Shown: positions 1 to 64,000 of the stretch, one piece after another | How the letters are laid out: the number at the start of each line of letters is the position of its first letter | Position numbering within the stretch: the first letter of the stretch is position 1 | Notes under the pieces: model-generated | What the model was told of the DNA's origin: nothing | What the model saw: the letters and a program-made list of their open reading frames with translations, nothing else | Database searches by the model: none | Program-made: the position numbers and the translations under genes | Origin: Candidatus Berkelbacteria bacterium | Lineage (GTDB): Bacteria; Patescibacteriota; UBA1384; XYA2-FULL-43-10; 1-14-0-10-43-13 | Reading direction: 5' to 3' | DNA: 64,000 bases | Assembly: GCA_037143235.1 (NCBI GenBank) | Contig: JBAWZC010000003.1 | Coordinates: forward strand, 25,192 to 89,191

Positions 1-794
1 GATAATTTGTTATTTGGAAATAGTCCTATCAGGGTTACCACTAGCGCCAGCAACACCGCAAATGATATCAGTATCCTGCGAACCTTTTGACCCAATCTTA
101 CATAAAGAAAGATGAACAGGGACAAAAGCAGTCCGAGCAGCGCAGCGCGAGAAAAGGAGAAAAAGATGGCCAGAAAGAATACTACAGAAAACAAAACAGG
201 CAACTTTTTTGACCTATTTTCGATAATATCACTGATACTAAGGAAAAACGTCGGTAAAAGATATGACCCAAGTTGATTCGCACCTAGCAAAAACGAAGCG
301 CTACGCTGGATGTTACTACTCCCGACCAGAAATGTGCCATACGAGTTTTCAATGTTCGGGATGATTAATTGCCAATAATTCAGTGGGAACAATCTCTCAA
401 TCAGCGCCCACAGAGCCACGACAAATGCGACCCAAAGATATATTCTAATCATTTTTTTCAGATCACAAGCTTGTCCAAAGACAGAAGCGGAGAAAAGAAG
501 TGCAATCGACAAAAGAGTAAAACGGAAACCTTCAACTCCCTGGCGCCAGCTCGGAGAAATAAAAAATATCGAAATCAAACCGAGTGCCATCAGACAAATT
601 GAAAAAAAACGCCAGTCCAAAAAAGACTTTCGGTTGAAATTCAGCAAATATTTGATGAAAGCCACCAGAGACAATACAACAATGACAAGATCATAGAAAT
701 GCAAATACGGGAATTCCGGTAAATCAAACCCAGAAACTGACAGGAAATAATACCAAAGCAGGTGACCAAATGGCAGAAAAATAATCAAAAACAT
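1..794 (-). CDS. O-antigen ligase (Wzy_C)-like polytopic membrane protein, partial; it runs off the left edge. Start codon is the complement of 792-794.
   Basis: Manual translation of the minus strand from the ATG at 792-794 gives MFLIIFLPFGHLLWYYFL... with at least 8 hydrophobic helices and an 'FSFSRAALLGL' loop motif like the neighbouring ligase-like gene. No stop occurs before position 1. It is absent from the ORF track only because it is truncated. Confidence 0.5.
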   Translation of the reverse strand, partial: MFLIIFLPFGHLLWYYFLSVSGFDLPEFPYLHFYDLVIVVLSLVAFIKYLLNFNRKSFLDWRFFSICLMALGLISIFFISPSWRQGVEGFRFTLLSIALLFSASVFGQACDLKKMIRIYLWVAFVVALWALIERLFPLNYWQLIIPNIENSYGTFLVGSSNIQRSASFLLGANQLGSYLLPTFFLSISDIIENRSKKLPVLFSVVFFLAIFFSFSRAALLGLLLSLFIFLYVRLGQKVRRILISFAVLLALVVTLIGLFPNNKL

Positions 795-822
795 GAAAAA
801 GATTGAGATTGTTTGAGAAAAA

Positions 823-2058
823 TTAAACTTTGGCAATAATTTCATGTTCTTTCTTCTCGTATATAATTTTAATAGCGATGATCAACCAAAAAATCATCGA
901 CAAATCATTTTTGAAATAAGTTGTATCAAAAAGCCCATGAATCAAGATGGCGGTCATCGCCGACAGGACAAGGCCAGCCTGAAATCTATCCCTGGAATAA
1001 ATCTCATATCGATAAAATCGAATAAGAATGATTAAAAATACAATAAAACCGGCCAAACCAAGATTAAGCCACATTGCCAGAAAAACATTATGAGGATGCA
1101 CGGCATACGGTAATTTATAAAATTGAAAGTCACCATCATCCTTGGTAATAACATCAACTGCTTGGTGATATTCACCCAAACCAACGCCAAGGATAGATCG
1201 CTGTTTGATCAGCTCGACGGAGTAATGATAAATAACCAAACGAGAGCTATTGCTAATCGCCCTAGAAGAATCCTTGGTATTCAGGAAACCATAAAGACCA
1301 TAAACCAAAACTATACCCAGGGCCAGAGCTACGAACAAGGCTTTTTTGTTTTTATGCCAGACAAATTCGTTGATGACATACACCATCGCCCCCGCGATCA
1401 AGGCCAAGAGACCAGCTCTCGAGCCAGAAAAATATATCGCGACAGAGGGAATAATAAAAGTTAGTAACAAAACCACCTTCTTGTATCTCGTTTTGACAAA
1501 CTGAAAAATTGGGATCGAGAGAAAAATCATCGGCGCCAGATACATTGCCAAAAAATTTGGCGAATTGAAAGGACCAAGGGCTCGCAGTGGGTGCTGCATA
1601 TATTGGACAATCTCGATATCCTGGGTCTGGTAAAACAACGCGCCGATAATACGCATCTTTTGCAAAATTGCCCAGACTGAGACGATCATCATCGAGGCAA
1701 AAAAAGATATCGACAATTTCTTTACCTCGTCTGCCTTAAAAAGATTTATCACCAGCAAATACATTATTATTGGTGCAGCAAACCAGCCTTTCAGCACTCC
1801 AAGAGCTTGCAATCGATCGCCCGCGATGAAAGTCGAGATCATCGCGCAAAGTAGAAAGAGATATGGCCAGATCGGTCCGAAAACCAATTTCTGTCGATCT
1901 CTCAGCAAGAAATAAATGGTTGAAATAAACGATACCAGTACTGAAACCTCCAGTATGTTGGTTGGCACGCCGAAAACTTTGAAACGAAAGATGTAAAATG
2001 GAACTAGAAAAACGCTAATGTAGACGCAGTATTTGGAAAAAGTTTTTGGATTTATCAT
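823..2058 (-). CDS. O-antigen ligase / O-antigen polymerase family membrane protein
   Basis: 411 aa with ~10-12 predicted TM helices and an 'FSGSRAGLLALIAGAM' motif typical of the Wzy_C/WaaL family. It sits in tandem with the partial paralog at 1-794. Confidence 0.55.
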   Translation of the reverse strand: MINPKTFSKYCVYISVFLVPFYIFRFKVFGVPTNILEVSVLVSFISTIYFLLRDRQKLVFGPIWPYLFLLCAMISTFIAGDRLQALGVLKGWFAAPIIMYLLVINLFKADEVKKLSISFFASMMIVSVWAILQKMRIIGALFYQTQDIEIVQYMQHPLRALGPFNSPNFLAMYLAPMIFLSIPIFQFVKTRYKKVVLLLTFIIPSVAIYFSGSRAGLLALIAGAMVYVINEFVWHKNKKALFVALALGIVLVYGLYGFLNTKDSSRAISNSSRLVIYHYSVELIKQRSILGVGLGEYHQAVDVITKDDGDFQFYKLPYAVHPHNVFLAMWLNLGLAGFIVFLIILIRFYRYEIYSRDRFQAGLVLSAMTAILIHGLFDTTYFKNDLSMIFWLIIAIKIIYEKKEHEIIAKV

Positions 2059-2186
2059 AGAGTGATTATAACAAAGAATATCAGAGGTTTCTAGTTTGCC
2101 TAGGACGACTTAAACTGAAATAGATATTTTATTTATCAACAGACCAAGGACTATTTTTTTGCTATAATAGGAAAGAAGGAATATTT

Positions 2187-3182
2187 ATGCCTAAAATTTT
2201 TAAGTTCTTTGCGGGGATGATGGCGATTGCCTCGCTCATTTCTTTCCCGATGAACGCGGTGGCGGCAGACGGACAGGTCAGCCTCGTTACTGTTTCATCG
2301 AGGCAGGTTAGCGGCAATGGCACTGTTTTCTATGGCAAAACTGTTGCTCAGCTCATCGCCGACGAAAGCAACGAGCACAACATCAACCCTCGGATGATTT
2401 TGGCGATACTACAGAGAGAAAGCTCGTCAATCACTCAAACCTCACCAAGCAGCGAAACAGTACGAACTTGGCCAATGTTCTATATGTATGACGAGAGAAT
2501 GGCGACTTGCCTGAATCAAAAAGATCCTAACTACTGCTCCGATGCACTTTATGGCAATGCGACTTATCTAGAGAGAGCCAATGTCTTTGGCGGTCTTGGT
2601 CACCAGATAGCCTACTCGGTTTACAATTTTGACACGATGTACAACAAATACGCCTCGAGCGGCAACTACAGTAACGACACAACAGTAGACGGGACGATCA
2701 TCAACCCAGCCAACATTGCCACCAAAGTACTATACGCCTACACACCTCACATATCTGCTTACAATACTAACTCGAACTTCTGGACATATTACACCAAGTG
2801 GTGGGGAGCCCCAAACGGCGGTGTCAATAATATTAACAACATCTTCTCCAATGATGACTTCCGCAATTCAAGTCCGATGACCGGCACTCAGATAAATGAT
2901 TGGCTGAAAAGCGTGCCTGGCGCTGGACGCAGTTGGCTGGCAGATTATGTAATATCAGAATACATTGCGGTTCCATATCCCTCTGTCGCCGGCGGCGCCG
3001 TCAATACCCCACCACCAGTTCCTGGTGATTTCAATGGCGATCGTACGGTAGAAATTCTTGATTTATCGATGTTTGCAAGTTATTGGGGCCAAACTGATCC
3101 AGGCAATCCCCTTGTCGATATGAACAGAGACGGAGTCGTCGATATTGTCGACCTGTCGATGTTAGCAAGTTATTGGAAATAA
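2187..3182 (+). CDS. Secreted protein with a C-terminal type-I dockerin-like module; the N-terminal domain is possibly lysozyme/transglycosylase-like
   Basis: N-terminal signal peptide (MPKIFKFFAGMMAIASLISFPMNAVAADG). The C-terminus carries two 22-residue Ca-binding repeats, DFNGDRTVEILDLSMFASYW and DMNRDGVVDIVDLSMLASYW, matching the D-x-N-x-D-G...D dockerin pattern. An 'ILAILQRESSS' E-S motif in the N-terminal half gives only weak catalytic-domain evidence. Confidence 0.6.
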   Translation: MPKIFKFFAGMMAIASLISFPMNAVAADGQVSLVTVSSRQVSGNGTVFYGKTVAQLIADESNEHNINPRMILAILQRESSSITQTSPSSETVRTWPMFYMYDERMATCLNQKDPNYCSDALYGNATYLERANVFGGLGHQIAYSVYNFDTMYNKYASSGNYSNDTTVDGTIINPANIATKVLYAYTPHISAYNTNSNFWTYYTKWWGAPNGGVNNINNIFSNDDFRNSSPMTGTQINDWLKSVPGAGRSWLADYVISEYIAVPYPSVAGGAVNTPPPVPGDFNGDRTVEILDLSMFASYWGQTDPGNPLVDMNRDGVVDIVDLSMLASYWK

Positions 3183-3189
3183 ATAGGAT

Positions 3190-3386
3190 AAATTAACCTA
3201 AGGGTTCTTCTCCTTTTCAAGGAGAAGTTAGATGAGGTTTCTTCTTAAACATTAAACCTCACCCCTGCCTCTCCTTGAAAAGGAGAGGGGTAAACCAATA
3301 ACTAAATAATCAAATATTCAATAAATGAATAAATGTCTAATTGATTAAATGAATAAATTAATAATTATATAAATCGAAGGAAAATT
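3190..3386. repeat. Intergenic cassette of three stem-loops plus an AT-rich 'aaatgaataaat' tract. An inverted copy lies at 38395-38590.
   Basis: Hairpins ttctcctttt-caa-ggagaag, gaggtttc...gaaacctc and cctctccttgaaaaggagagg are seen directly. The reverse complement recurs at 38455-38590 with a ~24 bp insertion. The AT-rich tail recurs at 30880-30960 and 38395-38460. Confidence 0.5.
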
Positions 3387-4682
3387 ATGAATAAAATTAG
3401 ATCAATCGCAGCCGGGCTGCTGCTCTCTGCTATCACCATTTTCAGCCTGCCGACTTCGGCTTGGGCCGATGGAAGCATCAGTGCTTCTGGGGGCGGGACG
3501 AAAACTGTTGGTGACACCTTCAATATCACTGTAGCAGCCAAAGGTGCCGAATTTGATACCCTACAAGGCACAATTTCAGTCTCCGGACCAGTCGATATTG
3601 TTTCGTTTTCGGCTGGAAATGCGACCTGGATGCCTGGGTACTCACCCTCAAATGGCAAACAGTTTGTCGGCATGGTTAGCGCCACCTCCTCTTTCACTGT
3701 TGCGACGATCAGACTTCGCGCCAAAAGTATTGGCAGCGGCTCAGTCTCTGTTTCTGGCGCCAAGATGGTTAGAACGACTGGCGGGGTAGCCTCAGTCGTC
3801 GGCACTGGTACTGACGGAACGACTTTTACGATTCAACGAGCTCTTGTCACCCCGGGACAAATCACTGTCACTTCCTCCTCTCACCCAGATCAAAGCACCG
3901 CCTATGAAGCGACAACCATCGCCCTTGCGTGGGATAAGGGTAGTGGCGTGACTGATTTTTCCTATTTGCTGGACCAAGCCGCCGACACGACCCCTCCAAC
4001 AACCGCAACTTCCGCCGACACTTCGATCTCCTACCCAGACAAAGCCATCGGTGAATATTATTTCCATATCCGAGCAAAAAATGGCGACGGTTGGGGACCA
4101 ACAACAACTTTCAAAATTACGATCAAAGAGCCAGATGCCAAAATTGACGAAACACTTACCAAACCAACCATTTCTTCCATTGAAAAAACGGCTGATTTTT
4201 CGAACAATATTGCCGAGGGTAATATCAGCGGTATCAAGATCAAGGGCAAAACAATTGCCGGCTACACCGCTAATATTATTCTTGCTCCGTCGGTCTCGGT
4301 GCCCGAAGGAAAAAGTTTGTCTGCGATGGCTGATGCCAATGGCGATTTCGAACTTTTGATCGACTATCCAATCAATTCTGGTTTCTACAAATTGACTGTA
4401 CAAGGCCAGCTGAACAAGGTTTTGACACCGGTAAGTGATCCTACCATCTTCGAAATCTCCCAAGCTAAAGGCGGGAAAATCACACTTTTAACCTCAGCTG
4501 ACGAAAAAGAACCAATAATCCCAGTCAAAAAATGGTGGGAAAAAATCAACTATATGAACCTGTCGATCGGCTTGGCAGCGCTTTTCTTTATCGCTCTTGG
4601 TTTCAGCCTATACCTGCTGGTCAAGAATAGATCCATGAGTAAAGTCTGGAAAGGTGTGGCTGAGAAGATGAACCTCAAATAA
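3387..4682 (+). CDS. Cell-surface protein with beta-sandwich (cohesin/Ig-like) and FN3-like domains and a C-terminal TM anchor
   Basis: Signal peptide (MNKIRSIAAGLLLSAITIFSLPTSAWA). An N-terminal Gly/Ser/Thr-rich beta-strand region resembles cohesin or Ig folds. The segment 'YYFHIRAKNGDGWGPTTTFKITI' is FN3-like. The C-terminus has a hydrophobic anchor followed by KNR. It lies immediately downstream of the dockerin-bearing gene. Confidence 0.45.
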   Translation: MNKIRSIAAGLLLSAITIFSLPTSAWADGSISASGGGTKTVGDTFNITVAAKGAEFDTLQGTISVSGPVDIVSFSAGNATWMPGYSPSNGKQFVGMVSATSSFTVATIRLRAKSIGSGSVSVSGAKMVRTTGGVASVVGTGTDGTTFTIQRALVTPGQITVTSSSHPDQSTAYEATTIALAWDKGSGVTDFSYLLDQAADTTPPTTATSADTSISYPDKAIGEYYFHIRAKNGDGWGPTTTFKITIKEPDAKIDETLTKPTISSIEKTADFSNNIAEGNISGIKIKGKTIAGYTANIILAPSVSVPEGKSLSAMADANGDFELLIDYPINSGFYKLTVQGQLNKVLTPVSDPTIFEISQAKGGKITLLTSADEKEPIIPVKKWWEKINYMNLSIGLAALFFIALGFSLYLLVKNRSMSKVWKGVAEKMNLK

Positions 4683-4710
4683 GTGAATTACGAATCAGGA
4701 ATCATGAATT

Positions 4711-5091
4711 ATGGATGAAAACAAAACAATAAAATCTTTCGCAGACTTAAATTCATGGAAAGAATCTCGCAAATTGGCAGTAAAAGTATATGAAGTTACC
4801 AAGAAATACCCAAAAGAAGAGATGTTTGGACTGACAAACCAATCTAGGAGATGCGCCGTTTCGATTTCATCAAATATAGCAGAGGGATTTAGCAGACAAT
4901 CATACAAAGAAAAAGTACAATTTTACTCAATATCTCTTGGGTCAACAACAGAGTTACAAAGCCAACTTTTGATCGCTAAGGATGTCGGATTTCTTGATAC
5001 TATTGACTACAATAGCTTGATTAATCAGTCAATAATTGTACATAAATTACTTAACGGGTTAGTAAAAAGCTCCAAAAACCATGATTCATAA
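4711..5091 (+). CDS. Four-helix-bundle protein (23S rRNA intervening-sequence protein family, TIGR02436-like)
   Basis: 126 aa carrying the family signature '...QSRRCAVSISSNIAEGFSRQS...'. A paralog lies at 30475-30852. Confidence 0.7.
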   Translation: MDENKTIKSFADLNSWKESRKLAVKVYEVTKKYPKEEMFGLTNQSRRCAVSISSNIAEGFSRQSYKEKVQFYSISLGSTTELQSQLLIAKDVGFLDTIDYNSLINQSIIVHKLLNGLVKSSKNHDS

Positions 5092-5126
5092 TTCATTATT
5101 CAAAATTCTAAAATCCAAAGGATTTT

Positions 5127-6386
5127 ATGTTTAATCGCAAAGCGATTCTCTGGAACACCTTTTCTCAAGTCCTCGTCCGACTGGTCACTTTGGTGTTGAC
5201 ACTGATTTCGATCAAAATACTCGCTCGCTACATCGGCGTCGAAGGTGTCGGTAATTACAACGCGATCACGACCTATGTAAACTTTTTCATCGTCATCGCC
5301 GATCTCGGTCTATTTGCTGTGACTGTTCGAGAAATTGCCAAAAATCCAAATCTGGAGAAAAAGATTATTTCCAATGTCTTCACGATCAGAGCCGTAACTG
5401 CAGCTCTAGCCTGTCTGGTGGTAGTCGGAATTTTATTTTTTACCCCGTATCGCCACAATCCTGATATTTTCTACGGTTCTATCATCGCCTGTGGTTTCCT
5501 TTTTTTCAATCTACTCGGTAGCGTCTACGATATGGTCCTCCAATACCGCCTACAGATGCCCTATTCGGCTCTAGCAGAGTTTCTGAGCAAGTTTCTCTCC
5601 ATAGTGGCAATAGCGACCGTCGTCACACTCAGAGGCAATTTTCTCTGGGTCGCTGCCACGATCGCGATCTACGGCTTGTTTATCTTTGTTTTCAAGTGGC
5701 TTTTCTCTCGTCAATTCATCAAGTTTGGCTTTGAACACGATCGCAAATTTACCAAATGGATACTAGAAATGGCTTGGCCGATGGGCATCGTCTTCATCTT
5801 GAATAATCTTTACTTCAAACTCGACACACTCATGCTCTATGTTCTAAAAGGTGCAGCAGCTGTCGGTATCTACTCAGTCTCCTACAAAGTCCTCGAGGTT
5901 ACAGCTTTTATTGGCTCTTATTTCTCGAGTGCCCTAAAGCCCGCCCTGGCTCAAAACCTAAATACAGCCGAGCAAAGAAAAAATGTCGCCAGAATATTGA
6001 AAAAATCAGCCCTATTACTCTCTGGTCTCGGGCTACTAATTGCACTGATTTGTACAGCCTTTTCTGAGCCAATTCTCCGCTTGATTAGCTCGGACGAATT
6101 TGTCGCCGGCAAAGACGCTTTGATCGTCCTCTCTTTCACCCTGCCGCTGATCTTCCTGAACTATCTGATGGCCGAAGTGATGATTGCGGCTGACAAACGC
6201 AAAACTATGTTGAAGGTGACTGGCTTCATCCTGCTTTTCAACTTAATCTTGAACCTGATCTTCATCCCCCGTTACTCATACATCGCTGCAGCTTGGACCA
6301 CACTCGCTTCAGAGCTTGTCTTGGTGGTGGTCAATTACATAATTTCGAAAAATATACTCAGAGGAAAAGTCGAAAAAAGCCAATAA
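5127..6386 (+). CDS. wzx: Oligosaccharide/polysaccharide flippase (Wzx / MOP superfamily)
   Basis: 419 aa with ~12 TM helices. N-terminal 'polysaccharide biosynthesis protein' architecture. Sits in a glycan-locus context. Confidence 0.65.
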   Translation: MFNRKAILWNTFSQVLVRLVTLVLTLISIKILARYIGVEGVGNYNAITTYVNFFIVIADLGLFAVTVREIAKNPNLEKKIISNVFTIRAVTAALACLVVVGILFFTPYRHNPDIFYGSIIACGFLFFNLLGSVYDMVLQYRLQMPYSALAEFLSKFLSIVAIATVVTLRGNFLWVAATIAIYGLFIFVFKWLFSRQFIKFGFEHDRKFTKWILEMAWPMGIVFILNNLYFKLDTLMLYVLKGAAAVGIYSVSYKVLEVTAFIGSYFSSALKPALAQNLNTAEQRKNVARILKKSALLLSGLGLLIALICTAFSEPILRLISSDEFVAGKDALIVLSFTLPLIFLNYLMAEVMIAADKRKTMLKVTGFILLFNLILNLIFIPRYSYIAAAWTTLASELVLVVVNYIISKNILRGKVEKSQ

Positions 6387-6475
6387 GCCAGGCAGCTGGT
6401 AAGTGTTTAAGATTGTTAGCTTTCTTTTTGTCGTTGCGGACTGGTCCGCCACACTTGTAACCAAAATCGCTTGTT

Positions 6476-6832
6476 TCATTTGTGCTCTGATATTTTGAAC
6501 AATATTAATAAATATCTGACGAGAAAAAATACTGCCACTGTAGAGCCGAAGATTGAGATTATTGACAAAATAATGCCATAACTCATCGGTAAGTGCCTTG
6601 AGACAAGATGCTGATATGGAGTTGGAATAATTTTGAGAAAAAATAAACCCGCTGTTCCCAAAGCCGCCACGAAATAAAATCTGGTTTTAATGTCCAGCTC
6701 GATCAATAGTCCGCACGCAACGATAACAGCCAAAAATAAAAAAACACGAAGTCGACCAAAAGCAGGCATGGCTGCAACTGTGACTATATATATTGCAATT
6801 ACCGAGTAAATTATTTTTTGAATCTTTGTCAT
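6476..6832 (-). CDS. Small integral membrane protein (4 TM), function unknown
   Basis: 118 aa, very hydrophobic. Its start overlaps the stop of the upstream 464-aa membrane protein (ATGA), so the two are probably co-transcribed. Confidence 0.4.
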   Translation of the reverse strand: MTKIQKIIYSVIAIYIVTVAAMPAFGRLRVFLFLAVIVACGLLIELDIKTRFYFVAALGTAGLFFLKIIPTPYQHLVSRHLPMSYGIILSIISIFGSTVAVFFLVRYLLILFKISEHK

Positions 6833-8223
6833 TTTACCTTAAATATTTTAACACCATCGTGATCATAAATGAGAGAGTAATTGTCACTCACAATCGCTGG
6901 AATTTGGTCAACTTCTGCGTAGTATATTTCGTTGAAGTTTAATCCCGTTGGCAACACATCTGTCTTTTGGAAAACCGACAAATTTTCTATAGAGCCAACA
7001 TCAGTCAATGCCTTGATCCAAATCTGGCGTTTGTGTGTTGCAGTTACAACAACACTACTGTCTGAATTTCGTTGCAACCAGTCGATTGCTTCCCTGTCTC
7101 CTATAGTCATACTGTCATTGGCCGCAACATTATTCACTTGATATGAGGTAATAATATTGTTACCACGAAAATGTGGCCACAATGCCACAATACCAATTAA
7201 TATTGTCAGTCCGATCGAGTAAAATCTACCGAGTTTCATTGTCTCGACAAAATGCTTCACCCCAAGGGAGATAAATATGGCTAGGGCTATATCAAGATAC
7301 GGGAAAAATCGAAATACAAGGAAGCGAACCCCGAATATCTGGTTCATTGACATAAACAGCGCGACAAATAACAGCAAATACAATACTTTGATGTAACGAC
7401 TTGACCAATTTTTGGTCGAGATCACGACTCCGATCAAGGCAAAAACAAGAGAGAAGGTTCGCAATGGATCGTTGTTGATGAGTACTTCCCAGAGTGGCCG
7501 TTCGCCCCAACCGATTCTCTCAGGATTTATGAAATCACGAAATTTGACCAAAATTGCTGGATCGACCAGATAACACACTACAATCGCACCAATATAAATT
7601 CCGCCAATAATAAGAATATACTTGCGACCTTGCTTTTCAAATATCATAAGGACGAAATACAACATAAAAATCAGGGCAAAAATCGTAAAAGAAAAAGGAT
7701 GGCTAAAAGCTAAAAATGCGCTCGAAAGAACTGTAAGTAAAATATTACCGGAAGCGAGAAAATATAGCGTCCAAATCAAAACTATCCAACCGAAAGATTC
7801 AGCAAAAAGCCCCATCCGCAGACTATCGACGGACCAACAACCCAAAGCAAAAGCGGCCGCGCCGACAAAAGAATAAAGATTGCTCTTCGTCATCTTTTTG
7901 ATAAAGAAAAAAAGACTCACGGAGGCCAAAAACAGTTGAGTCGAAATCTGTAAAACAAAAAGAGTTGGTGCCGAAAGATGACTAATGCTATGGAAGAATT
8001 TAAAGATAGAAAGCGGCATTGGATACGAAAGTATCTTAAACATCTCTCTGTAGCTGTATATGTGAATATACTGGATATGAATCGCGGGGTCATCACCAGT
8101 TGGAAAACCATTGGTGATCAAAGCGTACTGAGAAGATAGAAATGCCAATGTCAAAAAGGCAATCACATAAAAAAGCCAACGCCAATGAATAATAAATTTA
8201 AGAACTTTCTCTGTATTCTTCAC
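6829..8223 (-). CDS. Polytopic membrane protein, candidate GT-C-fold glycosyltransferase (a partner for the adjacent GtrB-like GT2)
   Basis: 464 aa. The first extracytoplasmic loop after TM1 carries an acidic 'GDDP' motif. There are ~11 TM helices and a C-terminal soluble domain. It is divergently arranged with a GtrB-like GT2 + DUF2304 pair. The function is inferred from context only. Confidence 0.35.
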   Translation of the reverse strand: MKNTEKVLKFIIHWRWLFYVIAFLTLAFLSSQYALITNGFPTGDDPAIHIQYIHIYSYREMFKILSYPMPLSIFKFFHSISHLSAPTLFVLQISTQLFLASVSLFFFIKKMTKSNLYSFVGAAAFALGCWSVDSLRMGLFAESFGWIVLIWTLYFLASGNILLTVLSSAFLAFSHPFSFTIFALIFMLYFVLMIFEKQGRKYILIIGGIYIGAIVVCYLVDPAILVKFRDFINPERIGWGERPLWEVLINNDPLRTFSLVFALIGVVISTKNWSSRYIKVLYLLLFVALFMSMNQIFGVRFLVFRFFPYLDIALAIFISLGVKHFVETMKLGRFYSIGLTILIGIVALWPHFRGNNIITSYQVNNVAANDSMTIGDREAIDWLQRNSDSSVVVTATHKRQIWIKALTDVGSIENLSVFQKTDVLPTGLNFNEIYYAEVDQIPAIVSDNYSLIYDHDGVKIFKVK

Positions 8224-8352
8224 ACATCAATGATATCAGTTATTGCATTTTTTGTGTACCACTATAAATCGCAACCGGCAAGTCGTCTCCAAGAGTTTGC
8301 TCACATAATGCAAATGTGATACTTTATTGTTAGTAAAATAATTGCTAAATAT

Positions 8353-9042
8353 ATGAAGTTAGCCATCGTCATACCGGCGCACAACGAAGCCACCGTGATT
8401 GCGGAAGTGATCAAGAAACTTCCCAAAAATATCAAAGGTGTCGACGAGATAATCTCTATCGTGATCGATGATGGATCTTCCGATGGGACTTTTCTTATTG
8501 CCGACAAATGCGCTAACTATGCCGTCAAGCACGTCATCAATATGGGGGTTGGGGCTGCAACGACGACAGGGTTTGAGGCTGCGAAAAAGCTGGAGGCCGA
8601 CATTATCGTCACCTTGGACGCCGACGGCCAACACAATCCTGACGATGTCGAAAAATTGATACGACCAATATTGGAAAATAGGGCCGATGTTGTCACTGGC
8701 ACACGAATGCTGAATACCGCAGGCATGCCATTTTTCAAAATATTTGGCAACTGGCTAATGAACTTCCTGACATTTATGGTTTTTCACAAATGGTCATCTG
8801 ACAGTCAATCGGGCATGAGAACTTTCAACAAAAAAGCAATCAGCAAGATGTGTTTCCACGCAATTGGCTATGAGATTTGCTCAGAAATCATGGGGGAGGT
8901 CAAGAGAAATAAATTGAGATTTACCGAAGTGCCGATCGAAGTGATCTACACCAAATATTCAAATACCACCGGCCAAAGCTGGCTCAATGCCGTCAATATC
9001 CTGACGAAAATAATTAATATTAAATTCACGGGCAAAAAATGA
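8353..9042 (+). CDS. GT2 polyprenyl-phosphate sugar synthase (GtrB/DPM1/ArnC-like glycosyltransferase)
   Basis: The N-terminal motif 'LAIVIPAHNEATVIAEVIKKL', the segment '...IVIDDGSSDGT...' and the 'TLDADGQHNPDD' DXD region are classic for the dolichyl/undecaprenyl-phosphate glycosyltransferase family. Confidence 0.85.
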   Translation: MKLAIVIPAHNEATVIAEVIKKLPKNIKGVDEIISIVIDDGSSDGTFLIADKCANYAVKHVINMGVGAATTTGFEAAKKLEADIIVTLDADGQHNPDDVEKLIRPILENRADVVTGTRMLNTAGMPFFKIFGNWLMNFLTFMVFHKWSSDSQSGMRTFNKKAISKMCFHAIGYEICSEIMGEVKRNKLRFTEVPIEVIYTKYSNTTGQSWLNAVNILTKIINIKFTGKK

Positions 9043-9374
9043 TTTTAACCATAGTTCGCATCATCGCAATTATCCTAAGTTTGGTCTCGATAACCAAGAC
9101 TTATTATGATCTTAAAAAACATACGGAATCGATAACGATGTTCATATTTTGGCTCTTGGTTTGGGGCGCAGTCATCGTTGCCGCCCTCTTCCCGATTAAT
9201 ATCATGCAAATCGCGGCGAATATTGGCCAAAAAGGTATCGGCATAGGTACATTTCTTGGGCTTGTACTTGTCTTTCTCCTCTTTGTCATCTACCGAGTCT
9301 ACGTAAAAGCCAACAGAATAGAAAAGCAAGTTCGCGATATGGTTATGAAGCTTGGACTCAAAGATGTTGAGTAA
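9039..9374 (+). CDS. DUF2304-like small membrane protein (GtrB-associated)
   Basis: 111 aa with 3 TM helices. Start overlaps the GT2 stop. This architecture is the one usually found downstream of GtrB-like GT2 enzymes. Confidence 0.55.
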   Translation: MILTIVRIIAIILSLVSITKTYYDLKKHTESITMFIFWLLVWGAVIVAALFPINIMQIAANIGQKGIGIGTFLGLVLVFLLFVIYRVYVKANRIEKQVRDMVMKLGLKDVE

Positions 9375-10553
9375 TCACTTCAACTTTTCAAGTCTCTTGT
9401 ATAAAGCTTCCGATATTTCTTGCAGAGAAGGGTTGACATCCTTTACTCTCTTACTGCCAATTTTTTTGACTAGCTGAAAAAACTCTTTCGGCCTCTTTAG
9501 ATCAAAATAGTAAATATTATTTTTCCCACCATTGTCAGGAAAGATGTCGAGAACGCCGTGAAGCCTAGTGGCAATCACAGGTTTTTCAGAAGCCATATAT
9601 TGATAGACTTTCCCTGGGAAAATAATATCTGTGATTTTATTTATCTGAAAAGGATTTATACAAACATCTGCAAGATTTATATATTTCGGTAACTTCGCGT
9701 AGTCGATGAAACCCGTCAATATGACTCTGTCCTCAAAACGATTTTTAGCTATTAATTTGTTGAGAAGATCAGCTTGTTGACCATGACCAACAATTATTAG
9801 CTTAACATCTTTGGTAGCCTCCCTGTTTCTTGCCATATACTCGATCAAAACATCTAAACCAGAAAAATTGTAAAGCGTACCAGCGAACAACACAACCTTG
9901 TCTTTTTCGGTAATGCCAAATTTTCTAATCAAATCTTTGTTCTTACCTTCTGGGTAGAAAAAATCTAGATCAGAACCTGAGGGGAGATAAAAAGTTGTTT
10001 TAGGATCGCCACCCATCTCAATCGCATATTCAACTAGCATCGGAGTTATCGCTGAAATTTCAGAAACTCTTTTGTATACATATTTTTCAAGAATGAAGGT
10101 CGGCCATGAGAGTATTTTCGAAGGGACTAATTGGTGCAAGACATCGAGAAGACGAAAATGTATAGGTATCCCGAACCTTTTTGCCCAAAACACCGTTTGC
10201 ACTCCGTTTGTCGGCACAGAGTACAAAACGATTTTATCAATTTTATACTCTTTTAGAGCTCGCGGGATGATGAAAAAGTAAGCAAAAAAAGCGACAAGGC
10301 GGCTTATACCTGGTATCTTGATAATGCCTGGTCTGACGAGAGTGATCCCCTTCTTTTTTCCAGTTCGTCGGACATCCGTCAGGTGTTGTGTTTTGAAAGT
10401 ACCGAAGTCAAAAAAGCTCTTCTTTTTCCAGGACATCGGGAAATCAATCATATAGACATTGTGTCCTTCCGAGGCAAGAATTTCCGGAATGATTTGAAAC
10501 TCGATAACGACCTTCTCTATATACTCTGTTTCATGGATAAACAATATATTCAT
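9375..10553 (-). CDS. Glycosyltransferase family 4 (GT-B fold)
   Basis: The C-terminal half has a GT4 signature ('VLFAGTLYNFSGLDVLIEYM...KLIIVGHG', 'ADVCINPF...'). Confidence 0.75.
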   Translation of the reverse strand: MNILFIHETEYIEKVVIEFQIIPEILASEGHNVYMIDFPMSWKKKSFFDFGTFKTQHLTDVRRTGKKKGITLVRPGIIKIPGISRLVAFFAYFFIIPRALKEYKIDKIVLYSVPTNGVQTVFWAKRFGIPIHFRLLDVLHQLVPSKILSWPTFILEKYVYKRVSEISAITPMLVEYAIEMGGDPKTTFYLPSGSDLDFFYPEGKNKDLIRKFGITEKDKVVLFAGTLYNFSGLDVLIEYMARNREATKDVKLIIVGHGQQADLLNKLIAKNRFEDRVILTGFIDYAKLPKYINLADVCINPFQINKITDIIFPGKVYQYMASEKPVIATRLHGVLDIFPDNGGKNNIYYFDLKRPKEFFQLVKKIGSKRVKDVNPSLQEISEALYKRLEKLK

Positions 10554-10620
10554 TTGGGGCTACAAATATGATCAGTTTTAATGTAATATAATCTTATTAT
10601 AAAAATAACAGATCAGTCAA

Positions 10621-11775
10621 ATGAAAATACTCCAAGTTATCCCCTTCTTTACTCCTGCGCTAAGCTTTGGTGGTCCAGTAAAGGTTTGCCAGCAAATCAG
10701 TTCTGAATTATCCAAGAAGGGTGACTCTGTCACAGTATGGACAACGGATGCTGCTGATACAGACAATCCTATTACAAAATATGACGAAATTGTTAATGGC
10801 ATCTCTATCAAGCGTTTCAAAAACTTTTTCCCAAAGCTGACACACGGTTACAATATATTTACTCCGATTGGTTTTTCTTCGTATGCGACAAAAACAATAT
10901 CAAAATATGATGTCGTCCATTGCCACTCTTTTTTTACATATCAAAACATTATTATTAGCCGAGTTTGCCGCAAGCACAAAGTCCCGTACATCATTCACCT
11001 TCATGAAACTCCTATTCCAAATGACCTGCTTGGTAAAAAAATAATTAAATCTACTTACAACCGTTTTTTTGGTAAAAAAATATTATTAAATGCCGACAGC
11101 ATAATAGTGGTTTCTTCTCGAGAGAAAGACCTTCTATCCGACTATTTACCAGAACTTAACAAAAGAATTTTTGTTGTGCCAAATCCTATCGAAAAATATG
11201 AATTTAATCCTTCCTTAAAGAAAACTGCGAAAGACTCAAAAACAATACTCTGTTTGGGCAGACTTAGTTTTATAAAATCGATTGACAACTTAGTGCTATC
11301 GTTTGCCGAACTTCTCAAAAAAGACGATTTATACAAGCTAATCATCGCTGGACCGAATGAGAACAAAACTTTACCTAAATTGCAAAAGCTTGTAAATGAT
11401 CTTGCAATAGCAGACAAGGTAGAATTTACAGGGCTAATAACTGGCGAGGCAAAAGAAAAAGTATTTTACAGATCAGATATTTTTGCTCTTTTCTCCGATT
11501 ACGAATCTTTTTCCGTTGCCTCCCTCGAAGCGCTCCAGCACAATCTCCCCTGCTGTTTATCTAATAATATTGGCATAGCCCCACAAATTGAGCAATCAGG
11601 CGCTGGCGTTGTTGTCGCTGACACAAAAAACTTTTCCGAATGCGCAGAAAAGATGAAATTTGTCTATGAAAATAGGTACAATCTATCAAAGAACTGTTCG
11701 AAAATTCTACCGTTATTTGAGATATCTGTTATAATGAACCTAATTAGAACAATATATAAGAAAGCGATTCAATGA
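10621..11775 (+). CDS. Glycosyltransferase family 4
   Basis: Contains the motifs 'MKILQVIPFFTPALSFGGPV', 'ILCLGRLSFIKSIDNLV...KLIIAGPNE' and 'FSDYESFSVASLEALQHNLP' (the E-x7-E region). Confidence 0.75.
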   Translation: MKILQVIPFFTPALSFGGPVKVCQQISSELSKKGDSVTVWTTDAADTDNPITKYDEIVNGISIKRFKNFFPKLTHGYNIFTPIGFSSYATKTISKYDVVHCHSFFTYQNIIISRVCRKHKVPYIIHLHETPIPNDLLGKKIIKSTYNRFFGKKILLNADSIIVVSSREKDLLSDYLPELNKRIFVVPNPIEKYEFNPSLKKTAKDSKTILCLGRLSFIKSIDNLVLSFAELLKKDDLYKLIIAGPNENKTLPKLQKLVNDLAIADKVEFTGLITGEAKEKVFYRSDIFALFSDYESFSVASLEALQHNLPCCLSNNIGIAPQIEQSGAGVVVADTKNFSECAEKMKFVYENRYNLSKNCSKILPLFEISVIMNLIRTIYKKAIQ

Positions 11776-13766
11776 TTGACTGGATTAACATCAAGGCGCT
11801 TTTTGTGATTGTATCTATTCTGACAGTCAGTAGTTTTGCACTGTATTTTCCGATGGCCGCCATATTTGAAGAGAAGATTGCTGCCAAATTTGCGATTCCT
11901 GTCTCAATCTCCGTCCAGATTATCTTCGCATATGTCTTCTATTGTTTTGGCATCGTAAAAATCTATCCAGCTATCTATGCTTCGCTAATAGTGTTTATAA
12001 ATGTTTTAGCCATATGGAAACTTAAACATGGTTTTTTCAATATACGCAGGCCGTCCCTCCAGCAAATTCTTCACATACTAGCTCTTATCATACTTTTTTG
12101 CGTTATAATATACAGCAGGTTTCATGATTCTTTCACAAACATTGCCCCTGGAGAAATTGACACTTACAGTCATGTCCAATTTATAAAAGATCTTACTACA
12201 CAAGGATACTTAAATTTTCCACAATACGCCCCTGGTTTCCATCTGTTTCTCTATCCTCTAGTTTTCGTAACCAAACTGTCTGAGATATATAGATTTGCAG
12301 GCCCTACAATAGGTGTGCTGTGTATTTTATCTTCGTTTCTCCTGCTAAAGGATTCTTTCAAGCGAACAACAACAAGGTACGTATTTCTCGCACTTTGCCT
12401 TTTACCAATATTCAATCAGCTATTCTTGCAACAAATCGGCTTTTTTTCAACTTCACTTTCGTTCATTTTCATACCGTCGCTCATTTTTGCCATCTATACG
12501 AAAAAAGATATCTTACCAAAATCAGGAATATTAATTCTATACGGTCTGATAATTTCTGCACTATCTTTGACTCTTCCATATCTCTATATCCAGTACCTGC
12601 CTTCGCTTGCTCTTTTCTCTATCATAATTTTTGCAACTAAAAAAGGCTACTCAAATGATTATCTGCGCAAAATATTATGTATCTGTATACTATCTTTTAT
12701 TGGCTTTTTCTTGGCATTCGGACATGTGTATTTGCAGACGAAGATTCTTAAAAGAGCAGACAATTTCCCCGCCATGGAGTTTACCCGTTTTGAAAATGGC
12801 TCGTTAGTTGTCAGCAACAGTTACTCGCCCACAGACAATCCAAATCAGACAGTTACCCCAGCTGCCAGAAGCTACATTAGCACTATAGCGGACCATAGTT
12901 CCCAGGCTATTTTAAAAGCATCAAAGAAGATTGATCCTGTCACCAAGACTTTGAAAGAAACTGCTGCTTATACAAAGTATATTAGGCCAATGCTGAATAC
13001 TGCCAATGAGGCATTTTCCGTAAAAAATATTCGTCCATTTGCGGGAACTCTATCTATAGGCGCATATGTGTGGATATTCATATGCGCATTAGTGCTCCTC
13101 TATGCTTCGTTAATAAAGAACACTCTGCTTCTAACATTATCAGCCTTTACATTAATATTTGGCATAGCAACACAGTTTGGTGTTTTAGAAATTAGCTCAT
13201 ATCGAGGAAGAAGCGGCTGGTATTTATTGCTTTTCATGATACTTCTCGTAACTTTCCTATATGACCTTTATTTTCCTAAAAAGTTTGAAAAGAAATGGTT
13301 TATTTATACGGCTATTGCTCTAAGTTGCACCTTAGGGATAGCTAAACCACCAGTATTCTACCGAGCCTACTATACTGATAGTTATGTCAAACTAAAAAAT
13401 ATTGTGACCTCGCTGCCCGATAAGACGACATTGTCATTGTTGACAAATGATAGACAGCTAAGTCTAGTATTGGAAAGCATTCAGCTAACCCCACTGGATA
13501 ATGGGACAATCTTAAAACCATGCAGCAGCAATACCTGTGTAATAATTATCGATAAAAAGTTTTTTGATGCAGATCCTATTTTATCTCAGAAAAGTATCGC
13601 CGGGGATGAAAACTTCTCAGATTATTATGCCAAACAAGTGGCAGCTGAACTTGAGTACAAAACAAGAGTTGAGAGAATCAAAGGTACATATGAATTCTCT
13701 TTGTACAAACTATACTGGGACGATAACAACACCGAGATATATTGGATAAATAATAGCGCTAAATGA
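11772..13766 (+). CDS. Large polytopic membrane protein (>12 TM) with a C-terminal soluble domain. Possible GT-C glycosyltransferase or polymerase.
   Basis: 664 aa. ATGA overlap with the upstream GT4. No recognisable catalytic motif, so the role is inferred from glycan-locus context. Confidence 0.4.
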   Translation: MIDWINIKALFVIVSILTVSSFALYFPMAAIFEEKIAAKFAIPVSISVQIIFAYVFYCFGIVKIYPAIYASLIVFINVLAIWKLKHGFFNIRRPSLQQILHILALIILFCVIIYSRFHDSFTNIAPGEIDTYSHVQFIKDLTTQGYLNFPQYAPGFHLFLYPLVFVTKLSEIYRFAGPTIGVLCILSSFLLLKDSFKRTTTRYVFLALCLLPIFNQLFLQQIGFFSTSLSFIFIPSLIFAIYTKKDILPKSGILILYGLIISALSLTLPYLYIQYLPSLALFSIIIFATKKGYSNDYLRKILCICILSFIGFFLAFGHVYLQTKILKRADNFPAMEFTRFENGSLVVSNSYSPTDNPNQTVTPAARSYISTIADHSSQAILKASKKIDPVTKTLKETAAYTKYIRPMLNTANEAFSVKNIRPFAGTLSIGAYVWIFICALVLLYASLIKNTLLLTLSAFTLIFGIATQFGVLEISSYRGRSGWYLLLFMILLVTFLYDLYFPKKFEKKWFIYTAIALSCTLGIAKPPVFYRAYYTDSYVKLKNIVTSLPDKTTLSLLTNDRQLSLVLESIQLTPLDNGTILKPCSSNTCVIIIDKKFFDADPILSQKSIAGDENFSDYYAKQVAAELEYKTRVERIKGTYEFSLYKLYWDDNNTEIYWINNSAK

Positions 13767-14165
13767 TGCTTGCCATCACGCGCTTGCTACAGTACATCAA
13801 TAAGGCAATCTATTGGCCACTCACGGCGTACATTAACAGCTCTTCCCCGAACAACTACAGTCTGGTTGTCTATGCCAGACTCGACCAGACTGTCATTTGG
13901 GCGGAAATAAACAGCTGCTGCGTGATGCTCACGCTTCGCATCGTCTGTAATATTTCAGCCTGGAAATAGCTATGAATATTGTTTGTCGCCAAAATAGGGC
14001 TCATTGTGCTATTCTTTACGTCAATATAATCTCAAGAAAAGCTGATTTGCTAGGACAACTCGGGTATTTATTTGCATTAATTTTATTACGCTGTCAGCGA
14101 TGTTTCTCGAATAGTTCTTGCAGCCATAAGCAGGAGCAACAAAAGATAGTCCCGAAGAGAAAGTA

Positions 14166-15269
14166 TTATTTTTTCCAAAAGCTTAGGACGATTCTAGTTA
14201 TGATATCGCTAACATTTTTCACAATATACTCCTTAGGCGGTTCCCATTTCAATTCTGAACTTGTTGCGATCTCAACACCGAGCAAAATCGTCTCTGGATC
14301 ACTTCCAGCGATGAAATTGCTACCAGCCTCTATTGTCTCTGGTCTCTCGGTCACATCGCGCAAAGTAACGTTTGGAACGCCGAAAATCGCACACTCTTCC
14401 TGAACCGTACCGCTGTCGCTAAGTGCACAAAAAGCATTTTTCTCAAGATGGACAAAGTCAAATAAGCCCATTGGCTCGAGAGGAATCATTCCTTCGCCCC
14501 CTAAAGACTTGCCCTGTTTCTCTAGTTGTGATCTTGTCCGTGGGTGCACACTAAGAACAATTGGCATCTTATATTTATCGTAAATTCTCTTGAAAGCTTC
14601 AATAAAATCAGTCAGTCTTTCAGAAACATCAACATTTTCTGCACGGTGAAGCGTGACAAGAAAGTATTTTCCTTTCTCTACTCCAAGTCGATCCATTACG
14701 TCGCTCTTATCAATTTCGCCCTGGTAACAATTCAAAACTTCGAGAATTGGATTCCCTGTAACATAGATTTTTTTACTCGTGATGCCTTCTGCCAAAAGGT
14801 TCGCCCTACTACGTTCAGTATATGGCAATAAAATCTCACTTGAGTGATCGACGATTCTTCTGTTCACTTCTTCTGGCACTCGATCATCATAGCAACGATT
14901 ACCGGCTTCCATATGAAATACTGGGATACCCATTCTCTTCGCAACGATCGCAGACAAGGCGCTGTTTGTATCACCTAATATCAAGATTGAATCAGGCTTT
15001 TCCTCTTGGAAATACTTTTCGCAACCCTCTAAAATGATACCAATCTGACCCATCGCGCTAGCAGATTTTGAATCTAAGACATGATCTGGCTTCCTGATCT
15101 TCAATTCTTCAAAGAATATATCATTCAGAGTTTTATCAAAATTCTGACCAGTATGTAGGACTTTGTGATCACAAAATTGATCAAGCGTCGCCATTACTCG
15201 ACTAAGGCGAATAATTTCTGGCCTAGTTCCCAGAACCGTTATCACTTTTGGCTTCTTATTTTCCTGCAT
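14166..15269 (-). CDS. UDP-N-acetylglucosamine 2-epimerase family (FnlC/WbvD/CapG-like)
   Basis: Contains 'VLGTRPEIIRLSRV...HTGQNFD...ILGDTNSALSAIVAKRMGIPVFHMEAGNRCYD...PEEVNRRIVDHSS', which is canonical for the 2-epimerase family. It is the last gene of a three-gene L-6-deoxy-HexNAc cluster. Confidence 0.85.
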   Translation of the reverse strand: MQENKKPKVITVLGTRPEIIRLSRVMATLDQFCDHKVLHTGQNFDKTLNDIFFEELKIRKPDHVLDSKSASAMGQIGIILEGCEKYFQEEKPDSILILGDTNSALSAIVAKRMGIPVFHMEAGNRCYDDRVPEEVNRRIVDHSSEILLPYTERSRANLLAEGITSKKIYVTGNPILEVLNCYQGEIDKSDVMDRLGVEKGKYFLVTLHRAENVDVSERLTDFIEAFKRIYDKYKMPIVLSVHPRTRSQLEKQGKSLGGEGMIPLEPMGLFDFVHLEKNAFCALSDSGTVQEECAIFGVPNVTLRDVTERPETIEAGSNFIAGSDPETILLGVEIATSSELKWEPPKEYIVKNVSDIITRIVLSFWKK

Positions 15270-16311
15270 TTTTAAGCCTTTCTAGCTCTTGCTGTATCTC
15301 TGGCAAACTAAGCAAAAGCTCCTTTGTTTGCTCAACATTTAGCTGAGTTGTGTTTCCAGATGTGTAGGACTCAATCTTGTCAATATCAACATCCTGACCG
15401 GTAGTAAAATACTTATTGTAATTTAGATCCTGGCTCTCTGGCGGAATGTCGTAGTAATCACCAAGGTCAATTGCTCTCATCATCTCTTCTTGGGAGACGA
15501 GAGCCTCGTGCATCTTCTCTGAGTTTCTGATACCAACCTCCACATAGCCTGGCTCATATTCGAATAATTTACACATTGCCTTTGCAAGTGTCTCAATGGT
15601 AGCGGCTGGTGCTTTTTTGATATACGTATGACCATTTCCGCCATGAGTCAAGCCAAACAAGACTAAGTCAACAGCATAAGGCAAAGGCAAGAGGAATCGA
15701 GTCATAGCTCCATTTGTAACGGTTAGCCTTTCCCCTTTTTCCATCAAGCTTACGAAGTAAGGAAGGACTGATCCTCTCGAATAAAGCACATTTCCGTATC
15801 TTGTGCCGCACATGCTGGTGGAAGTATTTGACAGGGTCTTAGCTGTTGCCACCATCAGCTTCTCCATCAGGGCCTTCGACATGCCCATCGCATTGATCGG
15901 ATAAACAGCCTTGTCAGTGCTCAAGACGACAACTCTTTCGACACCGTGGTCCATCGCCGATTCGAGAACATTATTTGCGCCGAGAACATTTGTTTTCACA
16001 GCTTCAATAGGAAAAAATTCGCAAGACGGAACTTGCTTCAGGGCGGCCGCGTGGAAAACGTAGTCAACGCCTTCTCGCATTGCCCGATCAAGACTAGCTC
16101 TGTCCCGAACATCACCAATGACGAAATCAAGCAACGGATTATTAAACTCATTTCTCATGTCGAATTGCTTTTTCTCATCGCGACTAAAGATAATAATCTT
16201 CTTAGGCTTCATCGACAAAAGTCTCTTTGATACTGTACTGCCAAACGAGCCTGTGCCGCCTGTTATTAAAATCGTTTTACCTTCAATTTTTGATTTGATT
16301 TCTTCTTCCAT
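15256..16311 (-). CDS. UDP-GlcNAc 4,6-dehydratase/5-epimerase, extended SDR family (FnlA/CapE/WbvB/PseB-like)
   Basis: Contains 'KTILITGGTGSFGSTVSKRLL' and 'YVFHAAALKQVP...GMSKALMEKL' (the catalytic YxxxK variant, MxxxK, seen in the CapE/PseB subfamily). Confidence 0.8.
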   Translation of the reverse strand: MEEEIKSKIEGKTILITGGTGSFGSTVSKRLLSMKPKKIIIFSRDEKKQFDMRNEFNNPLLDFVIGDVRDRASLDRAMREGVDYVFHAAALKQVPSCEFFPIEAVKTNVLGANNVLESAMDHGVERVVVLSTDKAVYPINAMGMSKALMEKLMVATAKTLSNTSTSMCGTRYGNVLYSRGSVLPYFVSLMEKGERLTVTNGAMTRFLLPLPYAVDLVLFGLTHGGNGHTYIKKAPAATIETLAKAMCKLFEYEPGYVEVGIRNSEKMHEALVSQEEMMRAIDLGDYYDIPPESQDLNYNKYFTTGQDVDIDKIESYTSGNTTQLNVEQTKELLLSLPEIQQELERLKNAGK

Positions 16312-16322
16312 AAATCTTCTTT

Positions 16323-17210
16323 CTAAGTATATTTAATGAAATTGCTATTTGATTTGTAATATTCATACATTTTCTCGATCAAGACGTCCCAGCTTGGCGG
16401 AGTATAGCTGGATATTTTTCGAAACCTGTCTGAATTAAGTGATTTGTCAGAGACCTCATTGTCCGAAGATATCAAGTTTACCTTTTTGCTATAAACTTTA
16501 GCAACAAGTTTCAGAAGATCATATTTTGAGATTGGATCCGCCGAGACATGGTAAAGACCAGAGAGCTCATGATTAGGAAGAATATATTCTGTCAAAATTC
16601 TGGCAATCTCTACTGTAGGAAAGCCGGAGAAAATGACTTTATCATAGCCAGTAACATCACCTTCTTGCGCCAGAAACCAGTCGACTAGAGAAGCATTCGT
16701 CTCTAGGCCGTGACCGATGATCGAAGTTCTCATCGTGAAGCAGTGAGGATAAACTACCTCTCCTAGGTATTTTGTCCGACCATATACATTACCTGCATCG
16801 GAAAAATCTTTTTCGGTATAGTTCCCCTTTTTACCACTAAAAACACAATCTGTGCTAAAGTGGATCATTCGCGCGTTGTATTCCTCACAAATTGAGGCAA
16901 GTCTATGAGGGAACAACGCATTCATGTATATAGCCATCGCCGTATTAGAGGCGCTCGGAGATTGTTTGATGAGACCAACGCAATTCATAACAACATCTGG
17001 TTTCAGCTCCTTGATAGCAGTGCTCAGTGACAGAAGGTCTTCTATATCAATGTCTGCAATAATCTTGTTTGCAAGGTTCTCGGGGAAAAAGGCTGGGTTC
17101 ATTTTTCTGGCAGTCCCATATACGTCAAAATCAGCTTTTGACAATTCAGTAAATAGTGCATTTCCCAACATTCCGGTCGCACCCAAAACAAGAATTCTTT
17201 TACTGTTCAT
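16323..17210 (-). CDS. NAD(P)-dependent sugar-nucleotide 4-reductase, RmlD substrate-binding family (WbvR-like)
   Basis: 295 aa with a 'KRILVLGATGMLG' Rossmann motif. It is the first gene of the dehydratase-reductase-epimerase trio. Confidence 0.7.
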   Translation of the reverse strand: MNSKRILVLGATGMLGNALFTELSKADFDVYGTARKMNPAFFPENLANKIIADIDIEDLLSLSTAIKELKPDVVMNCVGLIKQSPSASNTAMAIYMNALFPHRLASICEEYNARMIHFSTDCVFSGKKGNYTEKDFSDAGNVYGRTKYLGEVVYPHCFTMRTSIIGHGLETNASLVDWFLAQEGDVTGYDKVIFSGFPTVEIARILTEYILPNHELSGLYHVSADPISKYDLLKLVAKVYSKKVNLISSDNEVSDKSLNSDRFRKISSYTPPSWDVLIEKMYEYYKSNSNFIKYT

Positions 17211-17291
17211 ATTAAATATATATCCTTTTCTTAGCTTAGCTTATCTTTTTTAACATGTTTTATCAAGCGAAATATCCATCTGCCCAGGCTT

Positions 17292-18506
17292 TTATTTACC
17301 CCTGTAGACAGTCTGGTAATACTCAACCGCTTGTCTTTTCAACAACTTTGAATCTAGACGAAGATTAACTGTTTTGTAGTTTTCTACCGCGGCCAAATCC
17401 ACAAGATCATCGTTGGTTAAAGCTATTCTAAGAGCTTTCTCTATCACATCGGGGTCTTCCGGGGATACAAGTAGGCCAGTACTACTATCTTTGATCCACT
17501 CATCGGCAGTAGCTGTTCTAGATTGTATTGGGAAAGAGCCCATTGCCATAGCCTCTAAGAGAGCAGTGCTGATACCATCACTGATACTCAGACCGATCGA
17601 AATCCTAGACCTACCATGCATTTTAAGCATGTCTATGTGCTTTGTATTCGACGGCATTATTCTGACTGGAATCCCAGTGTTCTGGGCAAAAAGCTCAGCA
17701 GATATTTCAACTGCAGATGGAATAGTCGGCGAAATAGCCAAACCATCGGTTACAGCAGAATATATAACAACTTCATATCCCCTTAGCAAGTCAGCGCAAC
17801 GCTCAAGCGCTCTTATCCCAAACAAGGACCTGCCTGCCCACCCATAGTAGCCTTTGAGCAATATAACCCGACGTTTCGAAGTCACTAGCTCTGTCTTCCT
17901 TAGCATTTCTATTTTCTCTAGATCAAATCCGCCCGTATTCGGAAACACGGGAAGAGTTATGCCCCGAAAACCATAATCTCTCGCCAATTGTACATCTCTT
18001 TGTGACTCACACGAATAATAATCGCAAGATTTCAGAGTTTCTTTAATTCTATCGCGATGACTTGCAAGTCGGCCAAAAAGATATATGTCACTGCCCCAGT
18101 TAGTGGCAATCCATTTTGGAAAAGTTCCTTTATATCGTTTTTTTGCATCCAGAACAAGATAGCCAGCGCCCTGTAGCTCCAAGGAATGTACTATGTCAGG
18201 TTTTATTTTCTTAATTAATTTGTTTAGACTGTTAACGCGGTGATTTCTCATTTTGTTATTTAAAAAATACGCTCCAAAAGAAGCTATATTCTCAGCAAAA
18301 ACTGGAACGCCTGTTTTTCTGACGCTTTTATCAGTTTTCTGATTGCCATACAGTGTATGATGGATAGTCAAGTTTTTCAATTCAGGGTATGACTTGCCAC
18401 TTTCGTAGCTAGGAAAAAGATGGATATCCCAACTTTGATTAGCAATCTGTGCTATCCATCTTGCCGTGTGCACGCTCTCCGACATTGCTACAAATAATAT
18501 CTTCAT
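17292..18506 (-). CDS. Glycosyltransferase family 4
   Basis: 404 aa. The C-terminal segment 'GLSISDGISTALLEAMAMGSFPIQS' is typical of GT4. Confidence 0.65.
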   Translation of the reverse strand: MKILFVAMSESVHTARWIAQIANQSWDIHLFPSYESGKSYPELKNLTIHHTLYGNQKTDKSVRKTGVPVFAENIASFGAYFLNNKMRNHRVNSLNKLIKKIKPDIVHSLELQGAGYLVLDAKKRYKGTFPKWIATNWGSDIYLFGRLASHRDRIKETLKSCDYYSCESQRDVQLARDYGFRGITLPVFPNTGGFDLEKIEMLRKTELVTSKRRVILLKGYYGWAGRSLFGIRALERCADLLRGYEVVIYSAVTDGLAISPTIPSAVEISAELFAQNTGIPVRIMPSNTKHIDMLKMHGRSRISIGLSISDGISTALLEAMAMGSFPIQSRTATADEWIKDSSTGLLVSPEDPDVIEKALRIALTNDDLVDLAAVENYKTVNLRLDSKLLKRQAVEYYQTVYRGK

Positions 18507-18514
18507 AATCAGTC

Positions 18515-19750
18515 CTAATTAAGTTCTAAAAATCTTTTAAAGTTTTCCTCTAGTGTATCGTTTGTAAAAAATCTATTAAATGATTCTCTGCCATTACAAA
18601 CCATTTCTGCATAAGCCTTTTCATCAACTACAAATTTCGTTAGCTTACAAATAATTTTTTTACTATCCAGTGTATTGCAGCACAGGCCACAATCGGATTC
18701 TTTAATGAATCTCGCTGGAGAGCTAAAATCGGGCCCATGAAATAATACTGGTCGTCCTGCAGCCAGATAAGTCGTAATTTTCGATGGAAAACTATATCGT
18801 GACACTGATTCGTAGGACGAATCAAACCAGTACGGACAATAAAGCACATCCATCTGAGACAACAGCTTGATCGTTTCTTCTTGAGTCCGCCAACCTAGTA
18901 CTGAAATGTTTGGATTATCAGCCAGCTCAGCAGGCCACTTACCAATAAATTTGATTGATACTTTCCTGCCGGCAATCTTCCATTCCACTGACTCTAGTGC
19001 TCTGACTAGAGCAACCCATTCTTCTTTAGCATAAATCTGACCAGCCATCCCAATTATGAAAGAACCATCAGTTTTTAATCCAGGAACAACCGGCAAAGCC
19101 ATGTTTTGGTCAAGGCTTGGAATTAATGGAACAGTTCTCGCCCCGTACTTATGCTCATATTCTTGAGCCATTGCCCATGATGCAGTTGCACAGCCCTTAC
19201 TCTCTCTGATCGCATCTTCAAATTGTTTTAAATATTCATTTGTAGACAGCTCGTTCATCCTAGCATGTTTTGCTTCCCAAATTGGGGGGTCCCAAACCTC
19301 AGTATAGAGAGGGAGCCCAAGCTTCCTAGCAGCTTTTGTGGCCAAACGAATTGTGGCCTGGCCTGAAAGAATACACCATATCGAGTCAACATGGTTTTTT
19401 TTAGCAAATTCTGCCATTCTATTAAGCAAGAACTTATCACCGATATATTCGTTGTAATAGAACCCTATTCTACCAATCAACTGATTTAGGCAATAAGGCA
19501 CCCTAGGCCAAAAACCAAAATAAGAAGTATACCTTTCGGTTGGTATCCACGCTAGGTCCTCTGGGATTTCTGCTCTTATTTTTATTATCGGAAGTTGCAA
19601 AAGAAAACATGCCAATGAGCTTTTTGGCAAGAAACGACAAAGTTGTGCCAAAATAAGACCGCCGCTATAATTACTACATGGTGGTATTTCACTAATAAGC
19701 AAAATTTTTCTGCTAGCTTTGCTATTCATTTTTCTTTCCAAAATTCTCAT
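18515..19750 (-). CDS. Glycosyltransferase (GT-B, GT4-like)
   Basis: 411 aa. The C-terminal 'KITTYLAAGRPVLFHGPDFSS' resembles the GT4 nucleotide-binding region. The assignment is weaker than for its neighbours. Confidence 0.5.
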   Translation of the reverse strand: MRILERKMNSKASRKILLISEIPPCSNYSGGLILAQLCRFLPKSSLACFLLQLPIIKIRAEIPEDLAWIPTERYTSYFGFWPRVPYCLNQLIGRIGFYYNEYIGDKFLLNRMAEFAKKNHVDSIWCILSGQATIRLATKAARKLGLPLYTEVWDPPIWEAKHARMNELSTNEYLKQFEDAIRESKGCATASWAMAQEYEHKYGARTVPLIPSLDQNMALPVVPGLKTDGSFIIGMAGQIYAKEEWVALVRALESVEWKIAGRKVSIKFIGKWPAELADNPNISVLGWRTQEETIKLLSQMDVLYCPYWFDSSYESVSRYSFPSKITTYLAAGRPVLFHGPDFSSPARFIKESDCGLCCNTLDSKKIICKLTKFVVDEKAYAEMVCNGRESFNRFFTNDTLEENFKRFLELN

Positions 19751-20792
19751 GCCAAGCTTTTCTAAAAGTCACTAGGATGCTGTAAGCAAAAGCATAAAAA
19801 GGGTCCTCAAGGTAGATTTTTAAAATTTTATGTTTTATTTGCTTATTTAAAAAGTAATTTTGAGAGGCTTGGATGATTCTTCGGATATAATCTCTTTTGA
19901 TAACCCTTAACACCCCTTTATCATAAGATTTTTTTTGTATGTTTTCAAACAGATCTCGAAGAATGCCTAATAGGAAAATTGCCTCTTCAGAACTTTTTGG
20001 TTCTGACTGATTACCCAAGCAAGATAAGGATTCATCTGGTGTCATTTTTGTTGTTGCTTCGTAAATTATCTCTTTGATAATAGAAAGAGACTTTTGATTA
20101 ACGGCTTTCCCATTAACTATCGATTCGTTTAGGCCATGTTTTCTAAGCATTAGCAACGGTTGCTTTAGATTATGTAACTTAGTTATTTTACTCATGCGAT
20201 ACCAAAGATCGTAGTCTTCTGACTGGTAAGCGTCCAGCGAATAATATTCTCCGCTCTTAGCTGTTGATAGTGCTTCCAACGCGTCTTTTCTCATCATTAC
20301 TGTTGGGTGCGCAAAGGGACAACCGAAATTCATATTCCAACGAATCATGCCATCTTGAACAGGCATTACCAGCGTTCCTTTTTTATTACCGTCCCCATCA
20401 ATTATTTTGATAGCGGTGCCAAGCACCCCGATTTCTAGGTTAGACTCCATATACTGTAGCTGATATGCCAACCGTGTAATATCTGAGACATCATCACAAT
20501 CCATTCGTGCAATGTATTTACCCTTAGATAAAGCAATACCTTTGTTCAGAGTTCTTATCAAGCGTAAATTATTAATATTTCTTATATAAACTATCCTTGA
20601 GTCAAGGTATGATTTTATGATTTGTTCACTGTTATCTGTTGATCCATCATTGATGATGATCAACTCAAAATCAATAAAAGTTTGATTTAGTATACTATTA
20701 ATAGATTCGGCTAGATATTTTTCACCATTATAAACAGGCATAAGAACAGTAACCATTTTTTTATATGATTTCGTGCTCATATTCTTTTCCAT
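19722..20792 (-). CDS. Glycosyltransferase family 2
   Basis: Contains 'VTVLMPVYNGEKYLAESINSILNQTFIDFELIIINDGSTDNS' and a 'RMDCDD' DXD-like motif. Confidence 0.8.
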   Translation of the reverse strand: MEKNMSTKSYKKMVTVLMPVYNGEKYLAESINSILNQTFIDFELIIINDGSTDNSEQIIKSYLDSRIVYIRNINNLRLIRTLNKGIALSKGKYIARMDCDDVSDITRLAYQLQYMESNLEIGVLGTAIKIIDGDGNKKGTLVMPVQDGMIRWNMNFGCPFAHPTVMMRKDALEALSTAKSGEYYSLDAYQSEDYDLWYRMSKITKLHNLKQPLLMLRKHGLNESIVNGKAVNQKSLSIIKEIIYEATTKMTPDESLSCLGNQSEPKSSEEAIFLLGILRDLFENIQKKSYDKGVLRVIKRDYIRRIIQASQNYFLNKQIKHKILKIYLEDPFYAFAYSILVTFRKAWHENFGKKNE

Positions 20793-21634
20793 TTTTTGGG
20801 TATCATGTCACTACTGTCCATCTTTGGATCGCGAAACCATTGCTTGGGCGCGATAACAATCTTATTGGGTTTGATGTTCAACCAAGCGCCCCACCAACTA
20901 AATGAACTATTAGCGATAATATTGTCTTCGCAACATGACATAAGCCTCAAATCTTCATAGCTTTTTTCAGGACCGTTTCCTTCAACGTATACCACGGTAT
21001 GATTAAATATTAAATTTTTTTTCACCCATGGCATATCATCAGAAAAAATGAACAATGTAAAATCCTTTGTTTTTTTCTCAATAATTTTCAGAGCGTTCTC
21101 GTAATAACTCGGCCCGCAAACACCATGGACACTATTCGCAGACCGGTCAGAGACATAGTCACCCCTGCGAACATGAAGGCTTACTGAATGACACTTTTGG
21201 ATCATATTTAAATACTTTCTGTTCAGCCGGTCTGGAGCCGATTTTGGCTTGTATTCTTCTCTGATAATTTCCGGGATATTTTCAAAATATTTCTCTGATT
21301 GCCAGTACCCAGCCAGGTATTTGTTGTCTGTGATTTTTAATATTTTAGGATCAAATTTAAGCGATTTGTCTAATATAATATTTCTGGAATAAACAGAAAA
21401 ATGAAACAAATCAAACAGTCGAAATAATTTAGAATTATATTTTTTTAAAACAGACCGATCAAGAATCTTCTCCTGAATATTATAATCATTCAAACAATAT
21501 TTGCGGGTTGCATATCTATCATATGCCGAAATATCAAGAACAAGCTCTGCCCCCAAATAGTTCGCTAGATTCCTTCCTAGCGCATACTGAAACATCTGAT
21601 TTCCAAGACCACCTATAATTTTGACAATAATCAT
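20777..21634 (-). CDS. GT11 alpha-1,2-fucosyltransferase
   Basis: The N-terminal 'IIGGLGNQMFQYALGRNLA' is the hallmark GT11 motif. The length of 285 aa is typical for the family. Confidence 0.8.
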   Translation of the reverse strand: MIIVKIIGGLGNQMFQYALGRNLANYLGAELVLDISAYDRYATRKYCLNDYNIQEKILDRSVLKKYNSKLFRLFDLFHFSVYSRNIILDKSLKFDPKILKITDNKYLAGYWQSEKYFENIPEIIREEYKPKSAPDRLNRKYLNMIQKCHSVSLHVRRGDYVSDRSANSVHGVCGPSYYENALKIIEKKTKDFTLFIFSDDMPWVKKNLIFNHTVVYVEGNGPEKSYEDLRLMSCCEDNIIANSSFSWWGAWLNIKPNKIVIAPKQWFRDPKMDSSDMIPKKWKRI

Positions 21635-21640
21635 AAAATC

Positions 21641-23221
21641 CTAATTTAATGCCGAATTGTCACTTATTTTTTTAATCATATTTCTCGCCTTTTGCACTAT
21701 GGGGATCAATAGTCGTGGAGAAAAACCCATCAGGTTATCAAGAATCTCAACATCCTCGTAGCAAAATACTTTTAACCATACTAGCGCCCTAAACGATAAA
21801 AATAATAAGATTATCCCAGCTATCAATTTAATTATAACCAATTTAGTTATAACCGACAAAGCCACAAACAACAATGAGAAAATAACTGCCCAAGCTAGTA
21901 ACTTCCATACCTTCCTCCAGTCAATGTAATAGCGTGTAGACCTTAGGACATATGTTAATAATAAAGTTGTAGTAACAGCCTGACTAAGAAAGTTTGCGAC
22001 TCCTGCACCAATAGATGAATACTTTCTAATCAAGAAATAATCAAGAACAAGATTAAGTACCGCACCAAGTAATATAATCAGAATTGTCTTAGAAAATTTC
22101 TTGTTTTGGTTAGCAATTTTAATAAAAATTGGTGTAAAAATTACACCTATAATTGACGAATACAAGACCAATGGAAAGATTGACTGAATCTTGACAAAGC
22201 CGCTACCATATACTAGATTTACGGCGTTGCCGATAAAAAGAACCAGCAGGTTTGCGATTGGAATGAACAAGATAAGTCCATATTTAATCGCAAGGTAGCA
22301 CATTCTGTCCGATCTTTTTTCCTCAGTCTCTAGCACCTCGAATTGAGCGTTCTGCAGAGATTTTTGTAGCACACCAACAAAACTTGTAAATATAATTGCC
22401 ATAGTGTAGGCGAGAGAATAAAATCCAATCTCTGCTGAGGGAGAATATTTACCAAGGAATATCACTTCAGAATAAGACCAGAGCACAAACTGAACAAGAA
22501 CATTTATATATGCTAACCATGTATATTTCACAATTTCTTTGCGATCAACTACTGTTTCCGGAAACTCTTTATAGATAAGCAATGGCTTGACCTGAAAGAA
22601 AGCGTAACAGGCGACAGCAAAATTCGTCAGGATCGACGCCGCCAAAATATAGGCTATTCCTTTCGATAGGAAAATGACCGCAAGAATAAAGATAATGTTC
22701 AAAGTGCTGCCAACAATGTTGGCAATCGCGACTTTCTTAAAATTTTGGGTCGCACTCAAAAAATTTAATAAATGGGCAGAAAGGAAAGAAACAAGTGACC
22801 CCAAGATGGCAATCAGAAGCAATCGCCTGACATCTGGATCTGCAATGTTTACGACTCCAATCCAGTGGCTGAGTGTTAAACAGAGAATTGCGATTATCAG
22901 CACAGAAACAATCAATCGAAGATATGTTGCTGCTAAAAATATTTTGATTGCGATACTCTTTTTTTCTTCGTACCAAAAATATTTTGGTACATATTTATTT
23001 ATGGCCTGCCCTATCCCAAAATCAAGAACTATGGCAAGAATCGCCACCAGGCTTGTCATATATGCATACACACCGTACTTACTGGCCCCAAAATATCTTG
23101 TCAATATAATTGACACAACAAGACCCGTGATCCCAACGAATACAAAATTAAGAGAGCTCCAAAATGAGTTCTGCGTAACAATTGTTAGAAAATTCTTATT
23201 TGTATTTTTGTCGTTGATCAT
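21641..23221 (-). CDS. wzx: Oligosaccharide flippase (Wzx / MOP superfamily)
   Basis: 526 aa with ~14 TM helices and polysaccharide-biosynthesis-protein topology. This is the second flippase in the locus. Confidence 0.65.
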   Translation of the reverse strand: MINDKNTNKNFLTIVTQNSFWSSLNFVFVGITGLVVSIILTRYFGASKYGVYAYMTSLVAILAIVLDFGIGQAINKYVPKYFWYEEKKSIAIKIFLAATYLRLIVSVLIIAILCLTLSHWIGVVNIADPDVRRLLLIAILGSLVSFLSAHLLNFLSATQNFKKVAIANIVGSTLNIIFILAVIFLSKGIAYILAASILTNFAVACYAFFQVKPLLIYKEFPETVVDRKEIVKYTWLAYINVLVQFVLWSYSEVIFLGKYSPSAEIGFYSLAYTMAIIFTSFVGVLQKSLQNAQFEVLETEEKRSDRMCYLAIKYGLILFIPIANLLVLFIGNAVNLVYGSGFVKIQSIFPLVLYSSIIGVIFTPIFIKIANQNKKFSKTILIILLGAVLNLVLDYFLIRKYSSIGAGVANFLSQAVTTTLLLTYVLRSTRYYIDWRKVWKLLAWAVIFSLLFVALSVITKLVIIKLIAGIILLFLSFRALVWLKVFCYEDVEILDNLMGFSPRLLIPIVQKARNMIKKISDNSALN

Positions 23222-23753
23222 TTCAAAAAGTAAAATCCAATTTTATCATTTGCAGCGACTCATCTTAGCCAGTGTTTTTGCAATAACCAAAATGTGTTTT
23301 TCGATACCTTTATTCAGTTCAGTAGTAGAACGCCAACCAATTTTTGTCATCTTTGATGCACCTAGGAGCTTTTTGTCATGTCATTTGGTTTTGTTGCGTC
23401 AAAAACCGACTTTCGGGAGACACTTCGCTTTAGCATCATGCATTCGCCCCATGAGAGCAGGTATCACATGCAATGATTCTGGACTAAAGTTGTCATTTTC
23501 TCCGTATATATTTGTAGGCATGCACGAGATAAATGTTTGAATATACTGCTCATAAATTTTTCCACAGAGTTTCATCTCAGCAATCTTGGCCAGTAATCCT
23601 CGTGGTCATCGCTTTTTTTTCCTCTTGACTCCTTCTGGATGAAATGAACTATACCTTTTATGTTTTTCAGGATTAAGAATATCATTTTAATTTGATTTAA
23701 TAAAGTCTAAATGATACTTTTAATATTAAACAACAATTAATGCAGGATTTAAC

Positions 23754-24740
23754 ATGAAAATTCTTGTCACAGGCGGTGCTGGGTACATCGGTTCGCACAC
23801 AGTAAAAGAGTTATTGAAAAAAGGACACGAGGTCATAATTTTTGATAGTCTTGAAAACGGTTTTCGAGATGCAGTAGTCGGAGGAAAGCTAATTGAGGGC
23901 GATCTTCGAAATAAAAAGGATATTGAGGACGTATTTGATAAACATAAGATTGAGGCTGTGATTCACTTTGCTGCATATGCTTCTGTCCCAGATTCAGTTG
24001 CAGACCCAGCTAAATATTTCGAGAACAATCTTTGTGGTGGACTTAATCTACTGAATGCAATGCTTAAGGCAAACGTGAAGAAGCTTGTGTTTTCATCGAC
24101 AGCAGCTGTGTACGGAGAACCAAAAGCAATTCCTATCAAAGAAGATGATCCGAAAGACCCAACTTCTCCTTATGGCTTGTCGAAACTTCAATTTGAACAA
24201 ATTTTGGAATGGTATGATCGGGCCTACGACTTCAGATACGTTGCAGTTCGCTATTTCTGTGCAGCTGGAGCAGATCCAGAAGGACAGATTGGCGAGAATC
24301 ACATGCCCGAGACACATGTTATCCCGATGGCAATTTACACCGCACTTGGGAAAAGAGAAGTATTCAAAATATATGGCGACGACTACAATACACCTGACGG
24401 TTCTGGTGTTCGTGACTTTATCCACGTCGTAGACTTAGCGAATATACATATTCGCGCCCTGCAGTACCTTAGAGAAGATGGAAAATCTGATGCATTCAAC
24501 TGTGGAATAAAAAAAGGTTATTCAGTTAGGCAAATTGTTAATAAGGTTGAGGAAATATCAGGGAAAAAAGTTAATACTACGATAGAACCGAGACGTGCTG
24601 GCGACCCAGCTACTCTTGTCGCCGATCCTTCTAAAATAATTGCAAAATTTGACTTCGAGCAAAAGTTTTCAGATCTCGACACAATAATAAAAACTTCTTG
24701 GAATTGGTTTGCTAAAAATCCTGATGGATACAAGGAATAA
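23754..24740 (+). CDS. galE: UDP-glucose 4-epimerase
   Basis: Contains 'MKILVTGGAGYIGSHTV', 'YASVPDS...' and a 'YGLSKL' catalytic YxxxK. Length 328 aa. Confidence 0.85.
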   Translation: MKILVTGGAGYIGSHTVKELLKKGHEVIIFDSLENGFRDAVVGGKLIEGDLRNKKDIEDVFDKHKIEAVIHFAAYASVPDSVADPAKYFENNLCGGLNLLNAMLKANVKKLVFSSTAAVYGEPKAIPIKEDDPKDPTSPYGLSKLQFEQILEWYDRAYDFRYVAVRYFCAAGADPEGQIGENHMPETHVIPMAIYTALGKREVFKIYGDDYNTPDGSGVRDFIHVVDLANIHIRALQYLREDGKSDAFNCGIKKGYSVRQIVNKVEEISGKKVNTTIEPRRAGDPATLVADPSKIIAKFDFEQKFSDLDTIIKTSWNWFAKNPDGYKE

Positions 24741-24741
24741 T

Positions 24742-25449
24742 ATGAAAGCATTTGTGCTCGCAGCAGGTCTAGGCACTAGGCTCAAGCCTCTAACTGATAC
24801 AACACCAAAGCCTATGCTGAAGGTTGGAGACAAGCCGCTTCTCGAACATCAGCTACTTTGGCTAAGGTCGCATGGCGTGACTGAGATAATTATGAATCTC
24901 TTCTATTTTCCAGATCAAATCGAAGGCTACTTTGGAAATGGTGAAAGATTTGGTCTCAAAATTAGATACATTTTGGAAAAAGATTTATCTGGCACCGCTG
25001 GACCGATTACAAAAGCTCAAGATTTTTTCAACGAAAAGTTTTTTGTCATCTACGGAGACAATCTCACAAACATTAATCTCACTAAACTACTCGATTTTCA
25101 TGAATCAAAAAAAGGGATTGCAACAATTGCCCTTTACTACGAGAAACATCCCGAAAGCAAGGGCATCGTAGAATTAGACAAAAATGCGAGGGTAATTTCA
25201 TTTAAAGAAAAACCCCCTACAGACGAGATAACGAGCCACTGGGCAAACACTGGAATATATGTATGCAATCCAGAAATTATCCAGCATATACCTGAAGGAT
25301 TTTGCGACTTCGGTCGTGACTTATTTCCTGCCTTACTCACTCAGAATCTGCCTTTGTTCGGGTATAAAACTGATGATTTTTTATTAGACATCGGCACTCA
25401 CGAAAATTATGAAAAAGCCAAGAATGAAATTAAGAACATGGATTTTTAA
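24742..25449 (+). CDS. Sugar-1-phosphate nucleotidyltransferase (HddC/GmhD-like, D-glycero-D-manno-heptose-1-P guanylyltransferase candidate)
   Basis: 'MKAFVLAAGLGTRLKPLTDTTPKPM' is the G-x-G-T-R signature of NTP-transferases. The start is placed at the ATG at 24742, after an AGGAA RBS, rather than the track's upstream ATG. It clusters with gmhA, hddA and gmhB. Confidence 0.7.
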   Translation: MKAFVLAAGLGTRLKPLTDTTPKPMLKVGDKPLLEHQLLWLRSHGVTEIIMNLFYFPDQIEGYFGNGERFGLKIRYILEKDLSGTAGPITKAQDFFNEKFFVIYGDNLTNINLTKLLDFHESKKGIATIALYYEKHPESKGIVELDKNARVISFKEKPPTDEITSHWANTGIYVCNPEIIQHIPEGFCDFGRDLFPALLTQNLPLFGYKTDDFLLDIGTHENYEKAKNEIKNMDF

Positions 25450-26003
25450 TGAAACCAGCAGTATTTTTAGACAGAGACGGCGTGATAAATTATAATGCAA
25501 ACCCCCATGATTATGTAAAAAAATGGGATGAATTTCGTTTTTACAAAAACGCAGTGAAGGCGTTGAAAGATCTCAGCAAACGCAATATATTTACCGTGCT
25601 TGTAACAAACCAAAGAGGTATCAGTAGAAATATAATGAGCCACGAGGATTTGTTGGACATTCACAAGAATATGCTCGAGGAATTGGGAAAAGTGAACGCC
25701 TCAATTTCTCAAATATATTATTGCTCTCATGGGCACGAAGACAACTGCAACTGCAGGAAGCCAATGCCAGGAATGTTTTTGCAAGCGGCGAAAGAGCATG
25801 AAATTATTCTCGAAAAATCATTCATGGTGGATGATGCTCGATCAGGAATTGAGGCCGGAAAAAGGGCTGGATGTAAAACAATTCTAGTTCTGACAGGCAA
25901 TGGCAGAGAAAATCTGAAAACTGTCGACGAATGGGAATTTAAACCAGACTATATTACAAAAGACCTATTGTCTGCCACCAAAATTATTTGTAAATATATA
26001 TAG
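25449..26003 (+). CDS. gmhB: D,D-heptose 1,7-bisphosphate phosphatase (HAD-IIIA)
   Basis: Contains 'AVFLDRDGVIN' (DxDG HAD motif I), the 'CNCRKPMPGM' zinc/Cys motif and 'VDDARSGIEAGKRAG'. Confidence 0.75.
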   Translation: MKPAVFLDRDGVINYNANPHDYVKKWDEFRFYKNAVKALKDLSKRNIFTVLVTNQRGISRNIMSHEDLLDIHKNMLEELGKVNASISQIYYCSHGHEDNCNCRKPMPGMFLQAAKEHEIILEKSFMVDDARSGIEAGKRAGCKTILVLTGNGRENLKTVDEWEFKPDYITKDLLSATKIICKYI

Positions 26004-26576
26004 CTATTTTAAATTTTCATAGAACCAGCGCGTAAGCATGTGCGTAACAATCATATGAAAGTCTTCGGCAACATCATATTTTTTAATCTCTGCGGTTATG
26101 CAGACCTTGCTTCTTTTTGCAAGCTCACCTCCATCGAAACCAGCGAGGCCGACAATCATTGCACCATGTTTTTCTGCGACATTGAGAGCGTTCAAAATAT
26201 TCTTTGAGTTTCCACTTGCACTGATTGCAAGCAATACATCTCCCTCTTGAACAAGATTCTCAAGCTGCTGCGAGAATATATCATCAAACGAGGTATCGTT
26301 TGCCCATGCGGTCATCGTCGCAACATTATCAGTCAAAGAGATGACTCGGAATCTCTTGATGTTTTTCTCGCCAGTATGCCCAAGAACACCCTTGCTCCAA
26401 TCGTTAGAAACATGAGAAGCAGTTGAAGCACTTCCGCCGTTACCGATTACAAAAATCGTGCGACCATCGTCTCTCGCAGTTAGTAAAATATCTCTTACTT
26501 CGGCAAGCTTGTCAGAATTGATAGAACCAAGACAGTAATTCAGTTCTGACAAATAGTCAGATAAAAATTCTTTCAT
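26004..26576 (-). CDS. gmhA: Phosphoheptose isomerase (SIS domain)
   Basis: Contains 'IFVIGNGGSASTASH' and 'LLAISASGNSKN', the SIS signatures of GmhA. Confidence 0.8.
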   Translation of the reverse strand: MKEFLSDYLSELNYCLGSINSDKLAEVRDILLTARDDGRTIFVIGNGGSASTASHVSNDWSKGVLGHTGEKNIKRFRVISLTDNVATMTAWANDTSFDDIFSQQLENLVQEGDVLLAISASGNSKNILNALNVAEKHGAMIVGLAGFDGGELAKRSKVCITAEIKKYDVAEDFHMIVTHMLTRWFYENLK

Positions 26577-26592
26577 ACTTTTACCTCCAAAA

Positions 26593-27588
26593 TTAGTCGT
26601 GAATAAAGATTACTTTACTCCCCTGATAATCAAATTTCAAGTCAATCGGCCTTAGAATATTTAGTGAATGCTGAACCTGCGCATGTTTTTCCTTTGGCGC
26701 ATAGAACATGAGGAATCCACCACCGCCTGCTCCTAGAAGTTTTCCGCCTGTCGCACCAGCCTTAATTGCTAATTTATACCATTCGTCTATAGCTGGAGTA
26801 CTAACACCTGCCGCCATTTGTTTTTTTAAAATCCAGTTTTCGTTCAGAATTTCACCAAATGCACTCACATTGTTCTCTTGTAATTCATTCTTAAGCTCAA
26901 ACGCAAGCTTTACCATCTTGTCCATGATTAAGCCCTTGTTTTTGTCAGATTCAAGGTTTTTCTTCTGATCTGCTAATATATTTGAGGCGCTTCGAGTGAT
27001 TCCTGTGTAGAACATCAAAATATTGCTTTCTAACTCCTGAATAGTGTCTTTTTTACAAATGATTGGATCTACTGCCACCGAGCCATCAGGATTAAACTGA
27101 ATCAAGTTCAGTCCACCGTACGCTGCTGCATACTGGTCCTGCTTGCCTATCGGCTCTCCTAATATTTCAACCTCTATCTGACACGCTTCTTGTGCTAATT
27201 TTTCAGGAGAAGCGTATTCACCTTTGTATGCGTGAAGTGCTTGGAGCAAGCCTACTGTAAAAGAACTAGATGAACCGAGACCTGTCCCCTTCGATGGAAT
27301 ATCTGCCAACGAGGACACCTCCAGAGAATCAGTAATTTTCAGTAGTTTTAATATCTCTCTAGCCCGATCATGTTGTAAATCATCAATATTTTCGACTTTT
27401 TCGACTTGAGAATATTTAAGATTAATCCCTTTGTCAAAGTTCTTGTTCAAAGTAATAAAGATGTATTTATTAATAGTAGTACTTACTACGGCGCCAACCT
27501 TGTTTCCATAATAAGATTCAAGATCACTGCCACCACCAACGAAACTCATCCTGAACGGTGTCTTTGTAATTATCATTTCGCCTTTCAA
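26593..27588 (-). CDS. hddA: D-glycero-alpha-D-manno-heptose-7-phosphate kinase (GHMP kinase)
   Basis: Contains 'TPFRMSFVGGGSD' (GHMP N-terminus), 'GTGLGSSSSF' and 'KLLGAGGGGFLMFYA'. Adjacent to gmhA. Confidence 0.75.
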   Translation of the reverse strand: MKGEMIITKTPFRMSFVGGGSDLESYYGNKVGAVVSTTINKYIFITLNKNFDKGINLKYSQVEKVENIDDLQHDRAREILKLLKITDSLEVSSLADIPSKGTGLGSSSSFTVGLLQALHAYKGEYASPEKLAQEACQIEVEILGEPIGKQDQYAAAYGGLNLIQFNPDGSVAVDPIICKKDTIQELESNILMFYTGITRSASNILADQKKNLESDKNKGLIMDKMVKLAFELKNELQENNVSAFGEILNENWILKKQMAAGVSTPAIDEWYKLAIKAGATGGKLLGAGGGGFLMFYAPKEKHAQVQHSLNILRPIDLKFDYQGSKVIFIHD

Positions 27589-27748
27589 AGAATAATTTAT
27601 ACTTACTTCGCAGATAATTTAAATACCAGGAATAGTCACGTGAGCGGTAATTATGACCAGCATGGGAAGGATATAACTACGACCATTATCGTAACAAAAG
27701 AGTGTTCAGAGAGTTGCAACTGCTTACCAATGATAAGAATAATATTTT

Positions 27749-28258
27749 TTACTGTTTCTCTCCTATTTTCTCACTGATCTTTGTTGATGAAATACCGCCC
27801 TTGATTTTCTCTGGTGGCAGACGGTGGCAGGTAATGAATTTGGTGCCGTACTGATCGCAAAGTTGTTTTTTTGCCTCCAGACTGGAGTCGGTCACTGGGA
27901 CTACATAAGCATTTGGTTTTAATAAATCCATCAAAATGTTGTGATCCATCTTCTCCCCGACTTCCTCAGAAAGAACGACATAATCAACCGTGTCTAGAGC
28001 TGCTACAAGCCGTGTACGGAGTTTTTCATTATTGATCGGTCGAGTTGGCCCTTTGAGATTACGGATTGTGGCATCATTGCCGACACTGACGAAAAGGATA
28101 TCCCCTTTTGATTTACAGTAGTTGAAGTGAATGACATGCCCAAGGTGAAGAATATCATAGCAGCCCGTCGTCAAAACAGTACTCTTCCCCTTAGACTTGA
28201 GTTGATCTCGAACTTTAGTGACTTCTGAATATTTGATGATTTTTTTGTCAGTTTTCAT
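27749..28258 (-). CDS. Cytidylyltransferase-like nucleotidyltransferase, RfaE domain II / HldC-like (heptose-1-P adenylyltransferase candidate)
   Basis: 'VLTTGCYDILHLGHVIHF...VSVGNDATIRNLKGPTRPINNEKLR...VDYVVLSEE' closely parallels RfaE domain II ('GCFDILHAGH...LKGxxRPxN'). Confidence 0.6.
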   Translation of the reverse strand: MKTDKKIIKYSEVTKVRDQLKSKGKSTVLTTGCYDILHLGHVIHFNYCKSKGDILFVSVGNDATIRNLKGPTRPINNEKLRTRLVAALDTVDYVVLSEEVGEKMDHNILMDLLKPNAYVVPVTDSSLEAKKQLCDQYGTKFITCHRLPPEKIKGGISSTKISEKIGEKQ

Positions 28259-28372
28259 ATTTAAACAATTAAATAGCTACTAGTTGGTTCGAATTACAGC
28301 TGAATTGTACCAACAATAATGAATCAAGGCAACAACCGTGACACAAGCCCGTAAAATGGGTATATGGCCTAA

Positions 28373-29260
28373 CTAGAAAAACTTGATGCCATCGAGAAGT
28401 GTTGGTTTTGTCGCCCAAAAACCTTGTTTCTCCAGATCTGAAATTACTTGATCACGATCATCTTCGCTTTTGGCGAACATAATACCATAGCCACCCCCGC
28501 CAGCGCCACAGAGCATATGACCGACGGCACGATCTGGTGTAGGCACGTCTACATCCATCTCGAAATATGGTTTGATCAACTCGCTGAGCTTGACCCATGA
28601 TTCGAGGCAGAGATCGATCATTTCGTCAGCATCTCCAAGAAGAGCAGAATCGGCTCGATCAACTACAGTAGACAGATATTTAGAAAATTTCGGCTCGTAT
28701 TTGATCAACAATCTGACGATATCGCCAACATTGCCACTCCTGCGCCTGATATCGGTATCAAACAAAACTATTCGACTCATAACCGGGTGATCATCTCGTT
28801 GCTTGATACTGAAGTTTTCGTGATCTGTCGTCTTGATCAGTTTCAGTCCGGGGATTATCGCCCCGACCTGGTCTTGCCAACCACCCTTTGTGCCCTCATT
28901 CCACTCCCACTCAAGAGTATGACCGACAAAGTCACCGTCAGGTTTGGCAAGCAAATATTTGCCTCCCTCCAAGATAGAACTAATCCCTAGACCTGTCCCA
29001 ATACCAGGGATACGAGAAGAAACCCGATAGTTTTCTCCCTGTGCCAAAAGCATAAAAGGATAGCCGCCATCATAGCATCCTCCCCACCCAGCAGCAATAT
29101 TTATTACTGCCGCTGGCCCTTCCCAGAAAAGTTGGTCAGTCCAGCCACCGATCAGATTTATCCGTATCGGCAGTAGAGCACCTTTGGGATTAGCGATTTT
29201 ACCTTGGGTGGATACCCGCAAATTAGTTTTGAATTTTCTTGTTATTTCTGGCTTAATCAT
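28373..29260 (-). CDS. GHMP kinase family protein (second sugar kinase, substrate unknown)
   Basis: Contains 'LPIRINLIGGWTD' and a C-terminal 'MLCGAGGGGYGIMFA'. Atypically short for the family at 295 aa. Confidence 0.5.
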   Translation of the reverse strand: MIKPEITRKFKTNLRVSTQGKIANPKGALLPIRINLIGGWTDQLFWEGPAAVINIAAGWGGCYDGGYPFMLLAQGENYRVSSRIPGIGTGLGISSILEGGKYLLAKPDGDFVGHTLEWEWNEGTKGGWQDQVGAIIPGLKLIKTTDHENFSIKQRDDHPVMSRIVLFDTDIRRRSGNVGDIVRLLIKYEPKFSKYLSTVVDRADSALLGDADEMIDLCLESWVKLSELIKPYFEMDVDVPTPDRAVGHMLCGAGGGGYGIMFAKSEDDRDQVISDLEKQGFWATKPTLLDGIKFF

Positions 29261-29300
29261 GATTACCTCATTTTTTCAAAGAAATTAATAATTCAGAACC

Positions 29301-29729
29301 CTATTTCTTGTATGTCCAAAACTTATTGGCGAAGAAATTCCAGATGATGGCGGCACCTGAGGCGATAATCAGGGAGACAATTTTACTCTGATCGAGATGA
29401 AAGCGATCGTAATCGAAAGCCAATGTGTTGATTGCCCAGCCGATGCCCGAAACAAGAACAAATTTGCCGAAAATGCCATATGCGGCTGATTTGTCACCAC
29501 CGGTCGCCTTGTCGTATTCGCCCTTGAAGGTCCAAATAGTATTGAATAAGTACGAATTTAACATCGCAACGATAAAAGATAGTGCTTTGGCGACTGTCTC
29601 TGACCCAGAGAGAATTGTATTAATCAGCAGATAGAAAAACAGCCAGTCGACCCCGGTGTTGGCCACACCGACCAGACCAAACTTCACAAACTGAAGAAGA
29701 GACGAAGCGTCATTTTTATATTTGTTCAT
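29301..29729 (-). CDS. GtrA family membrane protein
   Basis: 142 aa with 4 TM helices. 'FVKFGLVGVANTGVDWLFFYLL' is typical of GtrA. Confidence 0.75.
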   Translation of the reverse strand: MNKYKNDASSLLQFVKFGLVGVANTGVDWLFFYLLINTILSGSETVAKALSFIVAMLNSYLFNTIWTFKGEYDKATGGDKSAAYGIFGKFVLVSGIGWAINTLAFDYDRFHLDQSKIVSLIIASGAAIIWNFFANKFWTYKK

Positions 29730-29802
29730 TTACCTATTTTCTCATTTATTTAATTATTTTTCGAATTTATTTATTTTCTCACACAGAATATTTAATCATT
29801 TT

Positions 29803-30327
29803 TTATTTCATTCTCTTCAGCAACTTCTTTTTGATAATATACGTTTTAGAACAATTAGCTTTTAGGGCATTGCTAATAAAATTTTCAAATCCCACATAAA
29901 CAATTGTTTTGCCTTCTCCCCGTGCATCTTTTATTGCTGGAATCATATCCGTATCAGAAGATATCAAATAGCAAGTATCGTATGTATTTTTCAGTGCACC
30001 CTTGAGAATATTTAAAGCTATCCTGACATCAACGCCTTTTTCGTGATAAATGCCCTTGCTTTTCAACATAAATCCTTTTTCTATCATAATTTTTTGCTTT
30101 TCTAGACTATAAAACAACGATTGCTGGCCAGAATACAATCTCTCAGAAATTTTGTCTCCTTTTCTTCGTTTGATTTCGCCAACACAATAATCTATCGATA
30201 CACCTGTAGATCCGGCGATCTCCTCAGCAAGAAGCCTATAACCAAAATCAGTTAAGTGCAACTCTGGGCACAAGTTTTTCGCCTGATGATAAAAATTGCT
30301 TCCATCAAAGATTACAAGTATTCTCAT
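29803..30327 (-). CDS. NYN domain (LabA/DUF88-like) protein
   Basis: Contains 'MRILVIFDGSNFYH...' and a later 'LISSDTDMIPAI', the acidic-residue pattern of NYN nuclease folds. Confidence 0.7.
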   Translation of the reverse strand: MRILVIFDGSNFYHQAKNLCPELHLTDFGYRLLAEEIAGSTGVSIDYCVGEIKRRKGDKISERLYSGQQSLFYSLEKQKIMIEKGFMLKSKGIYHEKGVDVRIALNILKGALKNTYDTCYLISSDTDMIPAIKDARGEGKTIVYVGFENFISNALKANCSKTYIIKKKLLKRMK

Positions 30328-30345
30328 ACAGTAATTATAGCTTGA

Positions 30346-30392
30346 GCCCTATAAATATAAAACCCCCAGGTCCTGTTACAGAACTGGGGGGA
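30346..30392 (-). terminator. Rho-independent terminator candidate for the four-helix-bundle gene
   Basis: The hairpin cccccag-gtcctgttacagaa-ctgggggg is followed on the minus strand by ttttatattt. Confidence 0.45.
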
Positions 30393-30474
30393 TTTAGCGA
30401 TTTAATATCGTTTCCGATGCACTGAGTATATATCAATTTGGCCATGTTTGTCAATGTCTAGTAGGCAAATTTAA

Positions 30475-30852
30475 TTATTTTTCGAATTTATCTATTTTGT
30501 CTTTTTGATTCATGGTGTGAACAATCTTGTGAAAGATCAGACACAATTCGTTACACTCAGACCAGATTTTTTCAATTTCAATTTTATGCTCATCTTCAAT
30601 GTTTTGAAGCAATTTCAGCCAATATTTAGTTTCAGATCCTTCCTTCTTGCAAATAAATATTTTGTTCTTAAAATCCTTTTTGCTGCTAGCGTTGTTGGCT
30701 TCAATATAATTAGCGCCAACACTGGTAGCGGAGCGAACCAGCTGATTTATTATCGGACGGCTAATGTTCGTTTCCTTGATATTTTTTGACAATTCGATAA
30801 CCTGTGTCGAAAATCGAAGCAATCTGTTTTCAAATTCAATTTCCCTGCTCAT
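30475..30852 (-). CDS. Four-helix-bundle protein (23S rRNA IVS protein family), second paralog
   Basis: Contains 'LVRSATSVGANYIEANNASSKKDF' and a 'KYWLKLL' signature. Confidence 0.7.
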   Translation of the reverse strand: MSREIEFENRLLRFSTQVIELSKNIKETNISRPIINQLVRSATSVGANYIEANNASSKKDFKNKIFICKKEGSETKYWLKLLQNIEDEHKIEIEKIWSECNELCLIFHKIVHTMNQKDKIDKFEK

Positions 30853-30973
30853 TTCTTCTATTTTACCGCATCAGTGTGGATTAATAAATGATTAAATAGT
30901 AAAATATAATTAATAAATGAAAAAATGACCAAATGGTTAAATGAATAAATATTAATGTCCTCAGGAGGGTATT

Positions 30974-31861
30974 ATGTTGCAAGTAAAAATTGAGAAAATT
31001 GTACCAGTAACTGACGCTAGAGATAATTTCAACAAGATTATCGATGAAGTTGATGCGACCGATGAACTCTATGTCATCACCAAAAACGGCAAACCATCGG
31101 CAATTGTCGTTGGCGTTCACCACCTGGATAAATTGACTGGCGGAAATAAAGTTGCCGAGACAATTGAACCAATTAAAAAAAGTGAAAGTATCTCTGCGAT
31201 GCCTGATCCGCTACCAAAGATGGACTTGCCGAAAATTGATCTTGCGCCAACAAATACTCCTGCTCCAGCTCCGGCTGACAAAGAAGACGATGATATGAGC
31301 ATCGACGATCTTTTTGGTCCGATTACTGACGATGATGTGTTGCCATCAACCACTCCTCCGGCAACCAATCAAACTCCGGCGACACAAACGAGCTCCGCTA
31401 ATCCTGCTCCTGCGTTTAGTTCCAATGCTTCGGCCACGCCAGCACCAACCTTTAAGCCCGCTGCGACTTCGCCATGGTCATCTCCAACAAATACTCCAGC
31501 TGCAACGCCAACTGCGCCTAGCGCATCAACTCCAACTTTTAGACCGACAGTTACTCCTGCTTCTGCAAATCCGGCACCTTGGACACCAGTGCCGACTGCG
31601 TCTACCCCCGCAACAACCGTCACGAACCCTACTCCATCATTTCGACCAACCGTGACACCTTATACTCCGGCGGCTACACCAGCGACCAATCCTGCGCCAG
31701 CCGCATCTAGTTCAACATTTAGACCAACAGTTGCTCCAGCCTCTGCGAATCCGGCACCTTGGACACCAGCGCCGGCTGCGAATCAGAGCTCAACAAACCA
31801 GCCAATCCAATTAACTCCGACAGTACCTGCGCAAAGCAATCAGAATTCTAACAATGTCTAG
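30974..31861 (+). CDS. Phd/YefM-like antitoxin-fold N-terminal domain fused to a Pro/Thr/Ala-rich repeat region
   Basis: The N-terminus 'VTDARDNFNKIIDEVDATDELYVITKNGKPSAIVVGV' matches the Phd/YefM fold. Residues ~90-295 are low-complexity, with four '(S/T)F(R/K)PTV(T/A)P...NPAPWTP' repeats. Confidence 0.6.
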   Translation: MLQVKIEKIVPVTDARDNFNKIIDEVDATDELYVITKNGKPSAIVVGVHHLDKLTGGNKVAETIEPIKKSESISAMPDPLPKMDLPKIDLAPTNTPAPAPADKEDDDMSIDDLFGPITDDDVLPSTTPPATNQTPATQTSSANPAPAFSSNASATPAPTFKPAATSPWSSPTNTPAATPTAPSASTPTFRPTVTPASANPAPWTPVPTASTPATTVTNPTPSFRPTVTPYTPAATPATNPAPAASSSTFRPTVAPASANPAPWTPAPAANQSSTNQPIQLTPTVPAQSNQNSNNV

Positions 31862-31894
31862 AGAATAGAACAGCAAAGAAAACACACTAAAGTG

Positions 31895-31960
31895 TGGGCT
31901 ACGACAAATCATGTAGTTCAAGCTTTAGCTTGTAAAAAACCACGCTGAAGCGTGGTCTGC
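31895..31960. repeat. Intergenic repeat (module E), with a possible terminator hairpin
   Basis: 'tcatgtagttcaagctttagcttgtaaaaaaccacgctgaagcgtggtctgcagag'. The hairpin cacgc-tgaa-gcgtg recurs at 42665, 49285 and 56435. Confidence 0.5.
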
Positions 31961-32043
31961 AGAGAGCATGCGCAAGGTAAATATTCGGTCTATTATCCAA
32001 CTAACCGTTTAACTGTCAACTGTCTCGCCGTATAACTTACTAG

Positions 32044-32661
32044 CTATCTCCCCTTGTTCTTCAGATGTCTCCAAACATATAGTGCAACCAAGATGACAAC
32101 GCCAGCGGCGATTGTCATATCAAAATTGTGCAAAGTTTTGCGGACCAACTCCCAATTCTCCCCCATCTTAATACCCAGCCAAGCGAAAAGAGCGGTCCAA
32201 GGCAGTGCGCCCAGGAAAGTATAAAAAGCGAACTTTTTGATATCCATTTTGGCGATACCAGCAGGAAAAGAGATATATGTTCTCACGACTGGAAGCAAGC
32301 GACCAAAAAAGACCGTTGCGCTGCCGTATTTTGCAAACCACTTGTCAGCAAGATCGAGGTCATGTTTCGAAATCAGGATATATTTGCCCCATTTTTCGAT
32401 CAGTGGGCGTCCGCCCTTCCAAGCGATCCAATAAGCCAAAAGAGAGCCAGTCAGATTGCCAAAAGTGCCGACGGCCACAACAACCCAGAAATTCAGACGG
32501 CCAAGTGCGACCCAATAGCCAGCAAACGGCATGATAACTTCTGAGGGCATCGGGATACCACACGACTCGAGGGCCATCAACAGAAATACACCAAAGTTGC
32601 CTGAAACTTCGATCGTTTTGATGACGATATTGGCCAGAAAGTCGATGATAGTTGTGATCAT
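32044..32661 (-). CDS. DedA family (VTT domain) membrane protein
   Basis: Contains 'LESCGIPMPSEVIMPFAGY' and '...GRLLPVVRTYISFPAGIAKM', canonical for DedA. Confidence 0.85.
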   Translation of the reverse strand: MITTIIDFLANIVIKTIEVSGNFGVFLLMALESCGIPMPSEVIMPFAGYWVALGRLNFWVVVAVGTFGNLTGSLLAYWIAWKGGRPLIEKWGKYILISKHDLDLADKWFAKYGSATVFFGRLLPVVRTYISFPAGIAKMDIKKFAFYTFLGALPWTALFAWLGIKMGENWELVRKTLHNFDMTIAAGVVILVALYVWRHLKNKGR

Positions 32662-32755
32662 AAAGATAGTGTTAAAGCTGGTAAGTGTTTAAGCTAATTA
32701 GCTGTGTAATTCATTAGTTGATTAGATTTTAGCAAATTATTGCCGCAGTCGAAAG

Positions 32756-32935
32756 AGTGCTTACTGTCTGTCGATCCTAAATCCGCTCCTGTCATTTCTG
32801 CCCTGAAACGAGTTCAGGATAAACTCCGGCAGGCATCTAGTGACAGCAAAAACGTCAAGATACACTCTGCTTGGCGCTTACGCTGTGACGGGATTCCGGA
32901 TCGAGTCCGGAATGACAAAAGAGATGAAGATAACA
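32756..32935. repeat. Intergenic palindromic repeat element (module A family, 'gtcattcctgc...gcaggaatgacaaa')
   Basis: About 85% identical to 36630-36765. Shares 'gcttggcgcttacgctgtgac' with 35545-35575 and 51395-51425. Confidence 0.6.
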
Positions 32936-32966
32936 ACAAAATGATATAAGCAAACGATACATATAG

Positions 32967-33869
32967 TTGCAATCAGACAGGTTTTTCACTAAGATTATGA
33001 GGATGTATCTATCTTACCCCGTGCAACTGAAAGAATTTGGTCGAGAGTACTTCGAGGACACGGAGCATGGTTTTGCCTATCGGTATCAACAGTCGAAAAG
33101 GTTTTTTGGCTTGATGAAATCCATCTTTATCCCCTATGGTCCTGTTTGCAACGATCTCAAGAGTTTTAGCAACTTCCTTGATCAGATCGAAAAAAATAAA
33201 ATGACCAAAGTTTACATCGACTTGCCACTGATATTAGACCCAAAAATCTTAAAAGAAGTGACCAAAGAGTTGCAGCAGAGAGGTTACAAACATCATCGCT
33301 CCGAAGTTTTGGATGGCGAAACTATCCTAGTCGAAAAAGATAAATATTGCCCAAATTCGAGATCGGCCAGATACATCCGGCGAGGGATAGAAAATTTTCG
33401 CATCGAGATAAAGAGCGAGATAGCCAAAGACGAGATCAGGGTGATGCACGAGCTCTATCTGTCAAACAATACCGAGATCAGAGACTTCAATCCCAAACCT
33501 CTTGCCGCCTTCACTAAAATTGCTAGTCACGGGGTGACGGCAATCGCTTATGATAAAATCACGAACAAAATCGAAGGGTTTCTGATGGGCTATATCGATG
33601 AGATCGCTACTGATTTTAAAAACAATGTTAACAAAAAAATTCTATATCTGATGTTTACAGCAGCTACCGACATTGGCCGAGAACAAAAGATCGGTTTCGC
33701 CCTTCATGGCCGACTTTTCGACGAAGCCTTTAATAATTTAGGCGTTGACCTCGTTGATTTCCTTGGCGCTGACAGAGCGATGAATCGTAAATACACTGAG
33801 TTTAAGATGAAGTGGGGAGGTGAATTTGTCAGTTTCCCCGGTAGTTATCAGAAAACTTTTTGGCTTTGA
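32967..33869 (+). CDS. FemAB-family peptidyltransferase (peptidoglycan cross-bridge formation)
   Basis: 300 aa. 'TEFKMKWGGEF' matches the conserved FemABX C-terminal motif. Confidence 0.7.
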   Translation: MQSDRFFTKIMRMYLSYPVQLKEFGREYFEDTEHGFAYRYQQSKRFFGLMKSIFIPYGPVCNDLKSFSNFLDQIEKNKMTKVYIDLPLILDPKILKEVTKELQQRGYKHHRSEVLDGETILVEKDKYCPNSRSARYIRRGIENFRIEIKSEIAKDEIRVMHELYLSNNTEIRDFNPKPLAAFTKIASHGVTAIAYDKITNKIEGFLMGYIDEIATDFKNNVNKKILYLMFTAATDIGREQKIGFALHGRLFDEAFNNLGVDLVDFLGADRAMNRKYTEFKMKWGGEFVSFPGSYQKTFWL

Positions 33870-33879
33870 TCTAAAGTTC

Positions 33880-33995
33880 TCTGTCATTCCCGCGCAGGCG
33901 GGAATCCACAAAATATTTTACCAGATTCCTGCTCATCGAGTCTGAGCCTGAGGACTCTTCCCTCAGAGTCGAATGACCTTCGCAGGAATGACAAA
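33880..33995. repeat. Intergenic palindromic repeat element (module A)
   Basis: 'ctgtcattcccgcgcaggcgggaatccacaaa' is shared with 35482-35515. The element ends in 'cgcaggaatgacaaacag'. Confidence 0.55.
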
Positions 33996-34064
33996 CAGCT
34001 TGGTTATTTTGTCATTTGGACGTTGATTTAGAAATTGGAAATTGGAAATTTGGTTATTTTTTTC

Positions 34065-35432
34065 CTATTCCACCAACTCCCAGTTCGAATCAACCTTGAT
34101 CTCATCCCATTTTTTCACATCGCCACGCTTGATATGATAATACGCCGCAAGGCCGATCATTGCCGCGTTGTCGCCAGTCATTGCTCTTTCTGGAGACAGA
34201 AAAGTAATTGACGGTGAAGCACTTGTGACTGTTTCCCCCAAACGACCCCGCAAGTAGCTATTTGCGCTCACACCGCCAGCAAAAACAACTGTTTTGGGCG
34301 AATACTTAGCGATTGCTTTGGATAGTTTCGACGAAAGTACCTCAGCAACCGCATCTTCAAAAGCACAACAAATCTCCTGCTTGATCTCCGTTGATATCTC
34401 CGCCGACGACGCTAAGTCTTTCTCTAATATAATTTTTTTAACTTGATATAAAACCGCGGTTTTGAGCCCAGAAAAGGAAAAATTGAATGTATCGTCTCGG
34501 AGCAATGGCCGAGGAAAAACGATACTTAAATTATGAATAATGAATAATGAATTATGGATTTCTTTCGGATTTCTTTCGGATTTAGAATTTTGGTTTTGGG
34601 ATTTATTTCGGGTTTCGGATTTCGGATTTAGAATTTTGTTTCTGAATTCACTCGCATATTTAGAAACAATTGGTCCTCCGGGGTAGCCAAGACCAAGTAA
34701 TTTTGCCACCTTGTCGTAAGCCTCACCGACTGCATCGTCTAAAGTTTCGCCAAGAGTTTCATATACACCATGATCCTCCATCAGTGTGATTGAGGTATGA
34801 CCACCAGAAACTGTTAACGAGATCAATGGAAAGTACGAAGCACTAAGCTCTAAATCCGAAACAATATCTAAATTAGAATTTTTAATATTTAAACTATTTG
34901 AACTTGAAATTTCTTTAGTATTTGGGGTTTGGGATTTGGGATTTGCGCCAGCCAAAGCGGAGTAAATATGTCCCTCGATGTGATTCACGGGTACGATTGG
35001 CAGATTGAGCGCATAAGATATTGTTTTGGCAGCGTTGAATCCAACCAACAACGAACCGATCAAGCCAGGACCAGCTGTGACGGCAATGTGAGTAACACCA
35101 TTGAGTAAATCCGAAGCGCTAATATCTAAATCCGAAACAATGCCCAAATTCGAATTTTTAATGTTTAAACTGTTTGAGCATGAAATTTCTTTAGTATTTG
35201 GGGTTTGGGATTTCGAATTTACCAGTGATTCTGTAATCACTGGTACAATTGCTTCGACATGTGCTCGACTGGCAACTTCTGGCACTACGCCTCCAGTCAG
35301 GGCATGTAGGTCCACCTGTGAGGAAATAATATTCGACAAAACGACCGGTTTCCCATCGATTTCCTCGATCACGGCCGCCGCTGTCTCATCGCAGGACGAT
35401 TCGATTGCTAGTATTCGTATATTATTTTTCAT
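34065..35432 (-). CDS. tsaD: tRNA N6-adenosine threonylcarbamoyltransferase TsaD carrying three in-frame repeat-derived insertions
   Basis: Contains 'ILAIESSCDETAAAV...GGVVPEVASRAH', 'VTAGPGLIGSLLVG', 'NHIEGH' and 'SGGHT'. At 455 aa it is ~118 aa longer than canonical TsaD, because of three ~35-40 aa low-complexity inserts. Confidence 0.85.
   Translation of the reverse strand: MKNNIRILAIESSCDETAAAVIEEIDGKPVVLSNIISSQVDLHALTGGVVPEVASRAHVEAIVPVITESLVNSKSQTPNTKEISCSNSLNIKNSNLGIVSDLDISASDLLNGVTHIAVTAGPGLIGSLLVGFNAAKTISYALNLPIVPVNHIEGHIYSALAGANPKSQTPNTKEISSSNSLNIKNSNLDIVSDLELSASYFPLISLTVSGGHTSITLMEDHGVYETLGETLDDAVGEAYDKVAKLLGLGYPGGPIVSKYASEFRNKILNPKSETRNKSQNQNSKSERNPKEIHNSLFIIHNLSIVFPRPLLRDDTFNFSFSGLKTAVLYQVKKIILEKDLASSAEISTEIKQEICCAFEDAVAEVLSSKLSKAIAKYSPKTVVFAGGVSANSYLRGRLGETVTSASPSITFLSPERAMTGDNAAMIGLAAYYHIKRGDVKKWDEIKVDSNWELVE
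34515..34650. repeat. In-frame repeat insertion C inside tsaD (diverged copy)
   Basis: AT-rich 'ggatttctttcggattt...tttgggattt...cggatttagaatttt' shares its core with inserts A and B. Translates as NPKSETRNKSQNQNSKSERNPKEIHNSLFIIHNLS. Confidence 0.5.
34846..34950. repeat. In-frame repeat insertion B inside tsaD
   Basis: 'ctaaatccgaaacaatatctaaattagaatttttaatatttaaactatttgaacttgaaatttctttagtatttggggtttgggattt' is ~88% identical to 35128-35215. Its ends, aaatccgaaac / gtttgggattt, are imperfect inverted repeats. Confidence 0.6.
35106..35222. repeat. In-frame repeat insertion A inside tsaD
   Basis: Near-identical to insert B and includes an internal 'taaatccgaa' duplication. Encodes KSQTPNTKEISCSNSLNIKNSNLGIVSDLDISAS. 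Confidence 0.6.
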
Positions 35433-35479
35433 TTAGATCATTTGTCACTAATTGGTTTAGATTAGAAATAGTTTGTCAT

Positions 35480-35605
35480 TCTTGAATGTACTGTCATTCC
35501 CGCGCAGGCGGGAATCCACAAACAGTATTAACACATGATACGGTCTTCTGGACGCTTACGCTGTGACAGGATTCCTGCCTTCGCAGGAATGACAAATTTA
35601 CAACC
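35480..35605. repeat. Intergenic palindromic repeat element (module A)
   Basis: 'gtcattcccgcgcaggcgggaatccacaaa ... cgcttacgctgtgacaggattcctgccttcgcaggaatgacaaa'. Terminal inverted repeats gtcattcc / ggaatgac. Confidence 0.6.
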
Positions 35606-35666
35606 TCTCTATTTTTACCATTACCAGGGCATTTATTCAATCTCAGAATGGTGCTAGAATATTTCT

Positions 35667-36605
35667 ATGGCAAACATCTTCCAATCTCATGAGTGGGAAC
35701 AATTCAAACTTCAAAGTGGCTACCAGAAAAGTTATCGTGTTGATGGTGTTCTTGTCTTGCAAAAAAATCTACCGCTTGGGCGGACAATGCTATACGCGCC
35801 GATGGTCAGTCAGCCTACGGCTGACGAAATTATGAATAGTGAATCAAGAATTAAGGATTTCATGGCAGAAATTCGAAAGATAGGCAACGAACAAAACTCT
35901 ATCTTTTTTCGATTGGAGTTTGACGTCCCGGTCGACCATGATTCATACCCCATAATTCATGATTCTGCTATTGTACAAAGCTTTGAGGAGATGCAACCCG
36001 AAAATACTTGGGTTCTCGATCTCAGCCAAAGCGAAGAAGAAATTCAGAAGAATATGAAGCCACGTGCCCGCTACAATATCAGACTTGCGGAGAAAAGTGG
36101 CGTCACGGTCAAAAGTGGTTTTACGGCTGAGCATCTCGATATTTTTTACAACCTTCACAGCTCGACCGCCATACGCCACGGGATTTCCTACCGGAGCAAG
36201 GATTACTTCGCCAGATTAGTTGAGTGTTTGAGACCAGCGGGATTGGTAAAGATTTTTGTTGCTTATCTCGATGAAGAGCCGATTTCCAGTCACATCATCA
36301 TTTCCTCTGGAGATACGGCGATTAATATGTTTGGTGCTTCATCAACTGACCATCGCGAAGTGAAGGCTCCCCACTTGCTCCAATGGCGCATCATAGAGGA
36401 GTGCAAGAGCAATGGCTTTGCCAAATATGACTTTTTTGGTATCGCCCCTTCTGACGACTCTAAGCACAAATGGGCCGGTATCACCAGCTTCAAAAAAAGT
36501 TTTGGCGGGTACCAGCGAGACCTGATGGGTAGCTACGATCTAATATTTAAGCCCCTTGAATATCAGATATTCAAGTTGGCAGAGAATATTCGCCGACCGA
36601 AATAA
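35667..36605 (+). CDS. FemAB-family peptidyltransferase
   Basis: 312 aa with 'ITSFKKSFGGYQRD' (FemABX motif). Paralog of 32967-33869. Confidence 0.7.
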   Translation: MANIFQSHEWEQFKLQSGYQKSYRVDGVLVLQKNLPLGRTMLYAPMVSQPTADEIMNSESRIKDFMAEIRKIGNEQNSIFFRLEFDVPVDHDSYPIIHDSAIVQSFEEMQPENTWVLDLSQSEEEIQKNMKPRARYNIRLAEKSGVTVKSGFTAEHLDIFYNLHSSTAIRHGISYRSKDYFARLVECLRPAGLVKIFVAYLDEEPISSHIIISSGDTAINMFGASSTDHREVKAPHLLQWRIIEECKSNGFAKYDFFGIAPSDDSKHKWAGITSFKKSFGGYQRDLMGSYDLIFKPLEYQIFKLAENIRRPK

Positions 36606-36614
36606 GACTCAAAT

Positions 36615-36940
36615 TCTTGCTCCCTTTTCTGTCATTCCTGCCCTGAAACGAGTTCAGGATAAACTCCGGCAGGAATCTAGTAACAATAAAAATGCCAAGA
36701 TACACTCTGCTTGGCGCTTACGCGTCGTCAGGATTCCTGCCTGCGCAGGAATGACAAAAGGAAAGAACGGGTTGAGTTGTTATTGCGGGGAGTCTGCGAC
36801 CTACCTACCGGCAGGCAGGCGCGGCAATCAATCATGACTTCTCGACAAGCTCGAAGAATAACTAGTTATGGTTCGACCTTGTGGAGAACAGCTTGGTACT
36901 TCTCGACACGTCCAGCTCACTCGAAGAATAAAATAACCTA
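36615..36940. repeat. Composite intergenic repeat (modules A + B + C)
   Basis: 36630-36765 copies 32756-32930. 36785-36840 ('gcggggagtctgcgacctacctaccggcaggcaggcgcggcaatcaatcat') recurs inverted at 51283-51345. 36865-36900 ('gttatggttcgaccttgtggagaacagc') recurs at 38280-38320 (inverted), 49235-49290 and 51195-51225 (inverted). Confidence 0.6.
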
Positions 36941-38203
36941 GCCCCTAATTGATTTGATCTTACCAACAAACGAGCGGATCGCAGGAGAAACACGAACTAG
37001 CAGCCAATAAGCAAAGCGATTGTTGACGAAGGCATATTCCCCGACATATTTGATCTCCTTGGCTCCAAAACTCTTTTTGAAAAGATACAGACCATAGTTC
37101 TCGTCCTTTTGGTCATGACTGGCAAGATAGATCCTCGCCAAATCATGATATTTGAGATGATGGCGAACACTATCCTCGATCCGTTTGTAATTTAGAAAAT
37201 GGCTTGGACGAGCTAGATTTCGCAACAGATTTTTACTGCCGCCGTAGAGACAATCGGCGGTATCACCAAAGAGCGTCGTAATCGAGCCAGCCAAATAGAT
37301 CTTGTCAGCTTTTTTAATATCAATATTGTTTTTTTCCAATTCAGCAACCCGCTTTTGATAGCTGCTGATCTTGATCTCTAATTCTTTGAATGCTTTGCTC
37401 TCAGTCTCTGTTGAAAGTCTCTTTAACGCTGCTTCATTTTCCTCATTTTTCATGCGATCCGCGACCGCATCGTAGTAGACCATATTTAGATAAGCATAGG
37501 GCTCGAAATTTTTCAATAAATTCTTAAAATAAGTAGCTCCCCTAGTCATCGATCCGAGGCGACCCATCGTTTGGCTCATAATCTGAATAAATTCATCAAA
37601 TATCGCTGGATCTTTTTGAATGTCGCTGTAAAGATATGATTTATATCCAAGACCGCGTACTTCTGCGTTTTTAATGCTGTATTTGATCCCCTTTTCAAAG
37701 CCGGAAATTAATTCCTCTATATTCTTCTCTTTGCCCTCATCGTACAAATCGATAACGAAAGTTGTGTCGGGCTGAATGTATGGTCTGGATCCCTTAGTCT
37801 TAATCAATCCAAACTCAACCATGTTTTTTTGCAGAGCTATGCCGGCGGCCTGTTCTTCACCTTCAATCAAGTATGGCACGGTCGGGTCAACGAAGCAGAC
37901 ATCGATAAAATGTTTTTGTGTATAATCCCCGACAAACGCAAGGGCGTCCCGAAGTAGTTTCGGGTCACCATAGTCGCAGACGAACCCAAGCGGAATATAT
38001 CCAACAGTAATAAATCTGGCAATTTTCCTCTCCAGCAGCAAACAGGTCAGGACGACTTTACCGTCTCGTCTACCGACAATAAAATGACTTTGCCACTCTG
38101 GTTTATTTTCTGCTCCTTTGCTCGTCTGCAAGATGGAGCCACCATTTTCTTCGACGAAAGCATCAAATTCGGTTAGATTTTCTGTTGGCTCAAATATAGT
38201 CAT
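36938..38203 (-). CDS. FemA/FemB-like peptidyltransferase with a coiled-coil insertion
   Basis: 421 aa. Contains 'LFKKSFGAKEIKYVGEY' (FemABX motif) and a central coiled coil ('KELEIKISSYQKRVAELEKNNIDIKK'), as in staphylococcal FemA/FemB. Confidence 0.7.
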   Translation of the reverse strand: MTIFEPTENLTEFDAFVEENGGSILQTSKGAENKPEWQSHFIVGRRDGKVVLTCLLLERKIARFITVGYIPLGFVCDYGDPKLLRDALAFVGDYTQKHFIDVCFVDPTVPYLIEGEEQAAGIALQKNMVEFGLIKTKGSRPYIQPDTTFVIDLYDEGKEKNIEELISGFEKGIKYSIKNAEVRGLGYKSYLYSDIQKDPAIFDEFIQIMSQTMGRLGSMTRGATYFKNLLKNFEPYAYLNMVYYDAVADRMKNEENEAALKRLSTETESKAFKELEIKISSYQKRVAELEKNNIDIKKADKIYLAGSITTLFGDTADCLYGGSKNLLRNLARPSHFLNYKRIEDSVRHHLKYHDLARIYLASHDQKDENYGLYLFKKSFGAKEIKYVGEYAFVNNRFAYWLLVRVSPAIRSFVGKIKSIRG

Positions 38204-38224
38204 ATTTAGTCACCTGTTTGCTAT

Positions 38225-38350
38225 TTATTCTTCCAGTCAATTCGACAAACCCAGGGTGAGACTGCCAGGAAGTGTTGGACTATTCTCCACAAGGTCGAAC
38301 CATAACAATTTATTCTTCGAGCTTGTCGAGAAGTTCCTAATGAATTGCCG
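38225..38350. repeat. Intergenic repeat (module C, inverted)
   Basis: 'ctattctccacaaggtcgaaccataacaatttattcttcgagcttgtcgagaag' is the reverse complement of 36850-36905. Confidence 0.55.
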
Positions 38351-38394
38351 TTTTTCCTCTTTCTCAATCATCTTAACACTTTAGGATACCTCCT

Positions 38395-38590
38395 TGCCAG
38401 AAGTAATACCTATCCAGAGACAATTTAATCAATTAATCATTTATTCATTTAGTCATTGATTATCTCCTCTCCTTTTCAAGGAGAGGCAGGGTGAGGTTTA
38501 ATGTTTTAAAATGAAACCTCATCTAACCCATTCGACTTCGCTCAGGGCAGGACTTTCTCCTTGAAAAGGAGAAGAACCCTTAGAGCAATT
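38395..38590. repeat. Three-hairpin cassette, inverted copy of 3190-3386
   Basis: 'ctctccttttcaaggagagg', 'gaggtttaatgttttaaaatgaaacctc' and 'tttctccttgaaaaggagaag' are the reverse complement of the 3195-3300 hairpins. AT-rich 'atttattcattt' lies at the FemA-proximal end. Confidence 0.5.
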
Positions 38591-38655
38591 AGAAATTATT
38601 TTTCTTCTCTCCTAGTCTTGACTTATGCCTAAGATTGTTTTAGTGTTGGGTCAAG

Positions 38656-39981
38656 ATGTTTAAATTTCTCTCCCCATACCTCGACCGTCAAACTAAAAAT
38701 AAGATCCACTTATTATTTGCGAAGTGGGCTGTCTTTTTGCATAGCAACCCCAGCAGCCGCATCAAAGTGATCGGCGTGACCGGTACTCAGGGCAAAACTA
38801 CGGTCTGCAATATGATTTCGAGCATCCTTGATCAAGCCGGCCTGACAAACGCACTGGAGACAACGATCAACACTCGCATTGCCGGCGAAAACATAGAGAG
38901 ACCAGCAGACTACCGCCGAACCACTCCCACAGCTGCCTATCTCCAAGAATTTCTCGACAAAGCCGTCAAGGCGGGCTGCTCCTATGCAATTATTGAAGTT
39001 TCCTCTCAGGCCATCGACCAAAATCGCATCCATGGCATCAAATTTCATTCGCTGGTTTTCACCAATCTGACCCACGAACATCTCGACTATCACGGCACCA
39101 AAGAAAATTATCTAAATACGAAACTAAAACTATTTAAGAACAATCCTGAGGCAAATTTTATTATTAATGCCGATGATCCTTCTTGGAATCGTTTTTACTC
39201 TCTTTCAGGCTTGCAGAAATACCTGTTTTCTATCAAAAAATCAGTTGAGCACGGGGCGATTGCTCGCAAGATATTATCCTCTCCCTCCGACACAACTTTT
39301 ACAGCAGTGTCTGACAATGGCCAAATCACGATCGATCTCAACATCCCTGGGTTGTTCAATGTTCAAAACGCTTTAGCGGCTTTTTGTGTCGGTATGGCTT
39401 TGGAAATCAGTCTTGAAAATATCAAGCGCGGAATCGAAGATATTCGTCTAATCGCTGGCAGGATGGAACCAATCAGAGTGTCTAAACACCAAAATTTCAC
39501 CGTTTTGATCGATTACGCGCACACGCCCGACTCACTGAAAAATGTCTACGAGACCGTGAAAGAAAGCATCAAAAACAGTATGGGGAGACTGATCGCTGTA
39601 CTCGGGGCCACAGGCAATCGCGATATCTCAAAAAGACCGATCATGGGGGCGATGGCAGGTCATTTTGCTGATCTCGTCGTCTTTACGAACGAAGATCCTT
39701 ATGACGAGGATCCAGTTGCTATCATGGAGGCTGTGGCTGAGGGTATTCACAAAGGCGCAGAGAAAAAGCATCAGTGGAGACTAAATCGTAACTATTGGAA
39801 GGTTATTGATCGAGCTCAAGCCATCCACAAGGCCATTAGAGAGGCGAAAAAAGGTGATGTGGTCATTATCACCGGCAAGGGTGACGAAAGCGTCATGGCG
39901 GTTTCTAGTGACAAATTTGTGCCATTCTCAGATCGAAATATCGCCAAACAGGAGCTATCAGAGATTTTTGGAAGAAAGTAG
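38656..39981 (+). CDS. Mur ligase family protein (MurE-like UDP-MurNAc-L-Ala-D-Glu:diamino-acid ligase)
   Basis: Contains 'IGVTGTQGKTT' (P-loop of Mur ligases) and 'DYAHTPDSL' in the central domain. At 441 aa it lacks a long N-terminal domain, so the assignment within the Mur family is uncertain. Confidence 0.65.
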   Translation: MFKFLSPYLDRQTKNKIHLLFAKWAVFLHSNPSSRIKVIGVTGTQGKTTVCNMISSILDQAGLTNALETTINTRIAGENIERPADYRRTTPTAAYLQEFLDKAVKAGCSYAIIEVSSQAIDQNRIHGIKFHSLVFTNLTHEHLDYHGTKENYLNTKLKLFKNNPEANFIINADDPSWNRFYSLSGLQKYLFSIKKSVEHGAIARKILSSPSDTTFTAVSDNGQITIDLNIPGLFNVQNALAAFCVGMALEISLENIKRGIEDIRLIAGRMEPIRVSKHQNFTVLIDYAHTPDSLKNVYETVKESIKNSMGRLIAVLGATGNRDISKRPIMGAMAGHFADLVVFTNEDPYDEDPVAIMEAVAEGIHKGAEKKHQWRLNRNYWKVIDRAQAIHKAIREAKKGDVVIITGKGDESVMAVSSDKFVPFSDRNIAKQELSEIFGRK

Positions 39982-40044
39982 ATAGCAAATTGTTCGATTG
40001 CTGGATTGCTAAACTGTTAATCAGCTTACTAGCTTAAACACTTA

Positions 40045-41037
40045 CTAGCTTTCTGACTTACCGGCTTGCTCACTCTCTTTCTCTTCTGCCTTTTTATCAT
40101 GAAATTTACGATGAACATCGCGCAGGTGCTGATCGGTCACATGAGTATAAACTTGGGTCGTCGTGATCGAGGAGTGACCAAGCATCGACTGAACACTCCT
40201 GATATCGGCCCCGTTTATGAGCAGATCAGTAGCAAAAGAGTGACGCAAAGTATGCGGAGTCACTTTTTTTGTAATCCCCGCTTTTTTCGCATATTTATGG
40301 ACAAGGCGCTCTACAGAGCGGACCGAGAGTCGAGAGTGTTGGCTCGAGATAAATAGTGGCACTTCAGCTAATTTGGAAAACCCCTCAGGCTCATAGCCAC
40401 GAGTGGCGAGAAAATCAGCCAGGGCTTTCTTCGCACTTTCAGAGAGAAAAACTACTCGAAATTTCTTGCCCTTGCCCAAAACAGCGATCTCGTCACGCTC
40501 AAAATTCAAATCTTCAACATTTAGTGAGACCAGCTCAGAGACTCGTAAACCAGTCGAGAAAAGGAGGTCAAGTAAGGCTTTGTCTCGCAGACCAGCCTCG
40601 TCAGCCGCTGGCATGGCTAATATCTGGTTAATCTCGTCACCTTCAAGAAAACTAATCTCACGCTCGTCAGCTTTGGCCACGGTCACCTTTTCGGGCGACA
40701 CAGTCACGATGCCTCGGTAGGCAAGGTAACGAAGATAAGCCCTTACAGCCAGCATGTGGTAATTCTGGGTTGATTTCTTTAGCATCTCCCCCTTTTGATC
40801 CTTGAGCCTGTTTACATGCAACCGATATTCTCTAATGACTTCCTGTGTCAGGTCGCTCGGCATGATGACTGCATGTTTTTGCGCCGCTTTATCCTCTGCC
40901 TTGTGCTTCTTCTCGTCAACAAAAATGAAAAAACGATCGATATAGCGATTGTATGCCTCGATAGTCAAGTTCGATTGATTTTTCTCGAGTTCACAGTGCT
41001 CGAGAAATTGACGCTTGAGCGTGTAGAGATCTTCCAT
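40045..41037 (-). CDS. xerD: Site-specific tyrosine recombinase (XerC/XerD family)
   Basis: Contains 'HTLRHSFATDLLINGADIRSVQSMLGHSSITTTQVYTHV' (R-H-R-Y catalytic region) and an N-terminal SAM-like core-binding domain. Confidence 0.85.
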   Translation of the reverse strand: MEDLYTLKRQFLEHCELEKNQSNLTIEAYNRYIDRFFIFVDEKKHKAEDKAAQKHAVIMPSDLTQEVIREYRLHVNRLKDQKGEMLKKSTQNYHMLAVRAYLRYLAYRGIVTVSPEKVTVAKADEREISFLEGDEINQILAMPAADEAGLRDKALLDLLFSTGLRVSELVSLNVEDLNFERDEIAVLGKGKKFRVVFLSESAKKALADFLATRGYEPEGFSKLAEVPLFISSQHSRLSVRSVERLVHKYAKKAGITKKVTPHTLRHSFATDLLINGADIRSVQSMLGHSSITTTQVYTHVTDQHLRDVHRKFHDKKAEEKESEQAGKSES

Positions 41038-41592
41038 TTACCTCCAGTTTTTTTGAGCCTTGGAGATGATCAGATAGGACAAAATACCAGAAAGGATGCC
41101 AAAAAAGGCGCCAGCGACAATATCTGTCGGGTAATGCAAGCCAGTAGCGATGCGCGAGACACCAATCATGAGTGCGATTACAAAGAGAGCCAGACCGAGT
41201 CGTTTATGACCGTAAAGGAAGATACTTGTTGCAACAGCAAAGGCAACATAGGTATGAGCAGAGGGAAAAGAAGAAGCGCTGAGTTTCATCCCATCAATAA
41301 TAGGCTGAATCACCTCGCCAAAATGGCTCTCAAAGGGATGCGGCCGACGCCAAAAAATAGAGATAACAAAGTCTGCAAGGGCGGCGATAGAAAGAGCAAT
41401 AAACGCACAGAAAAACGCTTTGATCGTCCCTCGCCAGATCAGGTAAACCGAGGACAAGATGATCAGCACAATGCCATATTTGGAAAAGAAGAAGAAAATA
41501 TATGATAGAAAATGATGGTCAATCTCGAGACGATAAAAATAGAGATAGATGTGATAGTCCCAAAAGCGCATTTTGTCGAAATATGTTTCCAT
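41038..41592 (-). CDS. PAP2-family phosphatase (undecaprenyl/phosphatidic-acid phosphatase type)
   Basis: Contains 'FPSAHT' and 'SRIATGLHYPTDIVAG' (PAP2 motifs 2 and 3). The track ORF extends to 41763, through a repeat element. The start is placed here at the internal ATG at 41590-41592 (METYFDKMRF...), which is outside the repeat. This is a judgement call. Confidence 0.65.
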   Translation of the reverse strand: METYFDKMRFWDYHIYLYFYRLEIDHHFLSYIFFFFSKYGIVLIILSSVYLIWRGTIKAFFCAFIALSIAALADFVISIFWRRPHPFESHFGEVIQPIIDGMKLSASSFPSAHTYVAFAVATSIFLYGHKRLGLALFVIALMIGVSRIATGLHYPTDIVAGAFFGILSGILSYLIISKAQKNWR

Positions 41593-41619
41593 AAGAGTAT
41601 GATAACACAAAGATTGACA

Positions 41620-41780
41620 GCTAAACAGCTGGTAAGTGTTTAAGTCTGTAAGCTGGTAAGTGTTTAATCTAGCAAGCTTTCTCGTTGTCATTGCGAGGAG
41701 TCTGCGACGCGGCAATCTATCATTTGAAATGCATGATGGATTGCCGCACTTTGGAAAACCCAATAGCTCGCAATGACAAA
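41620..41780. repeat. MITE-like intergenic element with terminal inverted repeats (module D + B)
   Basis: Two tandem 'agctggtaagtgtttaa' copies. Then 'ttgtcattgcgagg...ctcgcaatgacaaa' has 12-bp perfect TIRs (gtcattgcgag / ctcgcaatgac) flanking ~65 bp. Confidence 0.6.
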
Positions 41781-41843
41781 CATTTTGTATTCTTCGAGCC
41801 TACCCGCCCCTCGTAGTTTTAATGTAGTGGGGTTAAGAACAGC

Positions 41844-42524
41844 CTAAATCTTAACTTTCTCTGCCTCTCCTTGGTAATCTTTGATCGGTTGATAGACTGG
41901 GTCGAGTAATGCTGCTCGATCAAACGCTTTTTTAGCTTCGGCGAGATAGTTTTTCAAAACGTTTTTGTCCGTCTTCAAGTTAGTTGCCGCTCGCAAATTC
42001 GCAATTCCGAGATACAGCCAGCCGTCACGATAAGTATCATTTAGCGCAACAGAACGCTCAGCGGGAATAATCGCGTATTGATACTGCCCTCTTCCGATCA
42101 ACGACTGCGACAATATGGTCAGATCATAATATTTTTTATCTGTAACAGTCGATTCTGAATACAGTTGCAACGAAGCTGTTGCCTTCTCTCTTTTGAAAAA
42201 GTCTAACAACTTCGAAATGTCGCCGCTACCCTCCACGGCCAACTTTTTCTGACTTTTCGCTACTTTGTTGCTCGGCTCGAGCAACGAAGCCTTGGCATAC
42301 GACAGCTCGGCCCAATTGTATTTTGCCTCGAGCAAATATTTATCACCAGCGCTGATATAGTTAGCGGCCCAAGCGTGACGAATGGGCTTGGTCAACAACG
42401 ATAAGAAGGAAAGTCCTATCAAAAAAATGAGCAGATAAACTGCCGTTTGGTACCAAATAGGTGCCTTTTTAATCTTGACCAAACGATCGAGATAAAGTTT
42501 TTTGATCAATACTCTAGTATTCAC
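41844..42524 (-). CDS. Membrane-anchored hypothetical protein with TPR-like helical repeats
   Basis: N-terminal TM (VYLLIFLIGLSFLSLL). The remainder is helical with 'AELSYAKASLLEP' and 'AEAKKAFDRAALLDP' TPR-like pairs. No specific family recognised. Confidence 0.35.
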   Translation of the reverse strand: MNTRVLIKKLYLDRLVKIKKAPIWYQTAVYLLIFLIGLSFLSLLTKPIRHAWAANYISAGDKYLLEAKYNWAELSYAKASLLEPSNKVAKSQKKLAVEGSGDISKLLDFFKREKATASLQLYSESTVTDKKYYDLTILSQSLIGRGQYQYAIIPAERSVALNDTYRDGWLYLGIANLRAATNLKTDKNVLKNYLAEAKKAFDRAALLDPVYQPIKDYQGEAEKVKI

Positions 42525-42559
42525 TCTTGTCTATTTTATTTACGATTTATAATTCTTCT

Positions 42560-42750
42560 GTCGTAGCCGCTTTTATTTTGTCATTGCGAGGAGTCGGCGA
42601 CGCGGCAATCTATCATCTGATCTGTTTCCAACAAGTAAAGCTTGATTTACACACTGTCGTAGCCCACGCTTCAGCGTGTTTTCCCTACAAGCTAAAGATT
42701 GAGCTACGATTCGGAAGAAGAATTATCAGCTTATAAGCTTAAACACTTAC
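42560..42750. repeat. Composite intergenic repeat (modules B + E + D)
   Basis: 'gtcattgcgaggagtcggcgacgcggcaatctatcat' is ~92% identical to 41688-41725. 'cccacgcttcagcgtg' hairpin plus 'acaagctaaag...gagctac' are the reverse complement of 31905-31950 and 56395-56450. 'agcttaaacacttaccagct' is the reverse complement of module D. Confidence 0.6.
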
Positions 42751-42757
42751 CAGCTCC

Positions 42758-43564
42758 CTACTTCATCCACCCAACCACAGCCAATCCAATGACCAATGCT
42801 CCGAGCAGGATGCGATAATAGAAGAAGATCGAGAAGTCCGCTTTCTTGAGCCAAGCAAGCAAAAAACGAATGGCAATCAAGCCCGAGACGAGCGAAGCGA
42901 AAAAGCCAAGAACAAAGGCCAAATCCATATGGATTGCCGTGATCTTTTTCAGGTCAAAGACAAAAGCGCCAATCATCGCCGGTGTACCAAGCAAAAAAGA
43001 AAATCTGGCTGCTTTTTCGCGACTAAGACCGAGCGCGCGTGAGGCAACCATTGTGATACCAGACCGAGAAACGCCGGGGATCAGGGCAAGAGATTGAGCT
43101 AGACCAACCAAAAATGATTGCTTATACCGAATATCTTTTGTCTCCAAACTCTTGCGAGCATATTTATCGACTAAGAATAGAACAAGACCAAAGACGATGA
43201 GGTTCGTAGCCAATAAATACGGTGAATGCAGCTTACTTTCGACAATATCTGCTATGAGATAGCCGACCGCTCCTGCTGGGATAGTTGCGACCAAGATTTG
43301 CCACAAAAAATTGCGCGGATAATCCTCAGCAGTGACAGTTTCGCTATTATCTAGAGCGAGAGAAATTAGTTTGGCCCAATCTCGCCAAAAATATGCGACG
43401 ATGGCCACCACGGTGCCAAGATGCATCGCAATATCAAAGGACAGCCCCTGATACTGCCAATGGAAAAGACTGGGCACGATGACCAGATGAGCCGATGATG
43501 AGATTGGCAAAAATTCTGTAAAACCTTGGATGATGCCAAGTGTGATTGATTGCAAGTATTCCAT
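42758..43564 (-). CDS. uppP: Undecaprenyl-diphosphatase
   Basis: Contains 'GIIQGFTEFLPISSSAHL' and '...PGVSRSGITM', canonical BacA/UppP motifs. Length 268 aa. Confidence 0.9.
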   Translation of the reverse strand: MEYLQSITLGIIQGFTEFLPISSSAHLVIVPSLFHWQYQGLSFDIAMHLGTVVAIVAYFWRDWAKLISLALDNSETVTAEDYPRNFLWQILVATIPAGAVGYLIADIVESKLHSPYLLATNLIVFGLVLFLVDKYARKSLETKDIRYKQSFLVGLAQSLALIPGVSRSGITMVASRALGLSREKAARFSFLLGTPAMIGAFVFDLKKITAIHMDLAFVLGFFASLVSGLIAIRFLLAWLKKADFSIFFYYRILLGALVIGLAVVGWMK

Positions 43565-43763
43565 GGCATCATTTTATCAAAGTTCATTTCGAAATGCCAA
43601 AAAGATAGAAATAGCTAGCAAGCTGGTAGACTGCTCCGCAGATCGTAGCCCACGCTTTATCTTGTGAAGAAAACACGCTGATCCTGCTGGTCAATAGACT
43701 GGACTGAAATGACTGTGAAAAAATATCTACAAAATTCTTGCAATCGAAATAAAACCTCGCCCA

Positions 43764-43813
43764 CAAATCTGTGTCAAATATGAAACGGCCGTTTCATATT
43801 TGACACAGATTTG
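43764..43813. promoter_or_regulatory. Perfect 50-bp palindrome, candidate operator / protein-binding site
   Basis: caaatctgtgtcaaatatgaaacgg|ccgtttcatatttgacacagatttg. The two 25-nt arms are exact reverse complements, checked base by base. The core recurs at 44529-44556. Confidence 0.5.
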
Positions 43814-43907
43814 AGGCAAACGATCGGGATATACGAATACGATTTGCTACCCCATTCTATTTTATAGGCGAGAATATGTTATCAAGGAACATAATATTTG
43901 GAATGAT

Positions 43908-44450
43908 CTATTTCTCCAACTTTTTTTTGATGTAGCCGTCAATATCTGACGTCGAAGAGACAATATAGATGATATAGTTCTCGACTCCGTATTCCCGCGC
44001 AGCTAGTTCGATCAATTCGCTCACATCGTGGTCTATCACCCACAGACTCTGTTGAATTTGCCGAAAACCGAGCCTCTTGATTGTTTTTCTGAACTGATTC
44101 CGTTTGGTTGACATTGCCTCGGGGATATCAAATGAAATAAACCGATGTACGCCATCTTTCCTTGGGACCAATTTCTCAATTATTTTCAATTTTGCCTTGT
44201 TGGTGAACCTAAACGAATCAGGATGATTTGCATCTTTTTCAAGATAACCGTGCCGTGTAAGATTACTAACTTTACGACTAAATTGGTCACGAGAATAATT
44301 GCTACCGCCATAATACAGATTTCTGTAAGCCGCTTTTTTCGAGATAAATGAGGAGCCAAGGATTTCGAAGGAGGCTGCCAGATTCTCCAAAAATAAAACA
44401 ACAGCACTTTTGAGATCACCTTTCTTGAGCACCACTACCTCCTCGCGCAA
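43908..44450 (-). CDS. Cas2-fold / PaaX-C-like small protein, candidate transcriptional regulator
   Basis: 'RFISFDIPEAMSTKRNQFRKTIKRLGFRQIQQSLWVID' fits the Cas2/PaaX C-terminal pattern (V-x-[FY]-D-[IV]...R..L...G.R.Q.S[VL][FW]). The gene is bracketed by two copies of a perfect palindrome. Confidence 0.35.
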   Translation of the reverse strand: MREEVVVLKKGDLKSAVVLFLENLAASFEILGSSFISKKAAYRNLYYGGSNYSRDQFSRKVSNLTRHGYLEKDANHPDSFRFTNKAKLKIIEKLVPRKDGVHRFISFDIPEAMSTKRNQFRKTIKRLGFRQIQQSLWVIDHDVSELIELAAREYGVENYIIYIVSSTSDIDGYIKKKLEK

Positions 44451-44525
44451 TTAATTAATCGCCCCAACTACACCTAGCATTAACAATTCGCCTTATACAT
44501 AAATATTACTTTTGCTTAAAAAATA

Positions 44526-44559
44526 TGTCAAATATGAAACGGCCGTTTCATATTTGTCG
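44526..44559. promoter_or_regulatory. Second copy of the palindromic operator candidate, lying in a divergent promoter region
   Basis: A 28-bp perfect palindrome caaatatgaaacggccgtttcatatttg (44529-44556), identical to the core of 43764-43813. It extends to 34 bp with one mismatch. Confidence 0.5.
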
Positions 44560-44677
44560 TTGATTTAAGGCTGATTATTCCAGATGCGTTGTATAGGGGT
44601 TCGCATAGGAAGTTGGACAGGAGGCTAGATGGAAGATCGTGAAAAAACAAACTTTTGAGGCCAAATATCTTGTCCCC

Positions 44678-44706
44678 TTGCAGCAAGATGACTTGACCTC
44701 TATAAT
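44678..44706 (+). promoter_or_regulatory. Sigma70-like promoter for the T4SS-like operon
   Basis: TTGCAG (44678-44683), a 17-bp spacer, then TATAAT (44701-44706). A GGAGGG RBS lies at 44742-44747 and the ATG at 44751. Confidence 0.4.
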
Positions 44707-44750
44707 ATATTTATCGCCACTGGGCACTAATTTTGTTGTATGGAGGGAAG

Positions 44751-46847
44751 ATGAATATACGAAATTTTATAGCCAAGATCCTCGTGATCTCTCTTTTTGT
44801 GACCATCTTGCCATATCAGCAGGCGATGGCAAAAAATGACATGCCAGCCACACCTACTCCAACACTTGGTGAGGGACAATATGATGAGGCAGGAAGCATA
44901 TGGGAGTGGCAACACGAAGATACTGATGGCGGAAGATGGGTTGTGATACACACTATTGCCCAAAAAGTTAACGGACAAATTGTTTACCACAAAATCAAAT
45001 ATGGACAAGATGCTGCAAACCTACAGACAACTTTTTCAATGGTAGACTATAAAAATGAAACTCGAAGTCTCGGCGGTCAATATTGGTTCAAGATGGAAAC
45101 ATATGACGACGACGGTGTTAGTGGATACAATATTTATATCTATATACATTCCAGAGGAACACAGAACCCACCAATACCATCGCCCTCGCAAACGCAAATA
45201 ACGCCGCCCGGTGAGTACAACCGAGACTTTGCTGATCCATCTTACCTCGGAACAATCGTGACATCAGCCAAAAAGGCTTACGGCCTTTACAAATGGGTCT
45301 ATACAGTACCAAAAGGCAAAATGCAAGACGCTGGGTATTGTATTGACAAGGGGCAGACAGCAATCGTGAGAGATGTCACTGGCGTGAGGCAGATAGAGAA
45401 TCTGGGCATGATAATCTTTGGCGCAACCACGGGGTACCGATTGGAAAATACATATACGAATGCCGCCGACGAAACAGCTATGTGTATGCAGCCAGTCATG
45501 AAATTTCAGTATGGCGACAAGACGAAAGCTGTGGAAAATTATCTAACTGCCACTAATGATTATCTAAACTCCAGAGATATCATAAACAAACCGAATGTAA
45601 CTGAAGAATTTATTACACCGGAGGAAATATCTGAAGCAGGCTGTAAATCTCCTCTTGGAAATGAGGCTGATGCAAAAAATACTTTCATGAAAAATTACGA
45701 TGAATATATGACCGTGCTCTGGGACAATGCCGTTGACAATAATGGCAACAGCATCGTTGTACCCGGAAATGTAAAAGACAAATACAAGGAAAACACTATC
45801 AATGCAATGAATGGCGATATGCCGGATATTACGAAGATTAATTCATTTAAACTACCCGGAGTTGATTGGGGTGGTATGTACCAACAATATTATGGAGGTT
45901 ACGGAATAAAAAACTATCCCGGTTCAGGGTATGGACCTGCCCCCGATGCGCAGTATCCCAACATGTTTTATGATAAAAACATGCTAGATCGTATGGATGC
46001 CCCTCTTAAACAGATTGAAAGTAGATGGAGCAAAAAACCCACACCAGAAAACGCACTTACGCTCCCTGACAAAAAGGTGATTGATATGGAAAAAACCCAA
46101 ATCAAGGCCGCCGAGGCGGTAACGAAGAAAAATGGTGGCTCCGTCCCAAATGGCGGGTTAACACTACCACAGGCCTCATGGATTCTAACTGGAGTAGCTG
46201 CAACCGGTCTTATCCTTGCCAAAACAGGAGTTTTTGCGGCGGCCTGGGGCGGAGTTAAGACCGCCGCTGTTAACTATGGAATTGCGATGTATTTAGATTT
46301 TGGTGTCGCCATAGAAAGTGCTGGAGCAACAATAGGAGTAGCTCTTGGTGCAACAGTAATTTTAATTGCTCTCGCGGTCGCTTTAACTGTTCTGGCAATA
46401 ACTTATGCCAACGTAGACAAATATTACAACCAGAATCTGGTAAAGGCACAGACAGCATTGCTTTATTCGACTTTCTTGGCAAGTAATGCGGCTGATTTCC
46501 ACGCTTGCATGCTTCAAAATTCAGTCAAGGCAAACAAAATGGACGCAGCAAAAGCTATTAAGCTTGGCTTAACCGACGAGAATGTTAAAAACGAGATGAT
46601 GAATATCGCTTATGGCAAGAATAATTATGCCAAATCGGTAGTGACAAATATAAAAAATGCTGGAAACTGCCCAGATATTAATCTTATGAATATGGGGCAG
46701 ACATTGCAAAGTGCAATTTGCAATGTCTTTTATATGCTCAACTCCCTGATTAATGTATTGGCCAACGGGGTTCGAGACTTTATGGTCAATAACATCTTGT
46801 CATTTAATACCCTAGGACCAGTACCAAAAATTATAAATACTGCATGA
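44751..46847 (+). CDS. Secreted protein with C-terminal membrane-spanning segments. First gene of the T4SS-like operon.
   Basis: Signal peptide (MNIRNFIAKILVISLFVTILPYQQAMA). There is a ~450 aa soluble region, then 2-3 hydrophobic helices ('WILTGVAATGLILAKTGVFAAAW', 'IGVALGATVILIALAVALTVLAITY'). The start is chosen at the ATG after the GGAGGG RBS rather than the track's upstream ATG. Confidence 0.45.
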   Translation: MNIRNFIAKILVISLFVTILPYQQAMAKNDMPATPTPTLGEGQYDEAGSIWEWQHEDTDGGRWVVIHTIAQKVNGQIVYHKIKYGQDAANLQTTFSMVDYKNETRSLGGQYWFKMETYDDDGVSGYNIYIYIHSRGTQNPPIPSPSQTQITPPGEYNRDFADPSYLGTIVTSAKKAYGLYKWVYTVPKGKMQDAGYCIDKGQTAIVRDVTGVRQIENLGMIIFGATTGYRLENTYTNAADETAMCMQPVMKFQYGDKTKAVENYLTATNDYLNSRDIINKPNVTEEFITPEEISEAGCKSPLGNEADAKNTFMKNYDEYMTVLWDNAVDNNGNSIVVPGNVKDKYKENTINAMNGDMPDITKINSFKLPGVDWGGMYQQYYGGYGIKNYPGSGYGPAPDAQYPNMFYDKNMLDRMDAPLKQIESRWSKKPTPENALTLPDKKVIDMEKTQIKAAEAVTKKNGGSVPNGGLTLPQASWILTGVAATGLILAKTGVFAAAWGGVKTAAVNYGIAMYLDFGVAIESAGATIGVALGATVILIALAVALTVLAITYANVDKYYNQNLVKAQTALLYSTFLASNAADFHACMLQNSVKANKMDAAKAIKLGLTDENVKNEMMNIAYGKNNYAKSVVTNIKNAGNCPDINLMNMGQTLQSAICNVFYMLNSLINVLANGVRDFMVNNILSFNTLGPVPKIINTA

Positions 46848-49135
46848 ACAGCGAATTTCTAAAAAAATATTCACTCCTTTTTTTCTCCTTACTCGCCTTC
46901 TCGGTGCTAGTAAGTTTGATATTTTATAATTACGCTTCTGCTGGAGCAATTGCTCTGACGCTTGAATCAAATGCCGGAGTAATGAAGAGCTGGAAACTCA
47001 TCATAGGTATTGCCAACAGTTTCGTCATCTTGATTTTAATCGTAGTTGCTTTTGCTGAAATACTACACATCCAAATAGACACATATGCCGTTAAAAAGAT
47101 TTTACCATCGATCATTATGGCTGTTGTTGCAGCTAACTTCAGTTTTCTCTTGTGTCGAATCGCCGTCGATTTAAGCACGGTAGCTATTGTAAGGTTTTCT
47201 GTGATAAATGATAGTTTGGGAAATAACCTCACCGATTCTACTTGGATACCTTGGGACATGGACAACGTTGGGCAGAGTCTATTTAACGCTATCATCACAC
47301 CAGTATTTACTTTGGTATTGCTGATCGCATATGCAGTTCTAGCCTTTTTGTTCTTCATCAGGAGCTATGTAATATACTTTTTGGTTATCGTCTCTCCAAT
47401 AGCCATCATGGCCATGGTGTTACCAGTCACCAAAAAATTCTTCGATCAGTGGCTCGGACAATTTCTTCGCTGGGCATTCCTACCAGTTCCATCGATGGCG
47501 CTCTTGGGACTGATGGGAATATTCCTAACACAAATACCTAACGGTCTTTTAAGAATAGCCTACTCTTCTGTCTGTCTTTATGGTGCGATCATATTGCCTT
47601 TTCAGCTCGGCGGGCCGATCATGCAAAAATGGAGTACATTGCCTGGCCATGCCTTTAAGCAACTTGGTGGAGTTGGGGCGAGGATATCAAATTATGGGCA
47701 AAGAAGAAGAAAAATGTACGGAGACAATGACAGACTGGGCAACGCAATGAACAGTATTGGTGGTTTTATCAACGCCCCATACATGGTCAAGACACTGCAA
47801 GACAAACACAAGGCATATGTGACTGATCTCGGTAAGGCCGAAAGCAAGACTTGGGTAAAAGGCGCTCTTGGCGGAATGAGTGGGCAACTTGAGTCCATGG
47901 GTCTTCGTCATGCTGATGATCTGGCCAATAGCACTGCCATGACGGATGCCCAACAGATTATGGCTGTAGAAAATACTATTCGTGGTGCAATCAATGCTAC
48001 CCCTGCGCTTCGAACCAGGCAACAACAGAGGATGGTCGAGGGCATCGACACAAAACTTGGAGGTGCTGGAAATTATGATAACCCACTCGTTAGTGATGCT
48101 CGAAAGAACGATGCCCTTCGTAGGTACTTAGCTTCTGAATCCCAAGGCAGTCTAGCTACAAAGCATCTTGGGTTAGCAGGACTTACCAATGCCAGTGACA
48201 TAGTGTTGGCACAGGGATGGGCTAAAAATGCAATTGTAGATATACGTGGGAACAGGACCAGGGCCGACTTCGAAAGAGTATACAGAGGTGGGCCACCGCC
48301 GACGCCACCGGGGGGGCCACCGCCTCCCGGACACTTGCCAACGGGAGCAGTTGGCCAGACAACAGCCAACAGTGCTGCTGAGGGAGAAGGAGGTACTGGC
48401 AATATGCGCCCAGTGCCGGTTGTGATTATGGAAAATCGTGACCAGACGATAAGAGATGGAATGTCGCATATTGCCAAATACGACGCCATAACCAAAGAAA
48501 TATTGGCAGGAGTACAGAACGGTACGGTTCCCCCGACAAACCTGACGGGATTAATGGACGGAACGATGTCAGACGACAAGAAAGCCAGAGCTGTCGAGTC
48601 AATGGTACCAAGTCTTCAAGGCCAAGATCCAGTAAAGATTGCTGAAGCGTTGGCACTTCTAAATAGATCTTCGTCTGCAAGAAGTGGCAACGGAGATTAT
48701 AATACTGTGATGAACGAGATCAAAAATGCATTAAACAATCATGCTAATAATTCTGCTTTGGGCAGCACTGTACTCGACCACATGGGCAACAATAGCAACA
48801 ACACCATCGGTAGTTATATAGGCAACGAGCAAGCGATGAAAGAACTGGCCGGATCTGTCGCTGATATGCATATGGCAATCAACAACCTTGGAGAAAGACC
48901 AGCGATCGATCACACTGAACTTGCAAAAGTATTGAAAGAATCAATGATTGGACTGGTTGGCAAAAATGGTGGTGGCAATGGTGCCAATACCTCTATGTCG
49001 TCACTTCTGGGTGGTACTGACGAACAAGCGAAAAGACGATTTGCAGAGACAATGGGTAAGGCTGTGGCAACAAGCATGGCCAAGCAAGGAGCGAATATGA
49101 GAACACCGGCGCCGGAACCGCAGAACGGGGTTTAA
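46844..49135 (+). CDS. VirB6/TrbL-like polytopic membrane protein with a large C-terminal extracytoplasmic domain (ConG/TcpH-type architecture)
   Basis: ATGA overlap with the upstream gene. ~7 TM helices in the first 270 aa. A 'GGPPPTPPGGPPPPG' proline linker is followed by a ~480 aa soluble domain. This domain organisation matches the VirB6 homologues of Gram-positive conjugation systems. The call rests on architecture rather than strong sequence similarity. Confidence 0.4.
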   Translation: MNSEFLKKYSLLFFSLLAFSVLVSLIFYNYASAGAIALTLESNAGVMKSWKLIIGIANSFVILILIVVAFAEILHIQIDTYAVKKILPSIIMAVVAANFSFLLCRIAVDLSTVAIVRFSVINDSLGNNLTDSTWIPWDMDNVGQSLFNAIITPVFTLVLLIAYAVLAFLFFIRSYVIYFLVIVSPIAIMAMVLPVTKKFFDQWLGQFLRWAFLPVPSMALLGLMGIFLTQIPNGLLRIAYSSVCLYGAIILPFQLGGPIMQKWSTLPGHAFKQLGGVGARISNYGQRRRKMYGDNDRLGNAMNSIGGFINAPYMVKTLQDKHKAYVTDLGKAESKTWVKGALGGMSGQLESMGLRHADDLANSTAMTDAQQIMAVENTIRGAINATPALRTRQQQRMVEGIDTKLGGAGNYDNPLVSDARKNDALRRYLASESQGSLATKHLGLAGLTNASDIVLAQGWAKNAIVDIRGNRTRADFERVYRGGPPPTPPGGPPPPGHLPTGAVGQTTANSAAEGEGGTGNMRPVPVVIMENRDQTIRDGMSHIAKYDAITKEILAGVQNGTVPPTNLTGLMDGTMSDDKKARAVESMVPSLQGQDPVKIAEALALLNRSSSARSGNGDYNTVMNEIKNALNNHANNSALGSTVLDHMGNNSNNTIGSYIGNEQAMKELAGSVADMHMAINNLGERPAIDHTELAKVLKESMIGLVGKNGGGNGANTSMSSLLGGTDEQAKRRFAETMGKAVATSMAKQGANMRTPAPEPQNGV

Positions 49136-49139
49136 TCAA

Positions 49140-49320
49140 GCAAGCTGGTAAGCTATTAAATATTTAAGCCGGTAAACAAAAACTTCTCGACTCGTCAGAC
49201 TCGCCCCAAAGGGGACATTTCAAGTCTCGAAGAATAAATTGTTATGGTTCGAGCCCTGCGTGTCAGTAGACAGGTTGTCGAGAACAGCACGTTGAAGCGT
49301 GGCTACAAGAATGACAAACA
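49140..49320. repeat. Composite intergenic repeat (modules D + C + E)
   Basis: 'agctggtaagctattaaatatttaagcc', then 'gttatggttcgagccctg...gtcgagaacagcacgttgaagcgtggctacaagaatgacaaaca'. Confidence 0.55.
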
Positions 49321-49336
49321 TTATTGAAGAGAAATT

Positions 49337-51139
49337 ATGAGCGAAAACAAACCACAACCTGATGAAACACCACTCGGCCCAGTCCCAGTCAAATCTCTTT
49401 TAGATAGATTAAGAGAAGAGACAGAAGGAGGAAGTCAGGAAACAGAAGACAGGAGTCAGGAGACAGTCGAGACTATTCCACCAGTCCCCCCTGCTGTTGT
49501 CGAGGAAAAGAATCAATCCCGAGAACGCAAAAGAGCATTTTGCGACAAACAATCGTTTGTCGACTTTGCGAAATATTGTATCGATGGCGGTACCGAAGAC
49601 TTGATCATTCTGGCCGAAAAAGATTTGGCTGAAAAAAGAAAAAATCAGACAGAGGCAGATAACACAGAAGAAAATGAGGCAATGAAAGAGGGCGTGGAGG
49701 CGATCAACAGATTTATTTTTTCCCCAGAGTGGAAGACCGTCTGGCAAAAATTTGACGCCCTAAAGGCGAACCCCGAATATGCAAATATTGACCAAAGAAA
49801 AAAAGATATTCAGCAAGCGATTCTGATGCCAGTGATCAACGGGCACTTGACCGCACAGGACGCCGCAAATTTGGTCTCTGGTGTTGATATCTTGCCTGAA
49901 AATAATACTGGCGACTCGACCCAAAGCCATGGTTACGATGGCATTCTTTTCTATTCCCCTAGCAGCCGCAAGATATTGATCGCCGAACGAGCGCTCAAAG
50001 ACAAATATACCGAAAATCGAAACGGCACAGAAGTTGAGATAAAGTTGAACTTTGGTCATATGATCTCGCACGAGATGGGTCATGGTCTGACGGCTGAGGC
50101 GGGAGCCACACCACGAACAAGCGCCGAACTGGCGAAGCAAATAACTGATAAAGAGCCGAATTTTACTTCCAAGATGCTTTCCGAAGCTCGAAAGATGATC
50201 GACAATGCGGCGATATACAAAGACGCACAGCCGATGCATGTCAAAACTGTATTGGAAGGACTTTCAAACATCGGCGAGCAATATGACAAGATGACTGATC
50301 CTGAGAAACAAAAAGTTGGCACACTGGAGAATTATACGAACATACGCAAAATTATGGCGGCAGACGAGATTATCACCGACTACACCGCCGTCTTTTTGCA
50401 AACCGATGGCAGTTTTGCCGACTTCGCTGAGAAATGTATCTTGGTGGCCGACAAAGATGGTCTGTCGAGGTATTTGGCTGGGCCGATCGCAGGAGAAAAT
50501 ATTGACGCAACAGCTTTTGCCCTTGGCAAGTTGCGACAGATCAATGGTGAGCTAACCGCAGCTGAGAAGAAAGAACAAGCGACAGACGATGAAAACTTTG
50601 CTCGCGAAAACCCAGAAAATGCTGGATATCTGCTTCGCGAAACCAGAGAAGATGTTTTGAAAAAATATCCAGAGATCAGCCGATTGCTTGAATCCTATCA
50701 AGCTTTTTATGGAGATATAGTGGACATGAAGGGCAAAACTAGGGGCAAGATCACGATGGGCCAAGGGACCGAAGACGACGATATGATCTCCGAAGGCTAC
50801 GGCGGCGGTTTTGATGGTGGCAGAAGTATGGGCGGTAGTGGCAATGATGGCATCGCCATGGCGAACGATCTCCTCGGTATCGCACATCACCTTCTGTCTG
50901 GCGTTGGCGTGGTAACTGGTAGCGAGATGCAAATCAGGGGCGGACAGACCGCGGGTGCAGGAGCGCCAATTATTCCAAGCGAACAAAGATCAATTCCGAG
51001 TGTCGAAGGAACTATGACGGCAGAGCAAATTGAGGCAGCCAAAAAGGAGAAAGAAGAAAAAGAACGATTGGCGAAAGAAAAAGAAGAGACAGAAAAAGCC
51101 GCAGCTACGAGTCCGGAAAGTAACAAGCCGGCAGGATAG
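49337..51139 (+). CDS. Acidic soluble protein with an HExxH zincin-like motif and a Lys/Glu-rich C-terminal tail
   Basis: 'NFGHMISHEMGHGL' (HExxH) sits mid-protein. No signal peptide or TM helix. The C-terminus has 'EKEEKERLAKEKEETEK'. No family assignment is possible by eye. Confidence 0.35.
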   Translation: MSENKPQPDETPLGPVPVKSLLDRLREETEGGSQETEDRSQETVETIPPVPPAVVEEKNQSRERKRAFCDKQSFVDFAKYCIDGGTEDLIILAEKDLAEKRKNQTEADNTEENEAMKEGVEAINRFIFSPEWKTVWQKFDALKANPEYANIDQRKKDIQQAILMPVINGHLTAQDAANLVSGVDILPENNTGDSTQSHGYDGILFYSPSSRKILIAERALKDKYTENRNGTEVEIKLNFGHMISHEMGHGLTAEAGATPRTSAELAKQITDKEPNFTSKMLSEARKMIDNAAIYKDAQPMHVKTVLEGLSNIGEQYDKMTDPEKQKVGTLENYTNIRKIMAADEIITDYTAVFLQTDGSFADFAEKCILVADKDGLSRYLAGPIAGENIDATAFALGKLRQINGELTAAEKKEQATDDENFARENPENAGYLLRETREDVLKKYPEISRLLESYQAFYGDIVDMKGKTRGKITMGQGTEDDDMISEGYGGGFDGGRSMGGSGNDGIAMANDLLGIAHHLLSGVGVVTGSEMQIRGGQTAGAGAPIIPSEQRSIPSVEGTMTAEQIEAAKKEKEEKERLAKEKEETEKAAATSPESNKPAG

Positions 51140-51149
51140 AAAGATGAAC

Positions 51150-51470
51150 AGTTTTTAAGTGTTTAAGCCAGACAGTGAAAACAGGTCACTTTGCTAAGGC
51201 TGTTCTCCACGAGGTCGAACCATAACTAGTACCACGGCATTCTTATTGTTATTCTTCGAGCGAGCCTTGCGAGTCGAGAAGTAATGATAGATTGCCGCGC
51301 CTGCCTGCCGGTAGGTAGGTCGAAGACTTCTCGCAATGACAAACAGTTCTGTCCTTCCTGCGCAGGCAGGAATCTAGATATAATAGCAACTTCAGAATAT
51401 GCTCTCCTAGGCGCTCACGCGACGACGGGATTCCTGCCTACGCAGGAATGACACAGGGATAGGTGGAAAA
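51150..51470. repeat. Composite intergenic repeat cluster (modules D, C inverted, B inverted, A)
   Basis: 51195-51260 is the reverse complement of module C. 51283-51345 is the reverse complement of 36785-36840. 51350-51460 holds 'cctgcgcaggcaggaatc ... gggattcctgcctacgcaggaatgaca' inverted repeats. Confidence 0.6.
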
Positions 51471-51689
51471 GTATAACAATGTTTAAGTGTTTAAGCCGAA
51501 TAATTTACTAGTTGATAGTTTTATAATTTTTGCTGTTGCAATTAAAATTGTGTTACAATAACAGGTAGTTAATGTGCACAGTTTTATAGTATAGAATGCG
51601 CCAAAAAGTTTCGTCCCACTTCGCCTAGAAGCTTCGCGGGACCAAAACAATTACTTTAGATTTCGTTAGTGTAGTTTTGGGAGGGGTTC

Positions 51690-52088
51690 TTGAGATACAA
51701 AGTTCCACAAAATATCGACATGCAAGACAGGGTCATCGGTCCCCTTACCATGACTCAATTTGTGTATGTCATCATCGGCACTGGTTTGTCATACAGTGTT
51801 TGGACAGCTCTGCCCTCGCCGATCGGTCTTGGGATTGCTATTCCTTTGCTTTTACTCACCTTTTGCATCGGCTTTATCAAAATAAACGAGCGACCTTTTT
51901 GGGTATTTCTAGCTTCAATCTTGGGCTATATGAGCACCCCACGACAGAGAGTTTGGCAACACGATGCCAACGGCTCAATGAGAGTGGAGATCTATACTCC
52001 GATAAAATCACAAGTTACCGCAGCTCCAACCAAAAATATCAGTCACGAAGAAATCAGTCGCATCGCCCAGATGAATGACAGACGATAA
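51690..52088 (+). CDS. PrgI/TcpE-like small membrane protein (VirB3 analogue of Gram-positive T4SS)
   Basis: 132 aa with two TM helices ('FVYVIIGTGLSYSVW', 'IGLGIAIPLLLLTFCIGFI') after 'QDRVIGPLTMTQ'. It lies immediately upstream of the VirB4 gene, as in the prgI-prgJ and tcpE-tcpF pairs. The alternative-frame ORF at 51677-52078 is rejected. Confidence 0.55.
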   Translation: MRYKVPQNIDMQDRVIGPLTMTQFVYVIIGTGLSYSVWTALPSPIGLGIAIPLLLLTFCIGFIKINERPFWVFLASILGYMSTPRQRVWQHDANGSMRVEIYTPIKSQVTAAPTKNISHEEISRIAQMNDRR

Positions 52089-52217
52089 TAAAATTAGTTT
52101 AATTAGTTACATTAGCCATTCGTATTAATTGAGAATCGCAAGAAAATTAGCTTAATTCGCCCAATTGGTCATTTGTATTGAATCATTCGTATTGAAACAT
52201 TAGTTATTCGTATCGCC

Positions 52218-53162
52218 ATGAACAATCCTTCAACCCAACAACAGATTGAGATCGCCGGTATCAAAAACGGTGTCGTGATTATGAAAGACTTGAGCTACCG
52301 CATCGTTTTGGAGGTGGCTTCGATCAATTTCAACTTGAAAAGCGAGATGGAACAAAACTCGATCGTTTTTCAGTATCAAGGTTTCTTGAACGCTCTCCAT
52401 TTCCCGATCGAGATTGTCGTTCGCTCCAAAAGACTCGATCTCACTCCATATCTAAATCATTTGAAAGATATTGGCGAAAAACAACAGAACGAACTTATTC
52501 GCTCTCAGACTCTTGATTATGTGAATTTTGTCGGCCAGCTGATCGATATCGCCAATATTATGAAAAAAAGTTTCTATATTGTCGTTCCCTACTCGCCGAT
52601 GAATTTACCGAACGCTAATCTTTTTGACAAAATCTTTGGTACGGGCAAAAATCCACAGACAAACTTGCGCATCACTGACAAGGACTTCAAGGCTAATGTG
52701 ACCAAATTGACCGAGAGAGCAAACATCGTTGCCTCGGGCATCGGCTCGATCGGATTGCGCTGCACTCAGTTAAATACCGAGGCATTGATCGAACTTTTTT
52801 ACGGTGTTTACAATCCAGCCGAGTCCGGCAGGGAGCGACTAACTGATTTTTCAACTGTTTCTTCGCCGGTGATTAGCAACGGTTCAGCAACACCAGATAT
52901 GTCAAATCGAGCGGCGATGACGGAGATCGGCATGATCGACAATGTGGCTCAGGTCAAGGAGCAACAAAAGCTTGATGCTAGCGCCAAACAAGCGAAGGAA
53001 CAAAAAACTGAAGAAAAAGTCCAAGGATACGAACAGTTCAAGACTCCAGAGTTTTTGGATCTAGAAACACAAACTCAGGCAGGAGAGATCACGCCACAAG
53101 TCCCAGATAAGACATCAGCGACTCCTCCAGCAACAACAGATAACAATAATCAGGCGGTATAA
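52218..53162 (+). CDS. Conjugation-ATPase N-terminal-domain-like protein (resembles the extra N-terminal domain of ConE/TcpF-type VirB4s). Separated from the VirB4 core by a single in-frame TAA.
   Basis: 'IEIAGIKNGVVIMKDLSYRIVLEVASINFNLKSEMEQNSIVFQYQGFLNALHFPIEIVVRSK' resembles the N-terminal region of Gram-positive VirB4 homologues, but this rests on recalled similarity. The C-terminus is a Q/E/K/T-rich linker. It is in the same frame as 53163-55022. Confidence 0.4.
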   Translation: MNNPSTQQQIEIAGIKNGVVIMKDLSYRIVLEVASINFNLKSEMEQNSIVFQYQGFLNALHFPIEIVVRSKRLDLTPYLNHLKDIGEKQQNELIRSQTLDYVNFVGQLIDIANIMKKSFYIVVPYSPMNLPNANLFDKIFGTGKNPQTNLRITDKDFKANVTKLTERANIVASGIGSIGLRCTQLNTEALIELFYGVYNPAESGRERLTDFSTVSSPVISNGSATPDMSNRAAMTEIGMIDNVAQVKEQQKLDASAKQAKEQKTEEKVQGYEQFKTPEFLDLETQTQAGEITPQVPDKTSATPPATTDNNNQAV

Positions 53163-55022
53163 ATGGCAGACACAAATAACAACCAAAATCAGCCAGTTCC
53201 AACTCCAGCACCAGTCCCATCACCACGAGAGATGGCACAGGCAAATATTGCCCAGCGTGAAGCTGGTCGACCAGTGGTTGCAATTCCGACTGCACAAACA
53301 GACCAGTACAAAAAAGGTGTGACATCAGTCCCTGACATTATCGCCCCCGCCTCTTTTGTAGTCGAACAAAACTATATTCAGCTTGGCAATAAATTTGTCA
53401 AAACACTTTTTGTTTTCACTTATCCGCGATATTTGGAAACGAACTGGCTCTCCCCGATCATCAACTATGATCTTTCGATGGACATCGGGATGTATATTCA
53501 TCCGCTGGAGACCAAAGATGTCATGACCGACCTGAAAAACCAGCTCGGCAAGCTCGAGTCTACTTCGAGGATTGAACAGGAAAAAGGCACGCCGAGAGAT
53601 CCTGAGATTGAGACTGCTTTGGGTGATATTGAAGCGCTCCGAGATGTCTTGCAGCGCGGCGAGGTTCGCCTATTTCAATTTGGTCTGTACTTTACCATCT
53701 ACGCCAACTCGATCGAGGAATTGAAAACGATTACTGATCAGCTAGAGTCTACTCTCGGGGGCATCCTTGTTTACACCAAAGAAGCACTTTTCCAGATGGA
53801 ACAGGGTTTTACCGCGACTTTACCTCTCTTTTCAGACAAACTTGGCATCTTGCGCAACCTTGATACTGGTTCACTCTCTTCGACATTCCCCTTCGTCTCC
53901 TCTGATCTGACGCAGGAAGATGGCGTGCTGTACGGTATCAACAAGCACAACAATTCGTTGATCATTTTCGACCGCTTTAGCCTAGAAAATGCGAACTCTA
54001 TCGTCTTTGCAAAGTCTGGCTCGGGTAAAAGTTATTTTGTGAAACTTGAGGCTCTGCGCTACCTGATGATGGGTATCGATGTCATTGTGATCGACCCAGA
54101 AAATGAGTACAAACCGCTCTGTGAAGCTTTCAACGGCAGCTATCTCGAGATTTCGCTCAACTCTGACAAACGAATTAACCCTTTTGACCTGCCGATCAAT
54201 ACGGACGAGTCTGGTGAAGATGTCTTGCGTTCAAATATTGCCTCACTTCACGGCCTGATCAATGTGATGGCTGGCGGGTTGACTCCAGAGGAAGATGCTT
54301 TGGTCGACAAGGCTCTTTACGAGACCTACGCACTCAAGGATATTACGACAGACCCAGAAAGTCAGCGAAACGAAGTGCCACTGATGCAAGATTTTTACAA
54401 TATATTATCTGGTATGCAAGGTTCAGATTCACTTCGCGCTAGACTATCAAAATTTGTCGAGGGAACTTTTGCCAATCTGTACAATCAACGCACCAATTTT
54501 GATCTCAAGCCTGGTTTTGTTGTCTTTTCGGTTCGTGATCTCGATGAACAACTAAGGCCAATCGCCATCTATACTATTCTCGACTACATCTGGACCAAGA
54601 TCAGGATGAATCTCCGCAAAAGACTGATGATTGTTGATGAGGCTTGGTGGATGATGCAATACGATGACTCAGCGAAGTTTTTGCAGGGTTTGGCCAAAAG
54701 AGCACGAAAATATTATCTTGGTCTCACAATCATCTCACAGGATATTGAGGACTTTCTGTCGAGTCGTTACGGCAAGGCCGTGGTAGCCAACTCGTCGATG
54801 CAAATATTGATGAAACAGTCGACCGCTTCGATCAAGGCCGTGACTGATGTTTTTAATCTAACCGAAGGCGAACAATACATCCTACTCGAGTCAGAAGTTG
54901 GCGAAGGACTCTTTTTTGCTGGGCAAAACCATGTCGCCTTCAAGGCGATCGCCTCCTTTGTCGAAGACCAAATCATTAACACTGATCCGCGTCGTCTAAG
55001 CCAAAACAATGATGAACTTTAA
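53163..55022 (+). CDS. VirB4/TrbE/ConE-family T4SS ATPase
   Basis: The N-terminal region '...QLGNKFVKTLFVFTYPRYLETNWLSPIINYDLSMDIGMYIHP' is a VirB4 signature. Walker A is 'FAKSGSGKS'. Walker B is 'RLMIVDEAWWMM'. Confidence 0.8.
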   Translation: MADTNNNQNQPVPTPAPVPSPREMAQANIAQREAGRPVVAIPTAQTDQYKKGVTSVPDIIAPASFVVEQNYIQLGNKFVKTLFVFTYPRYLETNWLSPIINYDLSMDIGMYIHPLETKDVMTDLKNQLGKLESTSRIEQEKGTPRDPEIETALGDIEALRDVLQRGEVRLFQFGLYFTIYANSIEELKTITDQLESTLGGILVYTKEALFQMEQGFTATLPLFSDKLGILRNLDTGSLSSTFPFVSSDLTQEDGVLYGINKHNNSLIIFDRFSLENANSIVFAKSGSGKSYFVKLEALRYLMMGIDVIVIDPENEYKPLCEAFNGSYLEISLNSDKRINPFDLPINTDESGEDVLRSNIASLHGLINVMAGGLTPEEDALVDKALYETYALKDITTDPESQRNEVPLMQDFYNILSGMQGSDSLRARLSKFVEGTFANLYNQRTNFDLKPGFVVFSVRDLDEQLRPIAIYTILDYIWTKIRMNLRKRLMIVDEAWWMMQYDDSAKFLQGLAKRARKYYLGLTIISQDIEDFLSSRYGKAVVANSSMQILMKQSTASIKAVTDVFNLTEGEQYILLESEVGEGLFFAGQNHVAFKAIASFVEDQIINTDPRRLSQNNDEL

Positions 55023-56289
55023 GAGGAAATTAAAGGGAAATATTGCTTGGACTCTCGCTGCTGCTGTCGGACTGCTGATGATCTCAACCTTCGCTCTGGC
55101 GATTTCTTTTTCACCACTCGCCCTCTTTAAGGGTGGAGATCCAGTGAAAGGAACAAGTGGTTACGCTGGCGGCGTTGGAGGAGGATGCTCTGTGCCTGAC
55201 AAAATACTTTCGGACACCATTACTTACAATACGGCTGATAAAATAATCGCAAGCGTCGGCGGAAAATACACGGATATTCTAAGTGCCCCAGACAGAAAAG
55301 AAAAACTTAATATTGTAGTCACTGAAGCGCTAAATCATAATGTTAATCCAGCAATTCTAACTGCAATGTGGGTTGCTGAGGCTAGTGCGGCAGCCGAACA
55401 CGACGACGCAGCCTTTGGTTATGGGGTATACGGCGGAGTAAACCGATATCCAGGATTCAACAAACAAACGGCAGGTGGGGCCTCACTGATCAGAAAAGCT
55501 GTAGATAATGTGGCACCATATAATGAACCGTCTGGAGAAAATGCTTGGACCAGACTGTTCTACAACTATGTCGCTGCTGCAATGAAGGATTCTTATGATG
55601 AAAAAGGATATGTCTCAGATGCAGACGAAGCAAGATATGTGATTATAAAAAGATTTTACCCATCAGAAGCAACTTGTACAAAATCACCAATAATGATGCC
55701 GGGAAGCGTTGACGGCACAAAAGCAGAGGTTATCAAGAGAATCAATGCGACCGCTGGAGGGTCAGGAACTTGCAGTAGCGTAAACCTTGAGGCGAGAGCT
55801 GGTAGCTACAGCAGTGATCTAGATGAAATTACTGTCAGGATATGGAAGTACAATGGAGGGAGTGCTCCAATTGATAGTTCTATGGTGTTAACTGTCAATC
55901 CAAACTGTACCGAGGTTATCAAAGCGATTTTTACTGACATTTACAACGACCCAAGCCACCCTCAGATTGACCCTAGTCAGACAACCTGTGCCGCCAGCAG
56001 AGACAGACGCTCAAATCACGTTATCGGCGCTGCTTGCGATGTCAATGCTGACCAAAACTGGTGCGCGCCAAATTGCTACAACAAGACCAATAACAAAATT
56101 GGAGATTATTGGAAGCCAGGCGACGAAAGTCCCAATAAAGAATTTAAAGCTTGGAGCGAGGGATATGATCCTAGATCCATCGGCATAAACAGCCCTATCG
56201 CCAATGCTTTTAGAAAACATAACTGGGGCAGAGGTCTTTACAGGGACAACTTTGACGACATGATGCATTTTAGTTTTGATGGGCACTAA
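55009..56289 (+). CDS. Membrane-anchored cell-wall hydrolase (M15/LAS-type peptidase motif at the C-terminus; N-terminal domain possibly lysozyme-like)
   Basis: N-terminal TM/signal anchor. 'SNHVIGAACDV' fits the S-x-H-x-x-G-x-A-x-D zinc site of VanY/M15 peptidases. Its position next to VirB4 parallels CwlT, TcpG and PrgK. Confidence 0.45.
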   Translation: MMNFKRKLKGNIAWTLAAAVGLLMISTFALAISFSPLALFKGGDPVKGTSGYAGGVGGGCSVPDKILSDTITYNTADKIIASVGGKYTDILSAPDRKEKLNIVVTEALNHNVNPAILTAMWVAEASAAAEHDDAAFGYGVYGGVNRYPGFNKQTAGGASLIRKAVDNVAPYNEPSGENAWTRLFYNYVAAAMKDSYDEKGYVSDADEARYVIIKRFYPSEATCTKSPIMMPGSVDGTKAEVIKRINATAGGSGTCSSVNLEARAGSYSSDLDEITVRIWKYNGGSAPIDSSMVLTVNPNCTEVIKAIFTDIYNDPSHPQIDPSQTTCAASRDRRSNHVIGAACDVNADQNWCAPNCYNKTNNKIGDYWKPGDESPNKEFKAWSEGYDPRSIGINSPIANAFRKHNWGRGLYRDNFDDMMHFSFDGH

Positions 56290-56344
56290 ACTCAGACAAT
56301 ATCCTCTGGGCAGTTGCCTACTAATTGAAGTATAATGAAGACAA

Positions 56345-56455
56345 GGGCAACAAATAAGCTGGTGAGCGTTTAAGCTAGTAACTCTCCATTTAAACCGTAG
56401 CTCAAGCTTTAGCTTGTGAAATACAACACGCTGAAGCGTGGTCTACAGGTGGGTG
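56345..56455. repeat. Intergenic repeat (modules D + E)
   Basis: 'agctggtgagcgtttaagc ... gtagctcaagctttagcttgtgaaatacaacacgctgaagcgtggtctacag' is ~90% identical to 31905-31950. Confidence 0.55.
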
Positions 56456-56482
56456 GGTAAGCAGAACAAATAATACAAAAAA

Positions 56483-64000: not shown

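Follow-up and report, generated by a model that had tools for sequence, protein, structure and literature searches.

A two-gene, single-socket cohesin-dockerin pair with an enzyme-like cargo, probably serving as an envelope tether in Candidatus Berkelbacteria

Two neighboring genes of a Candidatus Berkelbacteria genome, here called A (2187..3182, + strand, 331 aa) and B (3387..4682, + strand, 431 aa), probably form a two-gene, single-socket cohesin-dockerin system with an enzyme-like cargo. The analyzed window comprises 64,000 nt of assembly GCA_037143235.1 (contig JBAWZC010000003.1, positions 25,192-89,191 of the forward strand). Cohesin-dockerin docking is familiar mainly from cellulosomes and from a small number of other complexes for nutrient degradation. 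The pair described here represents the simplest plug-and-socket arrangement: a single membrane-anchored socket with a single plug, which is borne by an enzyme-like protein encoded by the adjacent gene. Its hosts are CPR bacteria with small genomes and no cultured representatives here, a group whose cell surface has been little explored. Our verdict is that of a real non-cellulosomal cohesin-dockerin tether, for which we infer the binding step, and the tether most likely serves the cell envelope rather than plant fibre.

Both open reading frames have exactly the coordinates given in a preliminary description of this DNA. Exact copies have already been deposited from a Candidatus Berkelbacteria MAG: A (100% identical to P0121) under the name "dockerin type I domain-containing protein" and B (100% identical to P0001, Candidatus Berkelbacteria) as "hypothetical protein". 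More than 264 homologues were found for B and 48 close ones for A; since both proteins belong to conserved families, these are not chance reading frames. A GAAGGA ribosome-binding site precedes each gene (7 nt upstream in the case of A), and a TATAAT box is located upstream of A at 2163-2168. All features of both genes described below lie on the + strand.

Gene A encodes a secreted protein with a signal peptide at aa 1-26 (MPKIFKFFAGMMAIASLISFPMNAVA, followed by ADG; 2187..2264), where the AlphaFold2 (AF2) model has a helix at residues 3-19 and then low-confidence residues; the putative cleavage site was placed by the AXA motif. At the other end, a Pro-rich linker, NTPPPVPG (3003..3026; AF2 pLDDT below 50 at aa 273-275), joins the enzyme-like domain to a type I-like dockerin (3027..3179). 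The match to Pfam Dockerin_1 (PF00404) is significant (35.5 bits against a gathering score of 22.9 bits, E 1.1e-8, aa 279-329) and recurs in 44 of 45 members of the A family. The A sequence also matches the solved dockerins 2y3n_B and 2jnk_A/2ozn, and the family profile matches at least 20 dockerins in PDB (best E 4e-8). The two repeats, at aa 281-302 (DFNGDRTVEILDLSMFASYWGQ; 3027-3092) and aa 311-331 (DMNRDGVVDIVDLSMLASYWK; 3117-3179), are identical to each other at 13 of 21 positions. Both Ca-binding loops are intact, with D1, N3, D5 and D12 kept in DFNGDRTVEILD and DMNRDGVVDIVD; the same positions vary little or not at all within the family. The loops are followed by helices at 290-297 and 320-328 in the AF2 model, so that the region consists of two EF-hand-like segments of about 22 residues, each a Ca loop and a helix, in the layout of a type I dockerin. 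The double Ca-binding dockerin repeat of the preliminary description is thus upheld by the Pfam score above cut-off, the PDB dockerin matches and the intact loops.

The outermost, membrane-distal domain of B (aa 28-152; 3468..3842) is a highly divergent cohesin, as supported by two independent lines, structure and sequence. Direct comparison is silent: neither B nor any of 43 homologues has a Pfam Cohesin (PF00963) match at E<=1, and B sequence profiles gave only noise against PDB. The structural line starts from an AF2 model with pLDDT 94-97 over aa 30-150. Its best PDB match in Foldseek is 2w1n (E 5.3e-9, identity about 14-16%), a double module of cohesin plus FN3 from C. perfringens GH84C. 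Among single domains, cohesin 5 of R. flavefaciens ScaB (5n5p_A) matches best (TM 0.61, 142 columns); chains 5n5p_A and 5n5p_C give TM 0.60-0.61 and rmsd 4.0 A over 140-142 columns. The modelled domain would thus have the cohesin beta-sandwich fold of about 130-150 residues. The sequence line starts from a profile search with the same domain, which found 161 proteins among 1.84 billion. Among its remote relatives, Pfam Cohesin is present in 9/101 and Dockerin_1 in 14/101, and in three proteins the Cohesin match overlies the same residues as the profile match with a score above the gathering score (P0233, 31.8 bits; P0256, 35.3 bits; P0266, 27.3 bits). Alignment of the B N-domain family with a Pfam-Cohesin-positive CPR group by hhalign gave 99.2% (E 1e-19, 119 columns), and the best PDB sequence matches of this related group are the R. 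flavefaciens cohesins 5m2o/5aoz (E 0.01-0.02). Through such intermediates and profile-profile comparison, homology of the B domain to cohesins is demonstrable.

The remaining architecture of B is that of a type I membrane protein in the order signal peptide, cohesin, FN3, beta-sandwich and TM helix, and the AF2 model consists of three all-beta domains (mean pLDDT 91.1). The signal peptide covers aa 1-27 (ending in LPTSAWA, followed by DG; 3387..3467), with an AF2 helix at 2-19 and a predicted cleavage site. The cohesin is followed by an FN3-type spacer (aa ~153-248; 3843..4130), which has weak Y_Y_Y and FN3con matches and is covered by the 2w1n alignment, as this spans the cohesin plus FN3; in the homologues, Pfam fn3 is found in 15/44 and Y_Y_Y in 21/44. 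A third beta-sandwich (aa ~252-370; 4140..4496; AF2 strands at 261-368, pLDDT 94-97) is Big_13/SpaA/CarboxypepD_reg-like, as judged from Pfam matches of homologues. The TM helix (aa 392-412, LSIGLAALFFIALGFSLYLLV; 4560-4622; AF2 helix 389-413) precedes a Lys/Arg-rich tail (KNRSMSKVWKGVAEKMNLK; 4623-4679) that would be cytoplasmic by the positive-inside rule. The preliminary description had viewed B as a signal-peptide protein with beta-sandwiches and a C-terminal TM anchor, with which sequence and model agree, and as a cohesin, which is borne out by the 2w1n and 5n5p_A fold matches and by hhalign despite the absent direct Pfam match. A non-cohesin Ig fold of the N-domain, named there as the observation that would speak against a cohesin, was looked for and not found.

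The association of the two genes is strict. In every one of the 55 loci with a B-type gene (5 metagenome contigs and 50 GTDB species representatives), the gene directly upstream is on the same strand and encodes a dockerin, and in 53 of these 55 it carries an A-type domain. Other dockerin cargo is found at L016 (Peptidase_C39_2, He_PIG and Big_9) and at L044, and at L028 the A-type genes are in tandem. In genomes with two B paralogues, each paralogue is adjoined by a dockerin gene, and a distant homologue of 24% identity keeps both the dockerin and the gene position. Divergence of the dockerin correlates with that of the cohesin domain (r 0.54, partial r 0.39) better than the cohesin domain correlates with its two companion domains in the B protein (only r 0.28-0.33); shared phylogeny confounds this mirror-tree signal, and all permutation p-values equal 0.001, controls included. 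Taken together, the synteny, the exchange of cargo and the correlated divergence suggest physical pairing of A and B. Because they are always adjacent in relatives, the two most likely represent a one-socket form of the cellulosome attachment system, and the minimal surface display pair of the preliminary description gains from this invariant synteny.

The spacer between A and B is unusual. It is 204 bp long here, compared with gaps of about 0-100 bp in relatives, and contains a long palindromic element (3203..3292, + strand; RNA fold -45.6 kcal/mol, z -4.47) with a second copy at 38468-38572 and no Rfam family above threshold. This element stands outside the protein system and may affect the co-expression of A and B. 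Since the long spacer holds a very stable hairpin, the genes are perhaps not strictly co-transcribed in this genome.

The cargo of the dockerin is a conserved, mostly helical N-terminal domain of about 240 aa (aa ~30-272; 2274..3002; AF2 pLDDT 86-98), which belongs to an unannotated CPR family of at least 765 members. It contains the motifs LQRE78SS (2409-2426), GGLGHQIAY (2589-2615) and YAYTPH (2733-2750) and, within 2274..3002, the pair C108/C117. Residues E78, S80, Y99, C108, C117, Q140, Y183 and Y185-T-P are invariant across the subfamilies, and S79 is nearly so. Sequence searches with this domain against Pfam, NCBIfam, PHROG and PDB gave no match, and a Foldseek search of PDB and BFVD found nothing at E<=1e-3 (TM-scores about 0.2-0.3). 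In the sub-threshold Foldseek lists from the two libraries, SLT/GEWL transglycosylases and endolysins dominate. Glu78 is located at the C-terminal end of helix 68-79 in the AF2 model, so that the SLT feature of a catalytic Glu at a helix end followed by Ser is present, and hhalign puts E78-S79 on the catalytic Glu-Ser of E. coli MltC/Slt70/EmtA/MltD (2.3% probability, E 0.02, 26 columns). In this alignment A (NINPRMILAILQRESS) and MltC (GVDESLILAIMQTESS) share a helix, (I/V)(N/D)P, a second helix and Glu-Ser; by direct reading, the later G-x-G-x-Q and Y-x-Y-T-P of A sit where GLMQ and AYN stand in SLT/GH23 proteins. In contrast to these, the A domain is larger (about 240 aa), carries a conserved pair of cysteines and has at its C-terminal side a stretch of 35 aa that a sister subfamily bears at the N-terminal side. 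Neither sequence nor profile comparison matched it significantly to SLT domains (PF01464, GH23), and with fold matches that stay below threshold SLT membership is not demonstrated. The domain is a candidate lysozyme-like or lytic-transglycosylase-like catalytic domain. The earlier suggestion that the pair may tether a wall-modifying enzyme is supported only in part, by the Glu-Ser motif and the sub-threshold fold matches; none of the known enzyme families is matched significantly by the domain.

The A-B pair is embedded in a conserved Wzx/Wzy/glycosyltransferase envelope-glycan locus. Genes for Wzy_C, Polysacc_synt flippase, GT2, DUF2304 and GT4 proteins flank it in 5/5 Pfam-annotated loci; in the GTDB loci a flippase gene is downstream of the pair in at least 18/44 and a Wzy-like gene upstream in at least 13/46, both counts being lower bounds. 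This wider context is less conserved than the adjacency of A and B. The Wzx/Wzy-type setting had been missed in the preliminary description. The 64-kb window contains a single dockerin (A), a single B-type N-domain (B) and no further dockerin or cohesin. No glycoside hydrolase is recognisable among its scanned open reading frames, in keeping with the earlier remark that polysaccharide-degrading enzymes are not visible here.

A proposed scheme of how the pair might work is as follows. Judging from their signal peptides, A and B would both be exported by Sec. The C-terminal helix would keep B in the cytoplasmic membrane, with the modelled FN3 and Big_13/SpaA-like domains forming a rod that holds the single cohesin off the membrane. 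The dockerin of A would take up Ca2+ in its two EF-hand-like loops and plug into this cohesin, and the enzyme-like domain would so be retained at the cell surface instead of being lost by diffusion. The near-identity of the two dockerin repeats suggests a dual binding mode, in either orientation. In the weakest step of the scheme, the cargo most likely cleaves glycans in the manner of lysozymes or lytic transglycosylases, with Glu78 serving as catalytic acid. Since the pair resides in a conserved Wzy/Wzx/glycosyltransferase locus, the polymer that this enzyme cuts or remodels is most likely that of the cell's own envelope. Its target could be peptidoglycan, opening a passage for the surface glycan or its machinery, or the surface glycan itself. 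The socket would be generic, as the dockerin of some relatives belongs to a C39-like peptidase that has Ig repeats.

Other explanations should be weighed against this scheme. One of them, rather unlikely in our estimate, keeps the tether and changes the substrate: A would be a hydrolase or lyase processing the polymer of the neighboring Wzx/Wzy pathway, held by B near the export site, and peptidoglycan would not be the target. Polymer-processing counterparts are known from other exopolysaccharide operons (BcsZ, AlgL, PslG, PelA). The flanking Wzy_C, Wzx-type flippase and glycosyltransferase genes in every Pfam-annotated locus and the flippase (>=18/44) and Wzy-like (>=13/46) counts in GTDB loci agree with such a role, as does the fact that A is not a demonstrable SLT member. 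However, the sole structural neighbors of A, though weak, cleave peptidoglycan, its local motif can be aligned with the Glu-Ser that murein transglycosylases use in catalysis, and the glycan genes accompany the pair less constantly than A and B accompany each other. Less probable is offensive display, in which, as in other CPR with an epibiotic or parasitic life, the tethered enzyme would attack a host bacterium's wall where the two cells touch, with B as a display arm for exchangeable cargo (a muramidase-like protein or a C39-like peptidase). The varied dockerin cargos beside B paralogues, including the C39-like peptidase with many Ig repeats, and the tandem A-type genes at L028 would fit. 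So would the dockerin, FN3 and VCBS envelope proteins that are essential in an epibiotic Saccharibacterium and for which host-glycan targeting was proposed (Wang et al., 2023; PMC10633639). Yet the essential Southlakia dockerin protein SEML1_0315 is no homologue of A and has no adjacent cohesin gene, and the Berkelbacteria locus is biosynthetic without a secretion or attack cluster.

The absence of physical pairing appears similarly improbable. Here the dockerin of A would bind another cohesin or a glycan, or only stabilise A with calcium; B would be an independent adhesin or spacer whose N-domain shares just the beta-sandwich fold, and the adjacency would come from a common envelope role. Many CPR proteins bear related cohesin-like N-domains, which makes alternative dockerin partners plausible; a cohesin elsewhere in the genome, beyond the 64-kb window, could be the true partner of A. 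The missing direct Pfam Cohesin match in B and the stable hairpin between the genes point the same way. Against this, adjacency holds in all 55 loci, with the dockerin kept even where the cargo domain was replaced; each B paralogue has its own dockerin neighbor; the B domain is homologous to Pfam-positive cohesins by hhalign (99.2%); and dockerin and cohesin divergence are correlated. The single-socket tether with an enzyme-like cargo is thus the preferred reading.

Its generalization is more tentative. It is possible, if somewhat doubtful, that Berkelbacteria and related CPR share a lineage-wide, strictly gene-paired one-cohesin/one-dockerin display module, with a cohesin too divergent for family models and, as standard but exchangeable cargo, an unrecognised lysozyme-like family of glycan- or peptidoglycan-cleaving proteins (at least 765). 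If so, ultra-small bacteria would generally employ docking to engineer their envelopes or to attack hosts, independently of polysaccharide nutrition, and the CPR proteins with cohesin-like N-domains, some also with dockerins, would constitute an unexplored surface interaction network. B-type proteins are annotated just as "hypothetical" or "FN3 domain", and cohesin surveys of CPR genomes undercount because current domain models miss this class. The strict pairing offers at least 50 natural cognate pairs for specificity studies and orthogonal protein-docking parts, and the large unannotated family of the A cargo domain may represent a new type of envelope glycan-cleaving enzyme.

Among known systems, the pair does not conform to a cellulosome or scaffoldin system, where a scaffoldin with several cohesins, anchored by SLH or sortase, assembles carbohydrate-active enzymes through their dockerins: B has one cohesin and a TM-helix anchor, the cargo has no recognised CAZyme domain, and the window holds no further dockerin or cohesin. 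Single-cohesin anchoring proteins are known from cellulosome producers (C. thermocellum OlpA/SdbA, R. flavefaciens ScaE). There, too, one cell-bound cohesin holds one dockerin partner at the surface, and a R. flavefaciens cohesin, 5n5p_A, is the best single-domain structural match of B. However, OlpA, SdbA and ScaE are anchored by SLH or sortase mechanisms and not by a C-terminal TM helix, their cargo is cellulosomal CAZymes or scaffoldins instead of an unannotated lysozyme-like family, and no strict pairing of their genes with those of the cargo is known.

A parallel in domain order is provided by C. perfringens, where in GH84C/NagJ ("X82", 2w1n) the cohesin is directly followed by FN3, as in B, and where the NagH dockerin (2jnk_A/2ozn) is matched by that of A. 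The non-cellulosomal complexes of this species have one cohesin per protein and pairwise enzyme docking without cellulose degradation (PMC12997984), features which the A-B pair would share. In C. perfringens, however, the cohesin is part of large secreted glycoside hydrolases (toxins) and serves to join one enzyme to another, whereas B has no catalytic domain, is TM-anchored and is always encoded next to a dockerin gene. Docking on non-cellulose substrates is also found in the Ruminococcus bromii amylosome and the Limousia mucinolysome (PMC12997984). These employ multi-cohesin scaffoldins that gather many CAZymes for nutrient polymers, in contrast to the one cohesin and one (sometimes two) cargo genes found here in an envelope-biosynthesis locus of small-genome CPR bacteria.

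The two genes, A (window positions 2187..3182, + strand, 331 aa) and B (3387..4682, + strand, 431 aa), are open reading frames at exactly the coordinates that the preliminary description gave, and both have GAAGGA as the ribosome-binding site. The proteins are identical to deposited Candidatus Berkelbacteria MAG proteins annotated as 'dockerin type I domain-containing protein' for A and 'hypothetical protein' for B, which places the source in the Candidate Phyla Radiation (CPR; Patescibacteria). The dockerin that had been assigned to A is real. Pfam Dockerin_1 matches residues 279-329 with 35.5 bits against a curated cut-off of 22.9 (E = 1.1e-8), and 44 of the 45 members of the A family match the same model. 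In a plain sequence search, this domain matches the solved structure 2y3n_B and the dockerin of Clostridium perfringens NagH (2jnk/2ozn), and the A-family profile matches at least 20 dockerins in PDB (best E-value 4e-8). Between the repeats at aa 281-302 and aa 311-331, 13 of 21 residues are identical, both repeats retain the calcium-ligand positions D1, N3, D5, and D12, and the domain is modelled by AF2 with two helices.

The cohesin that the preliminary description proposed as the partner domain in B is not detected by standard searches. Pfam Cohesin has no match in B or in its 43 homologues even at E ≤ 1, the NCBIfam scan of B yields no Cohesin match, and sequence and profile searches of PDB with full-length B and with its N-terminal domain return antibody or signal-peptide noise only. 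The AF2 model of B, built from 44 sequences, has a mean pLDDT of 91.1 and consists of a signal helix, three beta domains (approximately aa 29-150, 161-246, and 261-368), and a C-terminal helix (389-413). Its top match in PDB is the double module of cohesin and FN3 from C. perfringens GH84C (2w1n, E = 5.3e-9), in which the two domains follow in the same order as in B. The top single-domain match is the Ruminococcus flavefaciens ScaB cohesin 5n5p_A (TM-score 0.61, rmsd 4.0 Å, 142 columns). A profile of the N-terminal domain (alignment A3) was also run against 1.84 billion representative proteins and yielded 161 matches. Pfam Cohesin is found in 9 of 101 remote matches, and in three of these proteins (P0233, P0256, and P0266) it scores above the gathering threshold over the same residues as our profile. 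Profile-profile comparison by hhalign relates the B N-domain family to the cohesin group of CPR bacteria with 99.2% probability (E = 1e-19, 119 columns); the top PDB matches of this group by sequence are R. flavefaciens cohesins (E = 0.01-0.02). Because the structure match and the sequence-profile homology are two independent lines of evidence, we assign residues 28-152 of B to a divergent cohesin missed by current models.

In B, this domain is followed by an FN3-type domain and then by a Big_13/SpaA-like sandwich. The C-terminal membrane anchor, also claimed previously, is present as a transmembrane helix (aa 392-412) with a basic tail. Given this domain order, the cohesin would be the membrane-distal tip of B, a putative type I membrane protein. 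A related cohesin-like domain stands at the start of many CPR proteins among the remote matches of the cohesin profile (P0198-P0315). Of the 101 remote matches, 14 additionally contain Dockerin_1 and 19 contain CarboxypepD_reg domains. These matches hint at adaptor or scaffoldin-like proteins and at a broader network of cohesins and dockerins among CPR bacteria.

The association of A with B was analyzed in 52 loci from GTDB species-representative genomes and five loci from metagenome contigs, scanned with an HMM for each domain. A dockerin gene is located directly upstream on the same strand in all 55 loci having a B-type gene, usually at a distance of 0-100 bp, and in 53 of them it encodes the A-type N-terminal domain. 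In the two other loci, the upstream neighbor is a different, large dockerin protein: a 949-aa protein with Peptidase_C39_2, five He_PIG, Big_9, and Dockerin_1 domains (L016:405-3251), and a 1105-aa protein whose dockerin and Alpha-L-AF_C-like region are both weak (L044:91-3405). Both genomes also have a second B paralog beside an A-type gene (L032 and L050). Thus, each cohesin gene is accompanied by its own dockerin gene, and the dockerin stays conserved where the cargo attached to it differs. In one locus (L028), two A-type genes occur in tandem, and a homolog with 24% identity to A (in L002) has kept both the dockerin and the gene position. In a mirror-tree test run at the level of domains for 51 loci, the distances of the dockerin and the cohesin domain correlate with r = 0.54 (partial r = 0.39 with the other domains removed), a stronger relation than the cohesin domain shows to the FN3 domain (r = 0.28) or the third domain (r = 0.33) of its own polypeptide. 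This result is only suggestive, as every correlation of this kind is inflated by shared phylogeny.

The N-terminal domain of A (aa ~30-272) is well modelled and mainly helical (AF2, pLDDT 86-98). Its family comprises 765 or more proteins, virtually all of them encoded in CPR genomes, and their Pfam annotation is limited to C-terminal dockerins or other beta domains. The residues E78, S80, Y99, C108, C117, Q140, Y183, and Y185-T-P are invariant in both subfamilies. E78 ends the helix 68-79 within the motif NINPRMILAILQRESS, which is similar to the catalytic helix-Glu-Ser arrangement in family 1 lytic transglycosylases such as MltC (GVDESLILAIMQTESS). The suggestion that A is a wall-modifying enzyme is only partly supported. 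It is favored by this Glu-Ser motif and by the sub-threshold Foldseek lists for PDB and BFVD, in which MltF, Slt, LtgA, SltB3, the phi6 lysin, and over 25 SLT/GEWL proteins of phages predominate, but Foldseek finds no significant match of the model in either database, a profile of the catalytic domain finds none in PDB, and a PHROGs scan of the family yields no meaningful match. When the family was compared by hhalign with four aligned SLT domains from E. coli, E78-S79 fell on the catalytic Glu-Ser. Because this comparison covered only 26 columns with 2.3% probability, we rejected SLT-family membership and retained it only as a working analogy. Our working hypothesis, with about an even chance of being correct, is that the domain is a lysozyme-like glycan-cleaving enzyme with Glu78 as the acid. 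A 35-aa segment of A (aa 231-265, window positions 2877-2981; MTGTQINDWLK...EYIAVPYP) corresponds to the consensus M(S/T)xxxI(N/Q)xFLxxxGSxLAxYxIxEY(I/V)xVPYP; it follows the catalytic domain in A and is N-terminal in the sister subfamily (L002-L005, P0163-P0167). By sequence, this is an apparent permutation of a domain or segment inside one family.

The pair lies within a conserved envelope-glycan locus, with a divergent Wzy_C gene upstream. Downstream, a gene for a four-helix-bundle '23S rRNA intervening sequence protein' (4711-5091, + strand; PF05635, 124 bits) separates B from a Polysacc_synt/MatE flippase gene in this lineage, followed by GT2, DUF2304, and GT4 genes; the PF05635 gene is also present in L003 and absent from L002, L004, and L005. 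Single-sequence searches over short flanks, which give lower bounds, place a flippase gene downstream of the pair in 18 or more of 44 GTDB loci, and 13 or more of 46 have a Wzy-like gene on the upstream side. At this search sensitivity, the data do not support a wider context as well conserved as the pair (lower bounds of 28-41% of loci). The context is genuine, although A and B are linked more tightly to each other. Two further proteins of the locus have no Pfam match: a highly hydrophobic 464-aa protein (6829-8223, - strand), which may be a GT-C-type glycosyltransferase, and a 664-aa protein (11772-13766, + strand). As previously noted, no glycoside hydrolase for nutrient polysaccharides is seen among the window ORFs scanned. 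The window also contains the peptidoglycan genes for FemAB and a Mur ligase. A cluster resembling type IV secretion systems (~44733-56289) is present as well, with TrbL/VirB6-like (46844..49135) and TraG/VirB4-like P-loop (53163..55022) genes. These are followed by a gene whose 426-aa product has Peptidase_M15_4 as its C-terminal domain (55009-56289, + strand). The N-terminal motif NHNVNPAILTAMWVAEAS of this protein resembles the catalytic-helix motif of A; hhalign relates the protein to the A family with 9% probability only. Possibly, it is another wall-cutting enzyme of this distant type.

The spacer between A and B contains a palindromic element of ~90-115 nt (3203-3292) that occurs twice in the window, the other copy being located between the FemAB and Mur-ligase genes (38468-38572). 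It consists of two hairpin units TCTCCTT-NNN-AAGGAGA around GAGGTTT...AAACCTC. The predicted RNA fold of the spacer (3183-3300) has an energy of -45.6 kcal/mol (z = -4.47), and Rfam yields no family above threshold in the spacer or in the whole window. The element looks like a REP/MITE-like repeat and is absent between A and B in relatives; here it may act as a terminator or stabilizer.

Comparative evidence thus points to putative binding between A and B. Both proteins would be exported by Sec, and B would be kept in the membrane with its two spacer domains holding the cohesin outwards. The calcium-loaded dockerin of A could then dock onto this cohesin, possibly in either orientation, by analogy with type I dockerins, given its symmetric repeats. 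Tethered in this way, the enzyme would act close to the Wzx/Wzy machinery, with the wall or surface glycan of the same cell as its substrate. The same tether with a surface glycan in place of peptidoglycan as the substrate would be consistent with the envelope-glycan locus; we consider this reading unlikely. A tether of the same kind directed against a host cell is improbable, the pair being situated among envelope-glycan genes. Finally, A and B may have no physical pairing; with a dockerin gene beside every B-type gene, we give this reading little credence.

Single-cohesin anchoring proteins are present in cellulosome producers. Non-cellulosomal cohesin-dockerin pairs are also established; they include the toxin complexes of C. 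perfringens, amylosomes, and mucinolysomes (PMC12997984). Envelope proteins with dockerin domains have already been noted in CPR bacteria, and one of them is essential in Southlakia (PMC10633639). We rejected this protein, SEML1_0315, as a homolog of A with a cohesin neighbor: it is a 927-aa Ig-domain protein encoded beside a tRNA gene, unrelated to A and without a neighboring cohesin. In the literature collection searched, no paper was found on cohesins in Berkelbacteria or on this gene pair. Compared with known systems, the distinguishing features of the A-B system are a cohesin class invisible to current models, anchoring by a transmembrane helix, obligate gene pairing, and an unannotated family of cargo domains.

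What the first reader, a model, noticed from the sequence alone, without database searches (positions are those of the whole stretch)
31895..56455. Modular family of palindromic intergenic repeats (REP/MITE-like) concentrated in the 32-57 kb half of the window
At least five recombining sequence modules recur in both orientations at 12 or more intergenic sites. Module A is 'gtcattcc(t/c)gcgcagg(c)gggaatc ... cgcaggaatgacaaa'. Module B is 'gtcattgcgaggagtc(t/g)gcgacgcggcaatctatcat ... ctcgcaatgacaaa', with perfect 12-bp terminal inverted repeats at 41688/41766. Module C is 'gttatggttcgacc.tgtggagaacagc'. Module D is 'agctggtaagtgtttaagc'. Module E is 'gtagctcaagctttagcttgt..cacgctgaagcgtgg'. Sites include 32756, 33880, 35480, 36615-36940, 38225, 41620, 42560, 49140, 51150-51470, 56345 and 6397. 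They sit at gene ends and between divergent or convergent genes, and they generate spurious ORFs (for example 36556-36837). The left-hand glycan locus is nearly free of them. The three FemAB paralogs are each flanked by these elements, suggesting the repeats mediate local duplication or rearrangement.
Basis: seen in the sequence. Interest (0 to 1): 0.6.

Follow-up and report, generated by a model that had tools for sequence, protein, structure and literature searches.

The report
Ssn-type hairpin repeat mosaics in Berkelbacteria
The spaces between genes in this small candidate-phyla-radiation (CPR) bacterial genome hold mosaics of hairpin repeats, the commonest nearly identical to the Neisseria sequence cut by the single-strand DNA nuclease SsnA, so this is a known kind of repeat in a new host.

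Summary
Modules A to E recur at the stated sites far above chance, and the same modules occur on at least five other contigs of the same metagenome sample.

The window comes from a Candidatus Berkelbacteria MAG. Module A is an inverted pair of 'GTC-ATTCC(N)GC-loop-GC(N)GGAAT-C' hairpins around a variable core. Its best copies match the Neisseria NTS/dRS3 consensus at 26 of 28 positions. That exact 28-mer occurs in genomes of more than 12 phyla.

Module B (GTCATTGCGAG…GCAATC) has the same logic. In a syntenic relative it flanks a 97-aa GIY-YIG nuclease on both sides, the published SRM-ssn-SRM layout. Module E is a GTAG-plus-hairpin REP-like doublet. Module D is not palindromic and remains unexplained.

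The best reading is a NIME/BIME-like mosaic of Ssn-related motifs and REP-like units. It has inflated intergenic spacers about 6-fold relative to the relative.

A GIY-YIG nuclease is encoded in the same assembly, but its own flanking hairpin is of another type. The cognate enzyme and the spreading mechanism are therefore inferred, not shown.

The idea that the repeats duplicated the FemAB genes is not supported, because the paralogs are ancient. This is a new member of a known kind, of moderate interest.

The parts
32790..32917 (.). Composite A element 1: two inverted GTCATT hairpin units around a core of about 60 nt. The left unit is degenerate with a 25-nt loop insert. The right unit has the stem ATTCCGGA/TCCGGAAT.
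   Evidence: (D1, D5)
33882..33993 (.). Composite A element 2. The left unit is TGTCATTCCCGCGCAGGCGGGAATCCAC, which matches the NTS consensus at 26 of 28 positions and fits the published SRM regex. The right unit carries a nested 44-nt 'GGTCATTCGACTC…' hairpin in its loop.
   Evidence: (z = -4.1). The same nested variant recurs at L125:12279-12356 (95% identity).
35492..35594 (.). Composite A element 3, with an exact NTS-like left unit and a CCTGC/GCAGG right unit.
   Evidence: (z = -5.0)
36630..36756 (.). Composite A element 4. The left unit has a 25-nt loop insert. The whole element folds as one long hairpin.
   Evidence: z = -6.0
51350..51453 (.). Composite A element 5. The left unit is mutated to GTCCTT.
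   Evidence: (D1, I24)
41686..41778 (.). B doublet: two inverted 'TGTCATTGCGAG…GCGGCAATC(T/C)ATCAT' units forming a 93-nt palindrome with 13-bp perfect ends.
   Evidence: D15; z = -7.4
42579..42616 (+). Solo B unit.
   Evidence: (D15)
36778..36835 (+). Solo B unit (GTTATT variant) with the 20-nt mini-palindrome CTACCTACCGGCAGGCAGGC inserted.
   Evidence: (I2)
51284..51341 (-). Solo B unit with the same 20-nt insert. It is an inverted copy of 36778-36835.
   Evidence: (I2: 91% over 70 nt)
6429..6452 (+). B-like variant: TGTCGTT followed by the GCGGAC/GTCCGC hairpin. With the adjoining D copy it is one of only two repeat sites in the left 30 kb.
   Evidence: (D8)
31882..31959 (.). Three E units (GTAG + hairpin; the third is a GCAG variant) between convergent genes.
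42659..42707 (.). E doublet, tail-to-tail, REPIN-like.
   Evidence: z = -3.5
43645..43665 (+). Solo E unit.
56397..56446 (.). E doublet, tail-to-tail.
49286..49316 (-). E-like unit GTAGCCACGCTTCAACGTGCT directly preceded by TTGTCATTCTT.
6395..6422 (+). D module, 9 nt after the stop codon of gene 5127-6386.
   Evidence: (D4, D7, D8)
32676..32703 (+). D module, 14 nt upstream of the start of gene 32044-32661 and antisense to it.
40023..40050 (-). D module overlapping the TAG stop codon of the integrase gene 40045-41037.
   Evidence: (I9, I13)
41627..41678 (+). Two overlapping tandem D modules upstream of the PAP2 gene, directly followed by the B doublet.
   Evidence: (D7, D8)
42728..42755 (-). 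D module 2 nt after the stop codon of BacA.
   Evidence: (I11, I17, I20)
49144..49170 (+). Degenerate D module after the stop codon of gene 46844-49135.
   Evidence: D6
51150..51169 (+). Partial D module after the stop codon of gene 49337-51139.
   Evidence: (D6)
51478..51497 (+). Partial D module on the far side of the 51.2-51.46 kb mosaic.
   Evidence: (D6)
56356..56380 (+). Degenerate D module next to the E doublet.
   Evidence: (D4)
36837..36937 (+). C block: C1 (CTTCTCGAC…CTCGAAGAATAA), C2 (GTTATGGTTCGACC…GGAGAACAGC), then a second C1.
   Evidence: (I3, I14, I15)
38225..38334 (-). C block. The arms at 38280-38334 and 36837-36891 are 95% complementary.
   Evidence: (I3)
49183..49285 (+). 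C block with longer loop inserts.
   Evidence: (I21)
51199..51283 (-). C block. Together with B (51284-51341) and A (51350-51453) it forms an inverted copy of the mosaic at 36630-36937.
   Evidence: (I2, I14, I15, I24)
3191..3300 (.). F module, a composite of three hairpins.
   Evidence: (I1, I8)
38455..38590 (.). F module, inverted relative to the copy at 3191-3300. The same module occurs at L125:10473-10634 (95% identity).
   Evidence: z = -3.5
34008..34070 (.). H module: AT-rich (A/T)ATTGG-type repeat starting with TTTTGTCATTTGG.
   Evidence: (I4)
57728..57790 (.). H module, an inverted copy of 34008-34070.
   Evidence: I4

Best explanation
The intergenic DNA of this Candidatus Berkelbacteria genome is filled with mosaic elements built mainly from two kinds of ssDNA-hairpin repeat.

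The first kind (modules A and B) is the Ssn-related motif of Chenal et al. 2025, the same kind as the Neisseria NTS/dRS3. It is an oriented unit 'GTC + ATT…AAT palindrome + C'. That unit is the binding and cleavage signal of the small single-domain GIY-YIG ssDNA nucleases of the Ssn family.

Here the units sit mostly as inverted pairs around a short variable core. That gives 80-135-nt elements with the anatomy of a Neisseria NIME (dRS3-RS-dRS3), or of an SRM-ssn-SRM unit that has lost its gene.

The second kind (module E) is a GTAG-plus-hairpin REP-like unit in inverted doublets. Modules C, D, F and H are further lineage-specific pieces that co-assemble with them.

Inferred mechanism: the hairpins extrude or are exposed in single-stranded DNA during replication, repair or DNA uptake, and are bound and nicked just 5' of the GTC by a cognate Ssn-type nuclease. 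The composite elements have multiplied by copy-and-paste into spacers and into the loops of other hairpins. They now act as recombination and deletion substrates.

Shown:
- the sequence identity to NTS;
- the hairpin structure with covariation;
- the pairing architecture;
- dispersal across the genome;
- the SRM-GIY-YIG-SRM unit in a syntenic relative;
- a GIY-YIG gene in the same assembly;
- a population polymorphism at one element.

Inferred:
- which nuclease acts on A and B in this genome;
- that the nuclease or another enzyme spreads the elements;
- any effect on the cell.
For: 1. Identity to the known motif. Units at 33882 and 35492 read TGTCATTCCCGCGCAGGCGGGAATCCAC. This matches the published NTS consensus CGTCATTCCCGCGMAVGCGGGAATCYRG at 26 of 28 positions and fits the published SRM regex.

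2. Conserved functional positions. Across 22 distinct short-loop A units from this genome, the GTC 5' of the palindrome, the ATT…AAT arms and the 3' C are invariant or nearly so. These are the positions that Chenal et al. found critical for cleavage and binding.

3. Covariation. The one variable stem pair covaries: UA 11, CG 8, AU 2, unpaired 1. No shuffle of 500 reached the observed score. The hairpins fold with z = -4 to -7.

4. Cross-phylum spread. The exact 28-mer occurs in at least 118 stretches of GTDB genomes from more than 12 phyla, including Saccharibacteria, Parcubacteria, Wolfebacteria and Falkowbacteria. In 47 of the 118 loci it forms convergent pairs less than 200 nt apart. The 24-mer core hits more than 120 IMG/VR stretches.

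5. Link to the nuclease gene elsewhere. Where an Ssn-type GIY-YIG gene lies in such a locus, it is 4-23 nt from the hairpin. It can be flanked on both sides, as in L046.

6. Link to the nuclease gene in this lineage. Syntenic relative L144 carries a 97-aa GIY-YIG gene (PF01541, E = 2e-16; 42% identical, E = 5e-26, to the NTS-flanked L046 protein). It is flanked on both sides by inverted B-type units TTGTCATTGCGAG…GAAGCAATC.

7. A nuclease in the source sample. The same ENA assembly and SRA run as the window hold a 103-aa GIY-YIG gene, P0121. It lies on a contig carrying the same A, B, C, D and F modules.

8. Evidence of multiplication. Composite variants that carry a particular nested insert recur at separate loci:
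- window 33918-33995 and L125:12279-12356, 95% identical;
- 32789-32897 and 36629-36737, 89%;
- 36777-36846 and 51273-51342, 91%.

9. Polymorphism. Two assemblies of the same sample differ by a full A doublet against a collapsed single palindrome.

10. Spacer inflation. The spacers in the syntenic block sum to 3659 nt in the window against 586 nt in L144, which has none of the modules apart from the pair flanking its GIY-YIG gene.
Against: - No GIY-YIG gene lies in the window.
- P0121 is not flanked by A or B units. It follows two tRNA genes and a different hairpin, which has no copy in the window.
- No ortholog of the SRM-flanked L144 nuclease was found in the roughly 123 kb available from this genome.
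- Only 2 of the 15 A and B units in the window fit the published degenerate SRM motif. The CCTGC/GCAGG stems and all B units fail it.
- Assignment of the nucleases to CDD family cd10448 could not be tested.
- No cleavage or mobility has been observed. The polymorphism is a deletion between arms, not a new insertion.
- The A cores hold no detectable remnant of a GIY-YIG gene.
- Modules C, D, F and H are not explained by this model.
- That contig k141_775221 and the JGI contigs belong to the same genome as the window is inferred from the shared sample, the shared repeats and the NCBI organism name. It was not proven by binning.
Confidence: 0.6

Rival explanations
1. REPIN/RAYT system. The hairpin doublets are non-autonomous elements mobilised by a domesticated IS200/IS605-like HUH tyrosine transposase (RAYT). 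Bertels and Rainey propose this for the identical Neisseria 21-mer.
For: - Module E has the REP hallmark: a 5' GTAG plus an imperfect palindrome, in inverted doublets. There are 7 units against 0 expected.
- The relative L146 has BIME-like arrays of E units.
- The A hairpin core ATTCCCGCGCAGGCGGGAATC is the Neisseria REPIN seed that has been assigned to a group 2 RAYT.
Against: - No RAYT-like ORF was noticed in the window or in the other contigs of the sample. The window genes and only a subset of the ORFs on the other contigs were scanned with Pfam, and no dedicated Y1-transposase search was run.
- No such gene family clusters next to the hairpin in 238 loci from other genomes. IS110-like and GIY-YIG genes do.
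- A and B units lack GTAG.
- The genome is incomplete, so absence is not established.
Confidence: 0.2
2. Classical MITEs: internally deleted copies of a DDE-type insertion sequence, moved in trans by its transposase through their terminal inverted repeats.
For: - The elements are 80-135 nt long and have 12-13-bp terminal inverted repeats TTGTCATT…AATGACAA.
- A possible IS1-like ORF exists in the same genome at L138:3496-4404, with a weak Zn_ribbon_InsA hit.
Against: - No target-site duplications flank the five A elements or the B doublet (sequence).
- The 'TIR' is simply the outer arm of each hairpin unit, and solo units are common.
- The flanks of the IS1-like ORF show no TGTCATT ends.
- The same 28-mer is identical across more than 12 phyla. 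That points to recognition by a conserved protein, not to the ends of a lineage-specific IS.
Confidence: 0.07
3. Transcript-level elements: terminators, 3'-UTR stabilisers or small RNAs selected for gene regulation.
For: - They sit at gene ends.
- Two E hairpins are followed by TTTTC and score as terminator-like (42665, 31896).
Against: - A and B occur in both orientations relative to neighbouring genes and lack T-runs.
- Terminator-like sites are not enriched (22 found against 18 +/- 4.7 in shuffles).
- There are no Rfam matches.
- Relative L144 runs the same genes with spacers of 2-76 nt and none of these modules.
Confidence: 0.07
4. Passive attachment sites. The hairpins persist as targets for IS110-family (bridge-RNA type) recombinases or integrating phages, as dRS3 does for the Neisseria filamentous-phage recombinase.
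For: IS110-family transposases (PF01548 and PF02371) form the largest gene cluster next to the NTS core, in 10 of 238 IMG/VR and GTDB loci. Chenal et al. cite dRS3 as a phage recombinase target.
Against: - No IS110 gene was seen in the Pfam-scanned genes of the window or the other contigs of the sample.
- This explains use of the sites, not their multiplication.
- It is compatible with the main explanation and is not an alternative to it.
Confidence: 0.05

Closest known systems
NTS / Ssn-related motifs (SRM) with SsnA GIY-YIG ssDNA nucleases (Chenal et al., Nat Commun 2025, PMC11893778)
   Same: - The same oriented unit: GTC, then an ATTCC…GGAAT palindrome, then C.
- The best copies match the NTS consensus at 26 of 28 positions.
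- Loop sequence is free.
- The units are dispersed, cluster around genes, and often form inverted pairs.
- A relative has the SRM-GIY-YIG-SRM gene architecture.
- A small single-domain GIY-YIG gene is present in the same assembly.
   Different: - The host is a CPR (Patescibacteria) genome. 'Patescibacteria' does not occur in that paper's main text; its supplementary genome lists could not be checked.
- Most units (CCTGC/GCAGG stems, and the B type ATTGCGAG…GCAAT) fall outside the published degenerate SRM pattern.
- Loops carry nested inserts of 20-45 nt.
- The one nuclease found in the source sample sits after tRNA genes with a different hairpin.
- No biochemical data exist here.
Neisseria intergenic mosaic elements (NIMEs: RS units flanked by dRS3 repeats; own knowledge, with dRS3 as described in PMC11893778)
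   Same: - 20-bp ATTCCC-N8-GGGAAT-type inverted repeats bracket cores of 25-70 nt.
- The elements are strung together with other repeats into intergenic mosaics next to variable genes.
   Different: - Homology of the core sequences to the Neisseria RS units was not tested.
- The other mosaic components (B, C, D, E, F, H) are lineage-specific.
- The genome is far smaller than a Neisseria genome (own knowledge).
REP / BIME / REPIN-RAYT systems (Bertels and Rainey, bioRxiv 10.1101/2021.07.10.451892; classical E. coli and Pseudomonas REPs, own knowledge)
   Same: - Module E has a 5' GTAG plus an imperfect palindrome, in inverted doublets and arrays within spacers.
- The doublet organisation of A and B resembles a REPIN.
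- The Neisseria REPIN seed is the A hairpin core.
   Different: - No RAYT gene was found in the available DNA.
- A and B have GTC instead of GTAG.
Very small dispersed repeats (SDRs) nested in larger repeats of Nostoc (Elhai et al. 2008; own knowledge, not checked here)
   Same: Mini-modules of 20-45 nt (for example CCTGCCTGCCGGTAGGCAGG) are found inserted inside other repeat units, in hairpin loops, at several loci and in two related genomes.
   Different: - The sequences are different.
- No comparison was run.
- The mechanism is unknown in both cases.
MITEs such as Correia elements
   Same: Short, non-coding, with terminal inverted repeats, intergenic, and in many copies.
   Different: - No target-site duplication.
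- No parent IS with matching ends.
- The 'TIR' is a self-contained hairpin conserved across phyla.

Membership tests
Ssn-related motif (NTS/SRM) | Hairpin-forming palindrome of the ATTCCC…GGGAAT type | tested here: met
   DNA folds give z = -4.1 and -5.0. In 22 units, 98.9% of cells are paired and the one variable pair covaries (UA 11, CG 8, AU 2).
Ssn-related motif (NTS/SRM) | Oriented flanks: three conserved nucleotides (GTC) 5' of the palindrome and a C immediately 3' of it. These were critical for cleavage and binding in the SsnA assays. | tested here: met
   GTC and the 3' C are invariant in 22 of 22 short-loop A units. All B units also have GTC/GTT…AATC.
Ssn-related motif (NTS/SRM) | Match to the published degenerate search pattern HGTCWYN(0-2)YYVSBRHN(0-5)WNVSBRGN(0-2)RNCYNB | tested here: inconclusive
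   Only 33882 and 35492 match in the window, against 0.17 expected. The CCTGC/GCAGG A units and all B units, including those flanking the L144 GIY-YIG gene, fail the pattern.
Ssn-related motif (NTS/SRM) | The genome encodes a small single-domain GIY-YIG nuclease of the Ssn clade (CDD cd10448) | tested here: inconclusive
   P0121 is 103 aa with PF01541 at E = 2e-13. It comes from the same assembly and is 36% identical (E = 1e-10) to an NTS-flanked homolog. cd10448 assignment is not available in these tools. Its best PDB relatives are UPF0213 proteins.
Ssn-related motif (NTS/SRM) | Motifs flank the nuclease gene (SRM-ssn-SRM) | tested here: inconclusive
   Met in syntenic relative L144, where inverted B-type units lie on both sides. 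Not met for P0121 in the source sample, which is preceded by tRNA genes and another hairpin.
Ssn-related motif (NTS/SRM) | Sequence-specific cleavage of the motif as ssDNA by the cognate nuclease | not testable with these tools
   Needs purified protein and oligonucleotide assays.
NIME (dRS3-RS-dRS3) | Inverted 20-bp ATTCCC-N8-GGGAAT repeats bracketing a 50-150-bp unit, within intergenic mosaics | tested here: met
   The window has five composite A elements. Exact ATTCCCGCGCAGGCGGGAAT occurs at 33886 and 35496. The others have ATTCCTGC or ATTCCGGA stems.
NIME (dRS3-RS-dRS3) | Core (RS) homologous to the Neisseria RS families | not tested
   No Neisseria RS sequences were compared.
REP/REPIN-RAYT | 5' GTAG followed by an imperfect palindrome | tested here: met
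   This applies to module E only: 7 units against 0 expected. A and B lack GTAG.
REP/REPIN-RAYT | Inverted doublets (REPINs) or clusters (BIMEs) | tested here: met
   E doublets lie at 42659/42687 and 56397/56426, with a triple at 31882-31959. Relative L146 has arrays.
REP/REPIN-RAYT | Cognate RAYT (Y1 HUH transposase) gene in the genome, flanked by the REPs | tested here: inconclusive
   None was seen in the Pfam-scanned genes of the window or in the subset of ORFs scanned on the other contigs. No dedicated RAYT search was run, and most of the genome is unavailable.
MITE | Terminal inverted repeats plus target-site duplication, and a parent IS with the same ends | tested here: not met
   TIRs are present, but no direct repeats flank the elements. 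The IS1-like ORF has unrelated flanks.
Intrinsic terminator | GC-rich hairpin followed by a T-run, in one orientation downstream of genes | tested here: not met
   No A or B unit is called. The total is 22 sites against 18 +/- 4.7 in shuffles. Only two E hairpins qualify.

The most novel reading that the evidence does not exclude
The Ssn-type GIY-YIG nuclease together with its flanking hairpins is an autonomous mobile element of a new mechanistic class, a GIY-YIG 'ssDNA nick-and-paste' transposon. The composite A and B doublets would then be its gene-less derivatives, still multiplying in CPR genomes by inserting into spacers and into the single-stranded loops of other hairpins.

This streamlined Berkelbacteria genome would be a compact natural system for demonstrating that. 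It offers nested loop insertions, re-copied composite variants, a doublet-versus-single-hairpin polymorphism, and a relative that holds only the founder SRM-GIY-YIG-SRM unit.
Probability: 0.15. Interest if true: 0.8.

Novelty: new member of a known kind. Interest (0 to 1): 0.45.

Why it matters
CPR/Patescibacteria genomes are regarded as streamlined. Here the same gene block has spacers about 6-fold longer than in a relative, purely through hairpin repeat mosaics.

The main unit is the same 28-nt sequence found in proteobacteria, cyanobacteria, Chloroflexota, Planctomycetota, Firmicutes and several CPR classes. This extends the recently described Ssn/SRM system to episymbiotic ultra-small bacteria. 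By published accounts (own knowledge, not checked here) these bacteria depend on DNA uptake, which is the process SsnA was shown to restrict in Neisseria.

Practical consequences:
- The repeats break assemblies. The Logan contigs end inside them.
- They generate spurious ORFs, such as 36556-36837.
- They create variants that depend on the assembler.

The pair of genomes, one with only the founder SRM-GIY-YIG-SRM unit and one with an expanded family, is a useful natural contrast. It could help work out how these hairpins spread, which is still unknown for NTS, NIMEs and many REPs.

Tried and rejected
- Rfam found nothing in the window, at gathering thresholds or at E <= 0.1 over 31.8-57.9 kb.
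- No GIY-YIG ORF lies in the window, by regex and by phmmer with an E. coli YhbQ sequence recalled from memory.
- A GTDB scan for the D 18-mer gave 0 hits, so the source genome is not among the species representatives and D is not widespread.
- The exact B 31-mer gave 0 hits in IMG/VR.
- blastx of the A and B cores and the large spacers against 122 GIY-YIG proteins gave no significant remnant (best E = 0.04). An origin by internal deletion of an ssn gene is therefore not shown.
- An nhmmer profile of the hairpin next to P0121 found one more copy in the same sample (L127:4086-4177, E = 3e-17) but none in the window. P0121 therefore cannot be tied to A or B.
- The IS1-like ORF L138:3496-4404 was examined as a possible MITE parent. 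Its flanks do not resemble any module.
- The terminator hypothesis was rejected.
- The FemAB duplication idea was rejected.
- Assembly artefact was rejected. The ENA and Logan assemblies are 100% identical over the repeats they share, and the ENA and JGI assemblies are 99.8-100% identical.
- PDB and NCBIfam gave no specific family name for P0121.
- The supplements of the Ssn paper are not held in the library, so its genome lists could not be checked for CPR entries.
- Literature searches found no description of such repeats in CPR.

Full report
**Source and context**

The window is the reverse complement of part of a 99.6-kb metagenome contig, ENA ERZ27300156 k141_69081. Parts of it are also assembled from run SRR7053653. 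Its MurE protein is named in NCBI as coming from a 'MAG: Candidatus Berkelbacteria bacterium'.

Gene content between 30 and 58 kb is typical of CPR/Patescibacteria. It includes PhdYeFM, VTT, TsaD, FemAB-type genes, MurE, a Xer-like integrase, PAP2, BacA, and a TrbL/PrgI/VirB4-like cluster.

This is not an island. A relative whose MurE is 68% identical (L144) has the same gene order.

Yes. Repeat detection and a self-BLAST put nearly all repeated DNA into the spacers between 31.8 and 57.8 kb. Only two sites lie in the first 30 kb, at 3198-3358 and 6395-6450.

Each module is far above chance:
- TGTCATTSCNGM: 8 against 0.15 expected.
- D core: 9 against 1.5.
- C core: 4 against 0.35.
- E unit: 7 against 0.00.

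I answered it with a metagenome scan for the D 18-mer.
- Six loci of JGI metagenome 3300021075 (Ga0194063) were returned.
- Five of them (L125, L127, L129, L133, L138) carry A, B, C, D, E, F or H modules in various combinations at 85-100% identity. The sixth (L135) carries D only.
- None shares any other stretch of 150 nt or more with the window.
- One of these contigs is also present in ERZ27300156 and SRR7053653, the same assembly and run as the window.

They are therefore other regions of the same population genome. This is inferred from the shared sample, the shared repeats, similar G+C and the NCBI organism name.

In about 123 kb I count 26 A units, 11 B units, 9 E units and 22 D cores. 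The JGI loci were selected for containing D, so these densities are biased upward.

**Anatomy of modules A and B**

Writing every unit in one orientation shows that A and B share one grammar. It reads (T)TGTC, then a palindrome that begins ATT and ends AAT, then C.

A units are TGTCATTCC(N)GC-loop-GC(N)GGAATC.
- They come as inverted pairs around a core of 24-70 nt.
- This gives five composite elements in the window: 32790-32917, 33882-33993, 35492-35594, 36630-36756 and 51350-51453.
- More composite elements lie on the other contigs.

B units are TTGTCATTGCGAG…GCGGCAATC(T/C)ATCAT.
- One perfect doublet lies at 41686-41778.
- Solo units lie at 42579, 36778 and 51341 (minus strand).
- A GTCGTT variant lies at 6429.

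The hairpins fold strongly as DNA, with z = -4 to -5 for single units and -6 and -7.4 for the composite A and B elements.

In 22 distinct short-loop A units the only variable stem pair covaries (UA 11, CG 8, AU 2, one mismatch). No shuffle of 500 reached the observed covariation score or percentage paired, and slid controls collapse to 19-54% paired.

**Anatomy of the other modules**

E is GTAG followed by a 14-nt hairpin, mostly in tail-to-tail doublets.

D does not fold (z = -0.3).
- It has stop codons in all three frames.
- Its AGCTGG end always faces the adjacent gene.
- It lies either 0-66 nt after a stop codon in sense, or upstream of a start codon in antisense.

C, F and H are further composite pieces.

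Whole mosaics recur. The A-B-C block at 36630-36937 has an inverted counterpart at 51199-51453 (I2, I14, I15, I24).

**What modules A and B are**

A literature search for the hairpin sequence led to Chenal et al. 2025.
- The Neisseria dRS3 repeat ATTCCC-N8-GGGAAT is part of a 28-nt 'NTS', CGTCATTCCCGCGMAVGCGGGAATCYRG.
- The NTS is bound and cut as ssDNA only, a few nucleotides upstream, by SsnA. SsnA is a 94-aa single-domain GIY-YIG nuclease.
- Cleavage depends on the three nucleotides 5' of the palindrome. Binding depends on the C just 3' of it. The loop sequence is free.
- Related 'SRM' motifs flank ssn genes in many phyla.

The window units at 33882 and 35492 match the NTS consensus at 26 of 28 positions and fit the published SRM pattern. 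All other A and B units keep the GTC, the ATT…AAT arms and the 3' C.

Most units nevertheless fail the published degenerate pattern. It does not allow CCTGC stems or the ATTGCGAG arm.

- The hosts span Alpha-, Beta- and Gammaproteobacteria, Cyanobacteria, Chloroflexota, Planctomycetota, Ignavibacteriota, Bacteroidota, Firmicutes, Actinobacteriota, Myxococcota and Omnitrophica.
- Four CPR groups are also represented.
- 47 of the 118 loci hold convergent pairs less than 200 nt apart.

The 24-mer core saturates an IMG/VR scan as well.

**Link to a nuclease**

In loci from other genomes that contain an Ssn-type gene, the gene lies 4-23 nt from the hairpin. It can be bracketed by inverted copies, as in L046.

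The key local evidence comes from syntenic relative L144.
- It has a 97-aa GIY-YIG gene between MurE and the integrase.
- That protein has PF01541 at E = 2e-16 and is 42% identical (E = 5e-26) to the NTS-flanked L046 protein.
- Inverted B-type units flank it on both sides: TTGTCATTGCGAGCGCTAGCGAAGCAATC and TTGTCATTGCGAGCCTTCGAAAAGGCGAAGCAATC.
- This is the published SRM-ssn-SRM layout with a B-type hairpin.
- L144 has none of the other modules. Its spacers in the shared block sum to 586 nt, against 3659 nt in the window.

The L144-type protein family is very large and 60-72% identical across Berkelbacteria, cyanobacteria, Chloroflexota and others.

The window has only a 63-nt spacer at the corresponding position.

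The source sample does encode a 103-aa GIY-YIG protein, P0121. It has PF01541 at E = 2e-13 and is 36-38% identical to the two proteins above.

P0121 is not flanked by A or B units.
- It follows two tRNA genes and a different conserved hairpin, CCATTCGACTCGCTTC…GAGTCGAATGT…GAGTCGAAGGA.
- That arrangement is shared by its homologs in three other CPR lineages.
- The hairpin has one more copy in the sample but none in the window.

The cognate nuclease for A and B in this genome is therefore not identified.

**Signs of multiplication and turnover**

Copies differ by insertions of 20-45 nt placed in hairpin loops or right after the 3' C.
- A nested GGTCATTCGACTC… hairpin sits in the loop of the unit at 33924-33993.
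- A 25-nt insert sits in the loops at 32791 and 36631.
- The mini-palindrome CTACCTACCGGCAGGCAGGC sits in the B units at 36778 and 51341. It also sits in an E unit of relative L146.
- A 24-nt CTTCGGCAGGCTCAGGACAAGTTC insert sits in both B doublets of L138.

Variants that carry a given insert recur at separate loci at 89-95% identity. The composites were therefore copied after the insertion.

Two assemblies of the same sample, otherwise 99.8-100% identical, differ at one site. One has a full A doublet and the other a single perfect palindrome, TGTCATTCCCGCGAAGGCGGGAATGACA. They also differ in the copy number of a 122-nt tandem array next to P0121.

This shows population-level instability. It is a deletion between arms, not a transposition.

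**Rivals**

REPIN/RAYT. This reading is serious for module E, which has the GTAG hallmark. It has also been proposed for the identical Neisseria hairpin. However, I saw no RAYT among the Pfam-scanned genes of the window or the subset of ORFs scanned on the other contigs. No dedicated RAYT search was run. None clusters next to the hairpin elsewhere; the commonest neighbours there are IS110-family transposases (10 loci). That fits the known use of dRS3 as a recombinase target.

Classical MITEs. This reading fails because there are no target-site duplications and no parent IS with matching ends.

Terminator or sRNA. This reading fails on four counts:
- the elements lie in both orientations;
- A and B have no T-runs;
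- terminator-like sites are not enriched and there are no Rfam hits;
- the syntenic relative lacks the repeats altogether.

**The FemAB idea**

The three FemAB-type proteins share at most 32% identity over short stretches. Two of them already sit in the same arrangement in L146. The repeats did not duplicate them recently.

What remains is weaker.
- The 300-aa gene at 32967-33869, bracketed by two A elements, is an insertion relative to L144.
- The BacA/226-aa block is inverted relative to L144, with repeat mosaics at and inside its borders.

**Verdict**

The finding is confirmed as an observation. Its general interpretation, a dispersed modular family of the REP/MITE kind, is right.

The specific identity is an Ssn-related (NTS/dRS3-type) hairpin family plus GTAG REP-like units. 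They are assembled into NIME/BIME-like mosaics in a CPR genome.

That is a new member of a known kind, with variant hairpins outside the published motif. The searchable literature holds no report of it for CPR. Other public CPR genomes carry the same hairpin pairs.

Module D, the mini-inserts, the cognate nuclease and the spreading mechanism remain open.

Noticed in passing
window 43761-43816 and 44511-44566, flanking gene 43908-44432 (-): A PaaX_M-domain gene is bracketed by two copies of a near-perfect palindrome of about 56 nt (AAATCTGTGTCAAATATGAAACGG|CCGTTTCATATTTGACACAGATTT). The gene is absent from the syntenic relative L144, so it looks like an inserted cassette or a repressor with its operators.
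   Followed up: partly
window 34528-35220, inside TsaD 34065-35432 (-): TsaD carries two in-frame copies of a 114-nt repeat (34831-34944 and 35107-35220, 87% identical) and AT-rich heptamer-like repeats (34528-34644). Together they encode low-complexity insertions. Relatives have different insertions at the same loop positions.
   Followed up: partly
L141:9710-10312; also L147, L149 and L150: P0121-type GIY-YIG genes in four CPR lineages all lie directly after a tRNA gene plus a conserved hairpin (CCATTCGACTC…GAGTCGAATGT…GAGTCGAAGGA). In the JGI assembly the hairpin region forms a 122-nt tandem array of about 3.6 copies. In the ENA assembly there is one copy.
   Followed up: partly
window D modules, for example 6395-6422, 40023-50, 42728-55: Module D has stop codons in all three frames and always points from the neighbouring gene into the mosaic. 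It starts 0-10 nt after the stop codon in five cases and overlaps the integrase TAG stop. There was no hit in GTDB species genomes. Its function is unknown.
   Followed up: partly
window 41844-43564 compared with L144:13709-15190: The BacA plus 226-aa gene block is inverted relative to the syntenic relative. Repeat mosaics lie at both borders and at the internal junction.
   Followed up: no
L141:9455-9587: An A element gives sub-threshold Rfam matches to Wolbachia WsnRNA46 (E = 0.045) and Francisella FtrB (E = 0.11). Those 'sRNA' families may be built on SRM-type repeats.
   Followed up: no
IMG/VR and GTDB loci L003-L268, for example L004:1198-2178: IS110-family transposases (PF01548 and PF02371) are the commonest gene family within 400 nt of the NTS core, in 10 loci. 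This is consistent with these hairpins serving as insertion targets.
   Followed up: partly
L138:3496-4404: A 303-aa ORF with a weak InsA zinc-ribbon hit is a possible IS1-like transposase in the same genome. Its flanks do not match any repeat module.
   Followed up: partly
window 59122-64000: A single reading frame stays open from 59122 to the end of the window (at least 1626 aa). This is a giant protein gene running off the window.
   Followed up: no
window 31512-31600 and 31692-31780: An 89-nt direct repeat (84% identical) lies inside the long C-terminal part of the PhdYeFM-domain ORF 30974-31861.
   Followed up: no
window 3306-3382, 30906-30950, 38423-38455: AT-rich arrays with an 8-nt period (AATAAATG-like) lie upstream of several genes. 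They are shared between distant spacers in both orientations.
   Followed up: no
L146:4456-4750 and 6418-6516: The closer relative (MurE 73% identical) has BIME-like arrays of E-type doublets in which the left unit starts GGAG instead of GTAG. One unit is interrupted by the same CCTGCCTGCCGGTAGGCAGG mini-palindrome seen in the window's B units.
   Followed up: partly

What the first reader, a model, noticed from the sequence alone, without database searches (positions are those of the whole stretch)
34515..35222. Three in-frame ~100-nt palindromic repeat insertions inside the essential tsaD gene (analogous to Rickettsia RPEs)
TsaD here is 455 aa, against ~340 canonical. Alignment to the conserved blocks (AGPGL, HxEGH, SGGHT, GYPGG) places three extra segments of ~35-40 aa in surface loops. 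At the DNA level, inserts A (35106-35222) and B (34846-34950) are ~88% identical AT-rich elements ending in imperfect inverted repeats (aaatccgaaac ... gtttgggattt). Insert C is a diverged relative. All three are multiples of 3, free of stops in the tsaD frame, and encode similar peptides (KSQTPNTKEISxSNSLNIKNSNL.IVSDL). Related 'gaaattggaaatt' tracts sit just outside the gene at 34025-34060. This looks like a selfish repeat that survives inside an essential ORF by preserving the reading frame.
Basis: seen in the sequence. Interest (0 to 1): 0.8.

Follow-up and report, generated by a model that had tools for sequence, protein, structure and literature searches.

The report
Hairpin repeats translated inside tsaD
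An essential tRNA-modification gene of an uncultured ultra-small (CPR) bacterium carries three in-frame insertions derived from a family of hairpin DNA repeats found in many bacterial phyla, a Rickettsia-like case of "junk" DNA becoming part of a protein.

Summary
tsaD (34065-35432, minus strand, 455 aa) has three extra segments of about 33-36 aa, placed exactly where the alignment to solved TsaD structures breaks.

Inserts A (35112-35219) and B (34836-34943) are 108-nt copies, 88% identical, with 28-32% GC against 46% for the rest of the gene. A profile built only from 72 elements of other genomes recognises A (E 2e-13) and B (E 4e-10) over nearly its full length. It also matches half of insert C (E 1e-5) and nothing else in the 64 kb.

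The family is a hairpin of about 145 nt whose arms are AAATCCG/CGGATTT heptamers. It is mostly intergenic and occurs in Patescibacteria, Planctomycetota, Desulfobacterota, Verrucomicrobiota and other phyla.

A relative carries an 88%-identical copy in frame in a class-I tRNA synthetase, and the orthologue has a clean empty site. Other in-frame copies sit in an AAA ATPase and an NRPS domain.

TsaD relatives show patchy colonisation of the same three loops by several repeat families. Differences between A and B fall mostly at third codon positions (pN/pS 0.15), so the inserts are translated. AlphaFold models them as disordered loops on an intact core.

The RPE analogy is supported, but these copies are old and decayed, not active.

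In three other lineages the same arms bracket PF05635 (rRNA-IVS protein) genes.

The parts
34065..35432 (-). tsaD coding sequence (455 aa), the host gene. All catalytic blocks are intact.
   Evidence: ORF. Pfam TsaD E 2.9e-71. The AF2 core has pLDDT above 90 and a target-normalised TM-score of 0.90 to E. coli TsaD 4ydu/6z81. HxEGH, SGGHT, GYPGGP and GDNAAM are invariant in an alignment of 120 homologues.
35112..35219 (-). Insert A: 108 nt, 36 codons, aa 72-107 (NSKSQTPNTKEISCSNSLNIKNSNLGIVSDLDISAS). A near-full-length copy of the heptamer-armed hairpin family, placed after helix alpha-1.
   Evidence: nhmmer with the foreign-element profile gives E 2.4e-13 over hmm 2-148. 88% identical to B. 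pLDDT below 50 for residues 81-99. RNA fold -21.6 kcal/mol, z -1.5.
34836..34943 (-). Insert B: 108 nt, 36 codons, aa 164-199 (NPKSQTPNTKEISSSNSLNIKNSNLDIVSDLELSAS). The second copy, in the loop after the HIEGH metal-binding helix.
   Evidence: nhmmer E 3.5e-10 over hmm 2-145. pLDDT below 50 for residues 164-188. RNA fold -14.3 kcal/mol, z -0.6.
34563..34640 (-). Insert C, part 1: a tandem array of left-arm-type units (AAATCCGAAA and variants), read in the same frame as in A and B (NPKSETRNKSQNQNSKSERNPKE). It has one arm type only and forms no hairpin.
   Evidence: TRF periods 7, 11, 14, 18 and 32. nhmmer matches the left-arm half only, hmm 2-63, E 1.1e-5. 5 of the 9 arm-motif hits fall here. 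Fold z +2.1.
34518..34562 (-). Insert C, part 2: (AATAATG)4-type half-arm (peptide EIHNSLFIIHNLSIV). It belongs to the heptamer family whose inverted arms bracket the PF05635 gene at 4684-5102.
   Evidence: TRF 34529-34556, period 7. BLASTN hits to 4686-4716 and 5075-5107 at 87-88%. Inverted arms 4684-4715 / 5071-5102. The equivalent peptide 'SEFIIHNS' occurs in loop C of the P0014 orthologue.

Best explanation
tsaD of this CPR/Patescibacteria bacterium (a relative of Berkelbacteria) was colonised at the DNA level by non-autonomous hairpin repeats.

**The element.** A and B are two 108-nt copies of one variant of a widespread family. The left arm is (AAATCCG)n..AAACAAAT, the centre is variable, and the right arm is TGTTTCGGATTTmGAnATTmGTGCTTCGGATTT. 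The median length is about 145 nt.

**Why it is tolerated.** The arm heptamer contains no stop codon in any of the six frames, and the element is a palindrome. A copy whose length is a multiple of three can therefore sit in an ORF in either orientation. It then adds an N/K/S/D-rich peptide (NPKSE..RNPKQ ... VSDFDIRASDF).

**Where copies survive.** Only copies landing in three permissive loops of TsaD survive: after alpha-1, after the HxEGH helix, and after the GYPGGP helix. There they are transcribed and translated as disordered surface loops on an otherwise canonical TsaD.

**What happened since.** After A and B separated they evolved under codon-level purifying selection. Their hairpin potential also decayed. 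That decay is plausibly selected, because a long perfect stem inside an mRNA would be an RNase III or ribosome obstacle. C is a decayed composite: arm heptamers of this family plus a half-arm of a second family, reshaped by slippage.

**Shown:** the repeat itself, family membership, dispersal to other genes, empty sites, patchy recurrent colonisation, third-position bias, and predicted disorder.

**Inferred:** the insertion mechanism (no transposase identified), actual translation, neutrality or function of the loops, and the reason for hairpin decay.
For: **Family membership**
- A profile from 72 foreign elements hits A (E 2.4e-13), B (3.5e-10) and half of C (1.1e-5). Nothing else in the 64 kb scores better than E 0.16.
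- Alignment A2 shows shared arms in eight copies from four species.

**Dispersed, cross-phylum family**
Hits came from Patescibacteria, Planctomycetota, Desulfobacterota, Verrucomicrobiota/Kiritimatiellota, Omnitrophota, Aminicenantes, Nitrospinota and Binatia.
- Twelve example copies from those genomes fold at -44 to -68 kcal/mol.
- 1.72 of 6 frames are stop-free, against 0.22 in shuffles.

**Movement between genes**
- The copy at L002:12200-12331 lies inside a class-I aaRS (Pfam E 4.6e-135).
- It is 88% identical to tsaD insert B of the same genome.
- The 62%-identical orthologue in L004 has a clean 47-aa gap at WYK|SDEIY.
- In-frame copies also occur in an AAA ATPase (L106) and an NRPS AMP-binding domain (L075). 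LeuRS (L081) holds a half copy.

**Recurrent colonisation of the same loops**
- Across 120 TsaD homologues, loop A is 7-64 aa, loop B 5-65 aa and loop C 7-68 aa.
- The element motif is patchy on the NJ tree.
- Sister pairs differ in loop B, for example P0096 (10 aa) against P0068 (29 aa), and P0085 (9 aa) against P0082 (29 aa).

**Translated**
- 8 of 11 A/B differences are at third codon positions, P = 0.0088. pN/pS is 0.15.

**Structure**
- The AF2 core has pLDDT above 90. The inserts score below 50 (A, B) and about 58-67 (C).
- Target-normalised TM-score is 0.90 to E. coli TsaD.
- The PDB alignment breaks exactly at the inserts.
Against: - No other copy of the family lies in this 64-kb window. 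A JGI metagenome scan with a 20-mer specific to the A/B variant found no further copy of that variant. Activity in this genome is therefore not shown.
- A and B fold only weakly.
- No target-site duplication could be established at the aaRS filled/empty pair.
- No transposase has been linked to the family.
- The A/B third-position test rests on only 11 differences. The comparable L002 pair (tsaD-B against the aaRS copy) shows no such bias: 5/2/7.
- Translation was not observed directly.
Confidence: 0.8

Rival explanations
1. A single ancestral insertion followed by intragenic copying. Only one hairpin element ever entered this tsaD. The second loop received its copy by ectopic gene conversion or duplication from the first. 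A and B are therefore paralogues inside the gene, not two transposition events. This is a rival only for the route, not for the nature of the element.
For: - A and B are each other's closest relatives at 88%, while cross-species same-site copies are 70-76% identical.
- No donor copy of this variant was found in the 64 kb or in the metagenome scan.
- Their differences carry a coding signature, as expected if both diverged while already inside the ORF.
- Both are in the same frame and exactly 36 codons long.
Against: - In L002 the tsaD-B copy is as close to a copy in a different gene (aaRS, 88%) as A is to B here. Inter-gene spread of locally dominant variants therefore does occur.
- The flanks of A and B share no homology that would guide conversion.
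- Relatives with only one loop occupied (P0007, P0024, P0070) show that the loops are hit independently.
Confidence: 0.35
2. Lineage-specific low-complexity loop expansion. The extra segments arose in place by replication slippage of AT-rich simple sequence in unconstrained loops, with no mobile element involved.
For: - Insert C is built of 7-, 11-, 14- and 32-nt tandem units and has no palindrome.
- The arms are themselves heptamer microsatellites.
- The loops vary in length in all relatives.
- There is no other copy in the window.
Against: - A and B match a 148-position profile of foreign elements end to end, including the non-repetitive centre and both arms.
- The same 32-nt arm is found in many phyla.
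- There is an 88%-identical copy in a different gene, with an empty orthologous site.
- Slippage cannot produce two 108-nt complex copies 276 nt apart.
Confidence: 0.07
3. The inserts are removed before the mature protein is made, as an intron-like or IVS-like excision of the RNA hairpin, or as an intein. TsaD would then be canonical in length.
For: - Hairpins of this architecture are excised by RNase III when they sit in 23S rRNA (PMC4990558).
- CPR bacteria are known for insertions in rRNA genes (my recollection of Brown et al. 2015, not checked here).
Against: - Third-codon-position bias and pN/pS of 0.15 between A and B.
- Every copy in TsaD, aaRS, the AAA ATPase and the NRPS is in frame and stop-free.
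- There is no Rfam intron or other family hit.
- 36 aa is far too short for an intein.
- RNase III cleavage without ligation would destroy the mRNA.
- The stems in tsaD are eroded.
Confidence: 0.03
4. Exapted functional loops. Whatever their origin, the insert peptides now perform a CPR-specific function, for example contacts with TsaB/TsaE, tRNA or another partner, and are kept for that reason.
For: - Purifying selection on the peptide.
- The same three loops are occupied in most relatives, with median loop lengths of 28-38 aa.
- tsaD is the only one of 56 long ORFs in the window that holds such inserts.
Against: - Insert sequences are not conserved between sister lineages and come from different repeat families.
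- Some relatives have minimal loops, for example P0118 at 351 aa.
- The inserts are predicted to be disordered.
- Avoidance of stop codons or hydrophobic residues can also give a low pN/pS.
Confidence: 0.15

Closest known systems
Rickettsia palindromic elements (RPE; Ogata et al. 2000, listed in PMC3184786 as ~105-146 bp)
   Same: Both are short (about 100-150 nt) palindromic repeats found both between genes and fused in frame inside essential protein-coding genes. In both cases the insert is tolerated because it lands in loops and keeps the frame. The host genomes are reduced and host-dependent. tRNA-related enzymes are among the hosts.
   Different: - The sequence family is different (heptamer AAATCCG arms) and the phylum is different (CPR).
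- This family spans many phyla rather than one genus.
- Several unrelated repeat families repeatedly hit the same three TsaD loops.
- The arms are stop-free in all six frames.
- The same arms also bracket PF05635 genes.
23S rRNA intervening sequences (IVS) carrying an S23p/PF05635 ORF (e.g. Coxiella burnetii IVS, PMC4990558)
   Same: The architecture is the same: terminal inverted repeats form a stem of about 28-32 bp around a loop that may hold a four-helix-bundle ORF of about 120 aa (PF05635). Arms of the tsaD family bracket such ORFs in L037, L072 and L123. Arms of the insert-C2 family bracket one at window 4684-5102. Both are AT-rich relative to the host and sporadically distributed.
   Different: - The copies seen here are not in rRNA genes.
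- The tsaD copies lack the ORF.
- They sit in a protein-coding gene, where RNase III excision would be lethal for the message.
- The tsaD copies are translated rather than excised.
Bacterial MITEs and REP-type repeats that overlap ORFs (Correia, BOX/RUP/SPRITE, Coxiella QMITE1; PMC3184786, PMC5896051, PMC10969869)
   Same: All are non-autonomous, inverted-repeat-bearing, multi-copy and mostly intergenic, with occasional in-frame fusion to genes.
   Different: - No parent IS or transposase has been identified.
- No target-site duplication was established.
- The whole element is one long hairpin rather than short terminal repeats around an unrelated core.
- REPs are 20-40 nt and GC-rich.
Coding palindromes in Nematomorpha mitochondrial genes (PMC6649704) and PARCEL palindromic amphipathic repeat coding elements (PMC2996958)
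   Same: In these cases too, inverted repeats are embedded in protein-coding sequence and both arms are translated. PARCEL is also horizontally distributed among distant taxa.
   Different: The hosts are different (animal mitochondria; Mollicutes and protists) and the sequences are unrelated. In PARCEL the repeat builds whole surface proteins rather than inserting into conserved enzymes.

Membership tests
Heptamer-armed hairpin repeat family defined here (AAATCCG arms) | Near-full-length match to a profile built from family members of other genomes | tested here: met
   nhmmer results: A has E 2.4e-13 (hmm 2-148) and B has E 3.5e-10 (hmm 2-145). C matches the left half only, E 1.1e-5.
Heptamer-armed hairpin repeat family defined here (AAATCCG arms) | The two arms are reverse complements and form one long hairpin | tested here: inconclusive
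   A and B still fold as one imperfect hairpin, but z is only -1.5 and -0.6 on the mRNA strand and -2.5 and -1.8 on the antisense strand. Example copies elsewhere fold at -44 to -68 kcal/mol. C fails the test.
Rickettsia palindromic elements (RPE) | Palindromic repeat of about 100-150 nt inserted in frame in protein-coding genes, in positions compatible with the fold | tested here: met
   108-nt in-frame copies in loops that AF2 models as disordered, on an intact TsaD core.
Rickettsia palindromic elements (RPE) | Many dispersed copies in the same genome, both coding and intergenic | tested here: not met
   Within the 64 kb available, only the tsaD copies exist. A relative (L002) has copies in two genes within 20 kb. 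The rest of the source genome could not be searched.
Rickettsia palindromic elements (RPE) | Sequence homology to RPE-1..8 consensus; restricted to Rickettsia | not tested
The host is a CPR bacterium (closest named homologues are Berkelbacteria), so this is an analogue, not a member.
MITE | Target-site duplication flanking the element | tested here: inconclusive
   The filled/empty aaRS pair shows CTGGCAGG and TGGCGGTG next to the element, but the orthologues are too diverged to call a duplication.
MITE | A related autonomous IS with a transposase sharing the terminal repeats | tested here: not met
   The only ORF found between arms of this family is PF05635, a four-helix-bundle protein and not a known transposase. 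No systematic transposase search was done.
23S rRNA IVS-type element | A stem of about 28 bp or more formed by terminal inverted repeats, with an optional PF05635/S23p ORF in the loop | tested here: met
   Met for the family: 32-nt arms lie 372-474 nt apart around PF05635 ORFs (E 4e-12 to 7e-13) in L037, L072 and L123. The tsaD copies are the ORF-less form.
23S rRNA IVS-type element | Located in a 23S rRNA helix and excised by RNase III | tested here: not met
   There is no rRNA hit in L037, L072 or L123. The window copies lie in a protein gene. RNase III processing cannot be tested with these tools.
Intron / intein | Recognisable self-splicing RNA structure or a Hint domain | tested here: not met
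   There is no Rfam hit at E up to 1 on 33800-35700 apart from two chance-level matches outside the inserts. Pfam finds only TsaD-type domains. The inserts are 36-41 aa.
TsaD / Kae1 / Qri7 (host protein) | ASKHA fold with the HxxxH metal site, SGGHT and GDN motifs | tested here: met
   Pfam E 2.9e-71. H151, H155, S209-H212 and G420-N422 are invariant. Target-normalised TM-score is 0.90 to 4ydu.

The most novel reading that the evidence does not exclude
The AAATCCG-armed hairpins, and the parallel heptamer families seen here, are the ORF-less derivatives of a cross-phylum mobile cassette. Its full form carries a PF05635 gene (the '23S rRNA intervening-sequence protein', a bAvd-like four-helix bundle) in the hairpin loop.

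The same system would then account for three things:
- IVSs in rRNA, where the hairpin is excised by RNase III;
- the abundant intergenic hairpins in Planctomycetota, Desulfobacterota, CPR and other phyla;
- in-frame peptide insertions in essential enzymes such as TsaD and aaRS in CPR.

On this reading PF05635 would take part in mobility or maintenance. Arms that are stop-free in all six frames would be an adaptation for surviving inside genes.
Probability: 0.25. Interest if true: 0.85.

Novelty: new variant of a known kind. Interest (0 to 1): 0.65.

Why it matters
In-frame colonisation of essential genes by palindromic repeats is a textbook curiosity known mainly from Rickettsia. This locus suggests the phenomenon is also common in CPR bacteria.
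- It involves several repeat families.
- It strikes the same permissive loops of TsaD again and again.
- One of the families is shared by very distant phyla.

Three consequences follow.
1. It offers a natural map of insertion-tolerant sites in a universal, essential enzyme.
2. It explains part of the odd length variation (351-546 aa) and the low-complexity segments of CPR proteins, which confuse annotation and alignment.
3. It links short hairpin repeats to the enigmatic PF05635 "rRNA IVS protein" cassettes, which gives a testable route to what those cassettes are and how they move.

It also explains many short domain-less ORFs in metagenome databases. They are spurious gene calls on these hairpins.

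Tried and rejected
- **Rfam.** Searches of the locus and of 17 loci with family copies found no family for the hairpin.
- **Literature.** Searches for the peptide and DNA strings, for CPR plus palindromic or in-frame insertions, and for PF05635 found no description of this family or of repeat insertions in CPR proteins. The library is incomplete, so this is not proof of novelty.
- **Peptide profile search.** A profile of the insert peptides against 5.8 billion proteins returned only domain-less ORFs of 25-77 aa, which are spurious calls on intergenic copies. It gave no census of host proteins. The first attempt failed because the query was under 40 aa.
- **Metagenome scan.** A scan with a 20-mer specific to the A/B left arm found no further copy of that variant. 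It found only related hairpins (L127, L135, L136), arm-only inserts and eukaryotic telomere-like repeats.
- **Target-site duplication.** The filled/empty aaRS comparison was inconclusive.
- **Other ORFs in the window.** A motif scan of all 56 ORFs of 150 aa or more found repeat-type peptides only in tsaD. One weak FemAB hit (EIMNSESRIKDF, 35827-35861) is best treated as chance.
- **The extragenic tract.** I rejected the 34025-34060 tract as a copy of the element (73% over 26 nt; no nhmmer hit).
- **Assembly artefact.** I rejected this because orthologues with the same architecture come from independent assemblies. P0014 was read on 24 contigs.
- **Organism name.** The cluster look-up did not reveal a fuller organism name.
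Full report
**1. The observation**

The ORF at 34065-35432 on the minus strand encodes a 455-aa protein. It matches Pfam TsaD at E 2.9e-71, but in four separate stretches.

Against solved bacterial TsaD chains of 335-343 aa (3zet, 4ydu, 8iey), the alignment splits into four blocks. The gaps lie at query residues 70->112, 165->195 and 262->304, so each of three segments adds about 33-36 residues.

Two of the segments are a direct DNA repeat:
- 114 nt at 87% by ungapped extension;
- 102-109 nt at 88-89% by BLASTN.

In codon register the repeat is exactly 36 codons. A is 35112-35219 (aa 72-107) and B is 34836-34943 (aa 164-199). They are 88.0% identical, and similarity stops abruptly at both ends.

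The inserts have 28-32% GC, against 46% for the rest of the gene.

The third segment, C (34518-34640), is different. It is a tandem array of 7/11/14/32-nt units of the AAATCCGAAA type, followed by (AATAATG)4. It has no inverted symmetry and folds worse than shuffles (z +2.1).

**2. What the inserts are**

The organism is an uncultured CPR/Patescibacteria bacterium. The contig is a 99.6-kb ENA assembly. The closest named TsaD homologues are from Candidatus Berkelbacteria, at up to 62% identity.

I fetched three syntenic orthologous loci, L002, L004 and L005, each with the order FemAB-tsaD-...-VTT-PhdYeFM.

BLASTN and a multiple alignment show that the loop A and loop B inserts of all four species belong to one element family. 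It has a left arm (AAATCCGAAA)n..AAACAAAT, a variable centre, and a right arm TGTTTCGGATTTmGAnATTmGTGCTTCGGATTT. The arms are reverse complements of each other.

The hits came from:
- Patescibacteria (Saccharibacteria, Woesebacteria, Roizmanbacteria, Taylorbacteria and others);
- Planctomycetota;
- Desulfobacterota/'Deltaproteobacteria';
- Verrucomicrobiota, Kiritimatiellales and Lentisphaerae;
- Omnitrophota, Aminicenantes, Nitrospinota and Binatia.

These host loci have 36-60% GC.

Typical copies are single long hairpins. The median length is 145 nt, and twelve example copies fold at -44 to -68 kcal/mol. Most sit in short open frames and so are probably intergenic.

A profile of the insert peptides finds 157 database 'proteins' of 25-77 aa with no domain. 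These are spurious gene calls on such copies.

The decisive membership test used a profile HMM that I built only from 72 of these foreign elements. It matches:
- insert A at E 2.4e-13 (profile positions 2-148);
- insert B at E 3.5e-10 (positions 2-145);
- the arm array of C at E 1.1e-5 (left half only).

Nothing else in the 64-kb window scores better than E 0.16. Neither Rfam nor the paper library describes the family.

**3. Evidence that it moves and that genes tolerate it**

In L002 a third copy lies inside the neighbouring class-I aminoacyl-tRNA synthetase gene (Pfam tRNA-synt_1, E 4.6e-135).
- It is in frame and 88% identical to tsaD insert B of that genome (14 differences in 117 nt).
- The 62%-identical orthologue in L004 has a clean 47-residue gap at exactly that place: WYK|SDEIY against WYK-LAGNPKS...DIRASDFGG-EIF.

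Further in-frame copies inside validated domains occur in a RarA-like AAA ATPase (L106) and an NRPS adenylation domain (L075). A LeuRS (L081) holds a half copy.

In an alignment of 120 TsaD homologues the three loops range over 7-64, 5-65 and 7-68 residues. The element's arm motifs occur in 12 (loop A) and 14 (loop B) sequences with both arms present.

On a core-only NJ tree these carriers are scattered. The window's sister (P0002) carries different inserts. Sister pairs differ by presence or absence of an insert, for example P0096 against P0068 and P0085 against P0082 in loop B.

The loops of relatives also hold peptides typical of at least five other repeat families, such as CHSEQSEES..LRLPLVAQDD, VIPAKAGIQ, IDHLSLPISHLNEK..NEKCKM, LPAGRQ and ISNSKFLISN. 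The three loops are therefore recurrent landing or survival sites for several hairpin families.

The arm heptamer has no stop codon in any of six frames. Whole elements have 1.72 open frames of six, against 0.22 for shuffles.

**4. State of the copies in this window**

A and B differ at 11 of 102 core positions, and 8 of these are third codon positions (binomial P = 0.0088). pN/pS is 0.15. They have therefore diverged while being read in the tsaD frame, which argues for translation and against removal at the RNA level.

Their hairpins are eroded. On the mRNA strand the folds are -21.6 and -14.3 kcal/mol, with z of -1.5 and -0.6.

An AlphaFold2 model built with 120 homologues has mean pLDDT 83.5.
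- The core is above 90.
- Residues 81-99 and 164-188 are below 50.
- Residues 270-300 are at about 58-67.

Foldseek places the core on E. coli TsaD with a target-normalised TM-score of 0.90. All catalytic motifs are invariant.

No other copy of the family or of the A/B variant was found in the window or in JGI metagenomes using a variant-specific 20-mer. These are therefore old, fixed, translated residents.

Whether B was seeded from A, or both from a lost donor, is open. Within-genome copies are more alike (88% here; 79-94% in L002) than same-site copies between species (70-76%). That pattern fits either local spread or gene conversion.

**5. Link to IVS-type cassettes**

In three loci from different lineages (L037 Patescibacteria, L072 Tichowtungia, L123) the two arms of this same family lie 435-474 nt apart. 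They enclose a 118-122-aa ORF that matches PF05635, the '23S rRNA-intervening sequence protein', at E 4e-12 to 7e-13. None of these loci contains rRNA.

In the window itself, a PF05635 gene at 4711-5091 (E 2.8e-36) is bracketed by 32-nt inverted arms at 4684-4715 and 5071-5102. These arms belong to the AATCATG heptamer family, and the second half of insert C is a copy of that arm. Two PF05635 genes in L002 are bracketed in the same way.

This is the architecture described for the Coxiella 23S rRNA IVS: a 28-bp stem of terminal inverted repeats around an S23p ORF, excised by RNase III (PMC4990558). The short hairpins may thus be ORF-less relatives of IVS-type cassettes. This is an inference, and PF05635 is not a known transposase.

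**6. Comparison and verdict**

The closest known phenomenon is the Rickettsia palindromic element: 105-146 bp, fused in frame into genes (PMC3184786, citing Ogata et al. 2000). The locus works like an RPE but is not one, because the sequence family and the host phylum are different.

It adds four features:
- cross-phylum distribution;
- six-frame stop-free arms;
- repeated colonisation of the same loops by several families;
- the PF05635 connection.

I rate it a new variant of a known kind, with interest 0.65.

Noticed in passing
window 4684-5102: A PF05635 ('23S rRNA intervening sequence protein', bAvd-like) ORF at 4711-5091(+) is bracketed by 32-nt inverted arms made of AATCATG/AATTATG heptamers (4684-4715 / 5071-5102, 78% complementary). 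It looks like a free-standing IVS-type cassette that is not in rRNA. A second PF05635 gene at about 30475-30852(-) has no clear arms.
   Followed up: partly
L037:5562-6153, L072 (minus strand, oriented 1022-1613), L123:4278-4869: Arms of the same AAATCCG hairpin family as the tsaD inserts lie 435-474 nt apart and enclose PF05635 ORFs of 118-122 aa, in three distant lineages (Patescibacteria, Kiritimatiellota and one other). No rRNA gene lies in these loci.
   Followed up: partly
window 33880-33996, 35487-35598, 36742-36758, 51348-51455: A different intergenic repeat family (GTCATTCCCGCGCAGGCGGGAATCC ... TTCGCAGGAATGACAAA) flanks tsaD on both sides and recurs elsewhere in the window. The 17-mer has 6 hits against 0.25 expected. 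Its peptide reading (VIPAKAGIQ) appears inside TsaD loop A of a relative (P0099).
   Followed up: partly
window 34031-34050: (GAAATTG)3 lies just 3' of the tsaD stop codon. This is the heptamer of yet another hairpin family. Its translations (FPISNFQ / NWKLEI) occur in TsaD loops of many relatives.
   Followed up: no
L002:10905-13403 (class-I aaRS, 832 aa against 738 aa in L004): Besides the AAATCCG-family insert, this synthetase has two more in-frame inserts absent from the orthologue. Their peptides are typical of other palindromic repeat families (APRSLDEVGPSFAKATEGKTGG...; SVIARSETTKQS...LAMT).
   Followed up: partly
L004:10001-11569 (tsaD, 522 aa): Other inserts of this TsaD (cds nt 261-292, 1068-1143 and 1325-1360) have BLASTN matches at other places in L004 (295-326, 2681-2718, 5357-5392) and in L002 (6293-6359). 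By the called gene coordinates most of these are intergenic; 295-326 is inside or at the edge of the called gene 331-882. This suggests further repeat families shared between coding loops and spacers.
   Followed up: no
L133 and L144 (Hainich groundwater contigs), around the 20-mer match: An arm-only in-frame insert (EIPNPKSQTPNT) lies in a 501-aa ORF that carries RRDFTVNAMA, a motif I recall from CCA-adding/poly(A) polymerase enzymes. It may be another tRNA-related host.
   Followed up: no
protein database hits P0121-P0240: 157 database 'proteins' of 25-77 aa with no domain are simply translations of this hairpin. One carries the source name peroxiredoxin and one YwqG. This points to systematic over-calling of genes on these repeats in metagenome annotations.
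   Followed up: no
window 35827-35861 (FemAB-like gene 35667-36605): A 35-nt match (88.6%) to the (AATAATG)n part of insert C gives the peptide EIMNSESRIKDF. It could be a short in-frame arm remnant or chance.
   Followed up: no

What the first reader, a model, noticed from the sequence alone, without database searches (positions are those of the whole stretch)
43764..44559. Two copies of a perfect palindrome (50 bp and 28/34 bp) bracketing a Cas2-fold/PaaX-like gene at the head of the T4SS-like operon
43764-43813 is an exact 50-bp palindrome: the 25-nt arms are perfect reverse complements. Its 28-bp core, caaatatgaaacggccgtttcatatttg, recurs at 44529-44556. That second copy sits in the divergent promoter region, between the small gene (minus strand, start 44450) and a good sigma70-like promoter (TTGCAG-17-TATAAT, 44678-44706) for the plus-strand operon. 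Long perfect palindromes duplicated at both ends of a small gene with a Cas2/PaaX-C-like fold suggest an autoregulated repressor/operator pair controlling the operon. The lower copy lies 250 bp upstream of uppP and could co-regulate it. No T-tract follows it on either strand, so a simple terminator role is unlikely.
Basis: seen in the sequence. Interest (0 to 1): 0.7.

Follow-up and report, generated by a model that had tools for sequence, protein, structure and literature searches.

The report
Mini-PaaX gene bracketed by cognate palindromes
A small DNA-binding protein gene in an uncultured Berkelbacteria genome sits between two copies of its own probable ~34-40 bp palindromic binding site, and the same "site-gene-site" layout recurs in 86% of 80 related genes across the Patescibacteria, an apparently undescribed cassette that is not specifically a switch for the neighbouring secretion-system genes.

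Summary
43764-43813 is a perfect 50-bp palindrome. Its 28-bp core recurs at 44529-44556, with no other copy or half-site in 64 kb. The gene between them (43908-44450, minus strand) encodes a winged-helix plus Cas2-like "mini-PaaX" that lacks PaaX's ligand domain.

The layout is family-wide. In 69 of 80 homologous loci from Patescibacteria the gene is flanked by a cognate ~40-bp dyad repeat, against 11 of 346 control genes. Long palindromes are over 100-fold enriched within 150 bp of the gene ends. The sites share a C-G core next to the dyad (mostly ACGA|TCGT), an AT-rich inner part and gene-specific symmetric outer boxes at ±13-19. This is the geometry of the E. coli PaaX operator (TGATTC-N27-GAATCA).

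Upstream copies overlap the gene's own promoter (16/45, against 2/46 downstream copies). Downstream copies sit about 35 bp after the stop codon, lack T-tracts and show no RNA-wobble signature.

Best reading: cognate operators of an autorepressor, forming a self-contained cassette. The cassette has been inverted, replaced, gained and lost during evolution. A third, orphan copy exists in the same genome.

Control of the T4SS-like operon or of uppP is not supported. A DNA-processing or mobile role for the conserved Cas2-like domain is not excluded.

The parts
43764..43813 (.). Downstream (3'-side) site: a perfect 50-bp palindrome with its dyad at 43788/43789, 120 bp after the stop codon. The part shared with the other copies is 43772-43805 (34 bp).
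   Evidence: As single-stranded DNA the hairpin folds at -26.3 kcal/mol, z = -10. Family-wide, the downstream copies are the more symmetric ones.
43908..44450 (-). Mini-PaaX gene of 180 aa (the database homologue is 174 aa, consistent with a start about 6 codons further in). [quoted passage not shown]
44529..44556 (.). Upstream (promoter-side) site: a perfect 28-bp palindrome with its dyad at 44542/44543, 92 bp before the TTG start. A degenerate dyad extends to 44514-44571. One half-site is weakened by 2 mismatches.
44503..44531 (-). Sigma70-like promoter of the mini-PaaX gene: -35 TTGACA (44531-44526, inside the gene-proximal arm of the upstream palindrome), a 17-nt spacer, and -10 TAATAT (44508-44503).
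   Evidence: 10 of 12 matches. The same design, outer box as -35 with the -10 at +33 to +36 from the dyad, is seen in about 7 homologous loci.
44678..44706 (+). Candidate promoter of the T4SS-like operon (TTGCAG-17-TATAAT). It is context, not part of the cassette. Its -10 lies about 160 bp from the upstream dyad.
   Evidence: Read from the sequence. It was not listed by the consensus scan because the -35 matches only 3 of 6.
42758..43564 (-). uppP/bacA, the co-directional downstream neighbour (context). A promoter-like site lies at 43600-43571.
   Evidence: Pfam BacA E = 1.4e-81. Promoter scan.

Best explanation
The two palindromes are the cognate DNA-binding sites of the protein encoded between them. 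That protein is a dimeric 'mini-PaaX': a variable winged-helix domain that reads gene-specific outer boxes at about ±13-19 bp from the dyad, joined to a highly conserved Cas2-like domain that dimerises over the conserved C-G centre.

The upstream site overlaps the -35 of the gene's own promoter, so occupancy represses the gene (autoregulation, as PaaX does at Px). The downstream site is the stronger, more symmetric one and lies just past the stop codon. It is a second operator. It most likely acts as an auxiliary anchor for looping, or as a protein roadblock or insulator at the 3' end of the unit. It is not a canonical terminator and not primarily the operator of a neighbouring gene.

Together, site-gene-site forms a self-contained cassette that works in either orientation. 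It is one of several diverged paralogous cassettes per genome in Berkelbacteria and other Patescibacteria.

Shown: the architecture, its statistics, the fold, the promoter overlap and the operator geometry. Inferred: binding itself, the sign of regulation and the role of the downstream copy.
For: 1. Specific linkage of palindromes to the gene.
- Only two copies, and no half-sites, occur in 64 kb.
- In 83 loci, 55 zero-loop palindromes (score >=12) lie within 150 bp of the gene ends (2.26 per kb), against 11 in the other 555 kb (0.02 per kb).
- 69 of 80 family genes have an upstream/downstream flank repeat, against 11 of 346 control genes.
- Relatives that lack the gene lack the palindrome.

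2. Each gene has its own sequence, but the design is shared. Next to the dyad, C2 and G3 are 95% and 93% conserved. Positions 7-12 are AT-rich. Positions 13-19 vary between genes but are symmetric, and symmetry decays after ±19-20. This matches the E. coli PaaX operator TGATTC-N27-GAATCA, 39 bp (PMC9493321).

3. The protein has a PaaX-like fold: wHTH plus Cas2-like domain. The wHTH is the variable part (0.44 majority fraction) and the Cas2-like domain is conserved (0.68-0.86). This parallels variable boxes around a conserved centre.

4. A sigma70-like promoter overlaps the site at 16 of 45 upstream copies, against 2 of 46 downstream copies (Fisher p = 1.7e-4). In the window the -35 TTGACA lies inside the palindrome.

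5. The constraint is not at the RNA level. Mismatches in imperfect copies are 64-65% non-wobble, as expected by chance. There is no T-tract enrichment and no Rfam family match.

6. The three sites in this genome share exactly ±17 bp (34 bp) and differ beyond that.
Against: - No binding data exist.
- Perfect symmetry over 40-56 bp, including positions that differ between sites of the same genome, is more than a ~180-aa dimer needs. It suggests hairpin or cruciform selection, or template-switch symmetrisation.
- The upstream and downstream copies are often identical even at asymmetric positions and lie in direct orientation (37 loci against 13, p = 0.0009). Pure operator selection does not predict this.
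- The cassettes have no consistent regulated neighbour. A regulator that regulates mainly itself needs another purpose.
- The Cas2-like domain is more conserved than a mere dimerisation module usually is, and it keeps the Cas2 catalytic-position Asp (D108).
- Only 18 of 45 upstream sites gave a recognisable promoter at all.
Confidence: 0.55

Rival explanations
1. Selfish or mobile DNA cassette. The palindromes are the element's ends: att-like or repeat-duplication products, or inversion/excision sites. The wHTH-Cas2-like protein is a site-specific DNA-processing factor (nuclease, nickase or recombination accessory) that acts at the conserved C-G centre. Autoregulation would then be secondary.
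For: - There are 4-6 diverged paralogues per small genome, scattered among unrelated housekeeping genes.
- The flanking ~40-bp repeats are usually direct and near-identical even at asymmetric positions.
- The cassette alone is inverted relative to both conserved flanks in three ortholog groups: the window against L002/L005/L007, L015 against L052, and L035 against L074.
- At two of these positions the family proteins are 27-35% identical while the neighbours are 56-79% identical. This suggests replacement.
- Presence/absence varies at the head of the T4SS-like cluster.
- An orphan perfect palindrome exists elsewhere in the same genome.
- The Cas2-like domain is highly conserved, and its invariant Asp aligns with the Cas2 active-site Asp.
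- About a quarter of the loci lie within roughly 850 bp of a contig end (my reading).
Against: - No transposase, recombinase or HUH motif is present.
- No near-identical gene copies occur within a genome, so there has been no recent transposition.
- Sixteen ortholog pairs keep position and orientation, and the same position is held across about 53% protein divergence.
- Different paralogues carry different sites, so simple site-specific exchange cannot explain replacement.
- None were found in 2.9 million viral contigs, and there are only weak PADLOC Cas2 hits.
- Inversion between two copies of a palindrome is expected from ordinary recombination without any dedicated enzyme.
Confidence: 0.2
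2. The palindromes are protein-independent nucleic-acid hairpins. They would act as bidirectional transcription terminators, mRNA-end stabilisers or insulators flanking a small gene. Their association with the family would be incidental to how these genes are expressed.
For: - The downstream copy sits a median 34.5 bp after the stop codon, and 23 of 43 downstream neighbours are convergent.
- The hairpins are very stable: -26.3, -19.9 and -11.1 kcal/mol.
- The orphan copy lies 113 bp after the end of the nrdD-nrdG-ZIP operon.
- The upstream copy was flagged terminator-like by the scan.
- Symmetry extends beyond the shared ±17 bp, with different sequence at each site.
Against: - There is no T-tract enrichment: only 5 of 37 downstream copies have at least 5 T in the next 8 nt.
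- Mismatch types show no G·U tolerance.
- The stems are AT-rich with a GC centre, the opposite of intrinsic terminators.
- In the window the upstream copy contains the -35, so it is not fully transcribed.
- Generic terminators would not be over 100-fold specific to one gene family, nor gene-specific in sequence, nor share a conserved C-G dyad.
Confidence: 0.1
3. One reading: the pair is the operator system through which this repressor switches the adjacent T4SS-like operon, and possibly uppP, on and off.
For: - This ortholog group is found next to the T4SS-like genes in several Berkelbacteria lineages: the window, L005 and L096 (TrbL-like genes seen), probably also L002 and L007. It occurs there in either orientation, and one palindrome always faces the operon about 170-250 bp from its first gene.
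- A weak plus-strand promoter-like site (44480-44507) would transcribe through the upstream palindrome.
Against: - The dyad is about 170 bp upstream of the best T4SS promoter's start site, and no second site or half-site lies near that promoter.
- A related genome has the T4SS-like genes with no cassette and no palindrome (L094).
- Most paralogues flank unrelated genes.
- Promoter overlap is a property of the gene's own promoter only.
Confidence: 0.15
4. Xer/dif-like recombination sites. The 28-bp core reads as 11-bp arm, 6-bp centre, 11-bp arm, and a XerC/D-like tyrosine recombinase gene lies 2.9 kb away. The pair would then define a Xer-mobilised or invertible module, like pdif modules.
For: - The core has 11-6-11 geometry.
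- A Phage_integrase/Xer-like gene lies at 40045-41037.
- The cassette has been inverted recurrently.
Against: - The Xer gene is linked only in this ortholog group (cluster C4, 4 loci), whereas the palindromes follow the mini-PaaX gene everywhere.
- Symmetry and specificity extend to ±19, beyond a 28-bp dif-type site.
- The arms do not resemble the E. coli or Firmicutes dif arms as I recall them (from memory, not tested).
Confidence: 0.04

Closest known systems
E. coli / Pseudomonas PaaX repressor and its operators (Px, Pa, Pz, pac)
   Same: - The operator geometry is the same: two inverted boxes about 26-27 bp apart, a site of about 39 bp.
- PaaX also autorepresses by occluding its own promoter (PMC9493321).
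   Different: - The protein is only about 180 aa and has no C-terminal PaaX_C effector domain.
- No paa genes are nearby.
- The whole ~40 bp is palindromic, with a conserved ACGATCGT or ACGGCCGT centre.
- A second copy always lies just after the stop codon.
- There are several diverged paralogues per genome, each with a private site.
- The Cas2 active-site-position Asp is invariant here. I recall that it is absent in E. coli PaaX, but this is from memory and untested.
Lambdoid phage immunity region (cI flanked by OL and OR, long-range looping)
   Same: - A repressor gene is bracketed on both sides by its own operators.
- Repressor and operator co-diverge rapidly as a module inside otherwise conserved neighbourhoods.
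- Co-operative looping between the flanking operators is the obvious mechanistic analogue.
   Different: - Here there is one long dyad per side, not tripartite operators.
- The 3'-side site carries no promoter (2 of 46).
- There is no phage context.
- The protein fold is unrelated to cI.
RAYT/REP and IS200/IS605 (small ferredoxin-like-fold proteins flanked by cognate palindromic hairpins)
   Same: - A small gene is flanked on both sides by family-specific palindromes.
- Several paralogues occur per genome, each with its own palindrome.
- The genes are stably inherited rather than actively hopping.
- Occasional orphan palindromes occur.
   Different: - There is no HUH motif or catalytic Tyr architecture.
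- The protein has a wHTH, so it probably reads double-stranded DNA.
- Palindromes occur in 2-3 copies, not tens to hundreds.
- The palindromes have a zero-length loop and are much longer and more perfect than REPs.
Cas2 (CRISPR adaptation subunit) / VapD
   Same: - It has a Cas2-like motif pattern (FDIPE...R...G...Q.S.W), with the Asp aligned to the Cas2 Asp.
- Cas2 is a dimer that lies along duplex DNA in Cas1-Cas2 complexes (textbook knowledge).
   Different: - It scores below the NCBIfam cas2 cut-off (19.7 against 24.5 bits).
- It is fused to a wHTH.
- No CRISPR-like array occurs in the window, and no cas1 was seen among the ten neighbouring proteins scanned.
- The flanking 'repeats' are full palindromes that bracket the gene itself.
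pdif modules / Xer-dependent invertible cassettes
   Same: Short gene modules are bracketed by palindrome-like recombinase sites and are found in both orientations.
   Different: The sites follow the mini-PaaX gene, not a recombinase. The sites are longer and perfectly symmetric. There is no evidence of Xer binding.

Membership tests
PaaX-family transcriptional repressor | [quoted passage not shown] | tested here: met
   [not shown]
PaaX-family transcriptional repressor | Central Cas2-like domain (Pfam PaaX_M, PF20803) | tested here: met
   57.2 bits against a gathering cut-off of 24, E = 1.9e-15, residues 98-168.
PaaX-family transcriptional repressor | C-terminal helical effector (phenylacetyl-CoA) domain, PaaX_C | tested here: not met
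   The protein ends at residue 180, directly after the Cas2-like domain, and has no PaaX_C hit. Nearly all of the best 150 relatives are about 145-240 aa.
PaaX-family transcriptional repressor | Operator of two inverted boxes separated by about 27 bp that overlaps the regulated promoter | tested here: met
   Symmetric gene-specific boxes lie at ±13-19 and symmetry ends at ±19-20, compared with TGATTC-N27-GAATCA. The site overlaps the gene's own promoter in the window and at 16 of 45 upstream sites. Binding itself was not tested.
PaaX-family transcriptional repressor | Genomic association with phenylacetate (paa) or related catabolic genes | tested here: not met
   The neighbours are Xer-like, PAP2, UppP and T4SS-like genes. 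Across 120 neighbours of homologues no paa-related family was among the 25 most frequent Pfam families.
Cas2 (CRISPR-associated) | Ferredoxin-like Cas2 fold with a conserved Asp after strand β1 | tested here: met
   [not shown]
Cas2 (CRISPR-associated) | Scores above the curated cas2 model cut-off and is linked to cas1 or a CRISPR array | tested here: not met
   TIGR01573 scores 19.7 bits against a 24.5 cut-off. No CRISPR-like tandem array occurs in the 64 kb. Not every window ORF was scanned for Cas1.
Intrinsic (Rho-independent) terminator | GC-rich stem-loop followed immediately by a T-tract | tested here: not met
   The hairpin is present but the stems are AT-rich. Only 5 of 37 downstream and 7 of 42 upstream copies have at least 5 T in the next 8 nt. 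None follows the 50-bp copy.
Insertion sequence / transposon (including IS200/IS605, RAYT) | Encodes a transposase (DDE, HUH-Y1 or similar), with near-identical copies or ends within a genome | tested here: not met
   No transposase family hit. No invariant His-x-His. There is one gene copy in the window, and paralogues within genomes have different sites.
Xer/dif-type recombination site | A 28-bp 11-6-11 site bound and recombined by a Xer recombinase | not testable with these tools
   The geometry is compatible and a Xer-like gene is nearby. However, the linkage is confined to this ortholog group.

The most novel reading that the evidence does not exclude
These cassettes may be a previously unrecognised class of self-bracketed DNA elements. 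In this reading a Cas2-related domain, still carrying the catalytic-position Asp, is targeted by a fused winged helix to a long private palindrome. It then acts on the DNA at the conserved C-G dyad by nicking, cleavage, cruciform processing, or promotion of inversion, excision or repeat duplication.

The 'palindromic repeat - insert - palindromic repeat' layout, the direct-repeat identity of the two copies, the recurrent flips and replacements, and the orphan sites would then be footprints of that activity. The family would be a free-living relative of Cas2 that bears on how Cas2 and palindromic CRISPR repeats came together.
Probability: 0.12. Interest if true: 0.9.

Novelty: new variant of a known kind. 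Interest (0 to 1): 0.66.

Why it matters
Patescibacteria (CPR) have tiny genomes, and to my knowledge few of their transcription factors have been characterised. This analysis finds a large family there: 1,453 clusters at 50% identity with E <= 1e-10.

Each member comes with a readable, private, roughly 40-bp recognition site on both sides of its gene. That gives dozens of natural protein/site pairs for decoding wHTH specificity. It also provides a ready test bed (EMSA, DAP-seq) in organisms that cannot be cultured.

The result further shows that PaaX-type operator geometry is retained in a form of the protein that lacks the ligand domain.

The conserved Cas2-like core, the palindrome bracket and the repeated inversion or replacement of the cassette raise a testable question: does a Cas2 relative here do more than dimerise?

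For annotation, the work argues against labelling this gene the T4SS regulator. It also flags these palindromes as a possible cause of contig breaks in CPR assemblies.

Tried and rejected
- **Generic repeat or chance.** Rejected.
- **Known RNA families.** Only sub-threshold miRNA-hairpin artefacts were found.
- **RNA-level selection.** Wobble against non-wobble mismatch counts match random expectation.
- **Canonical terminator.** There is no T-tract enrichment.
- **Downstream copy as the operator of the next gene.** The next gene is convergent in 23 of 43 loci, and only 2 of 46 downstream copies overlap a promoter-like site.
- **Domain-specific protein/site co-variation (Mantel tests).** The correlations are weak and equal for both domains (rho 0.13-0.19), so they are uninformative beyond shared ancestry.
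- **Defence-system membership.** PADLOC gave only weak Cas2 hits.
- **Phage origin.** No relatives were found in the viral contigs.
- **CRISPR array in the window.** None.
- **Literature.** No paper combines PaaX with Cas2, Patescibacteria or CPR, or Cas2-like with HTH and palindromes.
- **Sequence search of PDB with the Cas2-like domain.** Only designed-repeat artefacts and a weak Cas2 hit were returned, so I could not check whether E. coli PaaX keeps the Asp.
- **Extending the contig beyond the window.** One look-up returned only a 3.7-kb contig and the other found nothing.
- **The 175-aa JGI variant P0297.** It could not be located.
- **Simple att-type integration model.** It predicts two hybrid sites, but only the upstream site looks hybrid. 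I did not pursue it.
- **Dimer or DNA-complex prediction.** Not possible with the tools.
Full report
**1. The observation**

The window sequence and the repeat finder confirm a perfect 50-bp palindrome at 43764-43813, with its dyad between 43788 and 43789. A second, exact copy of its 28-bp core lies at 44529-44556. With up to three mismatches allowed, the core and a 22-bp sub-core occur only at these two places in 64 kb, and none occurred in 100 shuffles. The 17-nt half-site has no extra copies either.

The second copy is a perfect palindrome over 28 bp only. A degenerate dyad continues to 44514-44571. The two copies bracket an ORF on the minus strand, 43908-44450.

**2. The gene**

The 180-aa product hits Pfam PaaX_M ('PaaX central Cas2-like domain') at E = 1.9e-15 over residues 98-168. 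It hits cas2 models only below threshold.

- Foldseek ranks E. coli W PaaX (8a39) first.

There is no PaaX_C effector domain, so the protein is a 'mini-PaaX'. The closest database protein (99% identity) comes from a Candidatus Berkelbacteria MAG.

The neighbours are a Xer-like recombinase, PAP2, a 226-aa protein and UppP on the minus strand. On the plus strand lies a T4SS-like cluster with TrbL/VirB6-like and VirB4-like genes and an M15 peptidase.

**3. The layout is a family property**

Orthologous loci at about 53% protein identity (L002, L005) also carry one palindrome before and one after the gene. Their sequences differ from the window's, and L002 again has a perfect 50-bp downstream copy.

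A genome-collection scan returned 80 loci, nearly all labelled Patescibacteria (two contigs carry a Gammaproteobacteria label), often with 4-6 diverged paralogues per genome. Across 83 non-redundant loci:
- Zero-loop palindromes scoring >=12 occur 55 times within 150 bp of the gene ends (2.26 per kb).
- They occur 11 times in the remaining 555 kb (0.02 per kb).

Irrespective of palindromy, 69 of 80 family genes have an upstream/downstream flank repeat scoring >=14, against 11 of 346 control genes in the same loci. The upstream dyad lies a median 49 bp before the start codon. The downstream dyad lies a median 34.5 bp after the stop codon. A profile search counts 1,453 clusters at 50% identity with E <= 1e-10, and nearly all of the best 150 are 145-240 aa.

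**4. Anatomy of the site**

I aligned 182 arms on the dyad.
- Positions 2-3 are C-G in 95% and 93% of arms. The centre is mostly ACGA|TCGT, and ACGG|CCGT in the window.
- Positions 7-12 are AT-rich.
- Positions 13-19 vary between genes but are symmetric within a site.
- Symmetry decays after ±19-20.

This is the geometry reported for the E. coli PaaX operator, TGATTC-N27-GAATCA (39 bp; PMC9493321).

The protein mirrors the site. The winged-helix helices are poorly conserved (0.44), whereas the Cas2-like domain is highly conserved (0.68-0.86), with invariant SFDIPE, R117, FR, GF, Q133 and SLW. I infer that the variable wHTH reads the private outer boxes and the conserved Cas2-like dimer sits over the conserved centre.

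**5. Upstream and downstream copies differ**

Downstream copies are more symmetric (0.87-0.96 paired over positions 5-17) than upstream ones (0.64-0.91).

A sigma70-like promoter on the gene strand overlaps the site at 16 of 45 upstream copies but at only 2 of 46 downstream copies (Fisher p = 1.7e-4). A recurrent design uses the gene-proximal outer box as the -35 (TTGxCA at +10 to +13), with a -10 at +33 to +36. The window follows it: TTGACA at 44531-44526, a 17-nt spacer, and TAATAT at 44508-44503. E. coli PaaX is reported to repress Px in the same way, by steric hindrance.

The downstream copies are not canonical terminators, because only 5 of 37 are followed by at least 5 T in 8 nt. Mismatches in imperfect copies are 64-65% non-wobble, as expected by chance, so there is no RNA-pairing signature. 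Rfam finds nothing real.

The downstream neighbour is convergent in 23 loci and co-directional in 20. The 3' copy is therefore a feature of the cassette itself, not simply the next gene's operator.

**6. What the cassette does not do**

- The neighbours of family genes fall into 449 clusters for 633 proteins. They are ordinary housekeeping genes such as MgsA, RecO, NUDIX, AlaRS and LigA.
- In the window the upstream dyad is about 170 bp from the start site of the best T4SS-operon promoter.
- The lower dyad is 224 bp from the uppP start codon, about 190 bp upstream of its promoter-like site.
- A related Berkelbacteria genome (L094) has UppP, a 228-aa gene, a 718-aa gene and a TrbL-like gene with no family gene and no palindrome. 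L096 has the cassette directly upstream of the T4SS-like genes, with a perfect 42-bp downstream palindrome.

Direct control of the T4SS-like operon or of uppP is therefore not supported. The repeated placement of this ortholog group at the head of that cluster leaves a weak link open.

**7. Unexpected dynamics**

Relative to both conserved flanks, the cassette alone is inverted in three comparisons: the window against L002/L005/L007, L015 against L052, and L035 against L074. Sixteen other pairs keep their orientation.

In two of the inverted cases the family proteins are only 35% and 27% identical, while the neighbours are 63-79% and 56% identical. This implies replacement or very fast co-divergence of protein and site.

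Where sites are asymmetric, the upstream and downstream copies are usually direct repeats and nearly identical. L012 is 40/40, L036 is 37/37, and direct beats inverted in 37 loci against 13 (p = 0.0009).

Extra copies bracket adjacent genes in L023, L041 and L075.

A metagenome scan for the window's 24-mer found one further locus.
- It lies on another contig of the same assembly.
- It belongs to the same NCBI MAG, judged from protein accessions MEI8143322.1 and MEI8143647.1.
- It is a perfect 48-bp palindrome whose dyad is 113 bp after the nrdD-nrdG-ZIP operon.
- About 470 bp of non-coding DNA follow, and then three independent assemblies break nearby.

The three sites share exactly ±17 bp. 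Beyond that, the downstream copy and the orphan copy are each still symmetric but have different sequences. Symmetry itself is therefore being extended. I infer either template-switch symmetrisation or selection for hairpin potential.

**8. Interpretation**

The best-supported model (confidence 0.55) is that the palindromes are the cognate operators of a dimeric mini-PaaX.
- The upstream copy mediates autorepression at the promoter.
- The stronger downstream copy is a second anchor, either a loop partner or a roadblock/insulator.
- Together they form a self-contained, orientation-independent cassette.

The main rival (0.2) is that the cassette is a selfish or DNA-processing element in which the conserved Cas2-like domain, with Asp at the Cas2 active-site position, acts on the dyad. 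Multi-copy scattering, direct-repeat identity, flips, replacement, presence/absence and the orphan site favour this rival. Against it stand the absence of any recombinase or transposase motif, the absence of recent copies, stable positional orthology and absence from viral contigs.

**9. Comparison and novelty**

The system works like PaaX at Px in fold, operator geometry and promoter occlusion. It fails two PaaX membership features, the effector domain and the paa context. It is not a bona fide Cas2, being below the model cut-off with no CRISPR array in the window.

The bracketed-repressor layout resembles lambda cI with OL and OR. The 'small ferredoxin-fold protein flanked by private palindromes' layout resembles RAYT/REP, but without HUH chemistry.

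Four literature searches found nothing on this family or architecture. I rate it a new variant of a known kind. There is a modest chance (about 0.12) that it is something categorically new, a free-living Cas2 relative that processes its own flanking palindromes.

Noticed in passing
L089:10834-10881 (same assembly ERZ27300156, contig k141_1191371); also L087/L090 (JGI Ga0194063_10000630) and L091 (Logan SRR7053653): This is an orphan third copy of the window's palindrome. It is a perfect 48 bp whose dyad lies 113 bp after the stop codon of a nrdD-nrdG-ZIP transporter operon. About 470 bp of non-coding DNA follow. All three independent assemblies end within about 0.1-0.6 kb of it, and the Logan contig ends at the palindrome itself.
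   Followed up: partly
Loci L018, L038, L043, L048, L021, L045, L058, L078 and others (table): By my own reading of the table, not a formal test, about a quarter of the family loci lie within about 850 bp of a contig end. This is consistent with long perfect palindromes breaking de Bruijn-graph assemblies of CPR genomes.
   Followed up: no
L023:3861-3884, 4530-4553, 6383-6406; L041:1680-1703; L075:1913-1936: In some genomes additional cognate copies bracket the adjacent gene or genes as well. In L023 the bracketed gene encodes a 452-aa membrane protein. This gives site-gene-site-gene-site arrays.
   Followed up: partly
L012:3489-3510, L013:3513-3532; L089:11222-11290: A GC-rich palindromic motif (CCTGCCTGCCGGCAGGCAGG and relatives) recurs about 420 bp upstream of two family genes, and a related inverted repeat sits near the contig end beyond the orphan site. 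It may be an unrelated repeat element of these genomes.
   Followed up: no
window 40045-43564, compared with L002, L007, L094, L095 and L096: The Xer-like/PAP2/UppP/226-aa block next to the T4SS-like cluster is rearranged between Berkelbacteria lineages through block inversions and insertions (RhuM-like and HTH_3/SocA_Panacea genes). In L094 the Xer gene is split, and a gene hitting the 23S_rRNA_IVP family sits beside it.
   Followed up: partly
window 44751-46847 (+): The first gene of the T4SS-like cluster (698-704 aa, N-terminal signal-like segment, no Pfam hit) is only about 23% identical to its positional counterparts in L002 and L005. It looks like a very fast-evolving, probably surface-exposed protein.
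   Followed up: partly
window 41627-41678: A 24-bp tandem repeat (2.2 copies, AGCTGGTAAGTGTTTAAGTCTGCA) lies just upstream of the PAP2 gene as called in the homologous contig. It falls inside the longer mechanical ORF 41038-41763.
   Followed up: no
L054 and L055 (JAPLVH010000004.1, about 7.4 kb apart): Two paralogous cassettes on one contig have related sites with a TACGTA centre, differing at 2-4 of the central 24 bp. This is a possible recent duplication, or a case of cross-talk between paralogues.
   Followed up: no
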